Virus record (IMG/VR): IMGVR_UViG_3300020048_000035
DNA from: an uncultured virus (IMG/VR IMGVR_UViG_3300020048_000035)
Taxonomy: Duplodnaviria; Heunggongvirae; Uroviricota; Caudoviricetes
DNA: 64,000 nt
Strand: one strand, 5' to 3'
In this document: positions 1 through 64,000 of the stretch, piece after piece
Position numbering within the stretch: the first letter of the stretch is position 1
Layout of the letters: each line of letters opens with the position of its first letter
Position numbers and translations under genes: made by a program
The notes under the pieces: generated by a model
The model's database searches: none
What the model saw: only the letters and a program-made list of their open reading frames with translations
What the model was told of the DNA's origin: nothing

Positions 1-447
1 AGAACTTAGTACATAGATAGTGTTGGGTTTTGGAGTATTATCATTCCACATTGGACATGTACTCTTCTTTGTAGATTTGCATTCTACTGCCACAAAACGA
101 GCTGTGTCATCTTTCTTATTGTTATCTTCCTTATTCGTAAAATCTAGTACTAATATATCCGGAAATCCTTGCGATCCTGCCGGCTGTAATATATAAGATC
201 CTTCTTTCAAACCTACACATGCTGCTCGTAGGTGTGTATCATCCCCTGTTTCTGCCCACTTTTTAAGTAACTTTTTAGTTAATTTTGGATATAGTTTTTT
301 TTGTACTTCGGTAAAGCCAGCTGCTGCTATTTTAGCAGCAACCGCTTTCTCATGCGCAAATTTGACTTTACCTGATTTATGTGCTTCGTTTTTAAAATAT
401 GGCATGGCAAGAATACTTACCATGGCTTTGTGTAACTGTATACTCAT
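1..447 (-). CDS. PD-(D/E)xK nuclease, restriction-endonuclease-like (partial, runs off window)
   Basis: Open frame from ATG 447 (not in track): QPAGSQGFPDILV...FVAVECKS...PMWN. Confidence 0.6.
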   Translation of the reverse strand, partial: MSIQLHKAMVSILAMPYFKNEAHKSGKVKFAHEKAVAAKIAAAGFTEVQKKLYPKLTKKLLKKWAETGDDTHLRAACVGLKEGSYILQPAGSQGFPDILVLDFTNKEDNNKKDDTARFVAVECKSTKKSTCPMWNDNTPKPNTIYVLSS

Positions 448-563
448 TTGATAGGTTTACTCTACTCATTTATTTCCTCTATACTGTGTTAAAGGGAACG
501 CTATTGCCACTACAATAGCGCATTACATACAACATAATACTATACTACATAGCTAAAATCAAC

Positions 564-1001
564 TTAATTGGTAACTTTAAAGTTAAGTAATTCGCCTTGA
601 TGTGCTAGTTTGGCAAAACGTCTGGAGATATACTCATCAAAGTGTATAACCTCTAGTCCAGTAAATTTGTCCATGTTCGCAACAATCTCAGCATCACTCT
701 CAACAAATACACGATATCCCTCTTCCCAACAAATGCGTGATTTGTATTCGGTAGGTGTTTCGTCTTGATCTGCTTTCATGATCAAACGATTTGGCTGTGT
801 AGTCAATTGTTTAATCCACTTTTCTGTAATCGCTCTATAATTCTCTGAACGTGCTGTAACAATGTCAAACACGCCTGTTGGATTGAACATAGGCTTAGCA
901 TACAAGGTATACTCGTAAAACTGTTGATGATTCAATCCAGCTATGTGACTATAATCTGGTACTAATACGCCGTCTAAATCAAATGCTATATTACTAATCA
1001 T
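564..1001 (-). CDS. HAD-superfamily phosphatase
   Basis: FDLDGVL motif I, VTAR, C-terminal FVESD. Confidence 0.7.
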   Translation of the reverse strand: MISNIAFDLDGVLVPDYSHIAGLNHQQFYEYTLYAKPMFNPTGVFDIVTARSENYRAITEKWIKQLTTQPNRLIMKADQDETPTEYKSRICWEEGYRVFVESDAEIVANMDKFTGLEVIHFDEYISRRFAKLAHQGELLNFKVTN

Positions 1002-1004
1002 ATC

Positions 1005-1253
1005 TTATCTATTCCATTTTAATAAAAAAAATGCCATATCTTGTTCTTTTACAAAATAATAACAACCTGTTCTTGTGTGATTATAACTCCAATTCCACAC
1101 TCCTTCTTCTTCACCCCTAACACCAAATGTTTCTATACACCATGTGTATATAATATTTTCTTTCTTAGCCCTCCATCCTCCTTCTTTTACTTCGCTAGCC
1201 CAGTAGCGATAGGGACTGTCTAAGTCTGCTACTTCACCTGTTATAAATCTCAC
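1005..1253 (-). CDS. family A small protein
   Basis: ends EQDMAFFLLKWNR. Confidence 0.85.
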   Translation of the reverse strand: MRFITGEVADLDSPYRYWASEVKEGGWRAKKENIIYTWCIETFGVRGEEEGVWNWSYNHTRTGCYYFVKEQDMAFFLLKWNR

Positions 1254-1513
1254 GAATACCTCAACATAAGCATTATAGCATCTTCCTCGGATATTATACC
1301 ATCATCTACTTCTAATGTAAAAGTTTTATTTTCATGTACTCCTATGGTTAATGTCCATTTATCACCCTTTTTTCTATATATGTACTCTATGCGTGGTAAC
1401 CCACCATAATCAACTGACACTTTATCAATACATATGTTTGCGTCAGATCCTAAATTTTCTCTCACCCAATTCTCTACTTCATATTTCTTGTTTATATTAA
1501 GATTAAATTTCAT
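1250..1513 (-). CDS. family A small protein
   Basis: ends EEDAIMLMLRYS. Confidence 0.8.
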   Translation of the reverse strand: MKFNLNINKKYEVENWVRENLGSDANICIDKVSVDYGGLPRIEYIYRKKGDKWTLTIGVHENKTFTLEVDDGIISEEDAIMLMLRYS

Positions 1514-1908
1514 GACCACCTCAATGCCATTAGAGTATACAATGTGTTAGATATAGTATATTGCTCAAGAAAACTATCATTATCAATTGGTTTCCAAAGA
1601 GTAATATCCTGTTCTTCAATCCATCTGGCCACCTTAGGAGCTACATCTACCACGCAATAATCATTGGGTACAATATATTCGTGATCTGAAATAAGAGTAA
1701 AGTTTAATGCGTCAGGATATCTTACCCGCAAGGTAAAAATCTGCCCTGTTGGTCCAGTCATGGGTAGTACACCAACAAGTTGGCTGGCAATCATACTAGG
1801 CAAGGATTTTCGTAATATAGGCAATTTAATCTTAGAAAAACTTCCATACTTTGTTATCAGCTTGCGTAATGATACCCGCCTAGATAACCTTCTTTGATGG
1901 CTATTCAT
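1510..1908 (-). CDS. family A protein carrying a gp23 major-capsid (Gol-region) fragment
   Basis: LPILRKSLPSMIASQLVGVLPMTGPTGQIFTLRVRY; ends LMALRWS. Confidence 0.85.
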   Translation of the reverse strand: MNSHQRRLSRRVSLRKLITKYGSFSKIKLPILRKSLPSMIASQLVGVLPMTGPTGQIFTLRVRYPDALNFTLISDHEYIVPNDYCVVDVAPKVARWIEEQDITLWKPIDNDSFLEQYTISNTLYTLMALRWS

Positions 1909-2099
1909 TCTACAGAAGTCCACCTCAATAGAAAAAGGGTCAACAAAGGTTGCTCTTCTTCAGTTATATCAAGTATTATATATTTACGCCAATGGGGATC
2001 TGTAAACCACCAGCGTAAATTTTCTTTGCTGATGTTATCAGTTAGCCATTGAATCATTTCTAATTTTTTACTTTCATCACGAGGAACATTAATTACCAT
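1905..2099 (-). CDS. family A small protein
   Basis: ends TLFLLRWTSVE. Confidence 0.8.
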   Translation of the reverse strand: MVINVPRDESKKLEMIQWLTDNISKENLRWWFTDPHWRKYIILDITEEEQPLLTLFLLRWTSVE

Positions 2100-2296
2100 T
2101 ATGCCCACCTCAATGTAAAAAGCATAGCGTCTTGCTCTGATCCAAAGTGATAACACAGAGTATCATAACGGGTTATGAACATAGGATTCTCTTCACCACG
2201 AGGTGTCGATATAGTTCGTTTTTCAAAAGTAGGACAATTTTTCATTGCCCACGCAAAAGGTTCACTACCAGCAACGGAAGGCAATTTGACTATCAT
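2099..2296 (-). CDS. family A small protein
   Basis: ends EQDAMLFTLRWA. Confidence 0.85.
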   Translation of the reverse strand: MIVKLPSVAGSEPFAWAMKNCPTFEKRTISTPRGEENPMFITRYDTLCYHFGSEQDAMLFTLRWA

Positions 2297-2318
2297 TATG
2301 ACCACCTCAATGTAAAAA

Positions 2319-2591
2319 TCATGGCCAAAACACGAAGAAAAGTTGAGGATCATCGCTCCATGTCAATAGAAATGAATCAGCTTCAGCCTCAGACTGGAAT
2401 TCAACGTCATACATCATATAACAGTCATCTTCCCAAGTAGTCAGCTCCCAATTGATACTGATTTTAATATTAAAATACTCTTCCAATTGATCTATAATAA
2501 TTTGATTAAAATATGCCGTTGGCCAATTAGTGACCACTGACTGCGCAGCTTTGAATAGTACTTCAATTGATATATTACGCATAGCAGACAT
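2319..2591 (-). CDS. family A small protein with extended tail
   Basis: EAEADSFLLTWS then extra residues. Confidence 0.75.
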   Translation of the reverse strand: MSAMRNISIEVLFKAAQSVVTNWPTAYFNQIIIDQLEEYFNIKISINWELTTWEDDCYMMYDVEFQSEAEADSFLLTWSDDPQLFFVFWP

Positions 2592-2932
2592 TATGACCAT
2601 CTCAATAAAAAGAACTCTACATCTGCTTCACTGTGAAACATAATACGGTTACTGAATACAAAATAGCCATGTTTAAATGTTTCTTTACACCATGCTTCAA
2701 TCACATCTCTACCTGCTTCCTTAGCGGTATCAGAAAAATCTAGTTCTATCCAATGTTTTCTATCAGGATCTATCTCACATAGAACTTGCCAGTCAACCTC
2801 ATATTGAATATCTTGACTCAGGACGGTCAAAATCTCGGTTGCGCTATCAACTGTCCATCTAGCCGATAGCTTTCTTGATTTTGCTGTTATCTGTTGCTTT
2901 AATATTTCAATATTGTTATTAGAATTTGTCAT
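2591..2932 (-). CDS. family A protein carrying a second gp23-like capsid fragment
   Basis: IEILKQQITAKSRKLSARWT...EILTVLSQDIQYEVD; ends FFLLRWS. Confidence 0.85.
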   Translation of the reverse strand: MTNSNNNIEILKQQITAKSRKLSARWTVDSATEILTVLSQDIQYEVDWQVLCEIDPDRKHWIELDFSDTAKEAGRDVIEAWCKETFKHGYFVFSNRIMFHSEADVEFFLLRWS

Positions 2933-3213
2933 TATGTCGTCCACTTTAGTGACATTACTATATACAGCTCATTGGGTATAATATAACGATATCTTAATAT
3001 CGTGTACATCAATGATTCTGTTTGTGTCCATCCGCTGTGAGTTTTCTCAAGCCATCTGGCCACCTCTTCATCAACATCTACTTCAACATATCCAATTGGC
3101 ACTGTTGATCGTTTACCGTTTGGAGTTTTAATAGAAAATCTAAACTTTGGAAAAGTCTCTGCTCTGCCTTTATCTACTCCAGCTTGCCAAGTTATAGGGT
3201 GTGTAAGTTTCAT
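2932..3213 (-). CDS. family A small protein
   Basis: ends VMSLKWTT; C-half resembles 1510-1908. Confidence 0.8.
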   Translation of the reverse strand: MKLTHPITWQAGVDKGRAETFPKFRFSIKTPNGKRSTVPIGYVEVDVDEEVARWLEKTHSGWTQTESLMYTILRYRYIIPNELYIVMSLKWTT

Positions 3214-3452
3214 GACCATTTCAACATAAAAAATAATTGTGTTTCTTCATCTACATGCTCGTTTAATTCCATAGTAAAAGTTATGTTTTCTTTAGATATA
3301 TCAGGCGGCATATTGGTACAAAAATGCCATCCTTCTCCGCGAATACTAGATCCAGGAACACTTATCTTTGGTCCTATATTCTCCATGGTCCATTTAACAC
3401 AATCTATGGCACGATCACTATCGGTAAATGTTATCTTACTCATACTAATCAT
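3210..3452 (-). CDS. family A small protein
   Basis: ends FFMLKWS. Confidence 0.8.
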   Translation of the reverse strand: MISMSKITFTDSDRAIDCVKWTMENIGPKISVPGSSIRGEGWHFCTNMPPDISKENITFTMELNEHVDEETQLFFMLKWS

Positions 3453-3648
3453 GCCCCCACTTTATTCTAAATATTATAGCATCATACTCATTGGTAAACT
3501 CCAAATATGGTGTAAATGTTTTTCTAGGTAAACCAATTACTCCTTGCCCACTTAGCCAAGCGTGAAATTCTTCTATAGTACCAGGTGTGTGTTGAATGTA
3601 CCATGTGGTAGCATTAGCCCAATACGGTTCAATAGGTAGTGTAATCAT
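3445..3648 (-). CDS. family A small protein
   Basis: ends DAIIFRIKWGHD. Confidence 0.8.
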   Translation of the reverse strand: MITLPIEPYWANATTWYIQHTPGTIEEFHAWLSGQGVIGLPRKTFTPYLEFTNEYDAIIFRIKWGHD

Positions 3649-3860
3649 GAGTGTTTTAATAACCATAAGATAGATTCTGCTTCATCGTCAAATTTTAATT
3701 TTACCTGAGGCATATTATGTTCATCCATTTCCCAGTCTATTTCATAGTTACCAGGTAGTAATGATTTGAATAATTGAGACATGTCTGTTCGTGTGTGTTC
3801 ATCAAACGGTTCAAACGCATATGTTTGTGTTACTATATTCACTGCTTCAGTTACATTCAA
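3645..3860 (-). CDS. family A small protein
   Basis: ends ESILWLLKHS. Confidence 0.75.
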   Translation of the reverse strand: MNVTEAVNIVTQTYAFEPFDEHTRTDMSQLFKSLLPGNYEIDWEMDEHNMPQVKLKFDDEAESILWLLKHS

Positions 3861-4083
3861 GGTGACCCCACTTTAATCTAAACATCATGGCATTCTTTTC
3901 GTTTGTAAATTGCCATTTTATAGTTTCAAATTCTGGACCTCCGCGCCATCCATCACGAACAAAAGGTCCAAATGTATCACGGCACCAATAAAACTGTTTT
4001 ACATAACCAGAATGTGTTTTATATTCAACTACAACTTCATGCCGCCATCTCCTACGATCTACCCTGCGCTGATGACTATTCAC
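3847..4083 (-). CDS. family A small protein
   Basis: ends NAMMFRLKWGHLECN. Confidence 0.8.
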   Translation of the reverse strand: MNSHQRRVDRRRWRHEVVVEYKTHSGYVKQFYWCRDTFGPFVRDGWRGGPEFETIKWQFTNEKNAMMFRLKWGHLECN

Positions 4084-4355
4084 AGAAATTTCAACCTAAA
4101 CATGGTAGCTACTCTTTCATCTGCAATATCAACAAAGTATGACGTATAAGTTACTTGTTGTCCCTGTGATCCTGTATCATATATCACATGCTTAAACCAT
4201 TTCCACTCATCTCCGGTGTATATGCTGTTATCTAGATCACAGTTGACTGCAGGACCTACATTTTGTTCAAACCAAGATATCATTTGGCTTTTAATACTTT
4301 GTTTTTCTTTATGGCGCAATGGAAAACCCACTCGTTTCGTTATGTCAATTATCAT
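4080..4355 (-). CDS. family A small protein
   Basis: ends ATMFRLKFL. Confidence 0.8.
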   Translation of the reverse strand: MIIDITKRVGFPLRHKEKQSIKSQMISWFEQNVGPAVNCDLDNSIYTGDEWKWFKHVIYDTGSQGQQVTYTSYFVDIADERVATMFRLKFL

Positions 4356-4597
4356 AACCACCTCAATCTAAACATGGTAGCATATTCTTCACGAGCAAAG
4401 TACCATGTAGTCCAGCCAGTACCGCTACCACGACTACAAGTCCATGGATATTCTGCCGATACTTGATCACGGAACTCAGCTTTCGGTCCAAGCATGTTTA
4501 AGCACCAAGTCATCATAGAGTTTTCATAATCCGGTGATGGCCATTCGCCATAGGCTGATTTAAAAAACTGTGATGTCATAACTTCTGCTGCTATCAT
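4352..4597 (-). CDS. family A small protein
   Basis: ends ATMFRLRWL. Confidence 0.8.
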   Translation of the reverse strand: MIAAEVMTSQFFKSAYGEWPSPDYENSMMTWCLNMLGPKAEFRDQVSAEYPWTCSRGSGTGWTTWYFAREEYATMFRLRWL

Positions 4598-4863
4598 GAG
4601 TTCTGTAACAACCAAAATGTTTGTTCTTCATCGGACGTAAATTTCAATTGAAGTGGTACATGATATGATCCTCCGGGAGCTAAATTCACCTTTATTCCAG
4701 CAACTCCTGAAACATACCCCATCTTAGGAGAATCAATTCTGCGATTCCAGTATTCCTCAAATGTGAGGAAACAATCTTCGCTACTAATATCAGTACTATA
4801 GGTGTCAAACATTTCTCTAATTACGAGATACTGATTTAAATCACCAATCCACATTGTTGTCAT
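4594..4863 (-). CDS. family A small protein (divergent)
   Basis: ends EEQTFWLLQNS. Confidence 0.7.
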   Translation of the reverse strand: MTTMWIGDLNQYLVIREMFDTYSTDISSEDCFLTFEEYWNRRIDSPKMGYVSGVAGIKVNLAPGGSYHVPLQLKFTSDEEQTFWLLQNS

Positions 4864-5117
4864 TTTGATAATAACTCTAATAATTTTTTAGGTGTAATAA
4901 TATCTGATACTTCTTTGTTGCCAATTGGTACTAACTGACTTTCTTCTATAATCCAATCTGACATTACTGTGCCTTTTTTTATAGACAAAGTAATAAACTG
5001 TCTAAGACTTCCTATAGCAGGAAACTTTCTTCCCGTTTTAGACCAACCGCCATACCCAGGTGTACCAGTTCTATACAGCCCAGATGTTTTGCTACGAATT
5101 CTATAAAAAATTTCCAT
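4860..5117 (-). CDS. family B small protein
   Basis: Y..GTP...W...GRKF..I..LR.FIT motif. Confidence 0.75.
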   Translation of the reverse strand: MEIFYRIRSKTSGLYRTGTPGYGGWSKTGRKFPAIGSLRQFITLSIKKGTVMSDWIIEESQLVPIGNKEVSDIITPKKLLELLSK

Positions 5118-5127
5118 TAACTATATA

Positions 5128-5376
5128 TCATGCCCAATGTAATGCGAAAAATGTTGCTGCCGCACGGTCCCTAAAGTAAAACGCAGCACGGTACCGGCGT
5201 CCATCAGAAACATAATGCGTCTCCAACCTACCATGCCATGGTCGTTCTTTACTACCTTTGACAACACTAGGTCCAAAGTTAGCAATACACCATTTACGAA
5301 CGGCAGAATATTCAGTATATCCATAACCCGCAAATAATTTAGTATTAACTCGTTGATAAATTAATTCTCTTGTCAT
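5128..5376 (-). CDS. family A small protein
   Basis: ends AATFFALHWA; close paralog of 7095-7340. Confidence 0.8.
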   Translation of the reverse strand: MTRELIYQRVNTKLFAGYGYTEYSAVRKWCIANFGPSVVKGSKERPWHGRLETHYVSDGRRYRAAFYFRDRAAATFFALHWA

Positions 5377-5410
5377 AATGGTTTCATTTTAACATTACTT
5401 AACTGTAAGG

Positions 5411-5641
5411 TCAAGAATTTCTTCGCTTTTTCCATGTGTAATCTTCACCGCTTGGCAGCTTGCCATTCTCTACACTATCGCAGCCCATACGGCCTACTTG
5501 GTTAGGATTCTCACCTACCATAGCAACATATGCCATACCTAGGGTACGCATATGATTGGCACGAGTAAGTGCTTCAACCATTTCTAAATACTCTTCACTC
5601 TTTGCGGCTCCATCTTCTGAAGTCCAATACACTTTATACAT
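5411..5641 (-). CDS. hypothetical phage protein
   Basis: ORF in operon context. Confidence 0.7.
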   Translation of the reverse strand: MYKVYWTSEDGAAKSEEYLEMVEALTRANHMRTLGMAYVAMVGENPNQVGRMGCDSVENGKLPSGEDYTWKKRRNS

Positions 5642-5647
5642 TTCTTC

Positions 5648-5953
5648 TCATTTATACAATTTCAGTTGCCGAACAATTTCGGGCCACTCCTTTCTAGGAG
5701 CTAATACAACTGCTACTTCTTCGCCGTTCAGCGCACTTTCTGATACTACAACAACTTTATCTAACTGTTTAAGTTGTTCAAATTCTTCGTCAGTAACTTT
5801 ACAAGTTACCTTTTTAAAACTATACAGCATCCAGTCTTGAAAGTCAACATCATCCATATGCCACTTAAGATAAGCTATTAAGCTGGCATGACTTGCGCTG
5901 TTGATAGCAAATCCAACTGGAATACTATCACGGATAGCAATGTACATTTTCAT
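5648..5953 (-). CDS. peptidyl-tRNA hydrolase PTH2-like protein
   Basis: KMYIAIR...G.A...HAS...W...SFKKVTCKV...P. Confidence 0.7.
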   Translation of the reverse strand: MKMYIAIRDSIPVGFAINSASHASLIAYLKWHMDDVDFQDWMLYSFKKVTCKVTDEEFEQLKQLDKVVVVSESALNGEEVAVVLAPRKEWPEIVRQLKLYK

Positions 5954-6201
5954 ATTGACTTACTCTTTAGTTTAATCCACATGAATTCTTCCAGATCAAC
6001 TTTTTCTGTTAATGTACCAACATGCCTATTCTTCACAAACCTGATATTACTCCCACTCTGCATCCATATACGCTCTGAGCCATGTATCACACGACTTTTA
6101 CCGTGAGACCACCCAACATCGCTAGCTTTATAAGTCACATACCTAGGCATCTTTAACATTTTAGCGGTACTTTCGTGTAATTCACAATACACTTGTTCCA
6201 T
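5950..6201 (-). CDS. hypothetical phage protein
   Basis: coupled ORF. Confidence 0.65.
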   Translation of the reverse strand: MEQVYCELHESTAKMLKMPRYVTYKASDVGWSHGKSRVIHGSERIWMQSGSNIRFVKNRHVGTLTEKVDLEEFMWIKLKSKSI

Positions 6202-6202
6202 A

Positions 6203-6403
6203 TTATTCCTTTGGTTTAATTCTAAGACGCCAGGTAATTACTTGACCATCCATGGTTGTACAATCATCTATATACCAATCAGGACGTTCTACATCCATCC
6301 ACTCAAACTGTGTTATACCACTACCAGTCCAATACACTTGAATGATGGCACCGTCTGCCCATGCGTGAATTAATTCAGCATATTTGTGTTTAATCATGCC
6401 CAT
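6203..6403 (-). CDS. hypothetical phage protein
   Basis: HK.AELI.AWADGA.IQ...P.W....RIKP; resembles 27748-27948. Confidence 0.7.
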   Translation of the reverse strand: MGMIKHKYAELIHAWADGAIIQVYWTGSGITQFEWMDVERPDWYIDDCTTMDGQVITWRLRIKPKE

Positions 6404-6639
6404 TTTAACATAAAAAATATATAATCCTTTTCGTCCCTAAATCGTAAAGTAGAGTAGGACTGACTCCATCGTGCCCATGCATCAGTAATTGGGTTCGCGG
6501 GTTCAAATTGTTCGGTACACCATTCAAGCATTGCCTGTACTCTATCTTGATTGACTGGCCTTGCGGGAAATGGCTCCCACATTTCGTACTCATACCATTT
6601 AACACGATGAAATTGATACTTAGGTTTAGTGTTATTCAT
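6394..6639 (-). CDS. family A small protein
   Basis: ends EKDYIFFMLKWA. Confidence 0.85.
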   Translation of the reverse strand: MNNTKPKYQFHRVKWYEYEMWEPFPARPVNQDRVQAMLEWCTEQFEPANPITDAWARWSQSYSTLRFRDEKDYIFFMLKWA

Positions 6640-6907
6640 GCCCACTCCACTTTAGGGCAAAGAATACAGCATCTTCTTCTCGCTTAAAATAAAAACAATT
6701 AGACGAATAGCCATAAGTTTCACATTCAAAATGTTCACCACACCAGCTCCATCGTATATACCATGTATTATTAGTATCATCCATGGGTGATTTTATTCCA
6801 TAGGGATATTTCTCTATCATTTCTTGCTCCATTCGCATCTCGGCCATAACCCTGTCGTGATCTATCTGCCACAATTCGTGTTGATTTTGGTATTCTTGGT
6901 CTGTCAT
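6632..6907 (-). CDS. family A small protein
   Basis: ends EEDAVFFALKWSGHE. Confidence 0.85.
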   Translation of the reverse strand: MTDQEYQNQHELWQIDHDRVMAEMRMEQEMIEKYPYGIKSPMDDTNNTWYIRWSWCGEHFECETYGYSSNCFYFKREEDAVFFALKWSGHE

Positions 6908-7098
6908 TTCCATCTCAATATAAACATTGTAGCATCTTTTTCATGATTAAAGTAAACTTTTCCTGCGCCAATTGTCCAGCCATTCTCACGACCCGATTGC
7001 CCCCAAGTTTCAACACACCAGGCAAAACAATCACGCCATTTAACACTACCGTTTACGGGTGGCAACGGTACAGAATACCATTCGTCTATTTTTTTCAT
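6904..7098 (-). CDS. family A small protein
   Basis: ends EKDATMFILRWK. Confidence 0.85.
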   Translation of the reverse strand: MKKIDEWYSVPLPPVNGSVKWRDCFAWCVETWGQSGRENGWTIGAGKVYFNHEKDATMFILRWK

Positions 7099-7340
7099 GA
7101 CCACCTCAGGGAAAATAATGTGGCACAAGCAGGATCTCGGAAACAAAAGCGTGATGCCCGCACAAATTCTGAGCCATCGTGATACCAGTCTTTGCGACCA
7201 TACCAAGGATTTTGGTAACCAAGATCCTTGGCTTTCTTGCTGTTACTAGCGCCAAAGTTTTCCTTACACCATTTTCGCATGGTTAAGTGTTCTTTTTGAT
7301 TGTACAGTCTAGGTACAATCACTTTAGTATAAATTATCAT
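7095..7340 (-). CDS. family A small protein
   Basis: ends ATLFSLRWS. Confidence 0.85.
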   Translation of the reverse strand: MIIYTKVIVPRLYNQKEHLTMRKWCKENFGASNSKKAKDLGYQNPWYGRKDWYHDGSEFVRASRFCFRDPACATLFSLRWS

Positions 7341-7525
7341 GACCACCTCAAAGTAAACATTGTAGCATCTTCTTCTCTAGTAAAGTATATACCATGTCCG
7401 CCGCGAGAGTAATTGCCATAGCCCTCGTGCGTTTCAAGCCATGAAATCATTTCATTTGTTAACCAAGGTACAGAAACATAAGTTTCTTCTGCGCCGCCAA
7501 AACTAATAAAATTAATATTTTTCAT
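7337..7525 (-). CDS. family A small protein
   Basis: ends EEDATMFTLRWS. Confidence 0.85.
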   Translation of the reverse strand: MKNINFISFGGAEETYVSVPWLTNEMISWLETHEGYGNYSRGGHGIYFTREEDATMFTLRWS

Positions 7526-7782
7526 TTCATCCACCTCAACGCAAATAATATAGCATCTTGCTCGTGATCAAATGAAAATTTATATACAGCATGGTCGCGT
7601 CCTCTGCCATCATATATACATTGCCATACACCATGTTGCCCAAAGGTTAGCCTTTCTACAATACTAAATCTTATTCCAAACTGTTCTTGACACCATGAGC
7701 ACATTCTTTCAATATCAACATTGGATTTGGATTGTATTAAAACTTCATGTGTCAATCTGGGTTTTAGGACAACTGTAATCAT
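7522..7782 (-). CDS. family A small protein
   Basis: ends EQDAILFALRWMK. Confidence 0.85.
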   Translation of the reverse strand: MITVVLKPRLTHEVLIQSKSNVDIERMCSWCQEQFGIRFSIVERLTFGQHGVWQCIYDGRGRDHAVYKFSFDHEQDAILFALRWMK

Positions 7783-8022
7783 GCCCATCTCAACGCAAAC
7801 ATCACAGCATCAGCACGATTTTTAAATGNNNNNNNNNNCGGGATTCCATCCATCATATTTCCACTGTTTTGATTCTAAATTCTCGCGGCACCATAGTACC
7901 CTTGGATCCATTTTTTCTGGATCATCCGTAATATATTTGCGCCATGTGGGCAATGCCAACTCAAAGCACACAAGGGGTAATCGTATTACACATGGCCAAC
8001 GATCTCGTTCTCGTAAACTCAT
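7779..8022 (-). CDS. family A small protein (spans N gap)
   Basis: after the gap reads FKNRADAVMFALRWA*. Confidence 0.7.
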
Positions 8023-8237
8023 GCCCACCTCAACATAAAAAATATAGCATCTTCTTTGGTTTTAAATCTCCAAACTAATCCATGGCTAACACAAGACTCT
8101 TCTCCAAATGTATCCACACACCATGCGTCTATATTGCCGCTTCCTACCGCAATTAAACTGCCACCAGGTCCGCAGTACTTGACACGATGCGGCCAGACAC
8201 TACCTGGATATGAACTAAGTGAATATTCAAGTATCAT
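8019..8237 (-). CDS. family A small protein
   Basis: ends KEDAIFFMLRWA. Confidence 0.85.
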   Translation of the reverse strand: MILEYSLSSYPGSVWPHRVKYCGPGGSLIAVGSGNIDAWCVDTFGEESCVSHGLVWRFKTKEDAIFFMLRWA

Positions 8238-8449
8238 GACCACCTCAATAAAAACCAAGTTGCTTGTTCGTCAGTTTCAAATTTAAGTCCACCAGTTACA
8301 ACTACAGCTCCATATTTCAATAGCATATTGTCTCTGTTAACCAAAAATAAATCATGATTGTTATTAGTTTCATTCCAAACAGCATTAATAAATTTATTCC
8401 ACCAATGATTATGTAGCCCCACGCTGTCAGTGGCAGATATAAATTTCAC
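8234..8449 (-). CDS. family A small protein
   Basis: ends QATWFLLRWS. Confidence 0.85.
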   Translation of the reverse strand: MKFISATDSVGLHNHWWNKFINAVWNETNNNHDLFLVNRDNMLLKYGAVVVTGGLKFETDEQATWFLLRWS

Positions 8450-8619
8450 GACTTATGACCCCATCGTAATAAAAACATAGTATACTCTAAATCATTCATA
8501 AAGTAAAATACAGGATACCAACAATCCCATCTTTTAATTGGAGATAGATTCTCATTGCACCAAGTAACCATGAGGTTCCATTCGTCGGCAGTACAACTAT
8601 TAAAACTTTTTTCTATCAT
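8446..8619 (-). CDS. family A small protein
   Basis: ends YTMFLLRWGHKS. Confidence 0.75.
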   Translation of the reverse strand: MIEKSFNSCTADEWNLMVTWCNENLSPIKRWDCWYPVFYFMNDLEYTMFLLRWGHKS

Positions 8620-8815
8620 GCCNNNNNNNNNNCATGACGGCATCTTCTTCATGTTCAAACTCAAACTTACAATCACCATAATAAAGCCACGTGGCATACT
8701 CGCCACCACGATTATCAAAATGTTCTTTACACCAATCGAAACAGTCAAGTTTGGAACGCAGTCTGTCTATCTCAATCATAGTCCAATTCTCAATGGGCGG
8801 GCGGAAATACATTAC
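8616..8815 (-). CDS. family A small protein (end falls in N gap)
   Basis: FEFEHEEDAVM then gap then GCATGA. Confidence 0.7.
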
Positions 8816-9036
8816 ACCCACCTCAACGCAAACATGACGGCATCTTCTTCAAAAAGAAATCCAAAATTACAGCCAGATAAGTATACCCAGCGAGTACATG
8901 TTCCTTCTGTCAGACCACCATTAGGACCAAAAGTATTACTAGCCCATGTCATAACTTCGTCAAAATCAGTATGGCTGGAAAAAATATCTGCTTGTACGAT
9001 AGTCCATTCGCCTTGTGCTGTACTAATTTTATTCAT
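8812..9036 (-). CDS. family A small protein
   Basis: ends EEDAVMFALRWV. Confidence 0.85.
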   Translation of the reverse strand: MNKISTAQGEWTIVQADIFSSHTDFDEVMTWASNTFGPNGGLTEGTCTRWVYLSGCNFGFLFEEDAVMFALRWV

Positions 9037-9305
9037 TATGACCACCTCAATAAAAATAAGGTCAACGCTTGTTCAGAAGCAAACTCAAGCGCAAACCAAT
9101 CGTCAATAATAGTAATGCCATATTCTTCCCACCACCATTGTTTCATTACACTCATATGCGGCCCTGTTGGCGGAGTACCTTTTTTCTTCAACACAGCAAA
9201 GTGTGCGTTTTGAAATGCCCTCTGAATAGTATTAGTTACAATAATCACACCAGAAGTGGGATAAGGCCAATTATACATAGTGCCTACCGGTATAGTAAGA
9301 GTCAT
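9036..9305 (-). CDS. family A small protein
   Basis: ends TLFLLRWS. Confidence 0.85.
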   Translation of the reverse strand: MTLTIPVGTMYNWPYPTSGVIIVTNTIQRAFQNAHFAVLKKKGTPPTGPHMSVMKQWWWEEYGITIIDDWFALEFASEQALTLFLLRWS

Positions 9306-9493
9306 GCCCATTTCAACCTATACATTGTAACATCAGCAGTATTTTTAAAGGCCGGTTTACCAGAGCTAATATAACCCAGTTTTCCAGGGTTAATATATCG
9401 ACAATCATCAGTTCCAAATGTGCTAAGTGCCCATAAGACTCTTAAGGGCCAATCCAATTCAACTGGAAACTCAATTATAGTCCAATCATCCAT
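9302..9493 (-). CDS. family A small protein
   Basis: ends DVTMYRLKWA. Confidence 0.8.
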   Translation of the reverse strand: MDDWTIIEFPVELDWPLRVLWALSTFGTDDCRYINPGKLGYISSGKPAFKNTADVTMYRLKWA

Positions 9494-9496
9494 TAT

Positions 9497-9691
9497 TCAA
9501 TTCCATCTCAATACAAACATTAACATACTGTTTTTATCAGTAAACTCAATGTAAGCAATATGTCCTGTGGCATCCAATCCAGCAAAGTACCATGTGCCAT
9601 CACTTAAAGTCTGGTGACACCATTGTACTACATGACTATAGGTATGTTTAGTAATTTCTAATTTTACAGTGAATATTTTCATATCATCCAT
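9497..9691 (-). CDS. family A small protein
   Basis: ends LMFVLRWN. Confidence 0.8.
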   Translation of the reverse strand: MDDMKIFTVKLEITKHTYSHVVQWCHQTLSDGTWYFAGLDATGHIAYIEFTDKNSMLMFVLRWN

Positions 9692-9693
9692 TG

Positions 9694-9867
9694 CTAACCC
9701 CACTTCAAAGCAAACATTATAGCATCTTTTTCATGCTTAAACATAAATCCTTCAAAATTATGATCCCAATCCATTAAAGGTATGTTGCTTCTACACCACT
9801 GACACTCTTGCGTACTAACTTTTCCACCAGAGATGGGCACCAGAGTCCATTGCTTAATGATCATCAT
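9694..9867 (-). CDS. family A small protein (57 aa, below track cutoff)
   Basis: MMIIKQW...QWCRSN...FKHEKDAIMFALKWG*. Confidence 0.8.
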   Translation of the reverse strand: MMIIKQWTLVPISGGKVSTQECQWCRSNIPLMDWDHNFEGFMFKHEKDAIMFALKWG

Positions 9868-10130
9868 TAATTAACTCTTAGCATTAGCATAGTTAACATT
9901 GATTCCGACTTAACATAAATGTAATACGGTGTATATTCATCTGATTTACTCTTATTGCCAAATTTAATTGTCCATGAATTACCCTTAGTATACCAGTTTT
10001 CACCGTACATTTTACGCATAGCCTCTTCATATGGATTTATTATACGAGGCTCCCAACGAGACCATCTCATAGCATGAGTATAGCCTTCTTTGTACATACT
10101 ATATCTTTTATCTAGTTTAATTATTTTCAT
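9867..10130 (-). CDS. family A-related protein, tandem duplicate
   Basis: MKIIKLDKRYSMYKEGY...ESMLTMLMLRVN. Confidence 0.8.
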   Translation of the reverse strand: MKIIKLDKRYSMYKEGYTHAMRWSRWEPRIINPYEEAMRKMYGENWYTKGNSWTIKFGNKSKSDEYTPYYIYVKSESMLTMLMLRVN

Positions 10131-10516
10131 GATTTAACTCTAAGCATTAACATGGTTAACATTGATTCATCCTTAAGATAAATGTAGTATGGAGTGACAC
10201 CTGCTTTACTTCTAGAAGATCCATATGCGGCTCGCCATGGATTGCCAGTGGAATATCTAGAACCACCGTACATTTCCTGCATGGCTTGTTCATAAGGAAC
10301 TACCTCACGACAATAACCTTCATTCCATCTAAGGGCGTGTTTATACCCTTCGCGGTACATGCTAAATCGTCCATTTAATTTAATTATTTTCATTTTGTTC
10401 TTGGTATTACGGATTACATAAAGTTTAGGTGACGGCTGTCTTTGTCGTATCTTGAATATTACTTCACTATCTTTCACTATCTGGTTTATTAAATGTGCTT
10501 GGCGATCTTTCATCAT
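10127..10516 (-). CDS. family A-related protein, tandem duplicate (alternative start 10393)
   Basis: MKIIKLNGRFSMYREGY...ESMLTMLMLRVKS. Confidence 0.75.
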   Translation of the reverse strand: MMKDRQAHLINQIVKDSEVIFKIRQRQPSPKLYVIRNTKNKMKIIKLNGRFSMYREGYKHALRWNEGYCREVVPYEQAMQEMYGGSRYSTGNPWRAAYGSSRSKAGVTPYYIYLKDESMLTMLMLRVKS

Positions 10517-10710
10517 ACCCATCTCAATAGGTAAAATGTTAAATCCTGTTCGTCACGAAAGCATACTAGATCGTTCAATCGCCACCACCGAGCACCTTTT
10601 AACCAAGCATTGCCATACTCCATGGCTGTGGCTGGACCAAACTGTTCTTCACACCATTCAAGACACTCCCTCCACCCGCGATCTTCAGGTAATTTTGCGG
10701 TATACATCAT
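10513..10710 (-). CDS. family A small protein
   Basis: ends EQDLTFYLLRWV. Confidence 0.85.
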   Translation of the reverse strand: MMYTAKLPEDRGWRECLEWCEEQFGPATAMEYGNAWLKGARWWRLNDLVCFRDEQDLTFYLLRWV

Positions 10711-10898
10711 ACCCACTTTAATGAAAACATTATTGCTGCCTGTTCATCTGTGAATAGATAACGTAAATATCCTTGATGAGTGAGTTCATATTTCCAGTCT
10801 TGTAAATATTTCAATTGTAAATGATCTGTTATCCAAATTCCCATCTTAGTCCTATCCATACGATCTTTGCTGTGCAGCACCATAACCTCGTATTTCAT
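10707..10898 (-). CDS. family A small protein
   Basis: ends AAIMFSLKWV. Confidence 0.85.
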   Translation of the reverse strand: MKYEVMVLHSKDRMDRTKMGIWITDHLQLKYLQDWKYELTHQGYLRYLFTDEQAAIMFSLKWV

Positions 10899-11290
10899 GT
10901 CCACTTTAAAGTAATCATTATAGCATCTTCATCCGAATTTGTCGCAACAAATACACGATCTTCACCGCCTATTCCGGTTAGGTGCCAACGCTTATCCCAT
11001 TGACTACGCACGACTCGTTCTAATCGCCAGACACAGTTTTCACCTAGCGATCTTTGTGGCCAGAAATACGGAAGAGCATCACGATGTGGAACCCAGTCTA
11101 ATCCGGCATCCCACAAAAATCTGTTAGGATCTACTTCAATAACATGCTTAAAGTTCTCAAACATGTTGGTAATATCATGTGCCCTCCAGTTGACATTGGT
11201 ATTGTACCAAGCCTCCCATTCACGCTCTGTTCGGCTTTTACCTGTGCGCCATGTTATCCAACGATCTTTTATCTCATCAAGCAATTTCAT
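10895..11290 (-). CDS. family A protein with long N-terminal part
   Basis: ends DEDAIMITLKWT. Confidence 0.85.
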   Translation of the reverse strand: MKLLDEIKDRWITWRTGKSRTEREWEAWYNTNVNWRAHDITNMFENFKHVIEVDPNRFLWDAGLDWVPHRDALPYFWPQRSLGENCVWRLERVVRSQWDKRWHLTGIGGEDRVFVATNSDEDAIMITLKWT

Positions 11291-11469
11291 TATGACCACT
11301 TCAATACAAATAATGTTTCTTGTTCTGGCACTTTAAATGAAATATTTCCATTTTCAATAGTTCCACCGTACGAGTGGATACACGCATCAACGCCTTCTAT
11401 GGTACATGTGCCCTTTTGATTGAACACATGCCACATTATCTTATATTGATAATCATTGAATTTTAGCAT
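11290..11469 (-). CDS. family A small protein
   Basis: ends TLFVLKWS. Confidence 0.8.
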   Translation of the reverse strand: MLKFNDYQYKIMWHVFNQKGTCTIEGVDACIHSYGGTIENGNISFKVPEQETLFVLKWS

Positions 11470-11693
11470 TACGACCACTTCAATAAAAATAAAGTAAAAT
11501 CCTGTTCACTGTTAAACTCTAACATAACACCTTCTCCCTCACGAATTACATATTCTGCGTGATATGGCGTTAATGCTTCGTTTACACTATCNNNNNNNNN
11601 NGTCCATTGGTTTGGTATTGATGTTAGAAAGTTTTGAAAACATGGTGGAGAGTCTTTTATGTAATGCCTTCCTAAAAATACGCTATATGTCAT
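11469..11693 (-). CDS. family A small protein (spans N gap)
   Basis: ends EQDFTLFLLKWS. Confidence 0.75.
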   Translation of the reverse strand: MTYSVFLGRHYIKDSPPCFQNFLTSIPNQWXXXXDSVNEALTPYHAEYVIREGEGVMLEFNSEQDFTLFLLKWS

Positions 11694-11914
11694 GACCACC
11701 TCAACAAAAATAAAGTCAAATCCTCAGGCCAATCAAATTGAAATTTTACACCATCACCGTTAGGCAGTTTATCTATATACCAATTAAACCCTTGTTCAGA
11801 ACACCATCCTTGCATTTCTTTTACACGAGCTACCCAATCCATAAATTCTCTTGCAGAAAAAGATGTACTATCAGTTGAAGTTGGTTTAAGAAAAATATAT
11901 TCTGGTTTCATCAT
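11690..11914 (-). CDS. family A small protein
   Basis: ends EDLTLFLLRWS. Confidence 0.85.
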   Translation of the reverse strand: MMKPEYIFLKPTSTDSTSFSAREFMDWVARVKEMQGWCSEQGFNWYIDKLPNGDGVKFQFDWPEDLTLFLLRWS

Positions 11915-12093
11915 GCCCACCTCAGAGCAAATAGCACAGCATCTCGCTTAAAACGAATGCGCCATGTACCGTTAATCCGACCCCATGATATACCATGGGC
12001 ATCTATGTTTTCTCTACACCACGGAGAGATTATTGTCCACTCATCATAAGCAGGTTGAGCTTTAATTTTATAACGGAAATGTCGTATAGCCAT
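11911..12093 (-). CDS. family A small protein
   Basis: ends DAVLFALRWA. Confidence 0.85.
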   Translation of the reverse strand: MAIRHFRYKIKAQPAYDEWTIISPWCRENIDAHGISWGRINGTWRIRFKRDAVLFALRWA

Positions 12094-12094
12094 T

Positions 12095-12376
12095 TTAGAC
12101 CTTATTTTGATGTTTAAGAAGTGCCATTGTATGGCTTGAAGTAAAGATTTCAGTTACAGGATAGCCATCAGTAACAGCATGTTGCTCAATTGTCCAGTCA
12201 TCAATCTCAAGTTTACCCGGATGCTTTAACATCCTAGTCATAAATGATCTAATCTCTGCTATAGACTTGAATTTCCTAGCATTAGTAACGCCATACCATG
12301 TGGTCCATTCCTTGGGTGTACCTTCAAGATATCTATCTCTGGGCATCCTGATAACGTAAAATGTTGTAATTGCCAT
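12095..12376 (-). CDS. family B small protein
   Basis: ARKFKSIAEIRSF...SHTMALLK. Confidence 0.8.
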   Translation of the reverse strand: MAITTFYVIRMPRDRYLEGTPKEWTTWYGVTNARKFKSIAEIRSFMTRMLKHPGKLEIDDWTIEQHAVTDGYPVTEIFTSSHTMALLKHQNKV

Positions 12377-12424
12377 AATTTTGTCCTATTTTAATAGTAA
12401 TTGTAATTGAGGACGAATTAATTG

Positions 12425-12637
12425 TCAACTGAATTTTAATAAAAATAAGGTAGCAGCAGTCTCGGAGGGAAATTCAACGGTATAATTCCACTTAACTGTT
12501 TGAATTATTTCATATTCTTTAATTTTAATATTATATTCCTGTTCCATAGTTGCGAGAAAATTACTTTCATCAGGTTCATTAATCATTTTCCACGCATTAA
12601 ACATGGTAAATCCCGATACTTCAACCGTATAAGCCAT
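12425..12637 (-). CDS. family A small protein (F-type)
   Basis: ends AATLFLLKFS. Confidence 0.85.
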   Translation of the reverse strand: MAYTVEVSGFTMFNAWKMINEPDESNFLATMEQEYNIKIKEYEIIQTVKWNYTVEFPSETAATLFLLKFS

Positions 12638-12840
12638 TAAGCAAACCTTAATAAAAACATTATAGCATCAGCCTCAGATTTAAAATCAATGATAAATCCC
12701 GAATCCCTCATCGCATAGTCTATACCAAATATATTATATGCTAATTGAAGCCGCTTAAAATCTATGGGTAATTCTTCACCAGGCTTTAATAATGCCTTAG
12801 CAGCTATACCATATGAACGATTAGTTACATTAACTTTCAT
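12637..12840 (-). CDS. family A small protein (F-type)
   Basis: ends EADAIMFLLRFA. Confidence 0.85.
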   Translation of the reverse strand: MKVNVTNRSYGIAAKALLKPGEELPIDFKRLQLAYNIFGIDYAMRDSGFIIDFKSEADAIMFLLRFA

Positions 12841-12841
12841 A

Positions 12842-13057
12842 TTAATTAAACTTTAAGGCAAACATACTGGCTACTGGATGACGCTTAAACTTAAATTTAG
12901 CGACCAAGGCAGTATAGTCAAGAGACTGAGCAGGAGCCCAATCCCATTGCCAGTCGGTGTACTGAATCCCAGCATTATCTTCGCACCATTCCATCATAGC
13001 CGTTAGTTTAGGTACATAATTACCCATGTCTGGAAACGTAATTACAACTGAACTCAT
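12842..13057 (-). CDS. family A small protein (F-type)
   Basis: ends ASMFALKFN. Confidence 0.85.
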   Translation of the reverse strand: MSSVVITFPDMGNYVPKLTAMMEWCEDNAGIQYTDWQWDWAPAQSLDYTALVAKFKFKRHPVASMFALKFN

Positions 13058-13251
13058 TACGAAAATCTCAGTAAAAATAGGGTTGCATCAGCATCATATG
13101 AAAATTCAAGAGTAAACCCATGAACGTGGTTATGTACACTGGTTATATTATAGGCAGCAAGGAATTCTGACTTACTAGGATTACCATGCTCAGGGTCATT
13201 CAGTGATTCGATGGCCAGCATAAATGTCTCATGGGATACACTAACTTTCAT
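13057..13251 (-). CDS. family A small protein (F-type)
   Basis: ends DADATLFLLRFS. Confidence 0.85.
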   Translation of the reverse strand: MKVSVSHETFMLAIESLNDPEHGNPSKSEFLAAYNITSVHNHVHGFTLEFSYDADATLFLLRFS

Positions 13252-13466
13252 TACGAAAACCTTAAGGAAAACATAATTGCCACAGCCTCATCTGAAAATT
13301 CAAACCATATTCTAGTTAAATCATCAGTGTGAAAATCCCAATACCATGCGCCGAATTCCGCATTTTCCTTACACCATGTTACCATATGTTCAATCGGAGG
13401 ATCAAGCGAATCTTGTTTACTCAACAAGAAATCAGTCATGGTAACTGTAACTCTATGAGTTTTCAT
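13251..13466 (-). CDS. family A small protein (F-type)
   Basis: ends AIMFSLRFS. Confidence 0.85.
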   Translation of the reverse strand: MKTHRVTVTMTDFLLSKQDSLDPPIEHMVTWCKENAEFGAWYWDFHTDDLTRIWFEFSDEAVAIMFSLRFS

Positions 13467-13693
13467 GAAAACCTCAATAAGAATAAGGTAGCATCAGCCT
13501 CAGATGAAAATTCAATATAATCAGATCCCGCAAGATTCTTACAATTCCATTTAGCCAATGAGTCATTAAGACGGTCATCTCCCAGCTGTATTAGATTATA
13601 TGCTTCAAGAAAGTTAATCCACCATGCCATATATCTTTCCTTCCAACCATCTCGGCCTTCTCTATCTTTAAATACGGAAATTTTATATGTCAT
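13463..13693 (-). CDS. family A small protein (F-type)
   Basis: ends EADATLFLLRFS. Confidence 0.85.
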   Translation of the reverse strand: MTYKISVFKDREGRDGWKERYMAWWINFLEAYNLIQLGDDRLNDSLAKWNCKNLAGSDYIEFSSEADATLFLLRFS

Positions 13694-13694
13694 T

Positions 13695-13958
13695 TTAACT
13701 AAACCTCAATAAAAATAAAGTCATATCCTCTTCATGCTTAAATTTAATATGACTGCCAAAGTATACCGCTGAATATGGTCGCAATCCTGCATCTATATTT
13801 TGATGCGTACCTCCTGCAATGTGTCTTACCGTGGGTACAGTATGAAGAAAATTATTCCAAATTTGATTCCTATAAAGAGTCTGCGAGTCGTAAGACCTTA
13901 CATCAAGTTTATATGGATATATTAATTCATATGTTTTTAATGATAAAGCATTAGGCAT
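13695..13958 (-). CDS. family A small protein (F-type)
   Basis: ends EEDMTLFLLRFS. Confidence 0.85.
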   Translation of the reverse strand: MPNALSLKTYELIYPYKLDVRSYDSQTLYRNQIWNNFLHTVPTVRHIAGGTHQNIDAGLRPYSAVYFGSHIKFKHEEDMTLFLLRFS

Positions 13959-14215
13959 TACGACCACCTAAGTAAAAATAAGGTTGCGTCAGCATTATTC
14001 TCAAACCTCAATTTAAAAGCAAGATCACCATGGGTTCTTTTATTCATATACATGTCAAGAATAGGGCGTATATCAATACCCGCCCGTTTCATGGCCTGCT
14101 CTCGTTCTGGAAATTCACGGGGTAAGGTGTCATTAAATTTGGTCCACCATTCATTAAACACTAACACGCCATCACGATTTCTATGTGGTTTCCGTATGTC
14201 TAATAATATTGCCAT
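13958..14215 (-). CDS. family A small protein
   Basis: ends NADATLFLLRWS. Confidence 0.85.
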   Translation of the reverse strand: MAILLDIRKPHRNRDGVLVFNEWWTKFNDTLPREFPEREQAMKRAGIDIRPILDMYMNKRTHGDLAFKLRFENNADATLFLLRWS

Positions 14216-14216
14216 G

Positions 14217-14474
14217 TTAACTAAACCTCAATAAAAAGAATGTTCTATCACTTTCAGTCTTAAATCTAAAATACTCAAACAACATTATAGCATTATATTC
14301 GCTTTTAAGAGTATAATTCAGCATGGAATCTGGTCTATACCATGCCACATTGTCCGGCATACTATTAAGGAATTTATCAAATATCCGAGTAGTCTCCTTA
14401 TAGTTGGAATCACCTTGATAGTCAAATGCTTTTAATGTATGGGGATATTCTTGTTCCAATATAGGATCTCTCAT
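14217..14474 (-). CDS. family A small protein (F-type)
   Basis: ends ESDRTFFLLRFS. Confidence 0.85.
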   Translation of the reverse strand: MRDPILEQEYPHTLKAFDYQGDSNYKETTRIFDKFLNSMPDNVAWYRPDSMLNYTLKSEYNAIMLFEYFRFKTESDRTFFLLRFS

Positions 14475-14719
14475 TACGAAAACCTCAATAAAAATAAGGT
14501 GGCATCTTCATCCTGCTCAAACGAAACATACCCTCTGTTAACTCCATATGTAGCACCCCATTTAGCAAGTTCATTTGCTAACGTAGGAGTATTAGGAATA
14601 AAGTCACCACCTAGATAACGATAAAAATTCAATAATACAGGATTATACACCATATAACTACCGAGATTTGGATCCTTCGATATTGGGCCTCGAACATTTA
14701 AAGGTATTTTAGTGGCCAT
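14474..14719 (-). CDS. family A small protein (F-type)
   Basis: ends DEDATLFLLRFS. Confidence 0.85.
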   Translation of the reverse strand: MATKIPLNVRGPISKDPNLGSYMVYNPVLLNFYRYLGGDFIPNTPTLANELAKWGATYGVNRGYVSFEQDEDATLFLLRFS

Positions 14720-14720
14720 A

Positions 14721-14960
14721 TTAACTAAATTTCAATAAAAAGAACGTGGCACCAGCCTCATCTACAAACTTAATTTTATAAGTTTTAACCCAGATATCGT
14801 CCTCAACAATAGGTATAATAGCAACAATACTGTGTTCATTCCTGAGAAATTGTCTAAATTCATGACTTAAAGTACTATATCCTTCATTAGGATGTTCTTT
14901 ATAATAAAGATTCCTAGCTAAATCAAGTGATTTTATCGGCACTATACAATCTACAGTCAT
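14721..14960 (-). CDS. family A small protein (F-type)
   Basis: ends GATFFLLKFS. Confidence 0.85.
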   Translation of the reverse strand: MTVDCIVPIKSLDLARNLYYKEHPNEGYSTLSHEFRQFLRNEHSIVAIIPIVEDDIWVKTYKIKFVDEAGATFFLLKFS

Positions 14961-15205
14961 TATGAAAACCTCAATAAAAACATTAATAAATCTGACTCGT
15001 GCTTAAACCTAAGTCCACTAGTAGTCCTAACAGCATTATACTGTATATCCAGAATACGGTCAACCGCTTCCGTTTTATCGTAAGTAAGTCCCTCGTATGG
15101 TACATTATCAAGGAAATTGCGCCAATACCGATTATACTGCATCACATCTCGTTGATTAATAGAATAGGGATATTCTACAAATAACTTTAAGGATATATCT
15201 TTCAT
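14960..15205 (-). CDS. family A small protein (F-type)
   Basis: ends ESDLLMFLLRFS. Confidence 0.85.
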   Translation of the reverse strand: MKDISLKLFVEYPYSINQRDVMQYNRYWRNFLDNVPYEGLTYDKTEAVDRILDIQYNAVRTTSGLRFKHESDLLMFLLRFS

Positions 15206-15206
15206 A

Positions 15207-15464
15207 TTAAGCGTATTTTAATAAAAATGCGGTTCTTTCAATATCAGACTCAAACATTAAATTTAAGTTTTCACGTTTATAGTCAAAATCCTTAGCATGT
15301 ACATCGGGATATGTGGCATTATATTTCTTTTTTAATGCCGTACGAACATATGATCCATTAGAATACATTCCGTTACCCCTGCGATCACGGTGTCGTTTAA
15401 TAAAGTTTTTAACATATGACTTCCTCTCATGGGTTTCATCATAAATGGGTAATATATATTTCAT
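15207..15464 (-). CDS. family A small protein
   Basis: ends ERTAFLLKYA. Confidence 0.8.
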   Translation of the reverse strand: MKYILPIYDETHERKSYVKNFIKRHRDRRGNGMYSNGSYVRTALKKKYNATYPDVHAKDFDYKRENLNLMFESDIERTAFLLKYA

Positions 15465-15466
15465 AA

Positions 15467-15691
15467 TTAAGCGAATTTTAATAAAAATAAAGTACAATCG
15501 GTTTCGGAGTCAAATGTAACAGGCCAATATTGTTGAAACGTAGTACCAAGATCATTAATTGTTAATCCATATGCTGTTTTCAGATCACGTTTCCAATCTA
15601 CAATATGATCCCATTTAGGATCATGTGGCCGCAAAAACGGAATACTTGCCTTATTAATAATGTCATAATGAATTGTAGTGGTAAATGTCAT
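15467..15691 (-). CDS. family A small protein (F-type)
   Basis: ends ETDCTLFLLKFA. Confidence 0.85.
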   Translation of the reverse strand: MTFTTTIHYDIINKASIPFLRPHDPKWDHIVDWKRDLKTAYGLTINDLGTTFQQYWPVTFDSETDCTLFLLKFA

Positions 15692-15692
15692 A

Positions 15693-15944
15693 TTAACTAA
15701 ACCTCAATAAAAAGAATGTACGATCCTGTTCTTTGGCAAACTCCAAATAATGTAATCCAACATGCGGGCTGGCTTGATTTTTATATGTACAATTAAATTT
15801 ATTCACAAGAATTCTTTTAGTGAAATCATTAAACGCATACCCCCTGTCTGGATCTAAATTCTGCCCAAGAAAACTCTGCATATATGATGCTAAACCATAA
15901 CTTTTGTATTCTTCACTGAACGTAAAAACTGGTAATTTATGCAT
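15693..15944 (-). CDS. family A small protein (F-type)
   Basis: ends EQDRTFFLLRFS. Confidence 0.85.
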   Translation of the reverse strand: MHKLPVFTFSEEYKSYGLASYMQSFLGQNLDPDRGYAFNDFTKRILVNKFNCTYKNQASPHVGLHYLEFAKEQDRTFFLLRFS

Positions 15945-16195
15945 TATGAAAACCTCAATAAAAATAAAGTCCTATCACTGGCACTATAAAAAGTAATAGA
16001 GTCAGACTTTCCATCCCACACAGCTCCGTATTCTAGACATTTAGCAATTAATCGCTGAGCAATAGCTTTATCAGCATAATGTACCCCGTATGGAAATTCA
16101 GTCACACTTTTATAAAAATTCATCCACGCAGGATGTACATGACTCCAATCCGGATCTGGCGGGATTCTCCAATTCTTAAGCTCCATGCGTATCAT
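15944..16195 (-). CDS. family A small protein (F-type)
   Basis: ends ASDRTLFLLRFS. Confidence 0.85.
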   Translation of the reverse strand: MIRMELKNWRIPPDPDWSHVHPAWMNFYKSVTEFPYGVHYADKAIAQRLIAKCLEYGAVWDGKSDSITFYSASDRTLFLLRFS

Positions 16196-16494
16196 ACATC
16201 CTTCCGAATTTTAGTATTTCCCCGTAATATACCCATTGTATGTGAGGCTGTCAATACCTCTGAGGCAGGAATATCCACGTATTCAACACGAGAATAACGC
16301 CACTCTACCACAGGAATATTTCTACCATACTTACTTGGAGGCCACCGTAATGCTGCCGTGATAAATTTACGGATATCACTTATACGCTTAAATTCACGAC
16401 CTTCTCTATCCCTCCACCAATAACCACTGGGAGTACCACCCAGATACAGAAGTCCATTATTAGGACAGGTATATGAAATAACATAATAACTCAT
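16192..16494 (-). CDS. family B small protein
   Basis: YYVI...GGTP...REFKRISDIRKFIT...TASHTMGILR. Confidence 0.8.
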   Translation of the reverse strand: MSYYVISYTCPNNGLLYLGGTPSGYWWRDREGREFKRISDIRKFITAALRWPPSKYGRNIPVVEWRYSRVEYVDIPASEVLTASHTMGILRGNTKIRKDV

Positions 16495-16775
16495 TTAACA
16501 CTCCTAAGCAATCCCACAGTATGATTCTCAGTAATAATATCAAGAATGTTAACACAATTAGGAGAATATTTTGTAATAACCCAAGTATTAAGTTCAAGTG
16601 GCATAAGATTGGGATTTTTTAATAAAGCACTAATATACTCTTGAATCTCAAGAACAGACTTAAACTTATGAGCATCATCAAATGAATCGCCCCAAAGATT
16701 CGTATCAATACCCTCGGCATACCATGTGCCACCATTATCAAATGGCCTATTAATTACATAAAACTCACCCTTCAT
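16491..16775 (-). CDS. family B small protein
   Basis: FYVI...AHKFKSV.EI...HTVGLLRSVK. Confidence 0.8.
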   Translation of the reverse strand: MKGEFYVINRPFDNGGTWYAEGIDTNLWGDSFDDAHKFKSVLEIQEYISALLKNPNLMPLELNTWVITKYSPNCVNILDIITENHTVGLLRSVK

Positions 16776-17074
16776 TTAACACTCCTAAGCAATCCCATAG
16801 TATGTGATGCAGTTAATATATCACTATGTGGAACAGTGAAGATACCTTCAAATACCCAAGAATTAATGTCATGATTATTACCAGTACGCTTTAATCCATT
16901 AGTGATAAATGTACGGATCTCAGTAATAGTCTTGAATTTTCTGGCATCAGCGGGATATGGACTCCATTGAAAATAACTGGATGTACCAAAGACATAGTGA
17001 TAGATCATGGCATCATCATCCCATGATTCATCGTCACGCATAAGACGCTTAATAACATAGTAGTGTTTATTCAT
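16772..17074 (-). CDS. family B small protein
   Basis: YYVI...ARKFKTITEIRTFIT...TASHTMGLLRSVK. Confidence 0.8.
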   Translation of the reverse strand: MNKHYYVIKRLMRDDESWDDDAMIYHYVFGTSSYFQWSPYPADARKFKTITEIRTFITNGLKRTGNNHDINSWVFEGIFTVPHSDILTASHTMGLLRSVK

Positions 17075-17402
17075 GATTCTTTAAACGATCCATGGTTGAA
17101 TTCATCTCGGAAATATACGTGTTATACTGAATAACAATACAACAATAGATGAAATGTAGAATATTAACATAAAATAATCCATTCCAATACCACGCCACGG
17201 GTAGTATCTTACCATCTGCGTCACGGTCTGCGAAGGTAGTGGCCATAATTAAAATCGCCATTAATGAAAATGCATGGAATAATAGGTTATCTACAGTACG
17301 GCTTGTACATGTTTTATGGAAAAATATGGGAAAATGAAATAAATTCCCACACCATTTATTTGTGAGCCATGCTAGGAACGATCTAATTCGTGTATAAGAC
17401 AT
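17067..17402 (-). CDS. small membrane protein, first gene of the leftward operon
   Basis: two hydrophobic segments; ATG 17402 just downstream of a promoter. Confidence 0.65.
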   Translation of the reverse strand: MSYTRIRSFLAWLTNKWCGNLFHFPIFFHKTCTSRTVDNLLFHAFSLMAILIMATTFADRDADGKILPVAWYWNGLFYVNILHFIYCCIVIQYNTYISEMNSTMDRLKNHE

Positions 17403-17433
17403 GATTAAATTTGAAATTAGAGTGGAAAATGAA

Positions 17434-17462
17434 ATTGTAAGTCTTATAGAATTGTTTGTCAA
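17434..17462 (-). promoter_or_regulatory. sigma70-type promoter heading the leftward array
   Basis: TTGACA-N17-TACAAT on the minus strand. Confidence 0.7.
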
Positions 17463-17650
17463 GTGGAGAATTATAGGGATCGCCACTATTCCCCACTTTT
17501 CGCCATTAATTCCCCTTGGATTTATTGTGTTTGTAGGGATCAAAAAACAGAGTAAAAACAGCTTCCTGGACGTGCGAACTTTTTTATATTGGTGTGCAAT
17601 AGCGTAGTCATAGCCTCTTTACCAAGTCCCTAAGGCTTTTTTAGTGTTGC

Positions 17651-17762
17651 ACAGTCCCTATTGTGTTGTATTATTACCACTGTTGTATCCATACCACTGT
17701 GGGGTTATTACAACAGTCCCTATTGTGTTGTATTATTACCACTGTTGTATCCATACCACTGT
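17651..17762. repeat. 50-bp direct repeat x2 with ACCACTGTTGTAT sub-repeats
   Basis: 17651-17700 is identical to 17713-17762. Confidence 0.9.
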
Positions 17763-17845
17763 TGTATATACACCACAGTATCCCCACTATTCCCCACTGT
17801 TGTATTTTTCCAACTTTGCACTGCAGCTGAATGACTTTACCATAG

Positions 17846-17882
17846 AAAAAGCCTGTAAACAGCTTTTGACTGTGTTACAGGC
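17846..17882 (-). terminator. intrinsic terminator
   Basis: GCCTGTAA...TTACAGGC stem plus T-run on minus, after ORF 17899-18204. Confidence 0.65.
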
Positions 17883-17898
17883 TGTATATTGATTTATA

Positions 17899-18204
17899 TT
17901 ACAGCTGTATGTATACACGCTCAAAGGTAATGTTATTATCTGTATAGTGTGCTACACGTGCAGCATCCATAGCAGTGGTTTCCCTAGTGTCACGCCATGC
18001 TCGGTAGTTTTCCACTACATCAAATGTAACTGAATATGAGGAAACATTTTCACTTTCTTCCACATGTTCTTGGCTAATAAATCCGGGTTGAGCAGCAGTC
18101 CACTCATTTTCTGTAGCCCATGCAGCGGCATTCTCTGGACTTGTTTGTCTGAACCAAACAACTCCTGTTGGTTTGGTTGAAATTGTTTTTACGGTAACTG
18201 GCAT
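17899..18204 (-). CDS. hypothetical protein
   Basis: AAGGAG RBS; TAAATA late-type box upstream. Confidence 0.75.
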   Translation of the reverse strand: MPVTVKTISTKPTGVVWFRQTSPENAAAWATENEWTAAQPGFISQEHVEESENVSSYSVTFDVVENYRAWRDTRETTAMDAARVAHYTDNNITFERVYIQL

Positions 18205-18239
18205 GATATAACTCCTTGTATATCTTTATTTAGTGGTAG

Positions 18240-18428
18240 GGATTCAAATCCAAATTATAGAATTTCGTTTTCAACATGAAATATTAGAATTTCACATGCA
18301 TATCCAAATTGCACATTTTCGTGCACAGATTTCGCGTGTGCATCCAAATTGTGCATTTTCGCGTGTGCATCCAAATTGCACATTTTCGTGCACAGATTTC
18401 GCGTGCGGATTTCGCGTGCGGATTTCGT
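18240..18428. repeat. 13/14-bp ATTTCGC-type tandem repeat array 1
   Basis: units ATCCAAATTGCAC / ATTTTCGTGCACAG / ATTTCGCGTGTGC / ATTTCGCGTGCGG. Confidence 0.9.
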
Positions 18429-18430
18429 CC

Positions 18431-18964
18431 CTATGTTTCACTTGCGGGTGTATTCATACTCACTTGCGATGCATGGTACTGTGTATACCATTGTTTAGCT
18501 GTTAATCCCTGTTTCCTAGCATCCCTAGCGCCGTCTACCTTATCCTTATAGTGAGCCCGTGTATCGAACCATTGGTCAATAGGGATGCCCCTATCTACCT
18601 TGTTTACTCTGGTAAGTTTCCCTACAATAATCTTCTGATACCGTTGCTGAAACTCTGGAAAGTTAGTAACACGGCTTAGATCATATACAGGTCGGTTGGT
18701 AATCTTAGTTCCTAGTACACGCATAACAGCTAGTGGATATAGTTCATCCGGTAGATCCCTATAGTTATCTGTAAAGAAGTGATCCACAGTATCTGACATT
18801 ACATATACACCCTGATCCATAAGCTCTGGGGTAATTTCAGCAATGGGGAAATGTTCCAACGCATAGTCCAGCGCAGTGTTTAGTGTAGCCAAGGCTGTGG
18901 GGATATCCTGTTGTTCCATTAGCGTCTTGTGTACTAGGTTTTCTACATGTAGTCGGTGGTTCAC
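18431..18964 (-). CDS. hypothetical protein
   Basis: 177-aa ORF, GTG start after AGGGA. Confidence 0.7.
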   Translation of the reverse strand: MNHRLHVENLVHKTLMEQQDIPTALATLNTALDYALEHFPIAEITPELMDQGVYVMSDTVDHFFTDNYRDLPDELYPLAVMRVLGTKITNRPVYDLSRVTNFPEFQQRYQKIIVGKLTRVNKVDRGIPIDQWFDTRAHYKDKVDGARDARKQGLTAKQWYTQYHASQVSMNTPASET

Positions 18965-19362
18965 GGTGTTTCCCTATTGTGTAATCTGCATGCATGCAGA
19001 TATTAGTCTGTTGATAATAGTCCCTATTGTAATGGGCGCGGTTTTTTCTGTCAAGCGAAATATAATACTGTTGTTTTTGTGGGATAATTAATTTAAAGTA
19101 ATGGCGGCATTTTAACCTAGTTTGGAAAAAATGTCAACAGTATCCCTATTGTTCTTGTGGATATAGGTTAAAGTTACGGCCTATTTCTACCACAGTATTG
19201 GTGCCGTGTCAACCATATCCCTACTGACAATAGGGTTATGGGTTAAAGTTGAGGGCGGACTCTATCATGGATATTCTATTGTGTCAAGGGTTTTTATTGT
19301 GTCTTTTATCTATCACAACGGGGATATGTTGTCAATAGGGATTTACCCCTAGTTTAGGATTA

Positions 19363-19445
19363 ACGCCCAGGGTCCCCGTCCATCCCGAGTGTTGGCTCTT
19401 CGAATCCATATGAATATTATAGCACGGTATTTTTGTCCGTGTCAA
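19363..19445 (-). ncRNA. promoter plus conserved ~50-nt element, copy 1 (putative sRNA)
   Basis: TTGACA-N18-TATAAT-N6-ATGGATTCGAAGAGCCAACACTCGGGATGGACGG...GGGCGT. Confidence 0.45.
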
Positions 19446-19464
19446 ACGGTGAAAATATAATATT

Positions 19465-19547
19465 GACGCCCACCCTCGCCGTCCATCCCGAGAGTGTCTC
19501 TTCGAATCCATGTATGTATTATAGAGGCATATGGAATTCTGTGTCAA
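19465..19547 (-). ncRNA. promoter plus conserved ~50-nt element, copy 2
   Basis: same architecture as copy 1. Confidence 0.45.
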
Positions 19548-19620
19548 GTGGAAATAGGGGGTTGACAGAAAAAAAATCACGGGTTATAGTGACGGTTCAT
19601 CAACAAACCGGAGTTTTATC

Positions 19621-19995
19621 GTGGCCTACATGAACCAAGCGAAGAAAGCACAGATTGCCCCCACTGTGAAAGAAATCCTCAAGCGGTATGGAGTCAAGGG
19701 CAGTCTCAGAGTCCGCAACCATCTGACCCTAGTGCTAACAGTACGCAGCGGTACCATTGACTTCAATAGGGACTATGGCGTTCCACAGGGCAAGGCGGAG
19801 CGGCACATTCAGGTCAATCCCTACCACTATCAGAGTCACTTCACAGGTACTGCTTTACAGTTCTTATCAGAGGTAATCCCTGCCATGAATTTGGGCAACC
19901 ATGATAACAGCAATGCTCAGATTGACTACTTTGATGTAGGGTTTTATACTGATATCAACATCGGCGACTGGGATAAACCTTATCAGTTGACTTGA
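19621..19995 (+). CDS. phage hypothetical early protein
   Basis: own promoter (19562-19590) and GGAG RBS. Confidence 0.8.
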   Translation: MAYMNQAKKAQIAPTVKEILKRYGVKGSLRVRNHLTLVLTVRSGTIDFNRDYGVPQGKAERHIQVNPYHYQSHFTGTALQFLSEVIPAMNLGNHDNSNAQIDYFDVGFYTDINIGDWDKPYQLT

Positions 19996-20030
19996 CAGTA
20001 AAATTAAAGTGGGGCTATAATAGCCCTACT
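19992..20030 (+). promoter_or_regulatory. early promoter with inverted repeat centred on -10 (representative copy)
   Basis: TTGACA-N18-TATAAT; AGTGGGGCTAT-A-ATAGCCCTACT. Confidence 0.8.
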
Positions 20031-20053
20031 GAAACAAACCACAGGAGTATCTT

Positions 20054-20401
20054 ATGTCAGCATTAAAGAATCGTTACATCAAGCAGGCCGAGAACGAAAC
20101 TGCGGTGATTGAGAAGTTTAAGATGGCACTGGACAAAGACCCTGCCTATGCCCTATCATGGGGGTGCGGAGTGTTTGCCGCTGCGGCTAAGTTGCGAGTA
20201 CTCAGGCAACTGATTAATGTACTGGGTGATGGTGAGGCCACGCAGGAAGATGTTCATAGCCTAATGATGGCCAATGTATTACATAAGAGCCAGTATCCTG
20301 CTCAGAGTTCTAGCCCTACCAGTAACCTGATTGAGCAGTATGAACTAGCGGCCTGTGCTGAGATTATTGCTGATCTGCCTCGCTATAAGTTTGACAATTA
20401 A
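20054..20401 (+). CDS. hypothetical early protein
   Basis: promoter plus AGGAG RBS. Confidence 0.8.
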   Translation: MSALKNRYIKQAENETAVIEKFKMALDKDPAYALSWGCGVFAAAAKLRVLRQLINVLGDGEATQEDVHSLMMANVLHKSQYPAQSSSPTSNLIEQYELAACAEIIADLPRYKFDN

Positions 20402-20449
20402 TTAAAAGTAGGGGTATAATACTCCTACTGTAATCTACCGGAGTTAATC

Positions 20450-20875
20450 ATGACTGAATTCCAATGTACTTCTTGTGGCGGTAATCGGGTGTTGTGCGAT
20501 GCGTGGGTGGGTCTCAATGACCCAGAGGATGTACGAATCTTTGATCAGGCTTTCTGTGAGGATTGCGATGGGGAGTGTAGTGTAGAAGAGGTAGAAGTGT
20601 TAGATGATGAGCCTCAGTCACAGCCAGTAATTGACGAACAAAACTGTACGCACTTTGAGATGTTCACTGATGCTGGAAATCGCATGGTGGCACAGCTTGT
20701 TAAGAATGCCGTAGCCATGGAACTTGACTGGGCGACAGTTCATGCTCAGTTACATGAACTTGCCAAGAATGATCGGTATGGCGAGGCCACAGACAGTTCA
20801 GTGCGTGAGATAGTATTCTGGGCGATTGGTGCTGAACGCCGTGGTGAGCAGTACTGGGTTTTACAACTGAAGTAA
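20450..20875 (+). CDS. hypothetical early protein with Zn-ribbon
   Basis: CTSC...CEDC; own promoter. Confidence 0.8.
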   Translation: MTEFQCTSCGGNRVLCDAWVGLNDPEDVRIFDQAFCEDCDGECSVEEVEVLDDEPQSQPVIDEQNCTHFEMFTDAGNRMVAQLVKNAVAMELDWATVHAQLHELAKNDRYGEATDSSVREIVFWAIGAERRGEQYWVLQLK

Positions 20876-20920
20876 GGTGGGAGTATAATACTCCTACCAA
20901 CTAACCAACAGGGGAACGTA

Positions 20921-21217
20921 ATGGGTGCTACTAATTTTGCTTGTATTGCTCGTGGTAAGGACGCTAAAGAGGCCTTTTCAAGTGCTCGTGATGATGCCTT
21001 GTATGAATTTGGCCATGGCGGTTACACTGGCTCTATTGCCGAGAAAAACGGTTTCAAACTGGTTACACTCACAGAGTCCGAGTTAACTGATCTCTCGTTG
21101 TTCAATGCTAAGATTGACGAGTTAATTGACACTGAGTTTAGCGACAAATGGGGTGAGGCAGGCTGTGTTAAGGTCAAAGAAGATATGTATTACTTCTTTG
21201 GCATGGCAAGCTGTTAA
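20921..21217 (+). CDS. hypothetical early protein
   Basis: own promoter and RBS. Confidence 0.8.
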   Translation: MGATNFACIARGKDAKEAFSSARDDALYEFGHGGYTGSIAEKNGFKLVTLTESELTDLSLFNAKIDELIDTEFSDKWGEAGCVKVKEDMYYFFGMASC

Positions 21218-21255
21218 CTGTGGTACAATAACCTTTCTACTTAACTGGAGTTGTT

Positions 21256-21492
21256 ATGAAAGTCTCTACTTTGATTGCTGTGTTACAGGGAATGGATCCC
21301 AATGATGAAGTACACTTTAGCTACAACGCTAAGGACTACTGGAACACTCAGGTAGCACCCAAGGTAGATACAGTGTATCAATCCAATGTCCGGTACGATG
21401 ACTATCACGGCATGGACAAGATTCAGGATGATGAGGAAGATGATATCATCTTAGATTCTACATTTAGACGAGTTGTAGTTATTACCGCTTGA
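21256..21492 (+). CDS. hypothetical early protein
   Basis: GGAG RBS. Confidence 0.8.
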   Translation: MKVSTLIAVLQGMDPNDEVHFSYNAKDYWNTQVAPKVDTVYQSNVRYDDYHGMDKIQDDEEDDIILDSTFRRVVVITA

Positions 21493-21551
21493 CAAGCAAA
21501 TTCAGGTGGGGGTATAATACTTTCACCTTAACAAACCACACGGAGAAGTAA

Positions 21552-21908
21552 ATGAATACAATGACAAACGAGCAGCGCGACTACTTGATCAAACGCTTAA
21601 ACGAAATCACACGCGATAAAGTTCGCGCCAAAGAACTGGCATTGTACGGTGCTGGTGGTGCTACCCAACCTACATGGGGGCAGGTGTTTGCCGCTATCAA
21701 GGCAGGGGAGATTGTACTTAAAGAGGGTACTGAGTCACTTACCCGTGCTTATCTGATGCCTACTGATGTTGAATGGCCTGCTCTGACTGCTAAAGCTGCC
21801 GAGTTGGAAGAGTACAAAGACCTGTTGCGTATTGAGCGTCAGCGTATTATTGACAGCCTTTGGTTGGGCGGGGCTGCTGACGCACTTACCGATTACGCCA
21901 ACCTGTAG
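21552..21908 (+). CDS. hypothetical early protein
   Basis: own promoter and RBS. Confidence 0.8.
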   Translation: MNTMTNEQRDYLIKRLNEITRDKVRAKELALYGAGGATQPTWGQVFAAIKAGEIVLKEGTESLTRAYLMPTDVEWPALTAKAAELEEYKDLLRIERQRIIDSLWLGGAADALTDYANL

Positions 21909-21969
21909 TTGACAGAGTAGTTCAGGTGGGAGTATAATACTCCTACCTTAATCAAACCACGGAGTTATC

Positions 21970-22335
21970 ATGAAAACACCTCAAGTAGCAGCATTGTCAG
22001 GCATGACCCCACTAGGTATCAACCAGTTCGCAGAGATCCCTACCATTCAACCTGATGGCAAGACGGACATCAATACCATTGTCCGTGCTATCATCTTTGG
22101 CGACTTCACCAATCATGAGATTGATTCCCTTATTCAGGCAGTTAAAATTGCCCGTACTAATTTGGGCGAGAAGAACAAGCAGGCTATTGACATAGGTACT
22201 AATGTGAACTTTACTTCACGCACAGGCCGTAACTTTACTGGTGTAGTCACCAAGGTTGCCATTAAGAATATCACTGTGCGTACCGCTGATGGTGGGTATG
22301 TAGTACCTGCTAATATGGTTCGAGTAATTGACTAG
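21970..22335 (+). CDS. hypothetical early protein, SH3/KOW-like C-terminus
   Basis: own promoter and RBS; GTNVNF...GVVTKV..KNITV. Confidence 0.75.
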   Translation: MKTPQVAALSGMTPLGINQFAEIPTIQPDGKTDINTIVRAIIFGDFTNHEIDSLIQAVKIARTNLGEKNKQAIDIGTNVNFTSRTGRNFTGVVTKVAIKNITVRTADGGYVVPANMVRVID

Positions 22336-22420
22336 CACTTGACAGGCAAAACACAATGGGGCTACAATAGCCCTGTTGTAGTGAATAACCTTTAACCTTA
22401 ACCAAAGAGAGGAACACAAA

Positions 22421-23125
22421 ATTCCAAATTGGTGTCAGAATTCCCTAACCATTACCCACGATGATCCTGCGATGATTGCCCGTGCCAAGGCAGCGTTTGA
22501 GGCTGAAAAATTATTCAATGAGTTCATTCCTGTGCCACAAGACTTGGTTGATACTGTCAGTGGCTACATGGGTGATGGTGAGGATCAGCTTAAGCTAGAG
22601 GCACAGAGTGCCAAGAACCGTCATGCCTACGGCTATGCCAACTGGTATGACTTCTGTTGCAGTGAGTGGGGTACTAAGTGGGATATAAATGGTGGCGAGA
22701 TCACCAGTGAAACAGAAAATATGCTGGTCATGTACTTTGATACAGCATATAGTCCTGCTATTGCTGCGTATGACAAGTTGACTGCGCTAGGCTTTGGCAT
22801 TGAGGCTATGTACTACGAGTCAGGCATGCAGTTCTGTGGCACATACACCTCAGAGGATGGTGATGATTGTATTGATATCACAGGGGATAGCTCATGGGTA
22901 GAACGCAATATCCCCCCAGAGATTGATGCTCAGTTCGCTATCAGCGAGTGGATGAGCGAGTATGAACAGCAGAATGCCGAGGACGAGAATGAAGTCCTTA
23001 TTGATCAGGTGTTGGAACGGATCAAGGAAGATGTCGCCAAGGGTGATGTTACTGCCGTTGCTGAGTTGTTGGGCTTTATTCCTGTGGAGAAACTCAAGGT
23101 TTATCTTGATCCCGAGAACAATTGA
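22421..23125 (+). CDS. DUF1281/YubB-like ferredoxin-fold protein (probable ATT start)
   Basis: (M)PNWCQN...NWYDF...WGTKWD...FDTAYSP...YYESGM.FCG. Confidence 0.7.
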   Translation: MPNWCQNSLTITHDDPAMIARAKAAFEAEKLFNEFIPVPQDLVDTVSGYMGDGEDQLKLEAQSAKNRHAYGYANWYDFCCSEWGTKWDINGGEITSETENMLVMYFDTAYSPAIAAYDKLTALGFGIEAMYYESGMQFCGTYTSEDGDDCIDITGDSSWVERNIPPEIDAQFAISEWMSEYEQQNAEDENEVLIDQVLERIKEDVAKGDVTAVAELLGFIPVEKLKVYLDPENN

Positions 23126-23190
23126 CAGTTAACTAGTTCCTAGGTTATACTGTGGTATAATCTAGTCTCTAATTCAACAAGGATTTTAAA

Positions 23191-23376
23191 ATGTACACTA
23201 ACAACATTTATAGTTGCCGTTCTGAGTCTGGCGATTTTGAGATAGTGGCAGGTGAAGATTTAGAAGATGCTATGGAGAGTTATAACAGGCATTTCCCTGA
23301 AAAAGAATTAGAATCAGTTTTTTTGATGGTTTGGAGTAAAGATGATGAAGATAATCAGGATGACGATGACAACTAA
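23191..23376 (+). CDS. hypothetical acidic early protein
   Basis: own promoter and RBS. Confidence 0.7.
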   Translation: MYTNNIYSCRSESGDFEIVAGEDLEDAMESYNRHFPEKELESVFLMVWSKDDEDNQDDDDN

Positions 23377-23423
23377 ATAGTTTTCGTGTTATACTGTAGT
23401 CCAGTCACCAACAGGAGTTAGTC

Positions 23424-23774
23424 ATGCGAGTCTATGTTTACTACAACCTACGCAAGAAAGTCTTCTCAGTCAAGGCACTGGAGGGTGAGAAGAAAGGTTT
23501 AGTTATCGCCCATGTTAAACGCATCTCCCTAGAGAATGTGGAGTTTCATGTATCACAAGCAGGCAGAGCCAGAGTCCTGCGTGAACAGCAGAAGAATGTT
23601 CACGCCGGAGCTAGGGGTACATGGGTTGTTGGTGCTAACGAGCCACATAGCCTGACTCAGGTTACTTACAATCCTTACCTGTACAGCACCTTTGTTCAGG
23701 CAGACACACAAGAACCAGTGTATAATGCCACATATGCTTATCTACACGATAAGCGAATCTTTGCTCAACTATAA
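23424..23774 (+). CDS. phage hypothetical protein
   Basis: VY.NL.K..FSV...AGR.RVLRE..KNVHA...YNPY. Confidence 0.8.
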   Translation: MRVYVYYNLRKKVFSVKALEGEKKGLVIAHVKRISLENVEFHVSQAGRARVLREQQKNVHAGARGTWVVGANEPHSLTQVTYNPYLYSTFVQADTQEPVYNATYAYLHDKRIFAQL

Positions 23775-23782
23775 GGAATACC

Positions 23783-23977
23783 ATGCCACAGATTTACAAC
23801 CATGCGTTTGACTTTGCCTTTTCAATTGAGACCACTGACGAGACTGGTGAGAACATCACTGGCGCAGAGTTCCGAGAGCATATCAAGGCAGCACTAGCCA
23901 GACTCACAGATGACGACATTGTGAGTAACTGTGGTATGCCGTTTGATACCTATGAAGTTGACCCAGTTGACGGTTAA
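23783..23977 (+). CDS. hypothetical early protein
   Basis: AAGGA RBS. Confidence 0.7.
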   Translation: MPQIYNHAFDFAFSIETTDETGENITGAEFREHIKAALARLTDDDIVSNCGMPFDTYEVDPVDG

Positions 23978-24025
23978 ATAGTTTCTGTAGTATACTGTAG
24001 TCTCACACACAAACCGGAGTACACC

Positions 24026-24358
24026 ATGAGTAATGTAAGCAAGATGATTTCGGACGCAAAGACAATGACCGGAACAATGACTACCCTTGTTGACCGGACT
24101 ACTATCCAACGAGTAACTGTAACTCGTCTTGACGATGGTCAGTGGGAAATGGTTTTTGAATATGGTCTGACTGCTGGTGATAAGGCATTCATGCGATCAT
24201 TCAATGAACAGTTCAACCAGTACGATATCAGTGATAAACAAATCACAGACTTCTTGCTTGGCTATGATGAGGAATACTTTGATGGTTACAGCGAGTTGGC
24301 AGACGCATACAATCTTTGGACTGATGCGGTACAGTTCACAAACGCAATCAAGGGGTAA
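24026..24358 (+). CDS. hypothetical early protein (DAYxLW family)
   Basis: own promoter; DAYNLWTDA. Confidence 0.75.
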   Translation: MSNVSKMISDAKTMTGTMTTLVDRTTIQRVTVTRLDDGQWEMVFEYGLTAGDKAFMRSFNEQFNQYDISDKQITDFLLGYDEEYFDGYSELADAYNLWTDAVQFTNAIKG

Positions 24359-24361
24359 TAA

Positions 24362-24526
24362 ATGCCTAACTGGTACTATACCCGTACTGTGGTACAATCA
24401 GTAATGATCGTGGCTGATAGCGAGGATGAGGCGTATGCCCAGTTAGTTGATGACTCTGGGTCATACGAGGAAGAAGTAACTACCGTTGAGGGAGAATGGA
24501 CGGTAGATGGTATTGGATACGACTAG
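24362..24526 (+). CDS. small acidic protein (54 aa, not in track)
   Basis: MPNWYYTRTVVQSVMIVADSEDEA. Confidence 0.6.
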   Translation: MPNWYYTRTVVQSVMIVADSEDEAYAQLVDDSGSYEEEVTTVEGEWTVDGIGYD

Positions 24527-24587
24527 TGACTTGACAACCAAATAAACCGTGGGTTATACTGTAGTCTCACTAATCAAGGAGTACACA

Positions 24588-24767
24588 ATGACCATTGAAA
24601 AACTAAAGTACAACATGGCAGAACGAGTGGTTGCCAAGATGGAACTGGACGAGTTTAGCACTCAAGAGATCACCCACTTTGTGGAGCATTATGATGACAT
24701 GACTCTTGCAGATTTTCTTCGTGAAGTTGCGTTGTATGCTCCAGATTTGCTAGTCGGAAACGCCTAG
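24588..24767 (+). CDS. hypothetical early protein
   Basis: own promoter and AAGGAG RBS. Confidence 0.7.
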   Translation: MTIEKLKYNMAERVVAKMELDEFSTQEITHFVEHYDDMTLADFLREVALYAPDLLVGNA

Positions 24768-25461
24768 CAGCGTGTCTAGCTATCAATGCCGCGCTGATTT
24801 TGGCGCGGGTTTCAGGTGAGTAGGTTCGGCCTTTATTTGCCTCACTTACTTTGGCACGGTGTTCCGGTGAGGTGTTTCGTTTTCTATTTGCCTCGGCTAT
24901 CTTGGCACGGTATTCCGGTGAAGCGTTTCTTTTTGCCGCACTCAGTTTGGCGCGGGTTTCAGGTGATACAATACGGTTTCTAGATGCCTCACTAATTTTA
25001 GCACGGGCTTCAGGTGATCTAATGTTATCTGAGAAGCCTCGTTTTTTAGCTGCCTCGCTCATTTTGGCACGGGTTTCAGGTGAGATGTTTCTAGCTGCCG
25101 CACTCATTTTGGCACGGGTTTCCGATGAGTGGGTTCGGCCTTTATTTGCCTCACTAATTTTGGCGCGGGTTTCTTCTGTGTGAATGATACCACCACCATG
25201 ACCATTCTCTGGCTTGAGGTTTGCCCATTCAGGAGATTCAACTACATCGTATAATTCACTGTAGTATAATCCCCATTTACTCACTTCTTCTTTTGTTTGA
25301 CATTCCATCAATATATCTGTATCATGGTCATCACCATGTTTATTGAGATGGCGAAGCCAATATTTTCCAGATCCGTTGTATCTATATGGGTTGTTCTTTG
25401 TTTGACCGAGGTACTTGAGGCCAGTTATTTTATGGGTTTTGATGTACAAATAAATAGTCAT
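24670..25461 (-). CDS. GIY-YIG (Seg-like) homing endonuclease with NUMOD3 repeats
   Basis: YLYIKTH..TGLKYLGQT...Y.GSG; many SPETRAKIS repeats. Confidence 0.85.
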   Translation of the reverse strand: MTIYLYIKTHKITGLKYLGQTKNNPYRYNGSGKYWLRHLNKHGDDHDTDILMECQTKEEVSKWGLYYSELYDVVESPEWANLKPENGHGGGIIHTEETRAKISEANKGRTHSSETRAKMSAAARNISPETRAKMSEAAKKRGFSDNIRSPEARAKISEASRNRIVSPETRAKLSAAKRNASPEYRAKIAEANRKRNTSPEHRAKVSEANKGRTYSPETRAKISAALIARHAARRFRLANLEHTTQLHEENLQESCHHNAPQSG

Positions 25462-25550
25462 GCTGATGTCTCCTGTGACGTTAGAGTAGTTGGGATTCCC
25501 GTCCGCGAACTACATTTTTATTTATATAACATTCTCAGTTCCCGATTAAT

Positions 25551-25596
25551 TCTGTGCTATACTATCAGTTCTGTATCTAACTAGGAGTTTGTATGA
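25551..25596 (+). repeat. 46-bp promoter/RBS cassette, exact copy at 25873-25918
   Basis: TCTGTGCTATACTATCAGTTCTGTATCTAACTAGGAGTTTGTATGA. Confidence 0.9.
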
Positions 25597-25850
25597 ATTA
25601 TCTTACTAAGTTTGTTGAACAACGCAACGCGATGAATATTCTTTTCAAACAACCACTACTCAACCTAGACCTTGCCAAGGATCGGCAGAGCATTGCTGAT
25701 ATGATTGACTCAGCCTTATCGCCAGAAAATTTGAGTTGCGATGGTGAACTCAGCCGTGCCCAGATCAACCGCAAGTACCGTGAGTTGACTGGTGCCGCCA
25801 AGGAACTACAGGCACTTGATCCATCTGTTAAGTTCTACGAGTTCGAGTAA
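25593..25850 (+). CDS. phage hypothetical protein
   Basis: LSPENLSCDGE motif; cassette upstream. Confidence 0.8.
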   Translation: MNYLTKFVEQRNAMNILFKQPLLNLDLAKDRQSIADMIDSALSPENLSCDGELSRAQINRKYRELTGAAKELQALDPSVKFYEFE

Positions 25851-25914
25851 CCCAACGGGGCGAAAGCCCCTATCTGTGCTATACTATCAGTTCTGTATCT
25901 AACTAGGAGTTTGT

Positions 25915-26187
25915 ATGATTACATTGGAACTTATTCAGGCAGCTTATCCGCCAGTCTCTACCTATGTTCATGCTAAGACAGGTCATATCCCCATGGCACT
26001 GTTCGAGGCACTAGAGCCACAGTTCCGTGCTCTGATGAAGAAACATACACTGCGTATGTACTACCGTGGACGGCGGTTTAGCAACGACAACAGCTATCTT
26101 TATCGGGGGCGTAGGCCAACCACAACCATGCGTCGTGATGCTACTCACGTCGTGTTTTATTACAAAGGAGATTACTATGGCCAGTAA
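25915..26187 (+). CDS. hypothetical early protein
   Basis: cassette upstream. Confidence 0.75.
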   Translation: MITLELIQAAYPPVSTYVHAKTGHIPMALFEALEPQFRALMKKHTLRMYYRGRRFSNDNSYLYRGRRPTTTMRRDATHVVFYYKGDYYGQ

Positions 26188-26431
26188 TCCCAAGGAAGTG
26201 GCGGCAGTTATTGACTGGGTAACCAGTGGTAAAGCGCAGATAACTGGCCGAGTACAAATTAACACCAGAGTTTCTAGCTATGGGTTAAAGCATCGTGCCG
26301 AAGAGGCTATAGGTTGGTACATCAGCAATGAATCTTTAATTGATGGTATGATTGCGCTAGGGTTTAGAGCAGAGAAATGCGATCCTAAAAATTACTTTTT
26401 CAATATCAACATTCCCAAGGAGAAGTATTGA
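26177..26431 (+). CDS. phage hypothetical protein (SSYGLKH motif)
   Basis: AAGGAG RBS; SSYGLKH..E....YISN. Confidence 0.75.
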   Translation: MASNPKEVAAVIDWVTSGKAQITGRVQINTRVSSYGLKHRAEEAIGWYISNESLIDGMIALGFRAEKCDPKNYFFNINIPKEKY

Positions 26432-26652
26432 TGCCTAAGTTCACTGTAACAGGCCGTGAAGTGGTATACTACCTCAAGGTAGTAGAGGCTGAGTCTATTG
26501 AAGAGGTAAAGCGTAAGTGGAAAACATACGAGTTCTCTTTTGAGGCCTCTGATGTAGAAGACACCGCTGATTTTACACTTGGCGACATTGAACCACATGA
26601 GGAAGAAGATGAAAGTCAAAGAACAGAAGAACGGAGCATGGACAACCTTTGA
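26431..26652 (+). CDS. small acidic protein (VEAE family, DpnD/PcfM-like)
   Basis: KFTV...Y..VVEAES.EE. Confidence 0.65.
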   Translation: MPKFTVTGREVVYYLKVVEAESIEEVKRKWKTYEFSFEASDVEDTADFTLGDIEPHEEEDESQRTEERSMDNL

Positions 26653-26794
26653 GCGGTATCATGGTTGGTATGTAGTCATGCTGTACAATAGTGCCGGACA
26701 GTTACTTGACAAGATGCGCTGCGATACCTATCGTGGCGGACTAGAGTACCTACGAGCGTTTAACAAGATTGCCAAGAACCTAGGACAACCATGA
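26609..26794 (+). CDS. hypothetical early protein
   Basis: coupled ORF. Confidence 0.6.
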   Translation: MKVKEQKNGAWTTFERYHGWYVVMLYNSAGQLLDKMRCDTYRGGLEYLRAFNKIAKNLGQP

Positions 26795-27003
26795 AAGCAT
26801 ATGTTCAAACTACCCTGATCCAAGAGATTGAAGTGCCGGAGGGCAGTACTCAGAATGATGTACTGAACTTCTTGGCAGTGTATCAATCATTCCGCGATGA
26901 GTTCGTTGACATCAGTGATGAGAACCAACAGTACCGAATTACAGATGTTAATGTTACCCTCGAAGATGTTATAGAACTGGGTGACGAGTGCTTTGACGCT
27001 TGA
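26791..27003 (+). CDS. hypothetical early protein
   Basis: coupled ORF. Confidence 0.7.
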   Translation: MKAYVQTTLIQEIEVPEGSTQNDVLNFLAVYQSFRDEFVDISDENQQYRITDVNVTLEDVIELGDECFDA

Positions 27004-27008
27004 CTTTA

Positions 27009-27116
27009 GAATCTCATGTTAGAAACGAGATTTTGGAATCTCGAAGTTGAAATGAAATTCCGGAATCTCGCGTGTGCATTTCGCGTGTGCATTTCGCACC
27101 CGCATTTCGCGCACAC
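27009..27116. repeat. 13-bp ATTTCGC tandem repeat array 2
   Basis: four clear units 27065-27116, preceded by degenerate GAATCTC units. Confidence 0.9.
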
Positions 27117-27189
27117 AACCCGTGTTGACACATCATACGCATACGCAGTATAATACACACACATACACATACACACATAGGAGTACATC

Positions 27190-27378
27190 ATGTACGAACC
27201 CAACGCACACCAACGATTACTACGAGTACAACAGTTGCTTACCCTAGCACACGAGATACTGTTTAGAGATGGACACTATGACTTGTCAACTGATCTGGCA
27301 AATGTTATGGATGATGTTAGTCTAGTGGCTGACGAGGTTGAGGCTGAAGTGTATGCTGAAGACGGGACTGTACAGTAA
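27190..27378 (+). CDS. hypothetical protein, paralog of the next ORF
   Basis: promoter 27125-27154; LL..AH.IL. Confidence 0.75.
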   Translation: MYEPNAHQRLLRVQQLLTLAHEILFRDGHYDLSTDLANVMDDVSLVADEVEAEVYAEDGTVQ

Positions 27379-27566
27379 TGTTACAGCATAGGATAGACCA
27401 GTTGACAGAAGTTAATGACTTGCTTTCCAAGGCTCATGGTATACTGTACTTGAATAGAATGACAGGACTGGCTGACGAAGTACTGAGTACTATAACCTCA
27501 GTGGCTCACGAGCTGTATGAAGCTGACTTAGTACAACGCTTCAACACAATGTATCCCAAGGAGTAA
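27378..27566 (+). CDS. hypothetical protein, paralog of the previous ORF
   Basis: LLSKAHGIL...VAHELYEA. Confidence 0.75.
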   Translation: MLQHRIDQLTEVNDLLSKAHGILYLNRMTGLADEVLSTITSVAHELYEADLVQRFNTMYPKE

Positions 27567-27568
27567 CA

Positions 27569-27748
27569 ATGTTTATAGACCTAGATATCATTTACCTAGT
27601 GTTGGTAGCACTAGTATCGGGGGCGGTAACATACATTGCCGGATACATTCATGGCGGTTATCATGAACGCCGAGACTGGAACAGCCTGATTAAAGAGGGT
27701 AGGCTACCACATCCTGTGGTAGAACCCGAGCGATTATGGAGATCGTGA
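27569..27748 (+). CDS. small membrane protein (59 aa, not in track)
   Basis: AAGGAG RBS; hydrophobic N-terminus. Confidence 0.65.
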   Translation: MFIDLDIIYLVLVALVSGAVTYIAGYIHGGYHERRDWNSLIKEGRLPHPVVEPERLWRS

Positions 27749-27948
27749 TGTACGGATTTTTCAAGAAGAACAAGCCCCCTTGTTTTGTGGTTGATCCAAA
27801 GATTCTTGGCGGTATCACCCACGCTAAGTTAAAGAAAGCTCATGCCGAGGGAGCGTTGATTGAACGCTACCATCCCTTGCTGGGCTGGGTTGTTGATTCG
27901 GTAGCACCTAGATGGTTTAATTTCTGCGAGTACCGCATTAAACAGTAA
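27748..27948 (+). CDS. hypothetical protein
   Basis: HAKL.KA.AEGA.IE...P.W...EYRIK. Confidence 0.65.
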   Translation: MYGFFKKNKPPCFVVDPKILGGITHAKLKKAHAEGALIERYHPLLGWVVDSVAPRWFNFCEYRIKQ

Positions 27949-28030
27949 ATTGTTCCACGTGGAACATCCCTTTATAGCCTAGCACATTCTCGGTGTCTGG
28001 GCTATAGGTGTTTACCCCTAGGGCGTAAAC

Positions 28031-28113
28031 GACGCCCACCCTCACCGTCCATCCCGAGTTTGGCTCATCGAATCCATGTATGTATTATAGCATGGTATTT
28101 TTATTTGTGTCAA
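28031..28113 (-). ncRNA. promoter plus conserved ~50-nt element, copy 3
   Basis: TTGACA-N18-TATAAT-N6-ATGGATTCGATGAGCCAAACTCGGGATGGACGGTGAGGGTGGGCGTC. Confidence 0.45.
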
Positions 28114-28194
28114 ACACAAATAATTTAAATAATTTGGCACAAGTAGAAAAAATGGGGTACACTATCATTTCTGTCACCCAACCAAGGAAATACC

Positions 28195-28407
28195 ATGTTG
28201 ACTACCCCCGAGCAGATCGCAGCATTCCAAATGGCTCAGTTGAGGACTATGATTAAGCTAGAGGCCAAGGGCATGAAACGCAACGGACGCAGTGCTACAA
28301 TGACTGCCAAGGAGTTGCTAGGTCTCAAGCGTACCGCAAGCCGTGAGATGGTACTGGCGCACGTTGAGGCTGAGTTGGCTAACCGCATGGCATTGATCGC
28401 AGCCTAG
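28195..28407 (+). CDS. hypothetical early protein
   Basis: AAGGA RBS. Confidence 0.8.
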   Translation: MLTTPEQIAAFQMAQLRTMIKLEAKGMKRNGRSATMTAKELLGLKRTASREMVLAHVEAELANRMALIAA

Positions 28408-28488
28408 CAATAAAACAGGGGCGGAATGCCCCTGTATCCCAAACCTGTGTTATACTATCAGTTCTGTACCAAACCACTGGAGATTGAG

Positions 28489-28860
28489 ATGACCGAAGAT
28501 ACCAAACCGTTACCGAATCAAATTCTGTCCGATGATGACGAGGAGTTTTTTGTGAACTACAAACACTGCTGCGGCGGTGATGGGGATCGTGAGATGCTGG
28601 CGGAGGGCATAGCCACCAACTGGCAGTGCGATTATCATGTGCCAATGCTGGATGCGTACTTACTGTGGCACTCGTCAAAAGTTACCGTGGAGAACCCAAT
28701 CCCCCGCAATGGCTTGTTCGCCGAAAAGACCCTCCCCGAGTTACAAGAGTACATTGAGCAGATGTCTTCAAAAGAGAAGGCACTGGCATACATGATCATG
28801 ACCTTGACCATGAACACTTGTCACCTGATGGTCAACGAGGCCATTGCCGAGGCATCATAA
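28489..28860 (+). CDS. hypothetical early protein (DAYxLW family)
   Basis: cassette upstream; DAYLLW. Confidence 0.7.
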   Translation: MTEDTKPLPNQILSDDDEEFFVNYKHCCGGDGDREMLAEGIATNWQCDYHVPMLDAYLLWHSSKVTVENPIPRNGLFAEKTLPELQEYIEQMSSKEKALAYMIMTLTMNTCHLMVNEAIAEAS

Positions 28861-28936
28861 GGAATAGGGGGAAACCCCTATTTGCGGTTTGATTGAATTT
28901 CATGCTATACTGTAGTCTCACTAATCAGGAGTTGTT

Positions 28937-29164
28937 ATGAAATACAGCAAAGTCGTTGATATTGGTAAGATGTCAGAAACCGAAATGCGTAAACTCCAGC
29001 GTGGTCAATGGGTTTACACAGACCAAGACCGTCCCTTGTGGCGTGGCAGGTTTTGGGGTGTTAAGCCAAGCGGCACAGTCGTTGTAGCTTGGCAAGGCAA
29101 TGCCAGTAAACAATCTAGCTATTGGGAATACCAATCGGCACTCCTGAACTACGCAAAGGCTTAA
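28937..29164 (+). CDS. hypothetical early protein
   Basis: cassette upstream. Confidence 0.8.
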   Translation: MKYSKVVDIGKMSETEMRKLQRGQWVYTDQDRPLWRGRFWGVKPSGTVVVAWQGNASKQSSYWEYQSALLNYAKA

Positions 29165-29298
29165 TCTTCTAGACAGATACTAAACCCCGAGGAGAACTTG
29201 GGGGGCGGTACTGCCTACAGTGGAGACTATCATGTGAATCACCGAAGTTCCTAATCTGTGCTATACTATCAGTTCTGTACCAAACCCTAGGAGTTATC

Positions 29299-29763
29299 GT
29301 GAATATCACCGTAAAGAATGTCAAGCACTATCCTAGCATGAGCGAGGAAACCCTTTGCTTTGAGGCTATCATCTACATCAACGGCAAGTCAGCGGGTGGA
29401 GTCAGTAACAGGGGTTATGGCGGGTGTAACAGCTATGACAATCACACAACCGAGGCAACTCTAAACGCTTATGCTAAGACTTTGCCAAAGTTTCAGAGTG
29501 TCGTAACTGACCCTACCACAAACCTGCCTATGATGCTAGAGCAGGACGCTGATATGTTGATTAGTGATCTAGTCAACCGTTGGTTGTCTGCCCGTGATCT
29601 GAAGCGAGCATTGAAGAAGAAAATCGTGTTTGTCGGCGACAACAACAGGCTGATGGAACTGACTCCATTGACCTTTGCCAATCTGACAAAGATGAGGCAT
29701 AAGCAGGTGCTAAACTCCATGCCGTTTGATGATGCGTTAGCCCTGTATCTAGGCATGGCATAG
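29299..29763 (+). CDS. phage hypothetical protein
   Basis: SEETLCFEA.IY.NGK..G.V.N.G.GG. Confidence 0.8.
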   Translation: MNITVKNVKHYPSMSEETLCFEAIIYINGKSAGGVSNRGYGGCNSYDNHTTEATLNAYAKTLPKFQSVVTDPTTNLPMMLEQDADMLISDLVNRWLSARDLKRALKKKIVFVGDNNRLMELTPLTFANLTKMRHKQVLNSMPFDDALALYLGMA

Positions 29764-29837
29764 GGAATGGGGGGCAACCCCCATTTGACATTGAAATAAC
29801 TTGTGGGTTATACTGTAGTCCCTACTAAGGAGTTACC

Positions 29838-30065
29838 ATGAATCCCGATCTAACCTTACTACCCCAAGTCCACCTAGCCATGATGAAGTACACGCTGGAT
29901 GGACAGGACATTGATGATGTTGATGCTGACCAAGTGGCTGAGATGGTGCGTGGAGTTTACTCCACAGAGGCCGCTGCCAAGGCGTATGTCAAGAAAATGA
30001 ATGCCCATCATAAAGGCCAAGAGGATGTTCATTTTCATGTTAGAATGCATTTCATTCAAAACTAG
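29838..30065 (+). CDS. hypothetical early protein
   Basis: own promoter and RBS. Confidence 0.75.
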   Translation: MNPDLTLLPQVHLAMMKYTLDGQDIDDVDADQVAEMVRGVYSTEAAAKAYVKKMNAHHKGQEDVHFHVRMHFIQN

Positions 30066-30073
30066 GAGTTAAG

Positions 30074-30283
30074 ATGAAACGGATTATCGCAAGTGAGAAG
30101 TCCCTGACCTACAAGGGTGACACGGACTATGCCCTGCTGCTGGTCAACGAGACACGCAAGGCATACGCTATCGCTGGCATGGATATGCCCAAGATGCTGA
30201 CTGACTTCATTTTTAACATTGAGGTAGAGTTACAGTACGCTGGTGTACTGGATGATAACTTTGACCCAATACTACCTGTTTGA
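30074..30283 (+). CDS. hypothetical early protein
   Basis: AGGAG RBS. Confidence 0.75.
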   Translation: MKRIIASEKSLTYKGDTDYALLLVNETRKAYAIAGMDMPKMLTDFIFNIEVELQYAGVLDDNFDPILPV

Positions 30284-30340
30284 CAACTAACAGAACTGTC
30301 GGTTATACTGGCAGTTCTGTATCCAACTAGGAGTTAAGAG

Positions 30341-30526
30341 ATGAAGAAATATTCAATAACCATTCAGGCAATCATTGAAAAGACTTTTTTAATTGAGGCC
30401 GAAGACGCAACCAAAGCGTATTTGGAAGCGCATGACTTATTCAATCCTTACTCGGGCGAGGCAGAAGTTTTACACGAAACAAATACATTGACGATTGTAG
30501 AATGTTCTTTAACACCTGTTATTTAA
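30341..30526 (+). CDS. small protein (VEAE family, DpnD/PcfM-like)
   Basis: KKYSITI...F.IEAED...A. Confidence 0.7.
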   Translation: MKKYSITIQAIIEKTFLIEAEDATKAYLEAHDLFNPYSGEAEVLHETNTLTIVECSLTPVI

Positions 30527-30574
30527 ATTCTATGCTATACTGAGAGTTCTAAGCAAACAACCAAGGGGAAGTAA

Positions 30575-30913
30575 ATGGGACAGTATCACCAAGTTTACAA
30601 CACTACCAAGAAAGAGTTCGTGTGTGGGCATGACCTAGACAATGGTCTAAAGCTGGTAGAACAGGTAGCATGGAGTGGTAGTACCTCTACTGCCTTGTTT
30701 GCCTTGCTGGCTAACAGTAATGGCCGAGGAGGCGGTGATTTTCCAGAACATGATTACATTGGTCGCTGGGCAGGGGATAACATTGTGATTCAGGGTGATT
30801 ATGCTCAAGAGGGTGATCAGGCGTATATTCCCGAGGCTGAACTAGAATCATATGCCAACATCTCGGAACCTGTGCTAGAGATGCTGAAATTAATCGTTAT
30901 CAAGATCGGTTGA
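30575..30913 (+). CDS. phage hypothetical protein
   Basis: MGQY...GLKL.E...GRGGGD...GRWAGD.IV..GDY. Confidence 0.8.
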   Translation: MGQYHQVYNTTKKEFVCGHDLDNGLKLVEQVAWSGSTSTALFALLANSNGRGGGDFPEHDYIGRWAGDNIVIQGDYAQEGDQAYIPEAELESYANISEPVLEMLKLIVIKIG

Positions 30914-30966
30914 CAACCAACAGAACTGCGGGTTATACTGGCAGTTCTTTATCCACAGGAGTTATC

Positions 30967-31212
30967 ATGAGTTTCTACACAGTTGCTATCATAACTAAGT
31001 TCTACAAGTACATTCAGGTGGAGGCTGAGGATCAGGATCAAGCTGAGGAAAGGGTCTGGAATTGGTGCGATAACAATGATGCTATGTACATGGCTGATGT
31101 TGAGTCTGAACTGTACGTTGATCTTGAGAGTGATGAACCCAACCCAGACTTGCCTGTGACTGATCATGAAGAGAATCAGGATAATGGTGAAGAACAGGAG
31201 GAGTCAAAATGA
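30967..31212 (+). CDS. small acidic protein (VEAE family)
   Basis: YIQVEAEDQDQAEE; own promoter. Confidence 0.7.
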   Translation: MSFYTVAIITKFYKYIQVEAEDQDQAEERVWNWCDNNDAMYMADVESELYVDLESDEPNPDLPVTDHEENQDNGEEQEESK

Positions 31213-31416
31213 AAGTAACCATTGATGTTGAGGCTATTGCCAAACGGGCTGCTGAGTATCAGGAAAACAATGATGATATTAGCTATCCGTTTTGGATGGC
31301 GTTCCGTGATATGTATCCCCAAGCAGGGGATGCGGCATGGGCTGTACTGATAACCAACACCATACCAAAAAATTAAAATCATGCTATACTCTGTGTTCTC
31401 TATTAAAGGAATCAAC

Positions 31417-31611
31417 ATGACCTTATATTTGTGTAGTGGCTACTGGAAGGGCAATCCAACCGATACTTTTGAATGGAGGATTATCTCTGATGGCACTTGG
31501 AATGGCAAGGCAGACTGGTATGATGAAAAGATTTTCTTCTACACCAATGGCAAGCCTGTGATTGGTGATCAGGGTGATTTCGTTATCACCGAAGCCGAGG
31601 TATGGGATTAA
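31417..31611 (+). CDS. hypothetical early protein
   Basis: AAGGA RBS. Confidence 0.7.
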   Translation: MTLYLCSGYWKGNPTDTFEWRIISDGTWNGKADWYDEKIFFYTNGKPVIGDQGDFVITEAEVWD

Positions 31612-31805
31612 CTATGCTAATTGATTTTACTGAGTCAGATGATGATATGATCCAGCGACAGGCAACAGCAGCAGTAGCCTGTGGTGACTTCACTAACTGG
31701 GATCATGCCTATGAAACCCTGTGGAATAGTTTTGAGTGTGAATTGACACAAGATTAAATTATCGGTTATACTATCAGTTCTGTAGCAAACAACCTAGGAG
31801 TTATC

Positions 31806-32006
31806 ATGACAATGGAAGCCCTCTACCCCACCAAGAAAGCCCTGAAAGAATCGGTGGGCAAACGCCTGAAGTATAAAGAAACCAGTATGTTTGGTGCTCA
31901 GTACAAGAGCAATGGTACTATTACTGTTGCGGATGGTTTCACAGGCAAGCGCAAGTGGTTTGCCTCAGTCACAATGAAGGATGACCTGATTCACAAGGTA
32001 TCATAA
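31806..32006 (+). CDS. phage hypothetical protein
   Basis: YPTKKALKE.VG..L.Y.ETSMFG...WFA.V. Confidence 0.8.
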   Translation: MTMEALYPTKKALKESVGKRLKYKETSMFGAQYKSNGTITVADGFTGKRKWFASVTMKDDLIHKVS

Positions 32007-32261
32007 GGACAGGGGGCGAAAGCCCCTTGTTCGCCATTTAAATTTCATGCTATACTGTCAGTTCTGAGCAAAACCAACCGGAGTTATCATGGAAGATGAT
32101 TTTGACGCCCACTTTTATCCTGATGTAACCGACTATAGTGATGACGGTTATCCCTACGATTACCCCCAAGAGTATTGGGAGTGGAGACATGATATTCAGG
32201 ACGAGTACGAGGACTGCGGTGATGTTTCCGGCTGCGAACCCTATGATAATGAGGAGTTTTA

Positions 32262-32456
32262 ATGAACAAGGATGACGCGGCCTTTCTTCGGGCATACACC
32301 AACAGCTTTGGGGGCAACCCCAATGATCTGGTCAACCTAGAGAAATGGTTGACACAGGGCTGGGGAGAAGATTATAATATAGCCATGCGTGATGCCTACA
32401 ACCTGTGGCAAGACGCCAGAGATTACTTTAAAGGAAAGAACCATGAACAAAGATAA
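32262..32456 (+). CDS. hypothetical early protein (DAYxLW family)
   Basis: DAYNLWQDA. Confidence 0.75.
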   Translation: MNKDDAAFLRAYTNSFGGNPNDLVNLEKWLTQGWGEDYNIAMRDAYNLWQDARDYFKGKNHEQR

Positions 32457-32649
32457 ACTCAATACCTTTTATGACCTGTATGTACAGCACTTTGGTGAGG
32501 ATGCTATTGGCCTCATTGATCTAGAAAACGCTATTGTCACAGGAGATTACTCCAAGATCAATTCTATGATGGTCAGTGCGTTTGAACTGTGGCAAGACGC
32601 AGCCAAGGATGCCGCTGAAATAATTAAAAATATTAGTAAAGCTGTTTGA
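32443..32649 (+). CDS. hypothetical early protein (DAYxLW family)
   Basis: MNKD...SAFELWQDA; tandem paralog of the previous ORF. Confidence 0.75.
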   Translation: MNKDKLNTFYDLYVQHFGEDAIGLIDLENAIVTGDYSKINSMMVSAFELWQDAAKDAAEIIKNISKAV

Positions 32650-32706
32650 CATTAAATTAATTTCGAGTGTATAATCTCTTTACGGTAAACCCAACGGAGA
32701 AATACC

Positions 32707-33030
32707 ATGATCACCAAGACCTTAATCGTAGAGCTTCTTCAAAATAACGACAAAGCAGTAGGTCGTGCCCTAGTAGCCCTGTATGCTCGTCAGACCGAAA
32801 GTGAGAAGTGTACCGAGGCTACACTCAACAACAACGGCGAGGGTTTTACTCCGGCAGACGCATTTATTGGCGGTAGTATGGCGAAGTTTTTTTCGGATCG
32901 TGGCTACCTGACCACAAAGCAGTTGGAGTACTGGCGTAAGCCGAACGCAAAAGGCACTCCGAGAATTTGTAAGTATGCAGGGCAGTTATTACTGGTTGCC
33001 GAGGCAAAGGCAAAAGCGGTGGCAGTATAA
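32707..33030 (+). CDS. phage hypothetical protein
   Basis: AV.RAL..LY.RQT...NG.GF..ADA. Confidence 0.8.
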   Translation: MITKTLIVELLQNNDKAVGRALVALYARQTESEKCTEATLNNNGEGFTPADAFIGGSMAKFFSDRGYLTTKQLEYWRKPNAKGTPRICKYAGQLLLVAEAKAKAVAV

Positions 33031-33116
33031 CGGTGGGGGGCAACCCCCATTTGCTTTTAATTTAAATACCGTGTTATACTATCAGTTCTGTAGCAAACAA
33101 CCACCGGAGCAACACC

Positions 33117-33389
33117 ATGAAATTACTGATCCAAACCCAAGCGTCTGATAACGGCAATCATATCAGTAAAGACTACTCATATGCGCTTGGCAAGCATGGC
33201 CGCAGCGAGGAAGCCCTGACAGAACTGGTAATGGCTCTCCGCACTAAGATTGATAGCAAAGAGCATATCGTTGGTTGGTACATGGTGGAGGATAACTACC
33301 TCACCGACTTTGAAAAGAGCCAGTTGAAGTACGATGGCATTGTTAAGTACCCAACCCGTGTTTTAACCCTAGGAGAAGTCAATGTCTGA
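33117..33389 (+). CDS. hypothetical early protein
   Basis: cassette upstream. Confidence 0.75.
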   Translation: MKLLIQTQASDNGNHISKDYSYALGKHGRSEEALTELVMALRTKIDSKEHIVGWYMVEDNYLTDFEKSQLKYDGIVKYPTRVLTLGEVNV

Positions 33390-33618
33390 TGTAAACTTGT
33401 TGGACGGGGACTATGTCCTCACAGATGGTGCGGCATGGTTCAAGGTAAAGAACTTCTCAATCCGCATCCAATCAACCGATGAGGGTGTTGTTGTTGATCT
33501 GTACCCTTACCTAGGGGTGATGGAAGAACCTGTTGCTAGTTGTTGGGCACTTGACAGTGAGGTAGAACCGGAGGATAATAGCAGTGAGTTAAGTCCGTTT
33601 AACACTATTAATTCTTGA
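33382..33618 (+). CDS. hypothetical early protein
   Basis: AGGAG RBS. Confidence 0.7.
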   Translation: MSDVNLLDGDYVLTDGAAWFKVKNFSIRIQSTDEGVVVDLYPYLGVMEEPVASCWALDSEVEPEDNSSELSPFNTINS

Positions 33619-34278
33619 ACGATTTCTATTTGCCTCACTAATTTTAGCGCGGCGCTCTGGAGTCATACTAGCTTTAATTGCTGCGCTTAGTTTGGCACGG
33701 TGTTCCGGTGAAAAAGTGCGGCCTTTTTTTGCCGCACTAATTTTGGCACGGGTTTCCGGTGAGTGGATGAGGCCTTTCCTTTTCTCACTCACTTTCCTTG
33801 CCTCACTCATTTTGGCGAAAGTCTCGGGTGAGATGCCTCGTTTTTTAGCAGACTCACTCATTTTAGAGCGGGTTTTAGGTGAGCGGACGCTGCCTTTCCT
33901 TGCCTCACTCATTTTGGCACGAGTTTCAGGTGAGAAGGTTCGGCCTTTATGTGCCTTACTCAGTTTGGCACGAGTTTCAGGTGATCGGGCAGCGCCACCA
34001 GCACTACCACCATCACCGCTTTCGGGTTTTAGGTTTGCCCATTCCGGTGATTCAACTACATTGTATAATTCACTGTAGTGTAATCCCCATTGTTTTACTT
34101 CTTCATTTGATTGACATTCTATTAGTATTTCAGTATAATGTTCTTTGCCATGTTTATTGAGATGGCGTAGCCAACGAACGCCTGAACCTTTGTAAAGGAA
34201 TGGGTCTTTAGTTGTTTTGCCTAGATACTTGAGTCCTGTTATTTTATGGGTCTTAATGTAAAGAGTGTAAATAGTCAT
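33589..34278 (-). CDS. GIY-YIG (Seg-like) homing endonuclease with NUMOD3 repeats
   Basis: paralog of 24670-25461. Confidence 0.85.
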   Translation of the reverse strand: MTIYTLYIKTHKITGLKYLGKTTKDPFLYKGSGVRWLRHLNKHGKEHYTEILIECQSNEEVKQWGLHYSELYNVVESPEWANLKPESGDGGSAGGAARSPETRAKLSKAHKGRTFSPETRAKMSEARKGSVRSPKTRSKMSESAKKRGISPETFAKMSEARKVSEKRKGLIHSPETRAKISAAKKGRTFSPEHRAKLSAAIKASMTPERRAKISEANRNRSRINSVKRT

Positions 34279-34416
34279 GCTGATGTTCTCCAGAACTTTA
34301 GAGTAGTTGGGATTCCCGTCCGCGAACTACATTTTTATTTATATAACATTCTTAGTTCCCGATTAATTCTGTGCTATACTATCAGTTCTGTAGCAAAAAC
34401 AACTAGGAGTTATATC

Positions 34417-34614
34417 ATGAGAAAGAAGTTTGTGTGCTATTGGGGGCAGGGTTATTCGCAACTAGGCGAGGCCGTTGTCATGCATGTGGAGTTCTTTGAC
34501 GGTAATGTTGGCTACAGCGATGAGGATATTGAGTTGCTAAACAACCTTGAGGTAGGAAAAGCAATCAACTTTAGCTGCGTCACCAGCGAGCATTTTGTCA
34601 TGAGGGTAGCATAA
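34417..34614 (+). CDS. hypothetical early protein
   Basis: cassette and AGGAG upstream. Confidence 0.7.
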   Translation: MRKKFVCYWGQGYSQLGEAVVMHVEFFDGNVGYSDEDIELLNNLEVGKAINFSCVTSEHFVMRVA

Positions 34615-34835
34615 TGTTAAAGAACTATGTAGTGCTGTATCGCATTGAAAGCATCATGTCACCGCTTGATGCTCCCTTTGGCTTCCAATGCCATGCCGAG
34701 GACTCAGACCACGCCGAGGAGCAGTGCCTGAACGCTTATGGCGATTGTGATGTAGTCTGGGTTCACCAGAGCGCCGAGGGTACAGGCATGACAGAAGCCC
34801 TAGATGAATACTGGAATCTGGGCATTGACAACTAA
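34614..34835 (+). CDS. phage hypothetical protein
   Basis: F.C.AED.DHAEEQC.NAY. Confidence 0.75.
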   Translation: MLKNYVVLYRIESIMSPLDAPFGFQCHAEDSDHAEEQCLNAYGDCDVVWVHQSAEGTGMTEALDEYWNLGIDN

Positions 34836-34878
34836 TTAGATTAGGGGCTATAATGCCCCTTATTCATTGGAGAACGAC

Positions 34879-35223
34879 ATGGTTGACCAAGAACTGTTAG
34901 AACTCGCGGCAAAGACTGCGGGATTGAACGTAAAGGCTCAGTCAGTAAACGCAGATGACCGTTGGATCGGTTTAATCGTTGGCAAAAAGCACACAAGAGA
35001 AAAGAAATTTTGGAACCCGCTAACCGATGACGGCGATGCTCTTCGGCTGGCGGTGAAATTTAAATTGCGGATTGAAATTAACGATTTGCTAGGTGATGCG
35101 CTTGTATCGGGTAAATTTTGTTACACTATTGAAAATCATAACGATGACTCCTACGCAGCAACACGCCGAGCAATCGTCAGAGCAGCGGCAGAGATTGGTA
35201 AGGCTATGGGAGAGCAAGTATGA
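34879..35223 (+). CDS. phage ABA-sandwich-like domain protein
   Basis: WNPLTDDGDALRLAV...ATRRAIVRAAAEIG. Confidence 0.7.
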   Translation: MVDQELLELAAKTAGLNVKAQSVNADDRWIGLIVGKKHTREKKFWNPLTDDGDALRLAVKFKLRIEINDLLGDALVSGKFCYTIENHNDDSYAATRRAIVRAAAEIGKAMGEQV

Positions 35224-35347
35224 GTTATATCGTATGGGTTGGGGGCGTGGCGGTGTTTGAAGGTGATGAAGCCAAGCTTGCACGCAAGATTTTTAACGAG
35301 TGGGTAGCCAAAGGCTATGATGATGTAGCCTTAGAAAAGGTGCCAGC

Positions 35348-35605
35348 ATGAGCGGGATTTGTCCAAGGACGCCTGCTCATTTGGCGAGATTAGAAAGGTA
35401 TGGTATTATATCTACACCTGTTAGTCCCCGTCACCTTATGTCAATACGAGCGTCTGCTCAAGGAGTCAGTATGAACGATATCATACGCAATACGCCCTAC
35501 GCATTCTCATGGCTTAGTACCAAGCAAGTGTGCCAACGCTGGTCGGCATACTACGCCGCAATCAACTGGGAGAACCACAATGCCCCGCCATACAACAATC
35601 TATAG
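35348..35605 (+). CDS. hypothetical protein
   Basis: ORF with AAGG RBS. Confidence 0.55.
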   Translation: MSGICPRTPAHLARLERYGIISTPVSPRHLMSIRASAQGVSMNDIIRNTPYAFSWLSTKQVCQRWSAYYAAINWENHNAPPYNNL

Positions 35606-35849
35606 TGTAGTAACTGAATATCCGCCGATGGATAACCTCCCGACATTGATAGACGGAAAATACATTATCTTTCAAAGTAGGAATTTTTTAACGGCTCGCA
35701 AGGAATGTATTGAGTGGGCTGCATACGATGATATATTCGTGGAAGTACACAAGGGACATGACGGTTCTAACTCTGGTTACATTAAGTTTTCTTGCGATGG
35801 TGTAAGAGAAGCAGATAGACGCTATCCCAAAACATCAGCGAATGTTTGA
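35580..35849 (+). CDS. hypothetical protein
   Basis: GGAG RBS. Confidence 0.65.
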   Translation: MPRHTTIYSVVTEYPPMDNLPTLIDGKYIIFQSRNFLTARKECIEWAAYDDIFVEVHKGHDGSNSGYIKFSCDGVREADRRYPKTSANV

Positions 35850-36113
35850 CCCTGTTTAAATTCTCTGTTACAATAAGTTTTTATCAACCAAGGAGCAGGC
35901 CATGAGTTTTATGCGAGAAGCAGTCCGCGAGTGGGTTTGGATTGTAGGACAGGATCGTTCAGACCAGCAATGGATTCTGTCTGATTATGATACATGGGAA
36001 CGCAATCCACATTACACAGGTGCTGATCAAGGTCATCCTGAGGATTATTGTGAGGATGAAGAGTAACCAAAACTGTGGTACAATAAGTTTTTTATCAACC
36101 CAAGGAGTATATC

Positions 36114-36323
36114 ATGTCGAAGTTCTATTCACCACGAGATCACGAGGCAATGGTTCAAGCCTATATGTCTAATGGTTGGACACGTGCAGCAGCCGTGCGG
36201 CAAGTTGACGGAGAGGAAGCACAAACCATCAAAGAAAACAATGAATGGCTAGACTCGCTTGACAACGAGGTTGACGATGAGTTGCCAAGCGAAGCCTACT
36301 ACATCAACGGTGATCTATCATGA
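36114..36323 (+). CDS. hypothetical early protein
   Basis: AAGGAG RBS. Confidence 0.75.
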   Translation: MSKFYSPRDHEAMVQAYMSNGWTRAAAVRQVDGEEAQTIKENNEWLDSLDNEVDDELPSEAYYINGDLS

Positions 36324-36509
36324 TCACTCATGTCAATGTCACCTACACTGCCTATGAGAAGGGTACTAACATCGTCATATCAGAGGGTGTTTATCCTGTT
36401 GCTGGTAGCAACGCATGGGTGGCAGAGAACACCGTCAAGGCTGTATTCTCGGGCCTAGACGTTGTTATCCGAGGGTCAAACTTCGTTAGAGACTAGAGGC
36501 CAACCGCTG

Positions 36510-36708
36510 GGATCTCATGCTGGGATCTCAGGTTGAAATCTTGCAGTTGACTTTTCGTTTTGAAATCTCGCACCTGAGATGAAATTCTAGAATTTCGCGC
36601 ACACATTTCGCGTGTGCATTTCGCGCACACATTTCGCGCACACATTTCGCGCACACATTTCGCGCACACATTTCGCGTGTGCATTTCGCGTGTGCATTTC
36701 GCGCACCT
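36510..36708. repeat. 13-bp ATTTCGC tandem repeat array 3
   Basis: nine units 36592-36708, ATTTCGC+GCACAC or GTGTGC; degenerate units upstream. Confidence 0.95.
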
Positions 36709-36734
36709 AACTCGCGTGAACATCTGCACACTGT

Positions 36735-36764
36735 ATTATAGCACACATATAAATGCCCTGTCAA
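36735..36764 (-). promoter_or_regulatory. promoter firing into repeat array 3
   Basis: TTGACA-N18-TATAAT on minus. Confidence 0.65.
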
Positions 36765-36777
36765 ACAGGGCACGGTA

Positions 36778-36957
36778 TTAAACTTCAGTCAGGTTCAGCA
36801 CTTCCTGAACCATCTCAGGCAGACTACAATCATTGACTGCGTCCTCGTCCCATTGGTCAAGGGCGATTACATCCGCCTGTTCAATGTCATCTGCCTCGAA
36901 CTCAATGTGTTGATAGTAAGTGATGGTGGTTGCGATTGTGGCTTTGAATCGTGGCAT
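36778..36957 (-). CDS. small acidic protein (VEAE family)
   Basis: MPRFKATI...IEFEADDIEQA; AAGGAG RBS. Confidence 0.7.
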   Translation of the reverse strand: MPRFKATIATTITYYQHIEFEADDIEQADVIALDQWDEDAVNDCSLPEMVQEVLNLTEV

Positions 36958-37019
36958 GATGAACTCCTTGTGGATGAACCCCAATTGTAACACAGGGTTG
37001 CCGGAGCAACCCCGTTAGC

Positions 37020-37292
37020 TTAGGCTGACCAGTATGTTTCCGAACTGGGTGAGCAGAAGCTAGGTGTATCGTAACGCTCTTGGAACTCCTCGCCTGACAA
37101 CAGGTTCTTGCGTGTCACATAGGTCAGGTGGATGGTGAAGCGGTAGCCCTTGGCCGCAGGGTAGAGTGAGGCGTACTCAGCCTCAAGACTGTCGCGGCCT
37201 GTTACCTTGTGGTCTAGCTTGGCGACCAGTCGTTCGCCTAGCTTGGTGCGTGAGTCACGCTTGAAGAGTTCTACTGTGTAATCCGGTTCCAT
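37020..37292 (-). CDS. phage hypothetical protein
   Basis: ends DTPSFCSPSSETYWS; inverted cassette upstream. Confidence 0.8.
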   Translation of the reverse strand: MEPDYTVELFKRDSRTKLGERLVAKLDHKVTGRDSLEAEYASLYPAAKGYRFTIHLTYVTRKNLLSGEEFQERYDTPSFCSPSSETYWSA

Positions 37293-37365
37293 TTATAACT
37301 CCTAGGGTTGGGTACTGAACTGATAGTATAGCATGGGTTTTTAATTTTAGAATCCAAATTTTGAA

Positions 37366-37470
37366 ATTTCGCGTTGGAATTTCGCGGTTGGGTTTCACAG
37401 TTGAAGTTTCGCACCCGCATTTCGCGTGCACATTTCGCACCCGCATTTCGCACCCGCATTTCGCGTGCCA
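37366..37470. repeat. 13-bp ATTTCGC tandem repeat array 4
   Basis: ATTTCGCACCCGC / ATTTCGCGTGCAC units. Confidence 0.9.
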
Positions 37471-37535
37471 GCCTGCCTGTGCCAGCGCACCGTGTATTAT
37501 AGCACGCCAGCGGGACTGTGGGGCGCACAAAACAA

Positions 37536-37617
37536 ACGCCCACCCTTGCCGTCCATCCCGAGTTTGGCTCATCGAATCCATGTATACATTATAACCCCCT
37601 ATTTTATTTTTTGTCAA
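37536..37617 (-). ncRNA. promoter plus conserved ~50-nt element, copy 4
   Basis: TTGACA-N18-TATAAT-N6-ATGGATTCGATGAGCCAAACTCGGGATGGACGGCAAGGGTGGGCGT. Confidence 0.45.
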
Positions 37618-37676
37618 ACGGCACAAAATTATTTGTGTGCTATACTATGGGTTCTGTTTAATTTTAGGGGTTTGTC

Positions 37677-38420
37677 ATGGGTTTGCTTTCCGTGTCTTCT
37701 GATGCCAAAACGATTAAGGGCGAAAGCCTAGGGTTTATGACTGGCATTTTGTACCTTACGCCTAGTATCCTGTCGGGCTGGCAATTGTGCCCTAATGCTC
37801 TACTAGCTGACTGCGAAACACCTTGCTTAAACTCGGCGGGAAGGGGTGCTTTTGATGTTACCCAATTGGCACGACTGAGCAAAACCGACTGGTTATTTGG
37901 CGACCAAACTAGTTTTATGCTAGAGCTAATCGACAGTGTATTTGCCCTAATCCGCAAGGCTATGCGGGAAGGGTTCACGCCCCTAGTTAGACTCAACGGT
38001 ACTAGTGATATCCGTTGGGAAAACATCGGTTTTACATACAAGGGTGTTCAGTACTCGAACATATTCGAGTTATTCCCGACTACTCAATTTTACGACTACA
38101 CTAAACTTAGTAACCGCAAGGGTATTCCCGCTAATTACGATTTAACTTTCAGTTATAGCAGTGCCCCGAAATTTCAGCCTATGGTTCGGGATGCTATCGC
38201 GCAGGGTATGAGAATTGCGGTTGTATTCCGAACCATAGCAGATATCCCCAAGGAATTTTTAGGGATGCCTGTTGTCGGTGGCGACAATTCGGACGTGCGG
38301 CATATTGACCCTACTGGCGTTGTGGTTGCTTTGTATGCCAAGGGCAAAGGGATTAAAGACAAGGGTTACTTAGTGGTAGATCAGTACACTAAGATTATCC
38401 CCATACGCCTAGCGGCTTAG
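37677..38420 (+). CDS. phage GP88-like protein
   Basis: CP.A...C...CLN.AGRG; RLNGTSDI; FYDYTK; YDLTFS. Confidence 0.7.
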   Translation: MGLLSVSSDAKTIKGESLGFMTGILYLTPSILSGWQLCPNALLADCETPCLNSAGRGAFDVTQLARLSKTDWLFGDQTSFMLELIDSVFALIRKAMREGFTPLVRLNGTSDIRWENIGFTYKGVQYSNIFELFPTTQFYDYTKLSNRKGIPANYDLTFSYSSAPKFQPMVRDAIAQGMRIAVVFRTIADIPKEFLGMPVVGGDNSDVRHIDPTGVVVALYAKGKGIKDKGYLVVDQYTKIIPIRLAA

Positions 38421-38502
38421 TTTAACTTAGGAAAATTATTTCTTGTATCCCTGATTATCATGCTATAATCAGGGTTCCTTAATTTTTTTTAGGTAGTCAA
38501 AA

Positions 38503-39285
38503 ATGGATAACGCAATTTTCGCACTACAGGCGGCTAAGGCTAACCATGCGGCGGCGGTTCAACGGGTTTGTCCAGCCATTAAAGTAGCGCAGGCAGGCGG
38601 CAACGATTCACCTATAGAGCTTGATGCGGCGGCAGGCTTGGAAGTATTGAAACGGCAATATGACCATCAAGGCGGCGGCTTTAATGCGGGTTCTATCGCC
38701 GCTTTAATCAATCAAGGCGGCGTGACAATGGCGAGTATTCTCTATGTCACCTATCCCCCCCTAGCGGCGGCACACAAGGGCACTGGTACATTGGTTGCTA
38801 AGGTTTGCCAATCTAGCGTTCAGTTATTCGGCACTATCACCGATAGGGCACTCTACAGTAAGCAAGTATTGCGTTCGGCAGGGCGGCTTGATGATTCTCA
38901 GGAATTACCCGCTGAATGGGTTACTAGCCCTACATGGTTTCACCATAGCGCAGAGTGCTATTCGGTTGTGCGGCACAATGGGCACTTGCTACCGTACCTT
39001 TACGCTATTTTTAATAAGGGCGGCACTACTAGCCAATGCTACCTATATGACCATGCTACCGATAGCCTAGCGCAAGGCGGTACGGGTTTCGCTAGATCTG
39101 CTACCCGTACCGAATGCGGCGAGTATATGACGCCTAGCGCACGCAAGGAATTCCTGTCAGAGGATACCGTCACCCATAACGCTACCAACGGCGTAGACCA
39201 TAACCTTACCCTGCGAGTAATCAAGCTTGGCGGCTTGGTCAACATTCGGGCGAATAAATTACAGGCGACAATTATCCGCTACTAA
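38503..39285 (+). CDS. hypothetical protein
   Basis: 260-aa ORF with own promoter. Confidence 0.75.
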   Translation: MDNAIFALQAAKANHAAAVQRVCPAIKVAQAGGNDSPIELDAAAGLEVLKRQYDHQGGGFNAGSIAALINQGGVTMASILYVTYPPLAAAHKGTGTLVAKVCQSSVQLFGTITDRALYSKQVLRSAGRLDDSQELPAEWVTSPTWFHHSAECYSVVRHNGHLLPYLYAIFNKGGTTSQCYLYDHATDSLAQGGTGFARSATRTECGEYMTPSARKEFLSEDTVTHNATNGVDHNLTLRVIKLGGLVNIRANKLQATIIRY

Positions 39286-39320
39286 ATTGCCCTTACCCTG
39301 CTAGTCAATTGACTAGCATA

Positions 39321-39352
39321 AAAAAGCCTCCCAGTCAATCGGGAGGCTTTTT
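39321..39352 (+). terminator. bidirectional intrinsic terminator closing the early zone
   Basis: AAAAAGCCTCCC-N8-GGGAGGCTTTTT. Confidence 0.85.
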
Positions 39353-39610
39353 GCGTTGTAAAAAAACAACGCCACCCCGGTGTGGTTTTTAAGCTACAAT
39401 CTAAAAAATTTTTAGTACAGCCGCGTCCCAACAAATTTAGGATATCCATATTTTTCCCTATGTCCCCACTCCCTTTCCTATTGCTCCTATCCTTTCCATT
39501 CCCTATCATCCCGAGCCAAAACCTTTGTTGATTATAAATTTACCGTTTTCAAAAATGCATGCATGCATTTTTTTACTATACCCTCCAAACTTTTTTTCAT
39601 AAATATCCTC

Positions 39611-40084
39611 ATGTCTCATACACTACGCAAATACATTACGCTTATAGAAGCTACTAGCCTAAGCCTAGATACCGTTCCTCCTCCCCATGGAACTACGCCT
39701 ATACCAACGGGATATGTACGGTTATACCATCAGACCACAGAGGAAAACTTAGCCTCTATAATAAAACACGGTCTTAACATAGAACACGCCAGAGGTATAG
39801 AGGGTCCCCGTGCCGTCTATGCCAGTAGAACAGGGTTTTATGGTGATCCAGAATCTCGTCCCACTCTAGAATTCATGGTGCCCACCGATAAATTTGAAGA
39901 TCCATTTGTACTTCAGGATGTACCTCCCGATCTAATGATAGCGGCACATCTTCCCTGGCATAGGAAAGCAAGATACATACTGGATAATCCCAAGACTCTT
40001 GCCAGAACTCTGTCTGGTGGGCATGATAACTTAACCGGTGATGAAGCAAAAGCTGTACAGTATGTTAAGCAAATAAATAACTAA
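39611..40084 (+). CDS. ADP-ribosyltransferase-fold (KptA/ART-like) protein
   Basis: LYHQT...NL.SI.K.GL...AVYAS; TAAATA box upstream. Confidence 0.55.
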   Translation: MSHTLRKYITLIEATSLSLDTVPPPHGTTPIPTGYVRLYHQTTEENLASIIKHGLNIEHARGIEGPRAVYASRTGFYGDPESRPTLEFMVPTDKFEDPFVLQDVPPDLMIAAHLPWHRKARYILDNPKTLARTLSGGHDNLTGDEAKAVQYVKQINN

Positions 40085-41139
40085 TGAGATATCGTGAATT
40101 CGTTATAGAAAATACTGAGTTAGATGAAGAGATTAGTCTGACTCAATATGAACCTGTGATTACCAAGGCTATATATTCCAGTATCAAAGATGCGTTAATA
40201 CGGTTTGAAAAAGATTACGGTATCCACAAATTCAATTCTGACCCAAGAAAAAGGGAAGAGTTTAATCAGGGATACATGACAAAATTAGGAAATGTATTTA
40301 CTGAAGAACTTAAAACACGAATTGACGCCATGATACTTCAAACATTAGAACATACCGGCATGAAAATTGAACCAAGTTTAAAAGCAGTGGAATTTTCAAA
40401 ATCCGTAGGGGATGCTAGAGGAGTAGCCAAAGGAGGAACCAATTATCCTTATATTCAATTGGCACCTAGGTTATTAGATAAATTACCAAAGTTAGTGTAT
40501 GAGCGACTATTCAATCGTACCTTGAACGGTGACTTTGGTGGGGAAGGCCATTTATTATCTGCTTTTTGGAGTACTGTAAAACATACTATTAAAAATTGGG
40601 ATTCAGAGTCAACTGAAATGGGTATAGAAAACCCAATATATGATATCGTTGATGTGTTTATACATGAGTTAGTACATATCAAACAACATGTTCGTCAAAA
40701 AAATAAAGGAAGAAATGAAATAGAATTCCGTAGTTATCTTGATAAAGATAAACATGAATATCAAAAGTTAACCAGAAAGAACTGGAAAGATGGAACATAT
40801 GATATGTCCAACCTTTCTCCTGAAGAAATAAAAAGATACTATCAGTTATACAAAGCCAGTCCTGCTGAAATCTCGGCAAAAGCTCATAACCTAGTACTAC
40901 AGATAATTAAAAAGTTTGATTTTGGAAATCCCAATGATTATGCCAAGGCTGACTATATTGAGAATTCTCAAGAAGCTCTGCGCGACATACCTAGATATCT
41001 GGAGGACTTTTTATACTTATACAAAGACAATCAGGATAAAAGAACTCAAATGGTAAAAAAAAGATATTATAAGTTAGTATATCAAGAGTTATATGCCAGA
41101 CTACAACAGTACATTAAGTCTGCTAACTTCCAATCGTGA
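40084..41139 (+). CDS. HExxH zincin-like protein
   Basis: FIHELVHIKQH...SPAEISA; paralog of 42647-43705. Confidence 0.65.
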   Translation: MRYREFVIENTELDEEISLTQYEPVITKAIYSSIKDALIRFEKDYGIHKFNSDPRKREEFNQGYMTKLGNVFTEELKTRIDAMILQTLEHTGMKIEPSLKAVEFSKSVGDARGVAKGGTNYPYIQLAPRLLDKLPKLVYERLFNRTLNGDFGGEGHLLSAFWSTVKHTIKNWDSESTEMGIENPIYDIVDVFIHELVHIKQHVRQKNKGRNEIEFRSYLDKDKHEYQKLTRKNWKDGTYDMSNLSPEEIKRYYQLYKASPAEISAKAHNLVLQIIKKFDFGNPNDYAKADYIENSQEALRDIPRYLEDFLYLYKDNQDKRTQMVKKRYYKLVYQELYARLQQYIKSANFQS

Positions 41140-41146
41140 TAAAAAT

Positions 41147-42650
41147 ATGAGATATTATGAATTCCGTTATCTAGTAGAAGGCTATCCACAAGCGCAGGCT
41201 GCTTTTGCAAAGGTTGCCGATGCTGCATCTGTACAGAAAGCCATAGCCGACTTTAAGCAATTGGTATCCCGTAATCAGATAAAAGATGTTAACCAAAAGA
41301 ATATAGATTACTGGATTAAACAAGGGTGGGAAAAATTTAATCAATTTGTTAATCAAGCTGTGTCAGTGCCCAGTAAAACTCAGATTACCCGTAAGAAGGC
41401 AGTGGGGCAAAGTATTAATCTGGTGGATAATAACAAATGGTTAATTGTTATTCCCATTGATAAAGAAGCCAGTTGTTTCCATGGAAAGAATTCAGATTGG
41501 TGCACTACCAAGATACATCAGGGACACTTTGAAAGTTATTTTTATAAAAGTGAAATAACCTTAATATACTGTATTAAAAAAGCCACGGGTGGTATGTGGG
41601 CAATAGCGGCACATAAAAAAACAGATACAATAGAATTGTTTGATCAAAATGACATGGGCATAGAAGCCGATGAGTTTACAGCAGAAACCGGACTAAATCC
41701 TACAGAACTACGAAATATGGCACTGGGAGATGTTCATCAACCCAAGATACAGGCCAACAGAGATAACTGGAAAGCATCCGTGGAATTAACAGAACAATTG
41801 CTAAAACAACTTCCAAAACGAACCAGATCTCCAGAAATAGAAAAACAATTAACATATAATAAAGAAGGTAACCTTTGTGTAAAATATATTCATAAAATGG
41901 GTATGCTGGGTGAGGTTAAAGCCAACGAGCTACCTCTAGCCATACAAGTAGCAGCAGCAGGAAATGATGGTCATATCTTATCGTACATTGAAAATCCAGT
42001 TGAAGCAGTTCAAATAGCCGCAGTTATTTCCCAAAGTAACGATAGAGATTCGTATGAGGTTGAGGAAGAAGGTTACCAAAGTGCTATATCCATGTTAATT
42101 GAAGAAGGAATTACTCCGTCCGAACGAGTACAGTTAACTTCGGTGGATCATTATGCGTATACGCTTGAAGATATCATAGAAGGAGGAATTACGCCCAGTG
42201 AAGCAGTACAACTCCTTGCGGTAAGACGAAGACCAGACAATCTAATACCCCTGCTAACAAAGAAAATTAATCCCAGTGAAGAAGTTATTGAAACAGCGGT
42301 TGCTAGTGCTCCATCATTGATTCGTTATGTTGTGGCATGGAAGTTTAAACTCACGGAAAAAATGCAGATTGAAGCAGCTAAAACCGATCCTCCAACAGCA
42401 ATACAAAATATTATTGATGCTGGTATTATTCCAAGTGAAGCTGTTCAGCTTGTGGCAGTTGATCAGGATTATAAATCATTCAAAACATTTGAAATTATTA
42501 TGGGCGCGGTTATTAATGGAAAAAGAATTACACCCAGTGAAGCTGTTCAGGCAGCTGCGGTTAAACAGGATTCCCGAAGTTTGGAACTTCTTGAGAAAGA
42601 AGGTATTANNNNNNNNNNGTAGAGTTATAAAAGCAGCAGGTATACAATGA
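41147..42650 (+). CDS. repeat protein (PSEAVQLAAV, DUF4116-like repeats; spans N gap)
   Basis: ATG 41147 MRYYEF; ASC..G..S.WCT domain; C-terminal repeats. Confidence 0.75.
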
Positions 42651-43705
42651 GATCATATGAATTCGTTATAGAGCAAGAGTTGGATGAAGAGATTAGTCTG
42701 ACCCAATATGAACCTGTGATTACCAAGGCCATATATGCCAGTATCAAGGATGCGTTAATACGGTTTGCCCAAGATTATGACCGTACCAAATTTCATACTT
42801 TTGATTTTGATCGGGAAGAGTTTAATCAGGGATACATGACAAAATTTGGAAATGTATTAACTGAGGAACTTAAAAGATACATTACCGCCATGCTAGTCCA
42901 ACAGCTAGAAGATGTTGGTATAAAGATTGAACCGCACCTAAGACAAGTAGACTTTCCATCATCAAAAGGATCTCAGGGCAGTGCAGGCTATAATAAAATT
43001 AAGCTGAACGCTGAGTTGGTGGATAAATTATCCAAGGTTGTGTATCAGTCCCTGTACGATCTTACTTTAAGTGGTAACTTTGGTGGTGAGGGAGAATTAC
43101 TATCCGCATTTTGGGATTCAGTAAGATATACTATTAAAAATTGGAATTCAGAATCTAAAAGAATTAGAAACATAGAGGATACAATATATGAAATCGTTGA
43201 TGTGTTTATACATGAACTAGTCCATATTAAACAGCATGCCAAACAAGTAAATCGCAAGGGCAATGATAATCATCGTGGAAGAATTGAATTCCGCAGTTAT
43301 CTTGATAAGAAAAAAAATGAATATAGTAAGTTAGCCAGCAAGAAATGGACAGGTACTGATTATGATTCAGACCTTCTTTCTCCTGAAGAACAACAAAGAT
43401 ACCATCAGTTGTACTATGCTAGTCCGGCTGAAATTCCGGCACATGCTCATAACATAGTATTACAGATAATTAAAAATTCTAATTCTGCTGATACAGATGA
43501 TTTTACTAGAGACGGCTATATTAAAAATGCTCAAGAAGCTCTGCGTGAGATACCTATGTATCTTGATGATTATTTACGTTACAGATACAAAGGCAGTACA
43601 GATAAACGAACTCAAATGGTATATAAAAGATATCATAAGTTAGTATATCAAGAGTTATATGCCAGACTACAACAGTTCATTAAGAACGCTAACTTCCATC
43701 CGTAA
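42647..43705 (+). CDS. HExxH zincin-like protein
   Basis: FIHELVHIKQH...SPAEIPAHA. Confidence 0.65.
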   Translation: MRSYEFVIEQELDEEISLTQYEPVITKAIYASIKDALIRFAQDYDRTKFHTFDFDREEFNQGYMTKFGNVLTEELKRYITAMLVQQLEDVGIKIEPHLRQVDFPSSKGSQGSAGYNKIKLNAELVDKLSKVVYQSLYDLTLSGNFGGEGELLSAFWDSVRYTIKNWNSESKRIRNIEDTIYEIVDVFIHELVHIKQHAKQVNRKGNDNHRGRIEFRSYLDKKKNEYSKLASKKWTGTDYDSDLLSPEEQQRYHQLYYASPAEIPAHAHNIVLQIIKNSNSADTDDFTRDGYIKNAQEALREIPMYLDDYLRYRYKGSTDKRTQMVYKRYHKLVYQELYARLQQFIKNANFHP

Positions 43706-43915
43706 TCATTTATTCCAAAGTAAGGCAAACATAGTAGCCAGACTTTGTTCATCACTGTAGAATCTAAAGTGAATTTCTCTTAGATGATTCATAAAGCTCC
43801 AGTCAAAGTCACGACTATGAACTAGTCCGTTTTCCTTGCACCAGTTACTCATGTCAATGGCACGTCTAGAGGCATATAGCTGAGCATCAGTATAGGGTAT
43901 TTTAATTATAATCAT
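43706..43915 (-). CDS. family A small protein (outlier)
   Basis: WC...ATMFALLWNK. Confidence 0.8.
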   Translation of the reverse strand: MIIIKIPYTDAQLYASRRAIDMSNWCKENGLVHSRDFDWSFMNHLREIHFRFYSDEQSLATMFALLWNK

Positions 43916-44121
43916 CTTTGCCAGCGGAGTGCGAACATAGTAGCATCATAGTCGTTTTCAAACTTAATACCATATCTAAAAGCGTTGTTTTTATCTTGTC
44001 CCAGTGTCCAGCGTTGTGTCTCTGGCAAGGGTGGGTTGGGCATGTGTTGTTCTAACCATAGCCCTACTTCTACAAATTCAGTGCCTGTAAATCTTATTTT
44101 TGTCAGTTCAAAATCAATCAT
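43912..44121 (-). CDS. family A small protein (outlier)
   Basis: ends YDATMFALRWQR. Confidence 0.8.
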   Translation of the reverse strand: MIDFELTKIRFTGTEFVEVGLWLEQHMPNPPLPETQRWTLGQDKNNAFRYGIKFENDYDATMFALRWQR

Positions 44122-44401
44122 ATTTTAACCTAAAGAAAGTTTCCTCTGATGGAGTTGCAAACTTTAAACGATATGAATAGCCATGATATTCATGATAGTA
44201 TTTTTCCAGGGTATAGTTGCCGGGACTATGATCTTGCATTCGCATCAGACTAATTGCATCATGTTCTTCTGATTGTTTGATATCGTCTTCACTGATGTAG
44301 AAGGCTGGCCGTGGATTTAAAGTTCGTAGATAATCTCGCCAGGGTTTCTTTTTAAACATATAAGGGGTTGTGTCCATTTCAAAAAAATTGTCATTAGACA
44401 T
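44114..44401 (-). CDS. family A small protein (outlier)
   Basis: ends EETFFRLKYD. Confidence 0.75.
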   Translation of the reverse strand: MSNDNFFEMDTTPYMFKKKPWRDYLRTLNPRPAFYISEDDIKQSEEHDAISLMRMQDHSPGNYTLEKYYHEYHGYSYRLKFATPSEETFFRLKYD

Positions 44402-44603
44402 ATTGTTTTAGTGGTTTAGTTAGTTGTTCCACAATCATTTGTAATAATGCCAAATCCATCAGTGCCAGTATTAAAGATAGTATTACTACCAATATAGTTA
44501 GAAGGATTACCTGTGGTAATGTTAAAGATTTTCTTATGACTAACACTATATTTGTCATTACCAGAATTACTAGTGTTAGTTTAAGAAAGAATAGATACAT
44601 CAT
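44394..44603 (-). CDS. small membrane protein
   Basis: two hydrophobic helices. Confidence 0.55.
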   Translation of the reverse strand: MMYLFFLKLTLVILVMTNIVLVIRKSLTLPQVILLTILVVILSLILALMDLALLQMIVEQLTKPLKQYV

Positions 44604-44836
44604 GCTTCGGTTAAAATAAATCCTTCAAGTGTATTGACATCATAGAACGCAACAGGTTTATTGTCGTGTTCATATAAAATTACAGGATTACAATTTGTCC
44701 TAATATCCCATTGAATTAGCTCTTCAAACTTTTCTTCATATACATCTACATCAAGTGTTTCTGGAAATCGTACATGGATTCCCCGTTCTGTTGCCTGTTC
44801 CATAAAACTAGATAAGTCGTATGATCGTCGTAACAT
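44600..44836 (-). CDS. hypothetical protein
   Basis: coupled to clpP. Confidence 0.7.
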   Translation of the reverse strand: MLRRSYDLSSFMEQATERGIHVRFPETLDVDVYEEKFEELIQWDIRTNCNPVILYEHDNKPVAFYDVNTLEGFILTEA

Positions 44837-44837
44837 T

Positions 44838-45428
44838 TTAATCTCGCTTGGTAATAATTTTATCGGCTAATCCGTAATTGACTGCTTCTTGTGCGCTCAT
44901 GAAGTTATCACGCTCCATATCAGCAGCAAGTTCATCAAATGTCTTGCCAACTGAGTTATGGTTAACATAAATTTGGGTTAGCTCTTTCTTCATCTTGAGA
45001 ATTTCGGTAACTTGAATCAACATGTCAGTTGCTTGTCCACGGGCACCACCACTAGGCTGATGAATCATATGACGAGCGTAAGGCAGAATCAATCTCTTTC
45101 CAGCTGTGCCTGCCTGTGATAATAGACTTCCCATGCTACATGCCTGTCCCATAACAATAGTTGAAACATCACACTTGATAAACTGCATGGTATCATAGAT
45201 GGCCATGCCTGCGGTAACTGATCCACCTGGACTATTAATATAAAATAAAATATCTGATTCTGGATCTTCGGCTTCAAGATATAACATCTGTGCCACAACT
45301 AGACTGGAACTTGTTTCGTTGACATCTGTATCTAGCATAATAATTCTGTCGCGTAGTAATCTAGATTTTATATCCATGGCTCTTTCACCATTACTAGTTT
45401 TTTCAATTACCATTGGTACTAAGTTCAT
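44838..45428 (-). CDS. clpP: ATP-dependent Clp protease proteolytic subunit
   Basis: [36 protein letters not shown]. Confidence 0.97.
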
Positions 45429-45488
45429 ATTTTATTTTCCTAAAAGATAGTGTTGTAATAAATAGTATTATACACAAGGAATACACAA

Positions 45489-46271
45489 ATGTCAATTGTT
45501 TCTGGAATTTACAAAATAACATTAATTCAAAATGGAAGAATTTACATAGGAAGTTCTGCCGATATAAAAGGTAGATGGAAATGGCATAAACAAAGCCAAA
45601 AACAACTTATCGGTAAAATGATTAAAAAATATGGTGAAGAGAATTTTATTTTTGAAATAATTGAACAAGTTGACCCCGTAAAAGAATTACTACAAATTCG
45701 CGAACAATATTATTTAGACACACTTCAACCTTTTCCATGGAATGATAAGAAAGGATATAATCTTGCTCCCCATGCTTATACTCCACTTGGAATAAAACGA
45801 ACTGATGAAACTAAAAATAAAATGAAAGAAATGTGGCACAAAGTTAGGGGACAGTCATATTATAAACAACTTAGTGAACGAGCTAAGGGTGATAATAACC
45901 CAGCAAAACGACCAGAAGTTAAAAAGAAAATTTCGGAATCAAGAATGGGACAAGGTTGGAAAGACGATGATGTTCGTGTCGCAAAACATGTGGCGGCAAG
46001 AACTGGTAAAAAATACTCAGAGGAAGCAAGAATAAACATGAGATTGGCACAACAAAAAAATAATACTAGGTCTGCCGAAGCAAAAGAAAAATTTTATTTG
46101 GCTCAAAGAAAATTATATGAAATTACAAAACCAGACAAATCAACATTTCAAATGTATAGTCGTGAGTTAAAATTATTCTGTATAGATAATAATCTACAAT
46201 ATGCTAATCTTATTACTACAGCAAAAACAAACAAACCTTACAAGGGAGGATGGCTAGCTAAATTAATATGA
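45489..46271 (+). CDS. GIY-YIG homing endonuclease
   Basis: SGIYKI...IYIGSS...R...H; REQYYLD; GYN. Confidence 0.9.
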   Translation: MSIVSGIYKITLIQNGRIYIGSSADIKGRWKWHKQSQKQLIGKMIKKYGEENFIFEIIEQVDPVKELLQIREQYYLDTLQPFPWNDKKGYNLAPHAYTPLGIKRTDETKNKMKEMWHKVRGQSYYKQLSERAKGDNNPAKRPEVKKKISESRMGQGWKDDDVRVAKHVAARTGKKYSEEARINMRLAQQKNNTRSAEAKEKFYLAQRKLYEITKPDKSTFQMYSRELKLFCIDNNLQYANLITTAKTNKPYKGGWLAKLI

Positions 46272-46324
46272 GTCTACCCTATTGTTATAATAACATGGTG
46301 ACATTACATTGTCAAGCAAATGAG

Positions 46325-46903
46325 TTATTTTTTAAGATCACTTATGTAATCGCAAATACCTAGGGATAAAGCTTCTTCAGCGGTAAGCCAAACATCACTT
46401 GTGGGAAGTAGTTGAGATTTAACAATAGCTTCGTCTAGGCCAGTTGTTTCTTTATAATGTTCAACCATACGCTGATTAACTAAATTAAATTCCTTGGTTA
46501 TTGAGAACAATTCATGATGTTTTCCCTCGGAATAAGCAGTATATTGATGACTCAGTATACTGGTATTGGGCGTAAGAATTCTGGAACCCCTAGAGCCAGC
46601 CAGAAATATCAGTAATCCACTACTGGCAATAGTGCCTAACCCCACAGTTTTTATTGGAATAGTACTGGAACGCATTACATCGATTAGGGCAAACGCATGT
46701 TCTACGCTTCCACCCTCGCTACATATCATTAGTAATAGTTCTTTTTTCTTGCGCTTTCCCACATGATTGGCACACAATATCCATTCAACCACAGGCTTAA
46801 CAGTTTCAGCAGTGACCTCATCCATGAATACATAAATGCCGGAATCATTGAGTAATTGTCCGGGTTCTTTACTGCTATCGTTATCTGTTATATTTGATGC
46901 CAT
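46325..46903 (-). CDS. second, divergent ClpP-like protease
   Basis: SEGGSV, IASSG, ILSHQ, DVWLTAEEAL..G..D. Confidence 0.85.
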   Translation of the reverse strand: MASNITDNDSSKEPGQLLNDSGIYVFMDEVTAETVKPVVEWILCANHVGKRKKKELLLMICSEGGSVEHAFALIDVMRSSTIPIKTVGLGTIASSGLLIFLAGSRGSRILTPNTSILSHQYTAYSEGKHHELFSITKEFNLVNQRMVEHYKETTGLDEAIVKSQLLPTSDVWLTAEEALSLGICDYISDLKK

Positions 46904-46978
46904 GTGTTTGACTTGTAAGATATAATTGTACTGTACTACTATATGATTGTCAATATTTAGTATACCAAAATTTAAACC

Positions 46979-47001
46979 AAAAAAAAGCCCCGAAGGGCTT
47001 T
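46979..47001 (-). terminator. intrinsic terminator
   Basis: AAAGCCC-TTCG-GGGCTTTTTTTT on minus. Confidence 0.85.
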
Positions 47002-47012
47002 GTCTGTGCCAA

Positions 47013-47258
47013 TTACTTGGCTGGTTTACTTAAATTAGCAGTGAACTTTGATGTTGAATCTTTGGCAATATCAGCCATTGATTTAAACGCAGCCACGCTG
47101 GCCTTAGCATATTCGGCGTTAGCTTCTGCTAATTTAGATAATGCCCAGCTTAATTCCTTGGGTTGAACAAAGTTCAACATTGTCGATACATTCTTTTGAG
47201 CCTGATCGATCATTTTTACTGGGTCCATTGCTTCTGTTAGTGTTTTCATAAATTCCAT
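47013..47258 (-). CDS. phasin-like amphipathic helical protein
   Basis: Ala/Lys-rich helical 81 aa; PhaR-like box in its promoter. Confidence 0.5.
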   Translation of the reverse strand: MEFMKTLTEAMDPVKMIDQAQKNVSTMLNFVQPKELSWALSKLAEANAEYAKASVAAFKSMADIAKDSTSKFTANLSKPAK

Positions 47259-47330
47259 TTTAAATCTCCTGTTAAGCGAGCTTTGTGTTAGCCCCACCAT
47301 GGGCACTAACTGTTCTCTACCTTATTTATG

Positions 47331-47359
47331 ATTATATTGCGTCGCAGCAATTTTGTCAA
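47331..47359 (-). promoter_or_regulatory. sigma70 promoter containing a PhaR-like operator
   Basis: TTGACA-N17-TATAAT; spacer holds TGCGTCGCAGCA (47338-47349, + strand). Confidence 0.6.
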
Positions 47360-47462
47360 ATGTTTTGGTAATATCAATAATATCTATATCTGATATCAAG
47401 TCTAGCCTGACGCATTCTAGCTTCAATAATTACAGATAACACTGCTTTTAAAAATTTTCTCA

Positions 47463-47621
47463 TTAAATTAACCCCTTTTGTACGCCGCGATCAAATGTGC
47501 TGGCCCAGTATTCAACGTCGGCAATGTTGGTGGGGTTCTTGCTGGTAATATATTCTTCCATACGTTGTCCGTATGTTGGTACATCGAATAGACTTGTGAT
47601 CCATTTTAAAAAAGTTTTCAT
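47463..47621 (-). CDS. small protein, possibly DUF3563-like (52 aa, not in track)
   Basis: MKTFLKWITSLF...MEEYITSKNP.NIADVEYW; AAGGA RBS. Confidence 0.55.
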   Translation of the reverse strand: MKTFLKWITSLFDVPTYGQRMEEYITSKNPTNIADVEYWASTFDRGVQKGLI

Positions 47622-47759
47622 TTTGTGATTTCCTTATTGTAATATATGAGGGTTTACCCTTATATTTCTATTTATGTATTATATGTGCGAACGCACATTT
47701 TGTCAACATTATTTTAGTTATATGTTAATATAAGTTAAATAAAGTATCAGGAGATTACC

Positions 47760-47963
47760 ATGCTAGAATTTTTAAAACGATTATTGGGTCTTGCCCCCAA
47801 GACTGTAGAAGTATCACCACCGCCAGCACCATATAAAGTGGAAACACCGGCACCAGTGGTGGCAGCACCAGTCGAAGAACCAGCACCGGCACAAGTAGCC
47901 AAAAAAGCAGCCACAGGAGCTGCCAAAACTACTAGAAGACGCAAGAAACCTGCTGCTACATAA
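47760..47963 (+). CDS. small Pro/Ala/Lys-rich protein
   Basis: AGGAG RBS, TAAATA box. Confidence 0.7.
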   Translation: MLEFLKRLLGLAPKTVEVSPPPAPYKVETPAPVVAAPVEEPAPAQVAKKAATGAAKTTRRRKKPAAT

Positions 47964-48255
47964 GCAGCATACGGGTTAGTCCAATAGAATCAATAATGAC
48001 CAGAAAGACGGCATTGGCTAAAAGTCCAAAACTCCGTCTGGTCCAGCAAGCCCATGCGCTGGCGATACATCCACAAATAAAGATTGAGTAAAGTGGAATT
48101 ACCGGAATTGTCGGAACTGTTACAGCAAAGATAATTGCGCTGACAACGGAACATGCCCATGCAAAGACTTCTGCTAGGAATCTAGTTCTGTTACTACCCC
48201 AATCTTGTTTAATATATTGCCAGATATTACTACTGGCTATTGTTATCCATTCCAT
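47956..48255 (-). CDS. small membrane protein
   Basis: three hydrophobic segments. Confidence 0.75.
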   Translation of the reverse strand: MEWITIASSNIWQYIKQDWGSNRTRFLAEVFAWACSVVSAIIFAVTVPTIPVIPLYSIFICGCIASAWACWTRRSFGLLANAVFLVIIDSIGLTRMLLM

Positions 48256-49282
48256 TTTTCCACTGCCTATATAAGTTAAAGGAAGAAATATTCTTGCCTT
48301 TTGATTCGCACATGATATCAAAGTTATCCAGAAATCCTAGTACCCATTCATTACACGCTGTATTCCAATAGAAATTGCTATGTGCCCGTAGCTTTTGTTT
48401 GTTTTTGCCCTCTGCTAATAGCGCAGAATAGTCTGGTAATGTGTTTACGTCATGCTCGGGAAGCCAATCTTCACGACTAACGCTATAGTGCATAGTAGGC
48501 CTGACACCACGCCAGCTATCCACCACCCTAGCAACACTTTCGGCATTGGGGTTAATGTATTCGCCTTCCCTAACCCAATGATGATGAACATCAAGCACAA
48601 TAGGAACAATATCGCTAATAGTAAGACAATCATTTAGCCCCCATGCGTTTTCTTCGTTTTCGATTGTAATAGTATTCCTAGNNNNNNNNNNCCTAGCTTC
48701 GGGCGATAGCCGTTGTAGGGCTCGCCTGATACCTTCTGGCCCTTGCCGCCCAGCAATGTGGACGTTGATCTTGAAGTCTTGGAATTGCTTGCCGTAGCCC
48801 ATGAACCTTGCCATGTCTGCATGATATTCAAATTCCTCTATTGATCTAGAAACAATGTCGTCAGAATCTGAAGCCAGAACGCAGAACTGGCCAGGATGGA
48901 AGCTAAGACGCACACCACTGCTCCTAGCCCTGTCACCAACTTTACTGAACGCCGTTCCGAGGTAATTGATAACGTCAGGCATGCGCCAAAAATAACGCCA
49001 GTCATCATGAGTATACACTGGTAAAATATCACTACTAATACGAACCATACGAAGGTGCTCATCTAAATTCCCTACCCTATTAACAAGTTGATATGTAGAC
49101 TCGGTATTTTGTACCATTAAGTCCCAGAGTTTTTGTTCAGCAACTTCTCTAGTCTGGCGACCTAGCCATGCTACAGTAGTGCCTCCTGTATTGTACTTCT
49201 TGGCATCGTCAGTGGGTTTGATCCCATTGACTTGATCAGGGTGATCAATCCACTTACATGCAAATCCTATCTTAGCTATCAT
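48230..49282 (-). CDS. uvsE: UV damage endonuclease
   Basis: IGFACK, RISSD, RLSFHPGQF, INVH, TIENEE, VLDVHHH, HS, MCESKGK; gap flanked by duplicated CCTAG. Confidence 0.92.
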   Translation of the reverse strand: MIAKIGFACKWIDHPDQVNGIKPTDDAKKYNTGGTTVAWLGRQTREVAEQKLWDLMVQNTESTYQLVNRVGNLDEHLRMVRISSDILPVYTHDDWRYFWRMPDVINYLGTAFSKVGDRARSSGVRLSFHPGQFCVLASDSDDIVSRSIEEFEYHADMARFMGYGKQFQDFKINVHIAGRQGPEGIRRALQRLSPEARXXXXRNTITIENEENAWGLNDCLTISDIVPIVLDVHHHWVREGEYINPNAESVARVVDSWRGVRPTMHYSVSREDWLPEHDVNTLPDYSALLAEGKNKQKLRAHSNFYWNTACNEWVLGFLDNFDIMCESKGKNISSFNLYRQWKNGMDNNSQ

Positions 49283-49484
49283 GTGGATCCTTTATGTCAT
49301 TTGCGAAAACAAAGTAAAACCAAGTGCGGTCTTTCTCTTCCATAAACTGAAATCTAACATATTTTACACCGTCAAAGTCCCACCGCTCCCCACGCGGACC
49401 AAAATTTAAACGACAGTATCGTATCATTTTGGAAGCATGAGCAAATTCTACAGGCTTAGATGTTAAGGGTAAACTATCTTTCAT
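49272..49484 (-). CDS. divergent family A-like small protein
   Basis: YC..NFG.RG.RW....F.F.EEKDRTWF. Confidence 0.6.
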   Translation of the reverse strand: MKDSLPLTSKPVEFAHASKMIRYCRLNFGPRGERWDFDGVKYVRFQFMEEKDRTWFYFVFANDIKDPHDS

Positions 49485-49515
49485 AACACTATTATACTGT
49501 GTTATGCGAGATTTG

Positions 49516-50076
49516 TCAATCGTTGAGTATAGCCAAAACGTTATCAAATGTATCTTTGCCCAGATTTGGCAAGGAAGAAAGTCCTTCATAAATTTCAGCA
49601 TGATGATCTACCAGTATCCATTGAACAGCTGGCTTTGATTTTATAGCTTGATGTACTAATCCCCGATAGTGCTTGGCTTTAGTATTTTCCAATTTATCTG
49701 CGAGTTGGGGTGTTTCACTAAAATCAAATCCCAGTAATAATACCACATCACTAATGCTGGCAGCAAGATTCATGGCTACAATTTCATCTCGGTTAGCAAC
49801 ATCATTACCCATAAAATCACCCTCGTATAATTGTACACCCTGTGGACGATTTAGGGCTAGATAAGTTGAATTAGGAATATAAAAATTACAAGTATGTTGA
49901 AAAGATCTTTTGATTAAATCCTGTGCTTTTGGCATATCGTGGCATATAACATTGTCAGTGTTATATGCACGCCATGTTTTCCAAGATCCCCAGAATGCTC
50001 CGCCCCGTTTCATACGTGCAAGATCTACTGTAGGATCTAAAATAAGATTGTCAGCAAGTACCCATTGGATATTCAT
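49516..50076 (-). CDS. hypothetical protein
   Basis: 186-aa ORF; VLLLGFDF. Confidence 0.75.
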   Translation of the reverse strand: MNIQWVLADNLILDPTVDLARMKRGGAFWGSWKTWRAYNTDNVICHDMPKAQDLIKRSFQHTCNFYIPNSTYLALNRPQGVQLYEGDFMGNDVANRDEIVAMNLAASISDVVLLLGFDFSETPQLADKLENTKAKHYRGLVHQAIKSKPAVQWILVDHHAEIYEGLSSLPNLGKDTFDNVLAILND

Positions 50077-50102
50077 CCGGATACTTATGTACTAAATATT
50101 AT

Positions 50103-52148
50103 ATGCTTAAAAAAATCTTAATCAGTCCATGGACTGCTTTACTTACATTATCATTAGTCATAGGATTACGGGTGGCTGATCCTAGTTTTGTTGAATCAGT
50201 GCGTCTTAGATATTTCGACACCTTAATAACTAGCCAACCAGCAACTCCATTAAACATATACGCAGCTAACATAGATGAAGCAACGTTGGACAAATATGGA
50301 CAATGGCCATTGGATCGTAGTGTATATGCTATCTTAATTAAAGATTTGTATGCTCGTGGTGCAGGACTTGTAGTACTAAATGTTATGATGTCTGAAACAG
50401 ATAGACAAGGCGGAGATGCCAAATTAGCCAAGACAATGGCAGAAGCTCCTGTAATATTAGTCAATGTTCCATCACAGAAAACAAAGAACACTCCACGCAA
50501 TCCAGGCTCTGCGGTAATCAATAGTGAATACGTAGATCGTATCATTACATATCATGGCATTATTGCCAACGTTCCTAAGTTAGAAGAAGCAGCAGCAGGT
50601 ATTGGAACTATCAATACTCTTCCCGAGATTGACGGAGTTAATCGTCGCTTACCACTAGTAGTATCGGTTGACGGGAAATTATATCCATCTTTAGCAATGG
50701 AAGTGCTACGTGTAGCAGCAGATGATACTACATTTCAAGTTAAACTTAGTGAGCTTGGCATAGATAAAATGCGTATCAAAAAGTTTGGCTCAATTGCCAC
50801 AGATAATCTAGGCCGTATTTGGATTGATTGGAGTCAACAACCACAGAACATTAGTATCATGGACTTGCCAAAAGATTTAGCAGGTGCTATTGTTATAGTA
50901 GGACCCACTGCTGCTGGCATAAGCAATCCTGTTCCAACTGCGATAGGAGCACAATTTCCACACTATGTACAAGCAGTAGTCGCCGGTACATTACTCAATC
51001 GTGTTAACATTGAACGACCAGATTATGCTGATGGTGCTGAGATTATAGCATTGTTAGTAGCAGGATTACTACTATTATTTTTAACAAGGTGGACTTATGT
51101 TGGGATTATTGCTAGCGTTGTTTTTATCGGGGGTTGTGTTTACGGCAGCAGTTATCTTTATGATAATTATCGTTGGCTTTTGGATATCACTATCATCGTT
51201 GCTGGTCTTGTTGTTGTTCTTTTCCATGCTTATATCGTTAGGTTTGTAAGTGAGTTCCTACAAAAGCTTCAAATTAAAAAGCAGTTCGGAGGATATGTTT
51301 CCCCCGTTATTGTGGAACGTCTACAAAAAAATCCGTCGTTGATTAAGTTAGGCGGTGATAGTAAAGAACTTACTGTTATTATGACTGATATGAGAAACTT
51401 TACTGCGCTAGGAGAAAGTTACGGAGACAGAGTAGAAGAGTTTACAAATACAATGAATAGATATATGACAGCAATCGCAGAACCTATTCTTGATAACGAA
51501 GGTTGTTTAATTAAGTTTATTGGAGACGCTTCGTTACATGTCCATGGCGCACCACTAGACGATCCTCGTCATGCTGCTAGAGCAGTAGCAACTGGATTAG
51601 CTATGCTACGAGCAGTAGAAAATTTTAATCAAGAGCTTGCCCTAGAAAATAGACCGCCAGTTGGTATGGGAGTTGGTATAAACACTGGGCCAACCCTAAT
51701 AGGCAACATAGGATCAAAAACTAGATTTGGTTACGATGTACTAGGGGATACGGTAAGCCTAGCGGCAAGACTCGAAGGCCAGACTAAGCCGTATGGCGTC
51801 AAAATTATTCTCGGGCCGTTAACCGCAGAACAAGTTAAACATGAATACTTTGTACTTGAGCTAGACAAGATTGCTGTCAAGGGTAAGAAAGTTGGTGTTA
51901 ATATCTTTACTGTACTAGATGGTTCTTATAAAGAATATGAAATAGGCAGAAAAGATCATGAAGAAATGTTAGCAGCATATCGCAATCGAGAATTTGAAAA
52001 TGCTATATTCTTATGTGATACACTGATGGGCGAGTTTGATGGACAGATGAATGCCTATTACGAGATGTGGAAAGATCGTTGTAGAGAAATGAAAATGAGT
52101 AAATTGCCACAAGATTGGGATGGTACATACGTATCTACATCTAAGTGA
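50103..52148 (+). CDS. CHASE2-domain class III adenylate/guanylate cyclase
   Basis: IDEATL..YGQWP.DR; DGV.RR.PL; TM helices; TDMRNFT, KFIGDA, GNIGS..RF.YDVLGD.V.LAARLEG. Confidence 0.95.
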   Translation: MLKKILISPWTALLTLSLVIGLRVADPSFVESVRLRYFDTLITSQPATPLNIYAANIDEATLDKYGQWPLDRSVYAILIKDLYARGAGLVVLNVMMSETDRQGGDAKLAKTMAEAPVILVNVPSQKTKNTPRNPGSAVINSEYVDRIITYHGIIANVPKLEEAAAGIGTINTLPEIDGVNRRLPLVVSVDGKLYPSLAMEVLRVAADDTTFQVKLSELGIDKMRIKKFGSIATDNLGRIWIDWSQQPQNISIMDLPKDLAGAIVIVGPTAAGISNPVPTAIGAQFPHYVQAVVAGTLLNRVNIERPDYADGAEIIALLVAGLLLLFLTRWTYVGIIASVVFIGGCVYGSSYLYDNYRWLLDITIIVAGLVVVLFHAYIVRFVSEFLQKLQIKKQFGGYVSPVIVERLQKNPSLIKLGGDSKELTVIMTDMRNFTALGESYGDRVEEFTNTMNRYMTAIAEPILDNEGCLIKFIGDASLHVHGAPLDDPRHAARAVATGLAMLRAVENFNQELALENRPPVGMGVGINTGPTLIGNIGSKTRFGYDVLGDTVSLAARLEGQTKPYGVKIILGPLTAEQVKHEYFVLELDKIAVKGKKVGVNIFTVLDGSYKEYEIGRKDHEEMLAAYRNREFENAIFLCDTLMGEFDGQMNAYYEMWKDRCREMKMSKLPQDWDGTYVSTSK

Positions 52149-52298
52149 TGTTAGATATGACACCCTTACCAGTAGCATTCAGTCACATGTACAAGCCAAC
52201 ACAAAAAGATATTAATATATATTGGGCTGATCAAATGTATAATACAATGGTGTTGAATATGTTAACTGTTTATTTTATGCCATACTATATTATCGGAA

Positions 52299-52317
52299 GT
52301 GTAACAAAAAAGTAACA
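52299..52317 (+). promoter_or_regulatory. Pho-box-like direct repeat
   Basis: GTGTAAC-AAAA-AAGTAAC, 11-bp period, upstream of the plcP-like gene. Confidence 0.35.
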
Positions 52318-52418
52318 TTTAAACACCGTTTTTACAATAAATACTATTACGCTAGTTTAAAACCGGGTACAAGATAGAGTATCGCTGGAACTCGTAACCA
52401 GTAACTTTTGGATCACAA

Positions 52419-53219
52419 ATGTCAGAAAAAAAGTATAGAACAATTTTTATTTCCGACGTTCATCTGGGAACCAAAGACTGTAAGGCCAATCAATTAAATA
52501 ATTTTCTTAAAAACAATACATGTGATACGTTATACATGGTAGGTGATATAATTGATGCATGGAAAATCCAACAGAACAGATGGAAATGGAATCAAAGTCA
52601 TAGCAATGTTATACGCCGTGTACTTGGTCATGCTAAACGAAATACAAAAATAATTTACATAGCAGGTAACCATGATGAATTTCTTCGTCCGCTAATACCG
52701 TATGGTATTGGGTTTGGAAGTATTGATATAGTAAATCAAGCAGAACATATAGGGATAGATGGAAAAAGATATCTAGTTACACATGGAGATTTATTTGATG
52801 GCATTACTAGACTAGCACCATGGATAAGTTTTTTAGGAGATCGTGCATACGATTTTGTGCTAGCTCTCAATAGTAAATTTAATTGGTTGCGGCATCGCAT
52901 GGGGTTTGGGTATTGGAGTCTAAGTCAATATCTTAAACGTCGAGTTAAACGAGCAGTAGATTTTATATTCCAATTTGAAAAAAACTTGGCTACGTATTGT
53001 AAAAAACGTGGATATGATGGAGTGATATGTGGGCACATACATCATGCAGAAATAAAAGAAATAGATGGTGTTACATATATGAACGACGGTGACTGGGTAG
53101 AATCATGTACAGCACTTGTAGAGCATCATGATGGGCGATGGGAAATAGTTACTTGGATACAGGAGAAAGATAGTGTGGATATTATTATTGATAGCAGTAC
53201 ACATCAACAACCCCAATGA
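52419..53219 (+). CDS. LpxH-like metallophosphoesterase, PlcP-type phospholipase C
   Basis: FISDVHLG, GDIID.W, GNHDEFLR, HGD.FD, YWSLS, CGHIH, GDWVESCTA. Confidence 0.85.
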   Translation: MSEKKYRTIFISDVHLGTKDCKANQLNNFLKNNTCDTLYMVGDIIDAWKIQQNRWKWNQSHSNVIRRVLGHAKRNTKIIYIAGNHDEFLRPLIPYGIGFGSIDIVNQAEHIGIDGKRYLVTHGDLFDGITRLAPWISFLGDRAYDFVLALNSKFNWLRHRMGFGYWSLSQYLKRRVKRAVDFIFQFEKNLATYCKKRGYDGVICGHIHHAEIKEIDGVTYMNDGDWVESCTALVEHHDGRWEIVTWIQEKDSVDIIIDSSTHQQPQ

Positions 53220-53346
53220 CATACCAGCAAAGATACACATTCCATTTGAAAATCAAGCCGCATGTGAGTATGCCAAAACCAATATGACATATTGGATTAA
53301 ATTTGAAAATTTTAAGGTAGTGGGCGAATGCAAAAAACAATCCTGA
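53173..53346 (+). CDS. small exported protein (57 aa, not in track)
   Basis: AGGAG + GTG; MWILLLIAV...C...C. Confidence 0.55.
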   Translation: MWILLLIAVHINNPNDIPAKIHIPFENQAACEYAKTNMTYWIKFENFKVVGECKKQS

Positions 53347-54335
53347 TAGTAACAGATAATTTACCGGAGCAGATTAATGGCGTGGTTACGACCTACAAAA
53401 ATATTGAGGCTTATGCGATTCGGGACAACTATCGTGTTGTATATCTTGATCCCGGGCGGTTCCGCTATGTTGATTGCCCTGGCTACAACGAAGTCAAGAT
53501 TGCCTTTCCCCGGAACCTGGGCCCGATACTTGAGGAGATCCGTCCGGATCATATCCATATCGCCACAGAAGGTCCTATTGGTCTGCGTGTTAGACAATAT
53601 CTTGACAAACGTCATTATAGGTACAACACTGCTTATCATACTAAGTTTCCAGAAGGACTTAGAAAATTATTTGGCATTCCTGAAGCCCTTACTTGGCCTT
53701 TAGTCAGATGGTTTCATAAACACAGCGGTAAAGTTTTAACTACAACCGAAACCATGGTAGAGGAATTACGAGCGCATGGATTTGACGGTGAACTAGTGTC
53801 TTGGACTCGCGGGGTTGATCGTGAAATTTTTAATCCTTCGAGTAGAATAGGCGTCAATGAGCAAACGGTATTAGTATGTGTTGCCAGAGTGAGTAAAGAA
53901 AAGAATCTTGAAGATTTCTTTGAATTAAATTTTCCAAACAGCCGAAAAATTATGGTAGGCGATGGACCTATGTTGGCAACTTATCGTAAACAATACCCTG
54001 ATGTTGAATTCGTTGGGCTTAAAACAGGCACCGAGTTAGCCAGTTATTATGCTAATGCTGATGTATTTGTATTTCCTAGTAAGTGGGAAACATTTGGCAT
54101 TGTCATGATAGAAGCAATGGCATGTGGTACTCCTGTTGCTGCTTATCCATGCCAAGGTCCCAAAGATGTTATCGATGAAAGTGTTACAGGGTACATGGAT
54201 GAATCATTATCTACTGCTACATATCGTTGTCTAGGGTTAAACAGAGACAGTGTAGCAGTAGGAAGCGAACGCTGGAGTTGGGAATATGCCTGGGAAATAT
54301 TCAGGGCACACCTTATTCCAGTAAAGATAGATTAA
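53328..54335 (+). CDS. GT4 glycosyltransferase (Agt-like glycolipid synthase)
   Basis: Q.NGVV, HIATEGPIG, YHT.FPE, RVSKEKN, FPS..ETFG.V..EAMACG.PV. Confidence 0.9.
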   Translation: MQKTILIVTDNLPEQINGVVTTYKNIEAYAIRDNYRVVYLDPGRFRYVDCPGYNEVKIAFPRNLGPILEEIRPDHIHIATEGPIGLRVRQYLDKRHYRYNTAYHTKFPEGLRKLFGIPEALTWPLVRWFHKHSGKVLTTTETMVEELRAHGFDGELVSWTRGVDREIFNPSSRIGVNEQTVLVCVARVSKEKNLEDFFELNFPNSRKIMVGDGPMLATYRKQYPDVEFVGLKTGTELASYYANADVFVFPSKWETFGIVMIEAMACGTPVAAYPCQGPKDVIDESVTGYMDESLSTATYRCLGLNRDSVAVGSERWSWEYAWEIFRAHLIPVKID

Positions 54336-54643
54336 CTGCTGCCACCACTGGCTGCGCTGTCATTCTTTTTATTAATTACTTCTTCGGCTTCTACACGTTC
54401 CGCTTCAATAGTTTTTCCGCGAAGATGTAATACTGTATTGACCTTTTGATTAAGTCTAATCAAATCATTATCTAGCATACGGATACGATCAATTAAAGCA
54501 ATAAGAACTGTGTTAGCATCTGAAATAACTGGTTTGATTTCTGATGTAGCCCATGACCATACGTATTTTATAATCGCACCTAGCCCCACTGCCGCAACAA
54601 TAGGAAATCCATACTTACTAATTAAGTCTGCTATATTATCCAT
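54332..54643 (-). CDS. small membrane protein, paralog of 54822-55103
   Basis: I.K.GFPI.AA + TM + coiled coil. Confidence 0.8.
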   Translation of the reverse strand: MDNIADLISKYGFPIVAAVGLGAIIKYVWSWATSEIKPVISDANTVLIALIDRIRMLDNDLIRLNQKVNTVLHLRGKTIEAERVEAEEVINKKNDSAASGGSS

Positions 54644-54822
54644 CAGTCATATCCTTTTACAAATTTTACTATAGGGTCTAGTTTAACTAGTTGTCGCTTG
54701 CCGTCAATGTCAGTAAACATAAACAAATCACCCTCTCTCCATCCTAGCGCATACGCATCAAGTTCTTCATCTAAGATAATTTTATCGTCAGTTAAATCCC
54801 AAGTGTAGTCATAGTATAACAT
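54643..54822 (-). CDS. hypothetical protein (59 aa, not in track)
   Basis: MLYYDYTWDL...LDEEL...LGW..GD.F. Confidence 0.7.
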   Translation of the reverse strand: MLYYDYTWDLTDDKIILDEELDAYALGWREGDLFMFTDIDGKRQLVKLDPIVKFVKGYD

Positions 54823-55103
54823 TAATCTCTCCGAGCATCATTCTTCCCGTCTGCACGAGCGATGCGCTCTACATCTGGCTTTAATCCCAACGCATTTGAT
54901 ACAACTGAATCTATGCGTATAACATCATGGTTCATTGTTTTAACACGATTGTCTAATGCTGTAATGATACCAGCCATACCTTTAACAGCAGATAATACTC
55001 CGGCAAGTAATAGTTTAATTGTAAGATATACAAAGTATCCGCCCGCTACCGCAGCAGCAATTGGAAATCCTAGGTCACTTATAAGTTTGAATATTTCAGT
55101 CAT
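54822..55103 (-). CDS. small membrane protein
   Basis: LISDLGFPIAAA + TM + coiled coil. Confidence 0.8.
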   Translation of the reverse strand: MTEIFKLISDLGFPIAAAVAGGYFVYLTIKLLLAGVLSAVKGMAGIITALDNRVKTMNHDVIRIDSVVSNALGLKPDVERIARADGKNDARRD

Positions 55104-55144
55104 TGTAGTTCCTATTTTATTATTATATTAATATTTAGTTACTA

Positions 55145-55768
55145 TTAGTTTCTAACGTAACTGTAACTCCCACAAGTTGTACATTGAATTGCCATTGATC
55201 CTGTATTCGCTTGTGCGGGGTTAGTTTGCTGTATTGTCACTGTGGCACCAGCTGTGCCATTTAATCCCAACGCAAAACTTTTATCTCCAGATCCGCTTTG
55301 AATAGAACTAATTGTATTGCCACTATTAGTAGTTCCTGGTTGTCCCGTAATGACTAATGTGTGGTTGCTAGATCCAGTTTGATTTGATGTTATAGAATTG
55401 GCATTACCCACAAGATTTTGTATTGAGGTAGTATGATTGCCTACTCCATCTTGAAATAATATTAAGCTATTGCTATATCCGTTTGGTATTTCAACAGCGG
55501 CTTTCTTATCGCCGGTACCTTGCTGCGTAATTCTTACATAGTTAACATCGCTACCAGCAGTAGTTCCCGTAGTAGGAAGGTTAGCGTTTACCCAAGTTTC
55601 TGCTGGCAAATTTGTTCCTATTGCGACACGAGCATAATGATTGCCATCAGATTGTGTAATGTTAACTGTGTTATTGTCTCCTACTTGATCTATGTATACA
55701 TTAGGATTCCACTGAGTACTTTGTGCCCAGACTGTAATAGGAAAGAGTAGCAGTAAAAGTAATTTCAT
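55145..55768 (-). CDS. curlin-repeat secreted protein
   Basis: signal peptide; N.VYIDQ.GD.N, I.Q.G..N repeats. Confidence 0.8.
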   Translation of the reverse strand: MKLLLLLLFPITVWAQSTQWNPNVYIDQVGDNNTVNITQSDGNHYARVAIGTNLPAETWVNANLPTTGTTAGSDVNYVRITQQGTGDKKAAVEIPNGYSNSLILFQDGVGNHTTSIQNLVGNANSITSNQTGSSNHTLVITGQPGTTNSGNTISSIQSGSGDKSFALGLNGTAGATVTIQQTNPAQANTGSMAIQCTTCGSYSYVRN

Positions 55769-56880
55769 TTTTGTACAATATTAATAATGGTATTGCCACC
55801 TGAGTTTACACGATTGCGTACTTCAACAGAACCTTGTATCTGCGTTATAACACTATTTTGTCTTGTTGGTGTTGTTACGCATTGACGATTGCCATCATCA
55901 CGACATAGTGTAACAATAGGTTCATCAAGAGTTACTGTAACGCCTGTTACAGGAATGTAATCAGGCAATAGCTTAGGAGCGCCTGATATGGGTTTTAATA
56001 AGTTAGCTGATTGTGCTGTTAGTTGTGCGCTAACTATATCAAGCAAGTTAATCAGTAAATCTTGTTCTAATAAATTTTGGCTAAGTCTGTCTTTAAATAC
56101 TTCTGCCTGAGCAATATCAATGGCATTAGCTAATCCTTCGGCCTTAAGAAAGTCTACGTCAAGTGCTCCTACTCTTACTGAAGTACGAGTATTTTTGTCG
56201 TCTTGTAATTCTTTCGGAGGACTTACTATCAATGTATTATTGATTTGATCTTCTGTCAATTTAAGTATAACAGGAGGTTTAGGTTTAAAATCTCTACTGT
56301 CTACTTTAGTTGCTTGAAAGGGTTTGTTCATTATAACAAATCCCGCATCTGTTGTAACTGATATCTCACCTGTCTTACAATCACGTTCTATGTCACGCCA
56401 GCCAAATGGACAGCTAGGCAATAGAACAATAGTGCTACGCCCAAACTCGTCTACTGTAGCAGTAAAATCTGTGCCGCGCACACCTATGGTAGCAACTGGC
56501 GTATTAACTGATACTGACTGTGGATTGTTCTTGGCAATTTGTCCACTAGCATAGCGCACGGTGCCATGTGCTACATTAACAGCTAATTTGCCACCCTTAG
56601 TAGTAGCGGGATCATATACGAAATCATCTATTACTAAACGACTATTTTCGTTTACTAACACCTTTGTGTTATCGTCAAAGGTTATTCCCACTTTTCCCTG
56701 GGTCGTCCGTACCGCATCGTTCATCTCTACCTTTGTCCCTTTCGGTCCCGTCAACGTTTCTTTGTTGCGTTGAATATTTGGAACTGTGTTGGAAGTTTCG
56801 GTGACTGTCCCTATCGCGGCGTTTGATTTCTGCGATATACTCACTAAGCAAACCAATAGTACGACCATCCATAATTTCAT
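55765..56880 (-). CDS. FecR-domain secreted protein
   Basis: signal peptide; D.V.T..G...ITF.D.T...; TP.ATIGVRGTDF. Confidence 0.85.
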   Translation of the reverse strand: MKLWMVVLLVCLVSISQKSNAAIGTVTETSNTVPNIQRNKETLTGPKGTKVEMNDAVRTTQGKVGITFDDNTKVLVNENSRLVIDDFVYDPATTKGGKLAVNVAHGTVRYASGQIAKNNPQSVSVNTPVATIGVRGTDFTATVDEFGRSTIVLLPSCPFGWRDIERDCKTGEISVTTDAGFVIMNKPFQATKVDSRDFKPKPPVILKLTEDQINNTLIVSPPKELQDDKNTRTSVRVGALDVDFLKAEGLANAIDIAQAEVFKDRLSQNLLEQDLLINLLDIVSAQLTAQSANLLKPISGAPKLLPDYIPVTGVTVTLDEPIVTLCRDDGNRQCVTTPTRQNSVITQIQGSVEVRNRVNSGGNTIINIVQK

Positions 56881-56892
56881 TACTCCTCCAAG

Positions 56893-57684
56893 TTACCTTG
56901 TATTGCTATTTACAGTAAATGTGTTTGTACTACCAACAGACTTAATGTTCACAATACTGTCTGCGCTTGTGCCGCTTTGCGTAATACTGGTTGTATTACC
57001 TGACCCATTATAATCTAACTTAACAGAATGTCCATTAGTTGCTCCACCGCTTTGTGTGATTCCGGTAGTATTACTAGCACCAACAGTAGTGATATCAACT
57101 GTACCTTTATCACCAGTCATATTAAGTGTTGTACTATTGCCACCGCCTCCTGTTTGACTAATTGTAGTAAGCGTAGTATTGGCGTTAATTGTAGCAACTA
57201 AACTGTTGTTTGCTCCGCCTGCGGTAACTGCTGTAAAATTATTTCCAGAGCCTAATACATTAACATTAGCGTTAGCTGTGTTGCCACTTTGTGTAATGCT
57301 AATGTAATTACTTTCACTCACGCCAGATCCAGAATTATTACTGTTAATAACGGCAGTGGCGTTGTTACCTGTCACTCCATATATCACAGTGGGATTAGTC
57401 ATGCCGTTGCCAGTAGTAGTCCTTACACCTAAACTAAGCGTGTTATTACTACCAACTTGATTGATGGTAACTTGATTGTTATCGCCGTATATAGTACTAG
57501 GAGTGGTATTACCCGATCCTATCCCTTGTATACCACGCACAACGTTTCCTGCTCCATCTTGTGTTACATTGATAGTAGCGTTGTCTCCGCTTTGATCAAT
57601 GTAAATACTGTTGTCGGCTGCGATTGATAAACTAGCAAATCCGATTAGTAGTAATGTCAATATTTTTTTTATTATTGTTTTCAT
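56893..57684 (-). CDS. curlin-repeat secreted protein (CsgA/B-like)
   Basis: signal peptide; DNSIYIDQSGD; many N...I.Q.G..N repeats. Confidence 0.8.
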   Translation of the reverse strand: MKTIIKKILTLLLIGFASLSIAADNSIYIDQSGDNATINVTQDGAGNVVRGIQGIGSGNTTPSTIYGDNNQVTINQVGSNNTLSLGVRTTTGNGMTNPTVIYGVTGNNATAVINSNNSGSGVSESNYISITQSGNTANANVNVLGSGNNFTAVTAGGANNSLVATINANTTLTTISQTGGGGNSTTLNMTGDKGTVDITTVGASNTTGITQSGGATNGHSVKLDYNGSGNTTSITQSGTSADSIVNIKSVGSTNTFTVNSNTR

Positions 57685-57725
57685 TATACTTCCTTAGGGA
57701 TTGTATCCCTTTTATTAGTTAGAAT

Positions 57726-58505
57726 TTATTTAAAATCCCAAACTCCTTTTCGTTGACCTTCTTTAATCAACTCTACCACTGCTGCTTCTATAGTGGTTTT
57801 AACTGCCAATGTTCCTGGCTCGTTAATCGTTAGGCCAGTTTCAGCCTCAAATGCTTGCGTTCCGTCGTTTAAAAATTTCAATATAGCTATGCTATCTGAT
57901 GTACTATATACAGTTTTGGTAACTGTTACTGCCATTAATACCTTTCCTGTATTGACACTTATCGCACGTAAACTTATAGTAACAATATCTTTACTATATT
58001 GGGTTTGTGGACCAATGCCTAGCCATCTAAACGCAGATCCTCCGGACTCAGAGCTACTATCATATCCTATAATTCCACCTTCTATTAACATGCCGGCAAA
58101 CATTAATGGCATTAATGGCTTAGCATCTTTACCTTCGTATGCTTCTCGCATTTGTCTTATTAACTGTCGTTCACGAGTTAGTCCATCCAATGCGACACGT
58201 TCCACTACTTCAAACCAACGACCATTTCCTACGTCTTGTAGAGCTTTAATTAGAAACGTAACGCCTCCTTGTGTTACAGCATTACTCAAACTAGCAATAC
58301 CCGGAGTGGGTTTACGCTGTCCAGTTTGATCAGCAAATGCGTATACTGCCACTACCACTGGCCTAGGATTAGCGGGAAGTGGTATTGTATCAAATTCCTT
58401 TTGCATTTTATTCACAGCAGTTTCTGGCTTAAACTCTTTTCCCATCTTCTGTGAAATGGAACATCCTGACAATAATAAGGCTAATAATAAAGTTAATATC
58501 TTCAT
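57726..58505 (-). CDS. csgG: curli secretion lipoprotein CsgG
   Basis: lipobox LSGC; AVY.F.DQTGQ.KP; S.AVTQG; WF.VVER..L..L..ERQ.IR; EGGIIGYD. Confidence 0.92.
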   Translation of the reverse strand: MKILTLLLALLLSGCSISQKMGKEFKPETAVNKMQKEFDTIPLPANPRPVVVAVYAFADQTGQRKPTPGIASLSNAVTQGGVTFLIKALQDVGNGRWFEVVERVALDGLTRERQLIRQMREAYEGKDAKPLMPLMFAGMLIEGGIIGYDSSSESGGSAFRWLGIGPQTQYSKDIVTISLRAISVNTGKVLMAVTVTKTVYSTSDSIAILKFLNDGTQAFEAETGLTINEPGTLAVKTTIEAAVVELIKEGQRKGVWDFK

Positions 58506-58966
58506 GGACTAGATGCAGGAAATTGAAATGACCCTAAGGGTATAGTTACAGTAGTTTGGTTGCCAATAGTGTCTGTGACTTGCATATTAATATTTGTGCC
58601 ATCTTTGCTCCAAAAGATAGTATTGCCCTCAAAGTTTAATGTACCTTGATTTGTTCCTCCGTTGGCAAACATAGCAGTTGCTAAGTTTTGGCTAATTTGG
58701 GCATAAATCCTACTTTCCAAATTATTAAGAAACTTGGCAATATTAGTGCTCTGCTTGTCTGCCTTAGCTTTATCTATAGCAGCTTGTATATCTTTCTTAA
58801 CCTGAGCTTGCCGAGTAAATTCTTGGTTTTCAATCGTCAGGACATGGGCACTATAGCCATTCCCAGTAAAACTAGGTGACTTAAACTGATAGTCCGCTAT
58901 CGGTGTTGCGACGGCTTGCAAGGAGATCGCGGTAAAACATAGCAGAGTTGTTATTATTTTTATCAT
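58502..58966 (-). CDS. csgF: curli assembly protein CsgF-like
   Basis: signal peptide; YQFKSPSF.G.G; F..NLESRI; adjacent to csgG. Confidence 0.8.
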   Translation of the reverse strand: MIKIITTLLCFTAISLQAVATPIADYQFKSPSFTGNGYSAHVLTIENQEFTRQAQVKKDIQAAIDKAKADKQSTNIAKFLNNLESRIYAQISQNLATAMFANGGTNQGTLNFEGNTIFWSKDGTNINMQVTDTIGNQTTVTIPLGSFQFPASSP

Positions 58967-59027
58967 ACTCTCGCTCCTACCAGTATTTACCGAAAATAAC
59001 TATCAGTTAAGTTGTTACATAATAAGT

Positions 59028-59381
59028 CTACTTTTTGGCAATTATTCCTGTCCAAGTTTCATCAGGCTCAGTTACCTTGTACTCAAGTATTCTAGTGCGT
59101 AATACTTCATAAAATGAATCAATTTGCTTGCCCCAAAACCCAGTCAAATGATTAAGTGCTTGGATACAAAAATCCCAGTTTCGTTTACGATAATTTTCCA
59201 TTAATTCAGCATGGATTTTTTTTAAATTATCAACACGTGCCATTTCATCCAATGGTACATTTTCTATAACACAGTATGCGGTAATAGGATCACTACTTTT
59301 AATAGTCACAGTATCCAGCTCTAGAACTATGTATTTTTCATGTAGTTTTGTCATTTCATTAGTGCCAAAAATAATATTCAT
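59028..59381 (-). CDS. stand-alone homolog of the cyclase C-terminal region
   Basis: aligns by eye with the last ~115 aa of 50103-52148. Confidence 0.75.
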   Translation of the reverse strand: MNIIFGTNEMTKLHEKYIVLELDTVTIKSSDPITAYCVIENVPLDEMARVDNLKKIHAELMENYRKRNWDFCIQALNHLTGFWGKQIDSFYEVLRTRILEYKVTEPDETWTGIIAKK

Positions 59382-59444
59382 TGTGTATCTCCTGTTAAAT
59401 AATTATCATGAATACACATACATTAGAAATAAAGAAGAATAAAA

Positions 59445-60227
59445 ATGAATTTTGATCTTATCAGCGATATACATAGAGAAACATGGGATTACTTTGATTG
59501 GGGTGGGCAACCGACATCACAATACTGTATAGTGGCAGGTGACGTTGCCAGAGATAGGGAACTGGTTATTGATACATTAGAGCAGTTGAGTAAAGTGTAT
59601 ACTGGTGTATTTTATGTTGATGGAAATGATGAACATAAAGATTATGCCGAAGATTTAATTACTAGCTATAATGAATTAACAGAACTTATTAATAAATTTG
59701 ATAATGTAATTTATCTTCATGATAACGTTGTGGTTATGAATGGAATTGCTATTTTAGCCACCAATGGTTGGTGGAGTTATGACTTTGATCCTAGTTTAGA
59801 TTTAGAACAGTCAGTAACTTGGCTACAGCATAAAGATAAAATTAGTCAAATGGCAGCGATTAACATAAACGCAACAGCATATCGTGATGCGGGATACATG
59901 GCAAACAGTGTGGCTAAATTACAAACTTACCAAGATGTAAAATCTATTATTATGGTTACACATACTGTACCAACCCCAGAAATTATAAAACATGATTTAC
60001 AACTAAAAGATTCATGGAGATTTAATTCTATGGGCAACAGTCGCATACAGGATGCGTTAAAAGAAGATTGTGAGAATAAAATTAAGCTATGGTGCTTTGG
60101 CCATTATCATAGACCAGTTGATACAGTGATAGATGGTATTAGATATGTAAGTAACCCTCGCGGGCGAGGGAATACCGAATATTCACAGATAGCATACTAT
60201 CCAAAAAGAATTACCATAGACTGTTAA
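59445..60227 (+). CDS. calcineurin-like metallophosphoesterase
   Basis: LISDIH, AGDV, DGNDEH, VTHTVP, FGHYH, NPRG. Confidence 0.88.
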   Translation: MNFDLISDIHRETWDYFDWGGQPTSQYCIVAGDVARDRELVIDTLEQLSKVYTGVFYVDGNDEHKDYAEDLITSYNELTELINKFDNVIYLHDNVVVMNGIAILATNGWWSYDFDPSLDLEQSVTWLQHKDKISQMAAININATAYRDAGYMANSVAKLQTYQDVKSIIMVTHTVPTPEIIKHDLQLKDSWRFNSMGNSRIQDALKEDCENKIKLWCFGHYHRPVDTVIDGIRYVSNPRGRGNTEYSQIAYYPKRITIDC

Positions 60228-60532
60228 TTTGTCTCTGGTTCTAGTTTAACCTGTAATGGCATGTTTGCTGTGCGAGCAGAAATTGTAACTTCAATTCCTT
60301 TTTGTTCAGCAATTTCATAGGGTAAAACTGCTACGATAGCTGATCCAGCTTCATGTATATCTTGTGTGATTTTTACAGCAGTATCTGGTGTATAATCAAA
60401 GAAGTTCATTAATGATTCAACAACAAATTCCATTGTTGTTCCATCGTCATTTAAATAGATAACTTTAAACAGAGGAGGTTCTTTGAGATCATGGTTAACA
60501 TCAACTCGTGTAATTACATCTTGTTGCGACAT
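60224..60532 (-). CDS. clpS: Clp protease adaptor ClpS
   Basis: PPLFKVIYLNDD.TTMEFVV..L..FF; IH..G; EIAE.K. Confidence 0.93.
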   Translation of the reverse strand: MSQQDVITRVDVNHDLKEPPLFKVIYLNDDGTTMEFVVESLMNFFDYTPDTAVKITQDIHEAGSAIVAVLPYEIAEQKGIEVTISARTANMPLQVKLEPETN

Positions 60533-60599
60533 ACAAATTCCTTTTTTGTTTAGTACGGGACACGATTATCCCGTACTGTATTTACTAAATTATATTATA

Positions 60600-61046
60600 T
60601 TACGATTCGTAGGTAATAGCAATAGATTTAGGTTGAAGTGCTGCTGGAATGTTACGTTCTAACCGTACAGTTAAAATACCATTCTTTGAGAAAGCACTGG
60701 TGACTTCTACGTAATCAGCTAGACTAAAAGTGCGTACAAAATTACGGGCACTTATACCTTTGTGTGAGTATTCGTGACCTTCTGGTAAATCTTTTTCAGC
60801 TTTTACACCCTTAACGATAAGAGTATTGTCCTTAACTTCAACATCAACTTCTCCCTCACCAAAGCCGGCAGTGGCTACTTGTACTTCAAAAGTATTTTCT
60901 CCAGTCTTAATGATATTATATGGGGGATAGTTAGTGCTGTCATTGCTGTGATGATCAATTTGATTGATAATGCGATTGAACAATTGATCTACGCCAATGG
61001 CGTTACGGTAGAATGGATTGAGATCCAGGGTAGTGATTTTTGTCAT
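60600..61046 (-). CDS. small heat shock protein Hsp20/IbpA
   Basis: NYPPYNI, AGF, HKGISARNF.R.F.L, NGIL. Confidence 0.95.
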   Translation of the reverse strand: MTKITTLDLNPFYRNAIGVDQLFNRIINQIDHHSNDSTNYPPYNIIKTGENTFEVQVATAGFGEGEVDVEVKDNTLIVKGVKAEKDLPEGHEYSHKGISARNFVRTFSLADYVEVTSAFSKNGILTVRLERNIPAALQPKSIAITYES

Positions 61047-61144
61047 TGTTTTCTCCTTTAATTAAACGAAGTGACATAATGTAAGCCCGACTATCGGCAC
61101 CTACATTAGTATTTATTATACTATAAAATTATTATATACGAATA

Positions 61145-61534
61145 TTATTTGGTAAAATTGCTAACAATAGTTAGACTTTTTTTAATATCTTCTATTGGCA
61201 TGAGATCGTATGCCACAGGTTCCTCTTTTGGCGTCCCTACATACGCTTGTGGTGGATTTTTATCTGATACTATACGCCATGGACATTCATAATCTTTCAT
61301 TGGTATATTAAATTGATTGTTGTAAACAGGATGCGGGTCAAAAGTCAGACTGAAAAAACTATAATTTTGTTCATCATTAAACCATACCGTGATAGTATCT
61401 TTGCGCTTCATGTAGTGTAGCTGAATATTATGCTTTATAGACCAGTTCTGTAATTCGGTAATATGAGTTCGTGCTAGGCTAGATGCAGAAGCACTCCCTG
61501 GTCCTCTTGGCACTACATCAATTTCTATTATCAT
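61145..61534 (-). CDS. hypothetical protein, weakly family A-like
   Basis: W...H....VWFNDEQNYSFFSLTF. Confidence 0.65.
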   Translation of the reverse strand: MIIEIDVVPRGPGSASASSLARTHITELQNWSIKHNIQLHYMKRKDTITVWFNDEQNYSFFSLTFDPHPVYNNQFNIPMKDYECPWRIVSDKNPPQAYVGTPKEEPVAYDLMPIEDIKKSLTIVSNFTK

Positions 61535-61755
61535 TAGTAGAATTTCTTAGGAAGTTCTTGGGCACGAAGTTTCTTTTTCCAACGACTTTTGGCTGCGCCC
61601 TTTTTTCTTTTTCTGGTAGTGGTGGGTTTTTCGTAAGTTTCCCGCGCACGCAACTCGTCCAACAGACCTGAGTCTTGTATCTTTTTCTTAAATTTTCTAA
61701 GTGCCTTTTCTACGTTTCCGTCATTGACAATTACTGTGTGTCCGTAAAGCTTCAT
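61534..61755 (-). CDS. rpsU: 30S ribosomal protein bS21
   Basis: [10 protein letters not shown]....G.L.ELRARE.YEKPT..RKRKK.AA. Confidence 0.93.
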
Positions 61756-62945
61756 TCATTCTCCCTTGCGAGTGTCTCGGGTTTATTTACTAAATTTGAT
61801 GTAATTGCCACGGACAGTATGCTTTGCTTACGATACTTTGGTAGATCAAACATGTGTGGAAGTAATATACGCTCTAGTTCTGTATGTAGCCCACGAGCGC
61901 CAGTCTTTGTTTTAAGAGTCCGTTCTGCTATTAGATTTAAGGATTCTTTTTCAAAATTAAGATCAACACCATCTTGGTTAAATAACCATTGATATTGTCC
62001 TACATAATTGTGTTTAATCTCTGTTAAGATACTGACTAACTGTTCTTTGGTTAATCCATGTAAATTGACTAAACTACTAAACCGACCAATAAACTCTGGA
62101 ATCATGCCATATTTTACCAAATCATCAGGGGAGGCAACATTATTTTCTGACATTTCTGATTTAGCAATATCAGCATTAAATCCCATTGATGTTCCTTGTA
62201 GTCGGCTTTTTATGATTCCATCTAGTCCAACAAAGGCACCGCCAGCAATGAATAAGATATTAGTTGTATCAATTTCCACTGTAGTTTCACTACGACGCCC
62301 ACCTGTTGGGCTAATCTTTATCTTAGTTCCTTCAATTAACTTTAGCAGAGCCTGCTGAACACCTTCACCTGATACATCTCTACTAACAGTTGCGCTTTCA
62401 CTTTTTCTGGCGATTTTGTCTACTTCATCTAAAAATATAATACCACGTTGTGTTCGTTCAATGTCTGAGTCGGCGTTTTGATATAGTCTTAGAATAACAG
62501 ACTCAACGTCATCTCCAACATATCCTGCTTCGGTAAGAGTAGTAGCATCAGCCACGACAAAAGGAACATTCAGATATTTTGCCACTGTACTAGCCAGTAA
62601 TGTTTTACCAGTTCCAGTTGGGCCAACTATCAAGATGTTAGATTTATCAATTTGATTGTTGACATTACCAATACGTTTGTAATGGTTAGTAATAGCTACT
62701 GATAACACTACTTTGGCACTATCTTGCCCTACAACATACTGATCAAGATATGCTTTGATATCATGTGGATCTGGTATTTCTACTGAAGAAATAAGTTTTC
62801 CTGATCCTTGCTTATTTTTTATTAATTTATCGCATCCCTCAACACAAGTGTTACAAATAGCTACATCATCACCTACAATAAATGTCCCAACTGAATTTTT
62901 ATGTTTGCCACAAAATGAACAATGCTCAATTTTTTTCTCTGTCAT
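61752..62945 (-). CDS. clpX: ATP-dependent Clp protease ATPase ClpX
   Basis: CSFCG zinc domain, [40 protein letters not shown] loop, TGARGL. Confidence 0.97.
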
Positions 62946-62946
62946 G

Positions 62947-64000
62947 CTATCCTAGTTTGCTTACATTTTTAAGTTTAGCTGAAATATGTTCACGCTCAAT
63001 ATCATTTAATAAATCAGGATCATATTCACCTGACCCAATTTTCTCAATAAGATGACTAATATAAGCATCATCATATACGTAACTATCACTTAGATTTTTA
63101 TTTACTGTAATCCATTGAGTACCATTGAATTTGTAAAGGGTGCTTGGTAATTTATCTACCCTCAGAAACATATCTCCCTTGCTTGCAAATTTAGGAAATG
63201 TTGTGCCAAATTTGTTTGTTTCAGATGGAGCAGGATCATTATCAGCTTCTAATCTTAGTCTGAGAGTAATTAAATCTCTGTCGCTTAAGTTCAGCTTGTT
63301 AACATGATCCATGTGATCCCATGGCAATTCTGTTATTAATCCTGCGTCAAATTGTTCAATGTATTCTTTGAACGTTTTTCCAGGATTTTCATTTTTCCAT
63401 AATGACATTGCATATTTTTGCAGTTCATTTCCGTAAGGTTTAATATCGTCAAATAAACTTGTTTTAGCAATTAAGTTACCAACTGGCAAATCTTTACTCG
63501 CCACTTCTTTTATCTGTGTAACTTGCTCATTAGTTAACGGCCCATTATCTGCCTCATATGCGGGAGCAATAGGGTTTTGTTTTAGTTGTTCATTAAGCTC
63601 ATGGATTTTTGAGTTTGCGTTCATTAGTTGGACAATTTTATCTTTATAATCCTGTTCAAATTCCTTAGACTTGTTAGCTACTACATTAATCTTATCTACT
63701 AGATTATTATTTTCCTGGGCGAGAGATTGATTTTCATAGGCAAGATTTTTCAGCTGTTCTTCATACTTTGCTTTATCAACCTTAGGTTCTTCCTTTTTCT
63801 TTTTCTTTTCTCGTTCCCAGCCTATGCCTTTAGTAGCAGCCAGTAGTAATGTTATCGCAAGTGGATCAAATACAATAACAATTAATATGATTACCCAACG
63901 TACTGCTCGTTCTAGCGCATTGACATCTGGATTATCATCATAGACAAGGGCAGCAATATATTTAAGCGGCCCTACTTCAGCTTCTACCTTACGAAGATCC
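62947..64000 (-). CDS. membrane/coiled-coil phage protein (5' end beyond window)
   Basis: frame stays open to the window edge: EAEVGPLKYIA...AVRWVIILIVIVFDPLA. Confidence 0.8.
   Translation of the reverse strand, partial: DLRKVEAEVGPLKYIAALVYDDNPDVNALERAVRWVIILIVIVFDPLAITLLLAATKGIGWEREKKKKKEEPKVDKAKYEEQLKNLAYENQSLAQENNNLVDKINVVANKSKEFEQDYKDKIVQLMNANSKIHELNEQLKQNPIAPAYEADNGPLTNEQVTQIKEVASKDLPVGNLIAKTSLFDDIKPYGNELQKYAMSLWKNENPGKTFKEYIEQFDAGLITELPWDHMDHVNKLNLSDRDLITLRLRLEADNDPAPSETNKFGTTFPKFASKGDMFLRVDKLPSTLYKFNGTQWITVNKNLSDSYVYDDAYISHLIEKIGSGEYDPDLLNDIEREHISAKLKNVSKLG

Follow-up and report, generated by a model that had tools for sequence, protein, structure and literature searches.

In a window of 64,000 nucleotides (the whole stretch of DNA analysed) from an uncultured freshwater phage, 57 paralogous genes of 57-137 amino acids, counted from the first start codon, lie back-to-back on the minus strand with a footprint of 15 kb (positions 1005-16195). 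Judged from sequence comparisons, the members are one undescribed family of small proteins that is common in large phages. The array is tentatively regarded, at slightly less than an even chance, as a repertoire of small binder proteins, built up from cassettes and used early, that would serve host takeover or counter-defence. Its parts and outliers are as follows:

1005-16195, minus strand: whole array, with 57 paralogous small genes, six non-members scattered among them and a reading direction from high to low coordinates
12425-16195, minus strand: upstream block, 16 members with "LRF" tails, stop codons mostly TAA, lower GC and NF...YN fronts
6394-12093, minus strand: middle block, 25 members with "LRW" tails and a WC..FG...W core, containing the folded example 10513-10716
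9867-10130 and 10127-10522, minus strand: recent duplicate pair, the only one, in the middle block
1005-5376, minus strand: downstream block, 16 members with "LRW" tails, with the second-family gene 4860-5117 inside
5411-6403, minus strand: island of four non-family genes within the array
16192-17074, minus strand: three genes that open the run and belong to a second small family, with products of about 95-100 amino acids that end in ..SHTMGLLR..
43706-43915, 43912-44121 and probably 44114-44401, minus strand: outlying members adjoining a ClpP-like gene (44838-45428)
49272-49601, minus strand: divergent outlier, matched by the family profile at E 7e-8, whose C-terminus is altered

The first-pass annotation of this DNA gave the coordinates and strand of the array correctly and described about 57 abutting open reading frames. 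The number of family genes and their end-to-end packing hold, but the run is broken by the six non-members (4860-5117, 5411-5641, 5648-5953, 5950-6201, 6203-6403 and 12095-12376). One of these, 5648-5953, resembles peptidyl-tRNA hydrolase PTH2 (24.2 bits against a cut-off of 23), and two others, 12095-12376 and 4860-5117, are copies of the second family, each standing first in a sub-block. Across the 63 junctions between 64 genes there are 19 ATGA overlaps, 17 one-base TAATG or TGATG overlaps and 15 gaps of 0-15 bases, so that 51 junctions have an overlap or a gap of at most 15 bases; in the upstream block the genes overlap by one base or are separated by 1-2 bases. The W(C)..xFG...W core attributed to many members is present in the genes of 1005-12093 (alignment A2) but not in the 16 genes of the upstream block. 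The family also extends beyond the array, with three or four members at 43.7-44.4 and 49.3 kb, giving at least 60 members in the window. The expansion had been called exceptional in size, and this is borne out.

A profile of the 19-residue tail matches 54 of 654 six-frame open reading frames in the window, 53 in the array and one at 43912-44124, with no match on the plus strand and none in residue-shuffled reading frames; because 51 of the matched tails were used to train the profile, these figures measure its specificity and are not an independent discovery. Four listed members are missed: in 2319-2600 the tail is followed by an extension, in 7822-8028 it is masked by N, and in 3645-3860 and 4594-4863 it is degenerate (WLLKHS and WLLQNS). 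When the profiles of two subtypes are compared, the last 19 columns alone align. Two members were modelled confidently (pLDDT 87 and pTM 0.71; pLDDT 84 and pTM 0.71). Both subtypes are predicted to have the same core order, strand-helix-strand-strand-helix, with the tail as final strand and helix, and on this likeness of core order the models support the small alpha/beta scaffold suggested earlier.

No named family had been recognised among the members, and database searches agree with this. Pfam gave no match to the family domain in the 61 window members scanned (57 in the array and four outliers; E <= 0.01-0.05), PHROGs gave one weak match among 121 members, and neither model has a significant relative among solved structures. 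The best VIA Z scores are 5.1 and 3.3 for models 1 and 2, where the tool states 7-8 as a typical best score in the absence of a true match, and the best Foldseek hit against pdb, searched with model 1 only, has E 1.1. About 15 BFVD neighbours are common to both models, all uncharacterised viral proteins. Counting the family beyond the window gave 1,900 metagenome protein clusters with a match at E <= 1e-3. Among 138 viral loci retrieved by a junction 15-mer, 118 contain members, clustered on the same strand apart from a single opposite-strand match in one contig. The cultured jumbo phages Phosso (33 matches), Cassandra/PA5oct (3) and Atu_ph07 (4, weak) carry copies, and the family is thus found across very distant phages with Pseudomonas, Sinorhizobium and freshwater hosts.

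The members differ widely in charge: pI values span 4.1-10.5, net charges span -12.5 to +13.7, and 31 of 53 are acidic. A transmembrane-like stretch occurs in one of 53, and that one hinges on a doubtful upstream start. Members also differ from one another in their surfaces, in the loop after the first helix and in the N-terminal extension, and it is this pattern that suggests a binder repertoire.

The nucleotide sequence of the tail appears to serve the following gene, as in this example:

8234-8251, minus strand: junction TTATTGAGGTGGTCATGA, encoding Leu-Leu-Arg-Trp-Ser-stop, with a Shine-Dalgarno-like GAGGT inside; the next ATG overlaps the TGA stop

Of 32 Arg positions in the tails, 24 have AGG, whereas in gene bodies the figure is 29 of 217 (p = 2e-12). 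TTG occupies 30 of 50 tail Leu positions compared with 52 of 278 (p = 8e-9). A strong anti-Shine-Dalgarno duplex (<= -6 kcal/mol) precedes 24 of 57 starts but is found at 8.5% of random positions. The final codons of the tail (TTG AGG TGG) are, on these counts, biased toward forming a putative ribosome-binding site for the downstream gene. No conserved pairs were found by RNAalifold over 51 junctions, and single folds have a mean z of 0.1 with one of 51 below -2.

This use of the codons bears on the earlier proposal that the proteins are adaptors, in which the terminal helix docks on one common partner and the variable fronts recruit cargo or targets. Three features of the tail would suit docking: no other part is common to all members, constraint in orthologs is strongest there (dN/dS 0.23, against 0.34 for the fronts), and a basic residue (R or K) is retained at 49 of 55 positions. 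However, conservation of the R/K-W codons is also explained by the ribosome-binding site, which would hold the terminal L-R-W codons at the RNA level. In the WC-type profile (A2), every residue with at least 90% conservation (W, C, W, F, F, L, W) is hydrophobic, the tail consensus is mostly hydrophobic except for E, D and R/K, and in the models the tail forms the last strand and helix of the fold. No candidate gene for a common partner accompanies the arrays. Docking is neither supported nor needed, and the adaptor model is unlikely.

Orthologs in the window and four related contigs have a pooled dN/dS of 0.31 over 90 pairs, compared with 0.18 for neighbouring genes (21 pairs). Values above 1 occur in three of the 90 pairs, all with very small dS. 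Together with the free third positions of the upstream tail codons, these ratios mark the members as real genes that are maintained. The orthologs are under purifying selection, so the array is not a hypermutating library, and the word "diversifying" used in the first-pass annotation does not apply in the sense of fast positive selection. The comparison of array order and content between related phages that it called for revealed gain, loss and reordering of single genes. Collinearity with the window, at about 75-95% identity but with whole-gene differences, is seen in five contigs (L141 and L143-L146), and two (L139 and L142) have the same genes in changed order. Similarity blocks have 126 ends, 74% of which fall no more than 30 bases from a family stop codon where 23% is expected (0 of 2,000 randomisations as high), although this clustering at junctions may come partly from alignments that run into the conserved tail of any neighbour. 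This shows that the unit of change between relatives is one gene, without implying a mechanism. Neighbours in the array are barely more similar than distant members (mean 17.5 versus 9.1 bits), which together with the single recent duplicate pair suggests an old expansion, or one put together by exchange, with no clear sign of a recent arms race.

Turnover of this kind might also be expected if the array proliferated in a mostly selfish or neutral way, the tail with its ribosome-binding site being a module for recombination and translation that propagates itself, and most of the proteins doing little. The change cassette by cassette, the lack of a known domain or motif in the members and the somewhat relaxed selection relative to neighbouring genes are consistent with this. 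The dN/dS well under 1 in fronts and tails alike, the confident models with a conserved fold and the persistence of the family in very distant phages make it improbable.

The hyperplastic regions of T4-like phages are shuffled by PeSLs, described as intergenic modules of a promoter and a stem-loop between unrelated genes (Comeau, Arbiol and Krisch 2014, PMC4122927). The array resembles the regions described there in that conserved blocks flank a cluster of small, variable genes of early type, and in that a short repeat at gene boundaries marks the exchange points between related phages, as the positions of the block ends indicate. Unlike the described PeSLs, the repeat in the array forms the last 19 codons of the coding sequence, lacks conserved RNA structure and bears a ribosome-binding site in place of a promoter, and all cassettes belong to one protein family. 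PeSL-type modules were rejected because RNAalifold found no boundary stem-loop over the 51 junctions, and boundary promoters because of the tight spacing at 51 of 63 junctions and the number of promoter-like sites given below. Integrons are gene-cassette arrays with attC-type imperfect inverted repeats and an integrase. They share with this array the same-strand single-gene cassettes, the variation in content among close relatives and boundaries at a repeated element, but here an attC-like inverted repeat is lacking and the cassettes are all mutually homologous. With no conserved structure at the junctions and no integrase among the 27 larger window reading frames scanned against PHROGs, an integron cassette array was also rejected.

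Transcription of the array probably starts from a few sites, of which two are the following:

17434-17462, minus strand: sigma-70-type promoter TTGACA-17-TACAAT preceding the gene that starts the run, whose ATG is at 17401
12400-12428, minus strand: internal sigma-70-type promoter TTGACA-17-TACAAT, in the sole 48-base gap

Both hexamers of the internal promoter are invariant in five of five aligned sequences (the window and four relatives), and within 1-19 kb the array strand carries each of the five best sigma-70 matches. The total of promoter-like sites is not enriched (79 versus 80.1 in shuffled sequence), so the case for early timing depends on one conserved site and a few strong ones. The T4-type late-promoter motif TATAAATA does not occur within the array.

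Two members have fronts related to the major capsid protein:

1510-1923, minus strand: member with a capsid-fragment front (residues 28-72), matching Pfam Gp23 positions 3-47 and T4 gp23 residues 96-131
2591-2944, minus strand: member with a weak front match to a later capsid piece (Pfam Gp23 positions 134-170, 21.5 bits, below the cut-off)

The first scores 42.9 bits against PF07068 (Gp23; cut-off 24.4) and aligns to T4 gp23 with E = 2e-4. It was rejected as a capsid protein because positions 3-47 of 376 are matched and the remainder of its 137 amino acids is the family domain; by its sequence it is a fusion of the family domain with a capsid piece. The L139 ortholog of the second scores 24.2 bits against the same cut-off. 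The subclass with an N-terminal capsid segment recurs in the window and seven other contigs, and the fused segment (T4 gp23 residues 96-131) is the most conserved piece of T4-type major capsid proteins. In an Atlas cluster, Pfam Gp23 is found on 13% of members. According to PMC3014915, T4 gp23 has a segment, Gol, that binds EF-Tu and triggers the Lit protease; this account puts Gol within the first quarter of the protein, where the Pfam Gp23 profile starts. The segment in 1510-1923 and its relatives lies in the region so described and probably overlaps Gol, but it is part of a small stand-alone protein fused to the family domain and not of a capsid protein.

The recurrent capsid segment could also indicate that the family is packaged in the head, decorates it or helps to assemble it, like the paralogous head-protein families of other jumbo phages, and some members adjoin ClpP-like or head-protease genes in the window and in Cassandra. 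In PhiKZ, the head and inner-body paralogs gp92-97, 153, 162 and 163 are described as having a PF12699 C-terminus and being processed by the head protease, with some injected and several individually dispensable (bioRxiv 10.1101/2025.11.23.690004). As far as that description goes, they too form a jumbo-phage family whose C-terminal part is conserved and whose fronts vary, but the family in the array has neither a Pfam match nor a shared leader, and has sigma-70-type promoters. Against targeting in the manner of T4 internal proteins, M1 alone is conserved at the N-terminus in the 53-sequence alignment A1. Capsid fragments occur in just two of 57 array members, the promoters present are not of the T4 late type and, as a weaker point, the PA5oct copy EST35_0247 lacks an ESI-MS/MS flag carried by three neighbouring genes. 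A virion role has therefore a low probability.

Nucleic-acid-binding regulators, small RRM/KH/ACT-like modules recognising specific RNAs or DNA sites, would fit the top structural rows (KH, RRM, ACT and related two-layer alpha/beta domains) and the conserved aromatic residues on the strands. They are very unlikely, because the scores of those rows are at noise level, most members are acidic and Pfam matches to nucleic-acid-binding domains are nil among the 61 window members scanned.

Large expansions of small proteins have precedents. Polyimmunity loci encode tandem small paralogous immunity proteins (SUKH or Imm) thought to neutralise different protein toxins. In these loci, as in the array, small alpha+beta proteins that are divergent and non-enzymatic are encoded in long runs on one strand, but the array is in a lytic phage and not in a bacterial toxin locus. 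The Pfam SUKH and Imm profiles have no match in the 61 window members (E <= 0.01-0.05), and no toxin-like genes were noted within the window. Bacillus phage G is reported to have about 35 copies of a zinc ribbon through lineage-specific expansion (Iyer et al. 2021, PMC7824862). That case, as reported, is similar in that a small domain of unknown function is present in dozens of copies in a large phage genome. In contrast, the array has a different fold without a metal-binding pattern, more copies (57 in 15 kb), a strictly tandem and translationally coupled arrangement, and a family spread over many phage lineages.

On the favoured reading, the phage would be an aquatic, uncultured myophage related to T4, and the locus a very large accessory region made up of single-gene cassettes that all belong to one undescribed family. 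Each cassette would encode a soluble protein of some 60-130 residues with a three-stranded sheet on helices, its core ending in a strand and an amphipathic helix (..F.F..E.DA..F.L[RK][WF]). A few long messages from host sigma-70-type promoters would be translated as a chain. The tail may have three tasks: it would complete the fold; its last codons, preferentially TTG AGG TGG/TTT, would provide a Shine-Dalgarno sequence 5-8 bases before the next ATG, which overlaps or abuts the preceding stop; and as the sole stretch common to all cassettes, it would be the site at which whole genes are gained, lost and reordered, presumably by homologous recombination. The members may act as stoichiometric binders, each with a different target in the host or in a rival phage. 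They would be used early, in host takeover or counter-defence, and an anti-defence role for the family is plausible.

It is well supported that the window carries an array of cassettes, all from a single undescribed family of small alpha/beta proteins, with translation chained through the gene tails and the array remodelled between relatives one gene at a time. Its minus strand has 57 ORFs from 1005 to 16195, each 57-137 amino acids long, with C-termini of the form ..F.F..E.DA..F.L[RK][WF]x-stop, which bears out the first-pass annotation of about 57 abutting mini-genes with a conserved end on one strand. The genes are arranged in three blocks:

12425-16195, minus strand, array block of 16 genes
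6394-12093, minus strand, array block of 25 genes
1005-5376, minus strand, array block of 16 genes

The first block consists of members ending in LRF and the other two of the WC-type subtype ending in LRW. Six non-members interrupt the array (4860-5117, four genes in 5411-6403, and 12095-12376), and five 10-base N runs are masked in the window, three of them interrupting array genes. One of the four genes in 5411-6403 is a PTH2-like peptidyl-tRNA hydrolase fragment or homolog (5648-5953, minus strand, 101 amino acids, 24.2 bits against a cut-off of 23); an archaeal-type peptidyl-tRNA hydrolase is likewise encoded by the jumbo Agrobacterium phage Atu_ph07, near its ClpP gene.

Among the window's 654 six-frame ORFs, 54 matched a profile of the tail, the last 19 residues common to members (53 in the array and one at 43912-44124), with no match among plus-strand or shuffled ORFs; the profile was trained on 51 of these same tails, so the result is a measure of specificity alone. 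Another profile, for which most sequences came from metagenomic relatives, matched 38 array members and three members outside the array (43706-43945, 43912-44124 and 49272-49607), and 44114-44401 looks like a fourth outlying member.

The family had been noted as unrecognised, and the databases agree. The shared domain had no match in Pfam when 61 window members were scanned, and no published description of the family was found in the literature. Sixteen window members had no match in PHROGs, where 121 aligned members gave one weak match, and a sequence-profile search of the PDB gave nothing significant (best E 0.1, Skp1). The family is nevertheless widespread: when 1.84 billion representative proteins were searched with a profile, at least 1,900 clusters reached E <= 1e-3, the best at 1.7e-10. 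The 150 matches listed are all 51-143 amino acids long with the domain mostly at or adjacent to the C-terminus; a few contain it as a tandem fusion. A word-indexed search and the ESM Atlas returned only metagenomic or viral entries named 'hypothetical protein', one ESM Atlas cluster having 6,418 members. A 15-base junction motif retrieved at least 138 viral loci; among the 138 listed, members were found in 118, clustered on the same strand, with a single opposite-strand match in one contig (L064/L065). The highest count among these listed loci was 17 members in 7.8 kb, and the contigs reached 333 kb.

Among cultured phages, Sinorhizobium phage Phosso has 33 matches to the profile of WC-type members (best 1.2e-12), Pseudomonas phage Cassandra three (best 3.4e-8) and Atu_ph07 four weak ones; Melnitz-3 and HTVC008M have none. 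PA5oct EST35_0247, 100% identical to gene 0044 of Cassandra, lacks an ESI-MS/MS note; three neighbouring genes carry one. It has two paralogs in PA5oct, close to the head protease.

The two subtypes are predicted to have a common fold, as the earlier description of a shared scaffold had proposed. The AlphaFold2 model of a WC-type member (10516-10710, 121 sequences, pLDDT 87, pTM 0.71) has the order strand, helix, low-confidence loop, two strands and helix. The model of an upstream-block member (14960-15205, 47 sequences, pLDDT 84, pTM 0.71) keeps this core order; its middle helix is split, and it has a further helix at the N-terminus. Both models match the same uncharacterised BFVD entries, and in a profile-profile comparison of the subtypes only the last 19 columns align (probability 97.7%). 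No significant solved relative was found by Foldseek for the WC-type model (best E 1.1) or by VIA for either model (best Z 5.1 for the WC-type and 3.3 for the upstream-block model, below the tool's stated noise level).

Residues conserved to at least 90% in the WC-type profile are all hydrophobic (W19, C20, W42, F51, F60, L62 and W64), and tryptophan makes up 4.3% of member residues. A transmembrane-like stretch was seen in one member only and depends on a doubtful upstream start. A prediction of self-association for two copies of the domain gave a score of 0.01, which speaks neither for nor against it. Nucleic-acid binding, as a role for proteins whose pI runs from 4.1 to 10.5 and net charge from -12.5 to +13.7, appears improbable.

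The tail shows a marked codon preference. Its conserved arginine is AGG in 24 of 32 cases (29 of 217 in gene bodies, p = 2e-12), its conserved leucine TTG in 30 of 50 (52 of 278, p = 8e-9) and its lysine position AAG in 10 of 19 (65 of 242, p = 0.03). Third positions are free in the upstream tail codons and not in the last three. The junction consensus is TTA TTG AGG TGG TCA TGA, or ...AGG TTT TCA TAA TG, and GAGG(T) sits 5-8 bases 5' of the next ATG. Of the 57 starts, 24 have a strong anti-SD duplex ahead of them, against 8.5% of random positions. The 63 junctions include 19 ATGA overlaps, 17 one-base overlaps and 15 gaps of 0-15 bases; seven are without a nearby ATG, implying GTG or TTG starts. 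No conserved RNA structure was found at the junctions. To judge from codon choice, the tail is dual-coded, for protein and for the ribosome-binding site of the next gene.

Promoter-like sites showed no overall enrichment (79 against 80.1 expected), and all five of the top-scoring sites, which match at 11 of 12 positions, lie on the strand of the array. One site, 12428-12400, occupies the sole 48-base gap, with both hexamers unchanged across the window and the four relatives aligned with it, and another, 17462-17434, lies ahead of the first gene of the run. The T4 late promoter motif occurs nowhere in the array and twice in the window, below chance; that the members are virion or assembly proteins is quite unlikely.

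A second undescribed small family was also observed on the minus strand (16192-17074, 12095-12376 and 4860-5117), with five members of about 85-100 amino acids, at 33-39% identity to the first of them, and the consensus FYVI...GTP...ARKFK.I.EIR.FIT...W.IE...SHTMGLLR. It is conserved in related contigs and has no Pfam or PHROG match, and each copy heads an array sub-block directly after a promoter-like site.

Comparison with related viral contigs shows that the array changes by whole genes. Five of them (L141 and L143-L146; the matches of L147 are identical to those of L146) align collinearly with the window, their nucleotide identity being about 75-95%, with whole genes present or absent, replaced or locally transposed. 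L146, for example, lacks the stretch from 2563 to 1031, with six members. The proposed comparison of order and content between phages also revealed reordering in L139 and L142, where the orthologs follow the order 11290-11478, 7522-7788, 2591-2944, 10513-10716 and identity is very uneven.

Of 126 similarity-block ends, 54% fall no more than 15 bases from the stop codon of a family gene and 74% no more than 30 bases, against 12% and 23% at random; the observed values were reached in none of 2,000 randomisations. Downstream, blocks end at the stop; upstream, they end 15-40 bases inside the preceding tail. This placement fits exchange through the tails, a mechanism that we only infer because alignments running into any conserved tail would give the same pattern. 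Genes of 268-279 amino acids without Pfam match (17363-18202 and 14898-15707 in L145; 18103-18942 and 15673-16479 in L146) lie between array members where the window has no such gene, and therefore larger foreign genes also enter at cassette boundaries. The possibility that the divergent fronts are captured pieces of longer proteins was also considered: none of 537 fronts matched any of the 708 long ORFs in the 1.5 Mb of DNA fetched, which is weak evidence because that DNA is poor in structural genes.

The best paralog pairs score 23-53 bits, except for the duplicates 9867-10130 and 10127-10522 (106 bits). Similarity declines mildly along the array, from a mean of 17.5 bits for neighbours to 9.1 for distant members (Spearman -0.21). 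By these scores the paralogs are old or much exchanged. A diversifying library, as first proposed, is not borne out in the sense of hypermutation: 90 ortholog pairs from four related contigs, taken together, give dN/dS 0.31, with 0.34 in the fronts and 0.23 in the last 22 residues, against 0.18 in 21 pairs of neighbouring genes, and the three pairs above 1 each have a very small dS. The substitution pattern is that of maintained protein-coding genes, and an array made up mostly of selfish cassettes carries little probability.

One recurrent subclass has a capsid fragment as its front. Gene 1510-1923, which is among the six missing from L146, matches Pfam Gp23 positions 3-47 (42.9 bits against a cut-off of 24.4), followed by a complete family domain, and the fragment aligns to T4 gp23 residues 96-131. 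The same layout was found in P0134 (40.1 bits), P0065 (27.8 bits) and L139 1299-1724 (55 bits), and a local profile found it in seven further fetched contigs besides the window, in ORFs of 112-165 amino acids that all end in the family tail except one truncated ORF. Next to the L139 gene is another that matches Gp23 positions 135-194 (24.2 bits), so that adjacent genes carry two capsid pieces in capsid order. In a T4 review, a Gol segment of 29 residues, located within the first quarter of gp23, is described as binding EF-Tu and triggering the Lit protease, and as the most conserved part of gp23 (PMC3014915). From its alignment, the fragment in 1510-1923 is probably the Gol segment.

Searches of cultured phages found neither a near-identical relative of the window nor DNA nearly identical to the whole array, and tblastn with one LRF-type member gave no near-identical match among them. 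Individual proteins are closest, at 35-48% identity, to those of two marine myophages related to T4, Melnitz and HTVC008M, and a ClpP-like gene of the window is closest to that of Atu_ph07 (65%). Of 21 sequencing runs listed, 20 contain parts of the array, all of them DNA runs of aquatic, lake or freshwater metagenomes, and no RNA run with the array is among the 21. Transcription of the array leads away from a divergent region on the plus strand, at about 19.9-40 kb. Other features observed are:

about 19900-40000, plus strand, ORF-poor region of higher GC (44-48%) in which promoter modules of sigma-70 type, close to consensus (TTGACA-17-TATAAT or TATACT), form families of 6-10 copies, many with AGGAG and a short hairpin, a tiny ORF after each
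17677-17818, non-coding, four copies of the 25-base direct repeat CCACTGTTGTATCCATACCACTGTG, between gene 17899-18204 and the array's first promoter
18279-18447, 27028-27142, 36555-36734 and 37372-37483, four clusters, spaced about 9 kb, of a 13-base tandem repeat (ATTTCGCGCACAC and variants, both orientations), with a conserved element of about 84 bases alongside (19364, 19466, 28032, 37536)
24670-25461 and 33589-34278, minus strand, GIY-YIG-type homing endonuclease genes with internal 51-base (17-residue) tandem repeats
45489-46271, plus strand, third GIY-YIG-type homing endonuclease gene, flanked by ClpP-like genes 44838-45428 and 46325-46903
50103-52148, plus strand, 681-amino-acid membrane-anchored adenylate/guanylate cyclase-like protein (Melnitz 42%, HTVC008M 35%)

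Because the divergent region is packed with near-consensus sigma-70 promoter modules and tiny genes, the left 40 kb as a whole resembles early, accessory DNA. The 13-base repeat clusters could be protein-binding iterons. Neither stop-codon recoding nor tRNAs nor Rfam families account for the ORF-poor 18-40 kb: no genetic code opened long frames there, and searches gave no tRNA and no Rfam family.

Small phage proteins are the source of many known host-takeover and anti-defence functions. The members may, tentatively, be early, non-enzymatic binders in host takeover or counter-defence, because they are small with a conserved core that is hydrophobic only and widely varied surfaces, because they are set in an accessory region with sigma-70 promoters, and because they turn over gene by gene under purifying selection. 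A bolder and rather doubtful extension is an integrase-free, integron-like counter-defence repertoire. In this scheme the coding-embedded tail would act as a plug that closes the fold, supplies the next ribosome-binding site and serves as crossover site; phage populations would trade single-gene cassettes from a common pool of thousands of small binders; and the recurrent subclass would display the EF-Tu-binding, Gol-like capsid segment as bait or decoy against capsid-sensing host immunity. Set beside the early-binder reading, it is hardly probable that the members are adaptors for a common partner.

Early binders or not, this is a family of small phage proteins with at least 1,900 clusters lacking annotation and about 60 copies in one phage, and it also occurs in tractable cultured phages, both of the PA5oct type (Pseudomonas PAO1) and Sinorhizobium phage Phosso with its 33 copies. 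The capsid-fragment subclass is a concrete lead on capsid sensing and EF-Tu. The arrangement suggests how a virus keeps a long run of genes co-expressed yet swaps them singly, and one short coding segment would be selected at three levels, as part of the fold, as downstream translation start and as exchange boundary, a case of compact overlapping codes.

Follow-up and report, generated by a model that had tools for sequence, protein, structure and literature searches.

The window analysed here, 64,000 nucleotides from an uncultured large freshwater phage, carries on its minus strand a polycistronic array of paralogous small genes (1005..16195), delineated by gene tiling, tail motif and junction geometry and interrupted by N gaps at three places. 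The array comprises about 62 genes of 57-131 aa, about 55 of which come from one family. A C-terminal tail, F-x-L-[R/K]-[W/F]-x-stop, ends 54 of the 66 genes tiled on this strand; of the 12 genes that lack it, three lie upstream of 16195 and one is a family member masked by an N gap. The first-pass annotation had placed the array at 1510..16195, where it indeed lies, but it continues to 1005 and includes some genes without the tail. Junction sequences divide it into a W-dialect block (L-R-W-S/A/V, 1005..12093), within which non-family genes are interspersed at ~4860-6403, and an F-dialect block (L-R-F-S, 12425..16195) with junctions of the form TTTTCRTAATG / TTTAGTTAATATG. The dialects are kept in separate blocks in four sequences, and the F block is 5' of the W block in the related loci L037, L039 and L042 as well. 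Three related non-family genes (16192-17074) lead into the array.

The array proteins belong to a real, unnamed phage family of 4688 clusters at 50% identity. The scaffold matches no described Pfam, PHROG or PADLOC family, ESM Atlas neighbours are unnamed viral clusters at 0.89, and BFVD matches are almost all proteins of uncultured Caudovirales. Foldseek against the PDB returned no match at E<=0.001 for a cassette protein, and a fold search gave generic alpha-beta matches, the best with Z scores of 6.0 (rmsd 2.6, 61 aligned) and 5.7 (rmsd 3.1, 59 aligned); the best scores were tied among unrelated families when small alpha-beta domains of the RRM, ACT, KH and DCoH types were compared. Cultured-phage records yielded no match to 6904-14800 (blastn) or to one family member (tblastn), and the protein encoded at 16772-17074 has no relative in IMG/VR. 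No description of such an array was found in the open-access part of the literature, nor is one mentioned in the accessible portion of PMC13573597. At a weaker level, the proteins may be small beta-alpha-beta-beta-alpha scaffolds with variable surfaces for conflict with the host or with rival phages.

The junctions between array genes share a common sequence. TTTTTATTGAGGTGGTCAT occurs exactly at 8236-8254 and 9038-9056, and the TTTTC(A/G)TAATG / TTTAGTTAA forms noted previously are found at 12.6-16 kb. With <=3 mismatches allowed, a junction consensus has 25 matches against a chance expectation of 0.24, and 24 of these matches lie on the minus strand within 1916-15964. In the W-dialect type junction (8234..8254, minus strand) the L-R-W-S codons form a GAGGT Shine-Dalgarno (SD) sequence with a 4-nt spacer and an ATGA overlap, while a second type (9036..9058, minus strand), the 3' end of cassette 9036-9311, has a TAATG overlap and a 7-nt spacer. 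The first-pass annotation had generalised from such cases that the L-R-W codons spell GAGGT about 4 nt before a start overlapping the stop. This description is accurate for part of the array: GAGGT is present in 21 of 54 family junctions, the others being AAGTGG-, AAATGG- or GAGATG-like, and spacers measure 4 nt in 20 junctions, 7 nt in 15, 9 nt in 6 and 10 nt in 3. In 38/54 junctions the stop of one gene and the start of its neighbour overlap (as ATGA in 24 and as TAATG or TGATG in 14); in a further 10 the start lies 1-3 nt past the stop, and in 4 no start was found. Textbook translational coupling has the same geometry, with ATGA or TAATG overlaps and an SD inside the upstream gene; ordinary coupling, however, usually involves no repeat common to dozens of genes and no rearrangement point.

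Codon choice at the junctions departs strongly from gene-body usage. Junction Leu is TTG in 30/52 cases and junction Arg is AGG in 24/32; the bodies of array genes use these codons at 16% and 13% respectively, and 26 core genes at 11% and 7% (p<=2.5e-9). The bias recurs in 22 other loci from which seed-matching junctions had first been removed, with AGG in 203/262 junction positions versus 129/1251 in bodies, and GAGG accompanies a coupled ATG in 158/282 junctions there versus 17/63 without one (p=4e-5). Pairing with a generic 16S tail was scored at -5.0 kcal/mol, versus -2.0 after synonymous recoding, and none of 50 recodings scored as low. Bias extends to the Leu codon that precedes the SD (TTA in 21/25 versus 38-40%), and AGG is still found in 20/32 uncoupled genes; U-richness or missed starts could also account for these two features. 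A gene's final residue and stop codon differ according to which gene follows it. The 3' end of each gene is doubly constrained: it encodes the final helix of a folded domain, and it supplies the next gene with its SD and overlapping start. From their sequence the array genes are predicted to be translationally chained, gene to gene.

Transcription is predicted to depend on few sites. The junctions contain no per-gene promoter, and the cassettes, which vary among strains, are probably promoter-less and read from promoter-like sites upstream (16254, 12428 and 17462). Consensus matching gives three minus-strand sigma-70-like candidates, each 11/12: one just upstream of the first family gene (16226..16254), one upstream of the three non-family genes at 16192-17074 (17434..17462), and an internal one at a coupling break (12400..12428). 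The gene ending at this last site has TTA AAA TTC and no SD, and its L042 copy is coupled to the next gene through CTG AGG TTT. Promoter-plus-SD repeats adjoin the array at 19.5-38.5 kb.

Comparison with related phages, throughout as assembled metagenomic contigs, reveals extensive cassette turnover. Related contigs have 17-31 of about 55-65 gene groups in common in shuffled order, and differ by whole-cassette deletions, insertions, duplications and translocations; about half of each array consists of novel cassettes, beyond re-joins. Cassette 9036-9311 occurs in 8 copies, which between them have 5 distinct upstream neighbours and 7 distinct downstream ones. A cassette consisting of a gene and a mini-ORF (2294..2588, minus strand) is kept in X1 and X2 and cleanly missing in X6 and X11, from two studies, with the joint within 11 shared bases. 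One member of a tandem paralog pair (9871..10133, minus strand) is missing in X2 and X6, the joint falling within 8 shared bases where the gene ends. Contig comparison indicates that two cassettes (10513..10898, minus strand) are skipped in X2 and X6, where the intervening letters are not known; L037 and L042 are without the first of these (10707-10898), the crossover lying in or just after shared L-K-W codons. Conversely, the junction at 1510..1523 (minus strand) stands on both sides of ~240 extra bases in X6 record 22, as an inserted cassette with a duplicated junction. Cassette 14703..14984 (minus strand) matches L037 at 98.9% identity over its whole junction-to-junction length and has a different upstream gene; identity across shared genes spans 72.5-99.2%, which points to recent exchange of a single cassette. 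The 8-codon mini-ORF MIFTLRWS (2296..2322, minus strand) is a junction-only relay, overlapping the stop of 2319-2590 with its own start and the start of 2099-2296 with its own stop. It is probably the scar of a deleted cassette; no junction-only mini-ORF with an overlapping ATG was present in 30 other loci scanned.

Breaks between related contigs concentrate at junctions. Within 25 nt of the junction L codon lie 43/69 homology-block ends and 22/32 contig-joint ends (15 of 38 joints are listed individually), against 18-19% expected, leaving 26/69 and 10/32 outside this zone; p-values for such counts overstate independence, since BLAST blocks run on through any motif held in common and the strains are related by descent. 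Loose contig ends were left uncounted because 30-nt matches may stem from other paralogs, and L037 and L038, which are identical, were counted once. Among the IMG/VR locus sets, L017/L026, L022/L034, L009/L017, L009/L026 and L008/L020/L006 are identical and contain no breakpoints. The pair L014/L016 gave no support: among 21 blocks one start lies at +15 at a synteny break, short internal repeats end at junctions, and breaks are mostly far from regex-found junctions. Ancestry switches inside the 9-20 bases between the L-R-W codons and the next ATG. Across 179 junctions, identity in pairs with only the upstream gene in common falls from 93% over L-R-W to 48% one base later, and in pairs with only the downstream gene in common it reaches 86% at +11; upstream and downstream inheritance were not told apart by a per-group test of bases +9..+14 (0.71 vs 0.75, p=0.29). 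Some crossovers lie farther upstream, in C-terminal codons (13731-14254), and two X6 events (an insertion at 5118-5128, and 5954-6212) are at non-family gene boundaries. These comparisons support the proposal of the first-pass annotation that crossovers between junctions add, delete and reorder cassettes. Both outcomes that it named as refuting, junction codons in line with genome-wide usage and strain breakpoints that do not gather at junctions, are contrary to what was observed.

Its description of the array as integron-like holds for the outcome and not for the machinery. Integrons consist of IntI, attI and an array of attC cassettes, read from an upstream promoter. The array resembles them as a long series of short cassettes without promoters of their own, subject to gain, loss and reordering, but has no attC hairpin, core site or non-coding spacer, and its cassettes are paralogs. 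Junction DNA folds no better than shuffled sequence (mean z +0.19, n=52), GTTRRRY occurs in 2/54 junctions and RYYYAAC in 3/54, and the genes overlap without spacer. No integrase was found by Pfam among 106 scanned ORFs of the window, and neither tyrosine (PF00589) nor serine (resolvase/invertase, PF00239) recombinases are present in five related records, mostly partial, of which one is more than 90% complete (92%). Lacking attC sites, the array is not an integron. The same five records contain no ERF or Rad52-type annealing protein, and two of them encode a UvsX/RecA-like gene, adjoined in one by a gene that we take to be gp32-like.

The data place the crossovers in the junction, and we infer that the shared bases probably cause them. 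We consider it probable that the array is shuffled by short homology in the manner of the promoter-early stem-loop (PeSL) elements discussed below, with the repeat located inside the coding 3' end. The array would constitute a library of short paralogous genes transcribed from few promoters, in which junction bases and the similar C-terminal codons upstream of them provide homology for general recombination, within one genome or between co-infecting strains. Exchange may be carried out by a UvsX/gp32-type system of the phage or by slipped replication, with mini-circles as possible intermediates, as for PeSLs, and a site-specific recombinase would be unnecessary. UvsX needs longer homology for efficient exchange than these short junction matches. 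A crossover in register would leave the upstream protein whole and the downstream gene with its SD and start, so that the products would be expressed at once and survive.

An unlikely alternative is that the junction reflects translational coupling and paralogy only, with recombination being random and illegitimate and selection retaining only the events at the ends of genes; since the array genes overlap, such ends necessarily fall at the junction. Random recombination followed by selection is an attractive general account of phage mosaicism, as far as the available part of PMC3029335 sets it out. Junction homology is short. Although 110/1431 junction pairs, compared with 2/1326 body pairs, contain an exact match of >=12 nt, the longest exact match has a median of 7 nt, reaches >=20 nt in only 6/1431 and is at most 27 nt. 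Moreover, tail-less, non-family genes changed neighbour at a rate similar to that of tailed genes (3/6 vs 34/52, p=0.66, an underpowered comparison). Selection alone accounts poorly for joints in exact register within 8-11 shared bases that leave one junction copy, for the X6 insertion between duplicated junctions, or for F and W dialects that stay in blocks, and the TTA bias upstream of the SD together with AGG in uncoupled genes fits homogenisation by exchange.

A site-specific recombinase that has gone unrecognised and acts on a TTGAGGTGG core site would make the array a true integron analogue. The sharp ancestry switch at the W codon and an identical 9-mer across many phages are what such an enzyme would produce, yet the core accepts AAA/AAG/AGA and TTT/TAT variants, has no hairpin or inverted repeat, and is bypassed by the crossovers in upstream C-terminal codons; with the lack of tyrosine and serine recombinases in the related records, only one of them 92% complete, this reading appears very improbable. 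Least credible of all is that the rearrangements are assembly mis-joins at a repeated junction. The reliance on metagenomic contigs and the N gaps would permit it, but exact junction matches do not exceed 27 nt, the same joints recur in independent studies and collections, and the novel cassettes are more than re-joins. We retain short-homology shuffling as the preferred reading.

PeSL shuffling is a closer precedent than integrons. In the accessible portions of PMC2839356 and PMC4122927, it is described as modular shuffling in T4-type phages, where small non-essential genes are bordered by copies of a short expression signal and copy-to-copy recombination deletes, inserts and moves genes that remain expressed, a dedicated recombinase not having been identified; the authors too draw the integron comparison. 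A repeated boundary element to which strain indels and exchanges map is likewise present here. PeSLs, as these portions describe them, are intergenic and contain a terminator, a sigma-70 promoter and an SD, whereas the array repeat is ~15-30 nt within the coding 3' end, has SD, stop and start only, and carries no hairpin or per-gene promoter. Unlike PeSL-flanked genes, the array cassettes are mostly paralogs of one family with few promoters in common, and mini-circles have been demonstrated for PeSLs while the array is known from assembled contigs. Boundary-sequence recombination is described for mycobacteriophage Island3, where the neighbouring genes 67 and 68 have their C-terminal 18 residues and ~50 bp in common and recombination at this stretch adds or removes a gene, according to the available part of PMC3029335. 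That report concerns one event at one gene pair, whereas here whole arrays of 5 to ~69 genes, in many phages, are organised by the shared end, which, unlike in Island3, doubles as the SD of the next gene.

Two family genes on the minus strand are fused to fragments of the major capsid protein. The fragment in 1510..1908, a Pfam Gp23 match (E=5.5e-11), can be aligned with residues 96-131 of T4 gp23 and with residues 56-104 in the capsid protein of a related phage; the second, in 2591..2932, corresponds to residues 157-204 of this related capsid protein, and its gene is kept in L037. The 1510..1908 segment is the most conserved part of gp23 and the easiest to detect. By alignment it appears to lie in or beside the T4 Gol region, whose limits in gp23 we take to be about 94-122. 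Within the first quarter of gp23, the 29 residues of Gol bind EF-Tu and trigger Lit, and capsid proteins are common defence triggers, as stated in the accessible portions of PMC3014915 and PMC9712102. Compared with Gol, the segment here is cut out of the capsid gene and joined to a small scaffold. We tentatively suggest, as a possible reading, that the array is a recombinase-free, protein-encoded diversity library in which a constant C-terminal helix is at once expression signal and recombination site, and variable N-terminal parts display captured peptides. These would include segments of the phage's own major capsid protein (the Gol equivalent, joined to at least two scaffold subtypes across several phages), which would decoy or inhibit capsid-sensing host immunity or poison the capsid assembly of rival phages.

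Whether phage mosaics with breakpoints at gene ends arise by short homology or by random events and selection is an old open question. The array offers dozens of in-register events in natural strains, and its design makes DNA identity, SD strength and protein sequence separable by recoding. It further singles out a very large, unnamed family of phage proteins as a fast-turnover accessory library, for which the captured capsid fragments provide a first handle on function.

The minus-strand array at 1005-16195 is a head-to-tail run of tiled genes with a shared C-terminal tail, F-x-L-[R/K]-[W/F]-x-stop, which ends 54 of 66 tiled genes when the three genes preceding the array and the one following it are counted (53 of 65 among hand-listed ends). 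The first-pass annotation described a recurring junction in which the last L-R-W/F codons double as the Shine-Dalgarno (SD) sequence of the next gene, and the consensus does recur, with 25 matches at ≤3 mismatches against 0.24 expected by chance, 24 of them within the array. Its placing of GAGGT about 4 nt before a stop-overlapping ATG holds in part. Start and stop overlap in 38/54 junctions and exact GAGGT is present in 21/54, but the start follows its T after a spacer of 4 nt in only 20, with 7 nt (15), 9 nt (6) and 10 nt (3) also found. The proposed comparison with codon usage bears the idea out, both codons being far commoner at the junction than elsewhere: tail Leu is TTG in 30/52 (16% in bodies of the same genes, 11% in 26 core genes) and tail Arg is AGG in 24/32 (13% and 7%, respectively). 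Junctions pair with a generic 16S tail at -5.0 kcal/mol; recoded synonymously, they reach -2.0. The phage makes use of SD sites, found ahead of 18/24 early and 12/26 core genes. Four copies of another small paralog family, whose members end in a SHTM-x-LL motif, lie at 16192-17074 and 12095-12376 (minus), and a promoter-like site stands upstream of each group. The non-family array gene at 5648-5953 (minus) has a PTH2 peptidyl-tRNA-hydrolase-like match (E=4e-5) and is absent from related contigs L037 and L039.

The tail is also protein under constraint, not DNA signal alone. A profile built from 29 window members matches 4688 clusters at E≤0.001, and AlphaFold2 with 119 sequences predicts a compact beta-alpha-beta-beta-alpha domain (pLDDT 89) with the tail as its last helix. 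Lys replaces Arg at 19/53 ends, which keeps the chemistry yet weakens the SD. The DNA spelling of the tail tracks coupling to the next gene. Across 22 further loci, a set biased towards the junction pattern because 20 were found with it, and once junctions matching the seed are excluded, GAGG marks 158/282 junctions coupled to an ATG and 17/63 uncoupled ones (p=4e-5); AGG occurs in 203/262 at junctions versus 129/1251 in bodies. The gene ending at 12425 serves as an internal control: a 49-nt gap containing a promoter-like site comes after it and its tail is spelled TTA AAA TTC; in contig L042, the tail of a copy coupled to a following gene is spelled CTG AGG TTT.

Related contigs L037 and L039-L043 came from a protein search, leaving out L038 (identical to L037) and L044-L045 (matched over only 12 residues). 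The window and L037 have 31 gene groups in common (of 65 and 55), the window and L039 17 (of 65 and 52), in both cases in changed order, and DNA identity of shared genes spans 72.5 to 99.2%. Among its 8 copies, the cassette at 9036-9311 has 5 different genes upstream of it and 7 downstream. Breakpoints cluster at junctions, in agreement with the earlier proposal that crossovers there add, delete and reorder cassettes: 43/69 de-duplicated block ends (18% expected) and 22/32 contig-joint ends (19% expected; 16 joints, namely the 15 listed out of 38 and one more from an alignment table) fall ≤25 nt from a junction L codon, in BLAST alignments that extend into shared motifs. One cassette, 2293-2589, is missing from contigs of two studies (X6 and X11), where the joint falls inside 11 shared bases, but not from X1 and X2; 9870-10134 is cleanly lost in X2 and X6, and X6 carries ~240 extra bases with the 1510-1523 junction on both flanks. 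In comparisons among 179 junctions, identity between pairs that have just the upstream gene in common is 93% over L-R-W and 48% one base further on, where pairs with both neighbours in common show 80%; with just the downstream gene in common, identity reaches 86% at position +11. In individual alignments the last residue and stop of a gene switch with the new neighbour. Crossovers therefore lie between the SD codons and the ATG. Genes 1510-1908 and 3847-4083 (minus), otherwise different family members, begin with the same N-S-H-Q-R-R peptide, which suggests N-terminal module swapping too.

General recombination or slippage probably exploits these sites: the junction and similar C-terminal codons would serve as short homology, and in-register recombinants would be expressed at once. 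Two features agree with a short-homology reading. In four sequences the junctions spelled L-R-F and those spelled L-R-W do not intermix but sit in blocks of their own. At 2296-2322, the 8-codon mini-ORF MIFTLRWS shares bases with the stop before it and the start after it, the arrangement that a scar would have if it were retained to relay translation. A RecA/UvsX-like gene is present in two of five related records, in one of which (G001) it adjoins a gp32-like gene. A point against this reading is that the exact matches between junctions are short (median 7 nt, maximum 27, at least 12 nt in 110/1431 pairs).

Random breaks followed by selection are an unlikely source of the pattern. Against the short-homology reading, about one third of breakpoints lie off-junction, and the L014/L016 locus comparison gave no support for junction breakpoints. 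Also against it, neighbours changed in 3/6 tail-less and 34/52 tail-bearing genes (p=0.66) and a per-group test on bases +9 to +14 found no significant difference (p=0.29); the p-values count related strains as independent. A site-specific enzyme of unrecognised kind is more doubtful still: the annotation saw no integrase in the window, and five related records, only one >90% complete, yielded no tyrosine or serine recombinase. Those five records yielded no ERF or Rad52 protein either. All shuffling evidence comes from assembled contigs, and mis-assembly is the least probable explanation.

The scaffold belongs to no family in Pfam, PHROG or PADLOC, and fold searches with it returned generic alpha-beta matches only (Z≤6.0). 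Fragments of capsid protein are present in two minus-strand genes: the one in 1510-1908 aligns with residues 96-131 of T4 gp23 and 56-104 of a related phage's capsid protein, and the one in 2591-2932 with residues 157-204 of the latter. A Gp23 domain is found in 24/25 homologs of 1510-1908. Capsid was the sole named structural protein (4 hits) among 54 long array proteins scanned. Capsid pieces occur in 6/506 distinct tail-bearing ORFs, four being the first segment, which is fused to two different scaffold subtypes and appears in 1/150 profile hits. This first segment is also the best conserved and hence easiest to detect. We take Gol to span about residues 94-122 of gp23. T4 Gol comprises 29 residues within the first quarter of gp23 that bind EF-Tu and trigger Lit (PMC3014915), and capsids often trigger defences (PMC9712102). 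A decoy or interference role for the capsid-fragment proteins is a lead rather than a result.

The window is a piece of a large uncultured phage, and sequencing runs containing it are aquatic or lake metagenomes; a related record of 333 kb has a T4-type gp23 capsid protein. A Pfam scan finds ClpP (two copies), ClpX, ClpS, Hsp20 and ribosomal protein S21, and the window also encodes homing endonucleases and a CsgG/CsgF/curlin/FecR module, a curli-like secretion and signalling set with a CHASE2 adenylate cyclase (50103-58966). The S21 gene (61534-61755, minus) adjoins ClpX, ClpS and Hsp20; because bS21 contacts the anti-SD region, the phage protein could bear on SD use. Three larger plus-strand ORFs (40084, 41093-region, 42647), two of them paralogs with no Pfam hit, start with M-R-x-x-E-F-like peptides that resemble T4 capsid-targeting sequences.

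At 19500-38500 (plus), many small early-type genes each carry a repeated sigma-70 promoter and GGAG SD block (families D2, D8, D10, D11, D13), forming a shuffling region like that of promoter-early stem-loops (PeSLs), which adjoins the array and is transcribed away from it. Sigma-70 matches (11-12/12) cluster nearby, four at 19026-19547 (minus) and one at 19562-19590 (plus). Tandem 13-bp units (ATTTCGCG-type, up to ~10 copies) occur in intergenic gaps at 18250-18450, 27030-27140, 36560-36730 and 37370-37480 and may bind protein or act as origin sites; the cumulative GC skew is lowest at 18-19 kb. The same 130-nt promoter block follows each of two endonuclease-like genes that carry NUMOD3 and run in reverse orientation (25451-25918, 24670-25461, 33589-34278), and an exact 46-nt duplicate lies at 25551 and 25873.

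The array works like PeSL shuffling (PMC2839356, PMC4122927) and generalises the single Island3 67/68 event (PMC3029335). It differs from PeSLs in that its junction is coding, with neither promoter nor terminator. Nor is it an integron: attC is absent, and no hairpin or integron core was found at the junctions. A search of the open-access literature found no published description of this array. With PeSL-like promoter-plus-SD repeats at 19.5-38.5 kb in the same phage, both designs appear to run side by side. One exact 21-mer led to 36 loci in IMG/VR, of which some overlap on a single contig and most contain runs of 5 to ~69 tail-bearing genes; each of 5/5 large records searched gave 10-23 profile matches. 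On the phage contig that contains L013 and L007, ~69 genes with the tail are packed into 19 kb; almost all share one 21-nt end, and cassettes that are near-duplicates lie far apart. This type of array is widespread, real and dynamic.

Follow-up and report, generated by a model that had tools for sequence, protein, structure and literature searches.

The question raised by this locus is what short tandem repeats do among the early genes of an uncultured freshwater phage. Four arrays, all in the same direction and built from a 13-bp unit, were located at about 18.3, 27.1, 36.6 and 37.4 kb of a DNA stretch of 64 000 nucleotides (hereafter the window). Each unit consists of the core ATTTCGC and a variable 6-mer, as described in the original prediction, and all four arrays were recovered by Tandem Repeats Finder. 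They sit in non-coding junctions of the early-gene region. The arrays and their parts are as follows.

18240–18447, + strand: array 1, with an A+T-rich degenerate part at 18240–18321
about 18322–18395, + strand: part of array 1 with a 27-bp period, in which TGCACA and TGTGCA flank TTTTCGC
18396–18447, + strand: four 13-bp units of array 1
27004–27116, + strand: array 2, with degenerate A+T-rich units and weak hairpins at 27004–27064
27065–27116, + strand: four 13-bp units of array 2
36536–36721, + strand: array 3, with degenerate units at 36536–36591 and a decayed single unit at 36709–36721
36592–36708, + strand: nine 13-bp units of array 3, five with GCACAC, three with GTGTGC and the last with GCACCT
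37327–37470, + strand: array 4, with an A+T-rich part at 37327–37365
37366–37404 (three units) and 37406–37470 (five units), + strand: units of array 4, with a 14-nt step between the two runs

The GTGTGC spacer of array 3 is the exact reverse complement of GCACAC, and the earlier description of these nine units was found to be correct. The 11-nt alternating purine-pyrimidine tract ascribed to both spacer forms is present in eight of the nine units and is lost in distant relatives. Array 1 lies between the stop of ORF 18431–18964(−) and the start of ORF 17899–18204(−), and array 4 constitutes the leader for ORFs 37020–37292(−) and 36778–36993(−). Each array decays leftward, as had been noticed: the left flanks consist of A+T-rich degenerate units with 23–36% G+C over 39–82 bp, versus 54–58% G+C in the perfect units. 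The window contains 22 copies of ATTTCGC where 6.72 ± 2.67 are expected, and a count of at least 22 was reached in 0 of 100 shuffles. Twenty-one of the 22 copies are on the + strand and one is on the − strand. All of them lie within 17.5–40.1 kb; none was found in either flank of this span within the 64-kb window. Variants of the core in the arrays include ATTTCAC and GTTTCAC. Information content was calculated from 55 phase-defined units (28 distinct) in 11 arrays or array segments from the window and its relatives. Core positions 1–7 carry 1.2–2.0 bits and spacer positions 8–13 carry 0.1–0.8 bits, giving the consensus ATTTCGC-R-Y-N-Y-R-N. A CRISPR array (21–37 bp repeats, unique spacers) was rejected, the period here being 13 bp with no unique spacers.

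The four arrays are genuine. Assembly artefact, a concern raised with the original prediction, was rejected because the arrays recur in separately assembled metagenome contigs, and the other concern, absence from related phages, is answered by relatives that carry them. A contig from another study, about 91% identical, spans 26848–27128; two 1-nt gaps are listed, both outside array 2. Relative R (the contig behind L066/L067) is collinear with the window over 19.4–37.7 kb at 70–100% amino-acid identity and has arrays 2, 3 and 4 at matching places. The core and the 13-bp phase are kept in R, and spacers and unit numbers are changed: R has five units in array 2 where the window has four (a clean gap of 13 nt), about five versus nine in array 3, and four versus five in the promoter-side 13-bp-phased run of array 4. 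An indel of 13 nt also excludes a coding function. In the distant relatives L008 and L047/L058 (38–92% amino-acid identity), the terminator-array-promoter order of array 2 is kept. The array consists there of seven copies of ATTTCGCACCCGG, or of five copies of ATTTCGCGCCCGG plus three copies of GGTTCGCGTGGTA, and is flanked by a terminator hairpin with a 15-bp stem and by a rightward TTGACA-17-TATAAT promoter. Judging from this arrangement, the array spacer between terminator and promoter is most likely untranscribed in these relatives, which favours an action at the DNA level. A pattern search for homogeneous 13-bp ATTTCGC repeats returned 197 loci, 192 of which have no gene in common with the region that carries the arrays.

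The following promoter-like sites, hairpins and leader were identified beside the arrays.

17846–17882, − strand: intrinsic-terminator-like hairpin with U-run (−18.6 kcal/mol, z −4.44)
27125–27154, + strand: rightward promoter-like site TTGACA-18-TATAAT (12/12), directly right of array 2
36506–36535, + strand: hairpin (−18.1 kcal/mol, z −2.87) containing two copies of the quasi-palindrome TGGGATCTCA
36764–36735, − strand: leftward promoter-like site TTGACA-18-TATAAT (12/12) with upstream TG
37496–37504, − strand: extended −10 element, reading TGCTATAAT on the minus strand, with its −10 box at 37496–37501
37617–37588, − strand: leftward promoter-like site (12/12)
within 37526–37617, − strand: leader element, conserved and about 55 nt long, after the 37617–37588 promoter; the window has four copies

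The hairpin at 17846–17882 follows ORF 17899–18204(−) and closes the leftward unit containing array 1. The end of array 2 is 8 bp short of the −35 of the rightward promoter, which drives ORFs 27190–27948; no leftward promoter was found for this array. The hairpin at 36506–36535 closes a rightward gene string, the last ORF of which ends at 36496. The leftward promoter announced at 36735–36764 was recovered with a 12/12 match and a TG extension. It points into array 3 with no ORF beyond, and its −35 lies inside the loop of a terminator-like hairpin (36773–36753) that ends ORF 36778–36993(−). No terminator-like site was found leftward of array 3. Two leftward promoters into the array 3 region are present in R. 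The −10 box proposed by array 4 also holds; it belongs to the extended element, 26 bp right of the array. This element is kept in R as TGCTATGAT, directly abutting the array (3 bp). Arrays 3 and 4 start about 20 nt past the expected starts of the leftward transcripts, which would come from promoters with a 12/12 match or an extended −10.

The arrays are hosted by an island of about 22 kb with a higher G+C content, dense with tiny genes. The island holds 27 promoter-like sites with at most one mismatch from TTGACA-17/18-TATAAT (near-consensus sigma-70). A 6–8 bp stem closes over the −10 in at least seven of them, each of which precedes a tiny ORF. Gene order in the island is shuffled between relatives. 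The island fits the PeSL (promoter-early stem-loop) hyperplastic region of T4-type phages. In the sections of PMC2839356 used here, PeSLs are defined by sigma-70-like promoters of high strength, together with stem-loops, before small ORFans; strong promoter/stem-loop cassettes, tiny ORFs and shuffling between relatives are common to these regions and the island. PeSLs are single cassettes in the same sections, and tandem 13-bp arrays are outside the description given there (PMC2839356). Arrays are present at just three or four of the 27 island promoters.

Protein loading, one of three functions suggested with the original prediction, fits best, the core being kept while the spacers vary; segregation is unsupported, and Z-DNA and a sponge RNA are disfavoured. 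The arrays are tentatively read, with a likelihood somewhat short of even, as iteron- or operator-like docking platforms for a putative DNA-binding protein gating the adjacent promoters. The repeats, their phase, the conservation of the core, the conserved position in relatives and the adjacency to promoter-like sites are observed, and from these we infer the binding of a protein and the control of transcription by this binding. One sequence-specific protein, phage- or host-encoded, would bind the phased 13-bp sites head-to-tail along the direct repeats. The resulting filament would gate neighbouring promoters because the arrays lie in junctions between transcription units with strong promoters. 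Bound protein would block initiation or early elongation of the leftward transcripts at arrays 3 and 4, and would lie against the −35 region of the rightward promoter at array 2. The unit number would shift via replication slippage, and the 6-nt spacer would be under weak constraint. The inversion between GCACAC and GTGTGC makes most sense as a by-product of mutation rather than as a working hairpin or Z-DNA element; it may have arisen by one-step template switching in a quasi-palindrome, followed by unit amplification. Docking is supported by the conservation of core and phase in the window and relatives while spacers and unit number vary, by the closeness of the arrays to promoters, and by the restriction of the ATTTCGC word to the island within the 64-kb window. 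Against it, most of the 27 island promoters have no array, array orientation is independent of promoter orientation, the distance from array 4 to the −10 (26 bp in the window versus 3 bp in R) indicates no fixed operator geometry, and the 13-bp spacing is out of helical phase, which is unusual for cooperative operators.

A precedent for such docking is BldC, a small winged-helix protein that, in the parts of PMC5859096 used here, forms head-to-tail oligomers on direct repeats that vary in number and combine an A+T-rich part with a C-G pair. BldC/Xis-type proteins and the arrays share a variable number of same-direction tandem sites in which a C-G element comes after an A+T-rich part, and BldC shows that one small protein can cover arrays of differing length (same parts of PMC5859096). 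The BldC consensus repeat given there, AATTNNNN(C), is shorter than the 13-bp unit, so that the comparison concerns the way of working only (PMC5859096). The window yielded no ORF resembling BldC, MerR or Xis, and scans of the 60 island ORFs (about 17.9–40.1 kb) against Pfam, PHROGs and NCBIfam gave no DNA-binding family at a usable threshold. The conserved 90-aa protein encoded between arrays 3 and 4 gave a confident predicted model (pLDDT 85) that matched no DNA-binding fold. These negative results count against the docking reading.

Instead of binding protein as DNA, the arrays might act as RNA: leftward promoters would transcribe arrays 3, 4 and 1, and the repeated GCGAAAU would serve in 5′ leaders or as a free decoy that binds or titrates an RNA-binding protein. 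The TG-extended 12/12 promoter that fires into array 3 without an ORF beyond (two such promoters in R), the place of array 4 ahead of ORFs 37020–37292 and 36778–36993, and that of array 1 between two leftward ORFs and upstream of a terminator are what this reading expects. It is nevertheless unlikely, as array 2 is without a leftward promoter and lies behind a terminator in L008/L047, array 3 has no terminator after it, no Rfam family was matched, and minus-strand folds are no better than those of shuffled sequences (z −1.24 for array 3, z +0.55 for array 4). Hairpins between opposite neighbours, on which the suggested multi-hairpin sponge depended, do not extend to array 4 or to arrays 3 and 4 of R, where complementary adjacent spacers are missing. 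A CsrB-like sponge or decoy RNA is disfavoured on the same grounds: no own terminator after array 3, no stable hairpins and no conserved spacer complementarity. The idea of supercoil sinks, in which the arrays form Z-DNA or cruciforms between strong promoters, draws on alternating runs of 11 nt in eight of nine array 3 units and two of four array 2 units (10 nt in a third) and on the very strong promoters adjoining the arrays. Runs of at least 11 nt are found in only one of five units of array 4b, one of four of R4, 0 of seven of L008 and 0 of nine of L047, and this lack of conservation in relatives disfavours Z-DNA. The tracts are also short and broken by ATTT, an interruption that would demand two B-Z junctions per 13 bp, and inverted adjacent spacers are rare outside array 3; the chance left to this idea is close to negligible. 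Functionless, slippage-prone minisatellites persisting in recombination-prone intergenic cassettes would account for the unit numbers that differ between close relatives, for the recent slippage visible in runs of identical units (six in L008, four in array 3) and for the homogeneous 13-bp ATTTCGC repeats common in unrelated DNA (192 of the 197 loci). Neutrality is improbable, however, given that the 7-bp core and the phase are kept in heterogeneous arrays though all six spacer positions change, that orthologous placement is retained down to 38–92% protein identity, and that four separate arrays have a common core absent elsewhere in the 64 kb.

Replication origins of the iteron type are a rather unlikely reading, although the direct repeats are evenly spaced with a conserved core and 13-bp phase, and each array has a strong promoter and an A+T-rich left flank (23–36% G+C) that itself consists of degenerate repeats. 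Array 1 is close to the cumulative GC skew minimum (18.45–18.75 kb) and to the point where transcription diverges (19.5 kb), but gene orientation confounds the skew switch. The ORFs covered, 60 from the island and 27 larger ones from the window, gave no match to an initiator, helicase or primase family, and neither a helicase loader nor a DnaA box was seen within the arrays or next to them. Four arrays in 19 kb are many for origins, and their + strand G/C counts are inconsistent (16/13 in array 1, 24/39 in array 3, 45/34 in L047), which gives no shared R-loop bias. For the docking reading, the closest analogue is the cluster of 12-nt iterons at T4 oriE. In the portions of PMC3016281 used here, T4 carries iterons at oriE and has origins at points of divergence and of skew switching; like the arrays, these iterons are evenly spaced short direct repeats in non-coding DNA in a large lytic phage's early region, syntenic in relatives, near transcription-direction switches and crossed by early transcripts, and their function is undefined. 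The arrays differ, T4 being compared by description, in a period of 13 versus 12 nt and in four dispersed arrays versus one cluster; repE-like genes were not recognised in the window. Edge arrays might alternatively be boundary or packaging signals, serving as recognition, pausing or cutting-region repeats, with the island of about 22 kb a collapsed long terminal repeat carrying the first-expressed genes. Short-repeat arrays lie beside the terminal repeat of T7. Arrays 1 and 3/4 lie close to either end of the compositional island, both flanks resemble a single very large phage's genome at 36% G+C, and the 13 964-bp contig of R covers about the same span. Array 2 is mid-island, however, array 4 stops 2.6 kb short of the right G+C edge (about 40.1 kb), and contig depth (about 3–3.7 in 600 bp of flank versus 3–5.4 in the island) is too low and patchy to show double coverage; a boundary role is quite improbable.

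A variant of the docking reading has slim prospects: dispersed loading sites for a ParB-, TubR- or BldC-like adaptor that would coat, compact or position the first-expressed segment of about 20 kb. Were it true, the arrays would form a centromere- or insulator-like system in the lytic growth of a giant phage and possibly mark a terminal-repeat segment. Partition centromeres (parC/parS) and the arrays have in common clustered short repeated sites that may overlap a promoter, and the parC of plasmid R1 is the repeat-array centromere of a low-copy plasmid. Partition systems comprise a linked operon for an NTPase and a centromere-binding protein, which was not found in the window; the segregation role proposed earlier is not supported, as no ParA, ParB, ParM, ParR, TubZ or TubR family was found among its 87 scanned ORFs (Pfam, PHROGs, NCBIfam). 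A lone sub-threshold ParB match (E 0.063, 12 bits versus a cutoff of 274) was treated as noise. In P1 parS the ParB box A occurs four times, in mixed orientation, around an IHF site; box B hexamers are present as well, and the layout is not one of phased tandem units. Its box A heptamers (ATTTCAC or ATTTCAA in the P1 record) match the core ATTTCGC at 6/7 positions, and ATTTCAC is also among the array variants; this is a one-mismatch likeness to a single known heptamer that may be due to chance.

Four arrays of 13-bp repeats, each unit made of the core ATTTCGC and a variable 6-mer, were found in the window as originally predicted, and all four were also called by Tandem Repeats Finder. Their positions are as follows.

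18396-18447, plus strand: array 1, four 13-bp units, preceded by a part with a 27-bp period in which TTTTCGC is flanked by TGCACA or TGTGCA
27065-27116, plus strand: array 2, four units
36592-36708, plus strand: array 3, nine 13-bp units in which ATTTCGC is followed by GCACAC (five units), GTGTGC (three) or GCACCT (one)
37366-37404 and 37406-37470, plus strand: array 4, three and five units

The core was counted 22 times in the window against 6.72 ± 2.67 expected, and 22 copies or more were reached in 0/100 shuffles. Twenty-one of the 22 copies are on the plus strand. All lie in 17.5-40.1 kb (21 plus, 1 minus), with zero in both flanks. The leftward decay noticed earlier was confirmed for each array, the A+T-rich degenerate units having 23-36% G+C versus 54-58% in the perfect units. 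Units defined by phase only were then compared (55 in all, 28 of them distinct, taken from 11 arrays or array segments). Information content was 1.2-2.0 bits at positions 1-7 and 0.1-0.8 bits at positions 8-13, and the consensus was ATTTCGC-R-Y-N-Y-R-N. Inversion of GCACAC to GTGTGC by substitution takes four simultaneous transitions. One template-switch event within the quasi-palindrome, followed by unit amplification, could produce the same change and appears to be the simpler account.

The pattern of three ATTTCGC cores spaced 13 bp was scanned for in IMG/VR, metagenomes and genomes. It gave zero loci in IMG/VR, at least 122 in metagenomes and 75 in genomes. Among the matches listed (197), five loci (L008, L047, L058, L066 and L067) have genes in common, by tblastn, with the island, the higher-G+C stretch of early genes at about 17.6-40.1 kb. 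The remaining loci are mostly homogeneous 13-bp repeats; the 17-unit locus L003 has sparse ORFs and no gene in common with the island. Megablast and blastn searches of a phage collection with the window sequence returned no match.

L066 and L067 both lie on one 13 964-bp metagenome contig, R, which is collinear with the window from 19.4 to 37.7 kb (protein identity 70-100%) and carries arrays at positions equivalent to arrays 2, 3 and 4. R has one more array 2 unit than the window (five versus four), which shows as a clean 13-nt gap between near-identical flanks. For array 3, about five units are present in R versus nine in the window, and the spacers of R differ; the GCACAC and GTGTGC forms are both older than the split from R. 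The 13-bp-phased run of array 4 nearest the promoter has four units in R versus five in the window. In a contig of about 91% identity from another study, the array 2 region was covered over 26848-27128 with two 1-nt gaps, neither in the array. The 13-nt indels between arrays of relatives rule out that the arrays are coding.

Two more distant cases (38-92% protein identity), L008 and the pair L047/L058, whose members are near-identical, have one array each, consisting of 7 x ATTTCGCACCCGG in L008 and of 5 x ATTTCGCGCCCGG then 3 x GGTTCGCGTGGTA, in unbroken phase, in the pair. In both cases the array has a hairpin (15-bp stem, T-run) on one side and a TTGACA-17-TATAAT promoter on the other, and a homologue of ORF 27569-27748 follows downstream. 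No 13-bp ATTTCGC-type array was seen in the stretches examined of the IMG/VR relatives L200-L204. The IMG/VR relative L205 has a 27-bp array ahead of its homologue of ORF 17899-18204. Near the left end of L202, at least nine DnaA-box-like words CTGTGGATAAC are spaced 11 bp apart (385-620), upstream of homologues of P0001 (the 90-aa protein between arrays 3 and 4) and of the GP88-like protein. Arrays were sought in related phages and found there, so the refuting condition set with the original prediction, their absence from relatives, does not apply. The arrays are real and conserved.

The window looks like a piece of a very large phage. In its first 17.5 kb, at 33-39% G+C, there are about 60 tiny leftward ORFs. 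The 40-64 kb part (35-41% G+C) encodes two ClpP, ClpX, UvdE, a CHASE2 cyclase, CsgG/CsgF and a glycosyltransferase, and the closest phage matches of its products are in phages of 200-500 kb. No relatives of the flank proteins 40084-41139 and 17899-18204 were found in IMG/VR. The island has 42-48% G+C, above both flanks, and is made of tiny ORFs, most preceded by their own near-consensus sigma-70 promoter. The promoter scan gave 78 sites versus 37.4 ± 6.1 in shuffles. In the island, 27 promoter-like sites are within one mismatch of TTGACA-17/18-TATAAT (14 match at 12/12), and a stem of 6-8 bp closes over the -10 in at least seven of the 27. Their spacer is mostly 18 nt, versus 17 nt in the flanks. 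The gene order of the island is reshuffled among relatives. The island resembles the hyperplastic regions of T4-type phages, with promoter-early stem-loop (PeSL) cassettes, strong promoters and stems over the -10, as described in PMC2839356. PeSL-like architecture is common to several metagenome and IMG/VR contigs.

All four arrays are housed in non-coding junctions. Array 1 is flanked by leftward ORFs 18431-18964 and 17899-18204, in a leftward unit that closes at a strong terminator-like hairpin (17846-17882). Just past this terminator, at the island's left edge, 350 bp of non-coding sequence contain a separate repeat block (17650-17779): 2.1 copies of a 62-bp unit, itself composed of 17-bp units bearing the word CCACTGTTGTAT. 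Array 2 is downstream of the stop of ORF 26791-27003 and of weak hairpins, and 8 bp separate its end from the -35 of the rightward promoter at 27125. Array 3 is the meeting point of a rightward gene string (end 36496; hairpin 36506-36535) and a leftward unit. The predicted leftward promoter-like site aimed into it (36764-36735) was recovered with a 12/12 match, is TG-extended and has no ORF behind it; its -35 falls within the hairpin loop of the terminator-like structure that closes the preceding ORF. Leftward ORFs 37020-37292 and 36778-36993 have array 4 as their leader. The array is preceded, as proposed, by an extended -10 (TGCTATAAT, 37504-37496), which adjoins the array directly in R, and by a further 12/12 promoter-like site at 37617-37588.

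The favoured, though tentative, reading is that the arrays are protein-docking iterons or operators gating the neighbouring early promoters. The earlier idea of protein loading fits the conserved core, strict phase, free spacers and varying unit number. A comparable mode of binding is described in PMC5859096 for BldC, a small winged-helix protein that covers direct repeats head-to-tail in varying number. Origin iterons are an unlikely alternative reading. The T4 oriE cluster of 12-nt iterons is kept in relatives and has an undefined role (PMC3016281). That the arrays are neutral minisatellites is distinctly doubtful, and terminal-repeat or packaging signals are highly unlikely; contig depth was too low, across the single flank bin compared, to bear on the terminal-repeat question. 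P1 ParB box A (heptamers ATTTCAC, ATTTCAA, ATTTCAC inverted and ATTTCAC in the P1 record) is one mismatch from the array core, a lead and not membership because the window has no partition genes.

Formation of Z-DNA by the alternating purine-pyrimidine tracts, also suggested earlier, is very improbable. Alternating runs of 11 nt were seen in 8/9 units of array 3 yet are not conserved across arrays, being present in 1/5 units of array 4b, 1/4 of the R counterpart of array 4, 0/7 of L008 and 0/9 of L047. A function as RNA is also distinctly doubtful. The proposed hairpin sponge RNA was not borne out by minus-strand folding (z = -1.24 for array 3, +0.55 for array 4). The plus strand of array 3 folds with z = -3.39, its centroid holding hairpins left of the units plus within-array stems, but no rightward promoter yields a discrete array 3 RNA. 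Array 4 and the R counterparts of arrays 3 and 4 are without complementary neighbour spacers. Array 2 lacks a leftward promoter, and its counterpart in the distant relatives is behind a terminator. An Rfam search gave nothing relevant.

A docking reading calls for a binding partner. Family scans of 60 ORFs from the island and 27 larger ORFs of the window found no DNA-binding family, so the partner may be host-encoded. P0001 gave a good structure model (pLDDT 85.3) with no fold match at E ≤ 0.001; its Atlas neighbours are viral hypothetical proteins and weak clusters containing GIY-YIG. A tie between P0001 and the arrays was rejected because its homologues in L202, L203 and L205 are behind plain promoters, with arrays absent. 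The GP88-like protein next to array 4 (37677-38420, PF17338) has 6790 relatives at E ≤ 1e-10. It has three invariant cysteines (C38, C46, C50) and only weak, TIM-barrel-like fold matches. It is highly conserved and is probably an enzyme rather than an initiator. GP88 genes were also seen near tandem arrays of other sequence in Limnohabitans phage DC31, the contig behind L002, and L202.

Literature searches on 13-bp repeats or arrays at phage early promoters and on ATTTCGC phage repeats returned no account of these arrays. Short phased arrays next to early promoters are found repeatedly in large lytic phages, and the T4 oriE iterons have been without an assigned function for decades. The present case suits testing unusually well, with an invariant 7-bp core, four arrays and natural unit-number variants. 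The consensus sigma-70 promoters beside them should function in laboratory hosts, and the roughly 60 small early ORFs are a finite set of candidates for the binding protein. Once identified, that protein would provide at least one early ORFan with a function and would tell early-transcription gating from replication start. PeSL-type cassette architecture is now extended to uncultured freshwater phages.

Other elements were observed in the island. A minus-strand module in four copies (19389-19552, 27945-28118, 37526-37622) joins a 12/12 leftward promoter to a conserved element of about 55 nt that begins near the transcription start (consensus from alignment A1) and is also found in R. Frames differ among copies, so the element is not coding; Rfam has no family matching it. 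For the copy at 28113, a terminator-like hairpin at its end (27966-27951) hints at a small RNA of about 125 nt. Two paralogous minus-strand ORFs with NUMOD3 motifs (24670-25461 and 33589-34278) contain 51-bp DNA repeats encoding the tandem motifs; their matches are confined to the DNA-binding part of a homing-endonuclease PHROG. Each has a rightward promoter (25297 and 34111) with identical upstream sequence. A tie between arrays and these ORFs was rejected, as the ORFs are absent from R, which keeps the arrays.

A strong stem-loop with flanking A and T runs (39285-39356), between convergent ORFs 38503-39285 (plus) and 39282-39509 (minus), gave a sub-threshold Phe_leader match and is probably a bidirectional terminator. 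In the right flank, a GIY-YIG/NUMOD3 homing-endonuclease-like gene (plus) is located between the two ClpP-family genes (minus) at 44838-46903. The cargo of this flank is unusual for a phage, with ClpX (61752-62945), the CHASE2 cyclase, FecR, a curlin-repeat protein, CsgG and CsgF.
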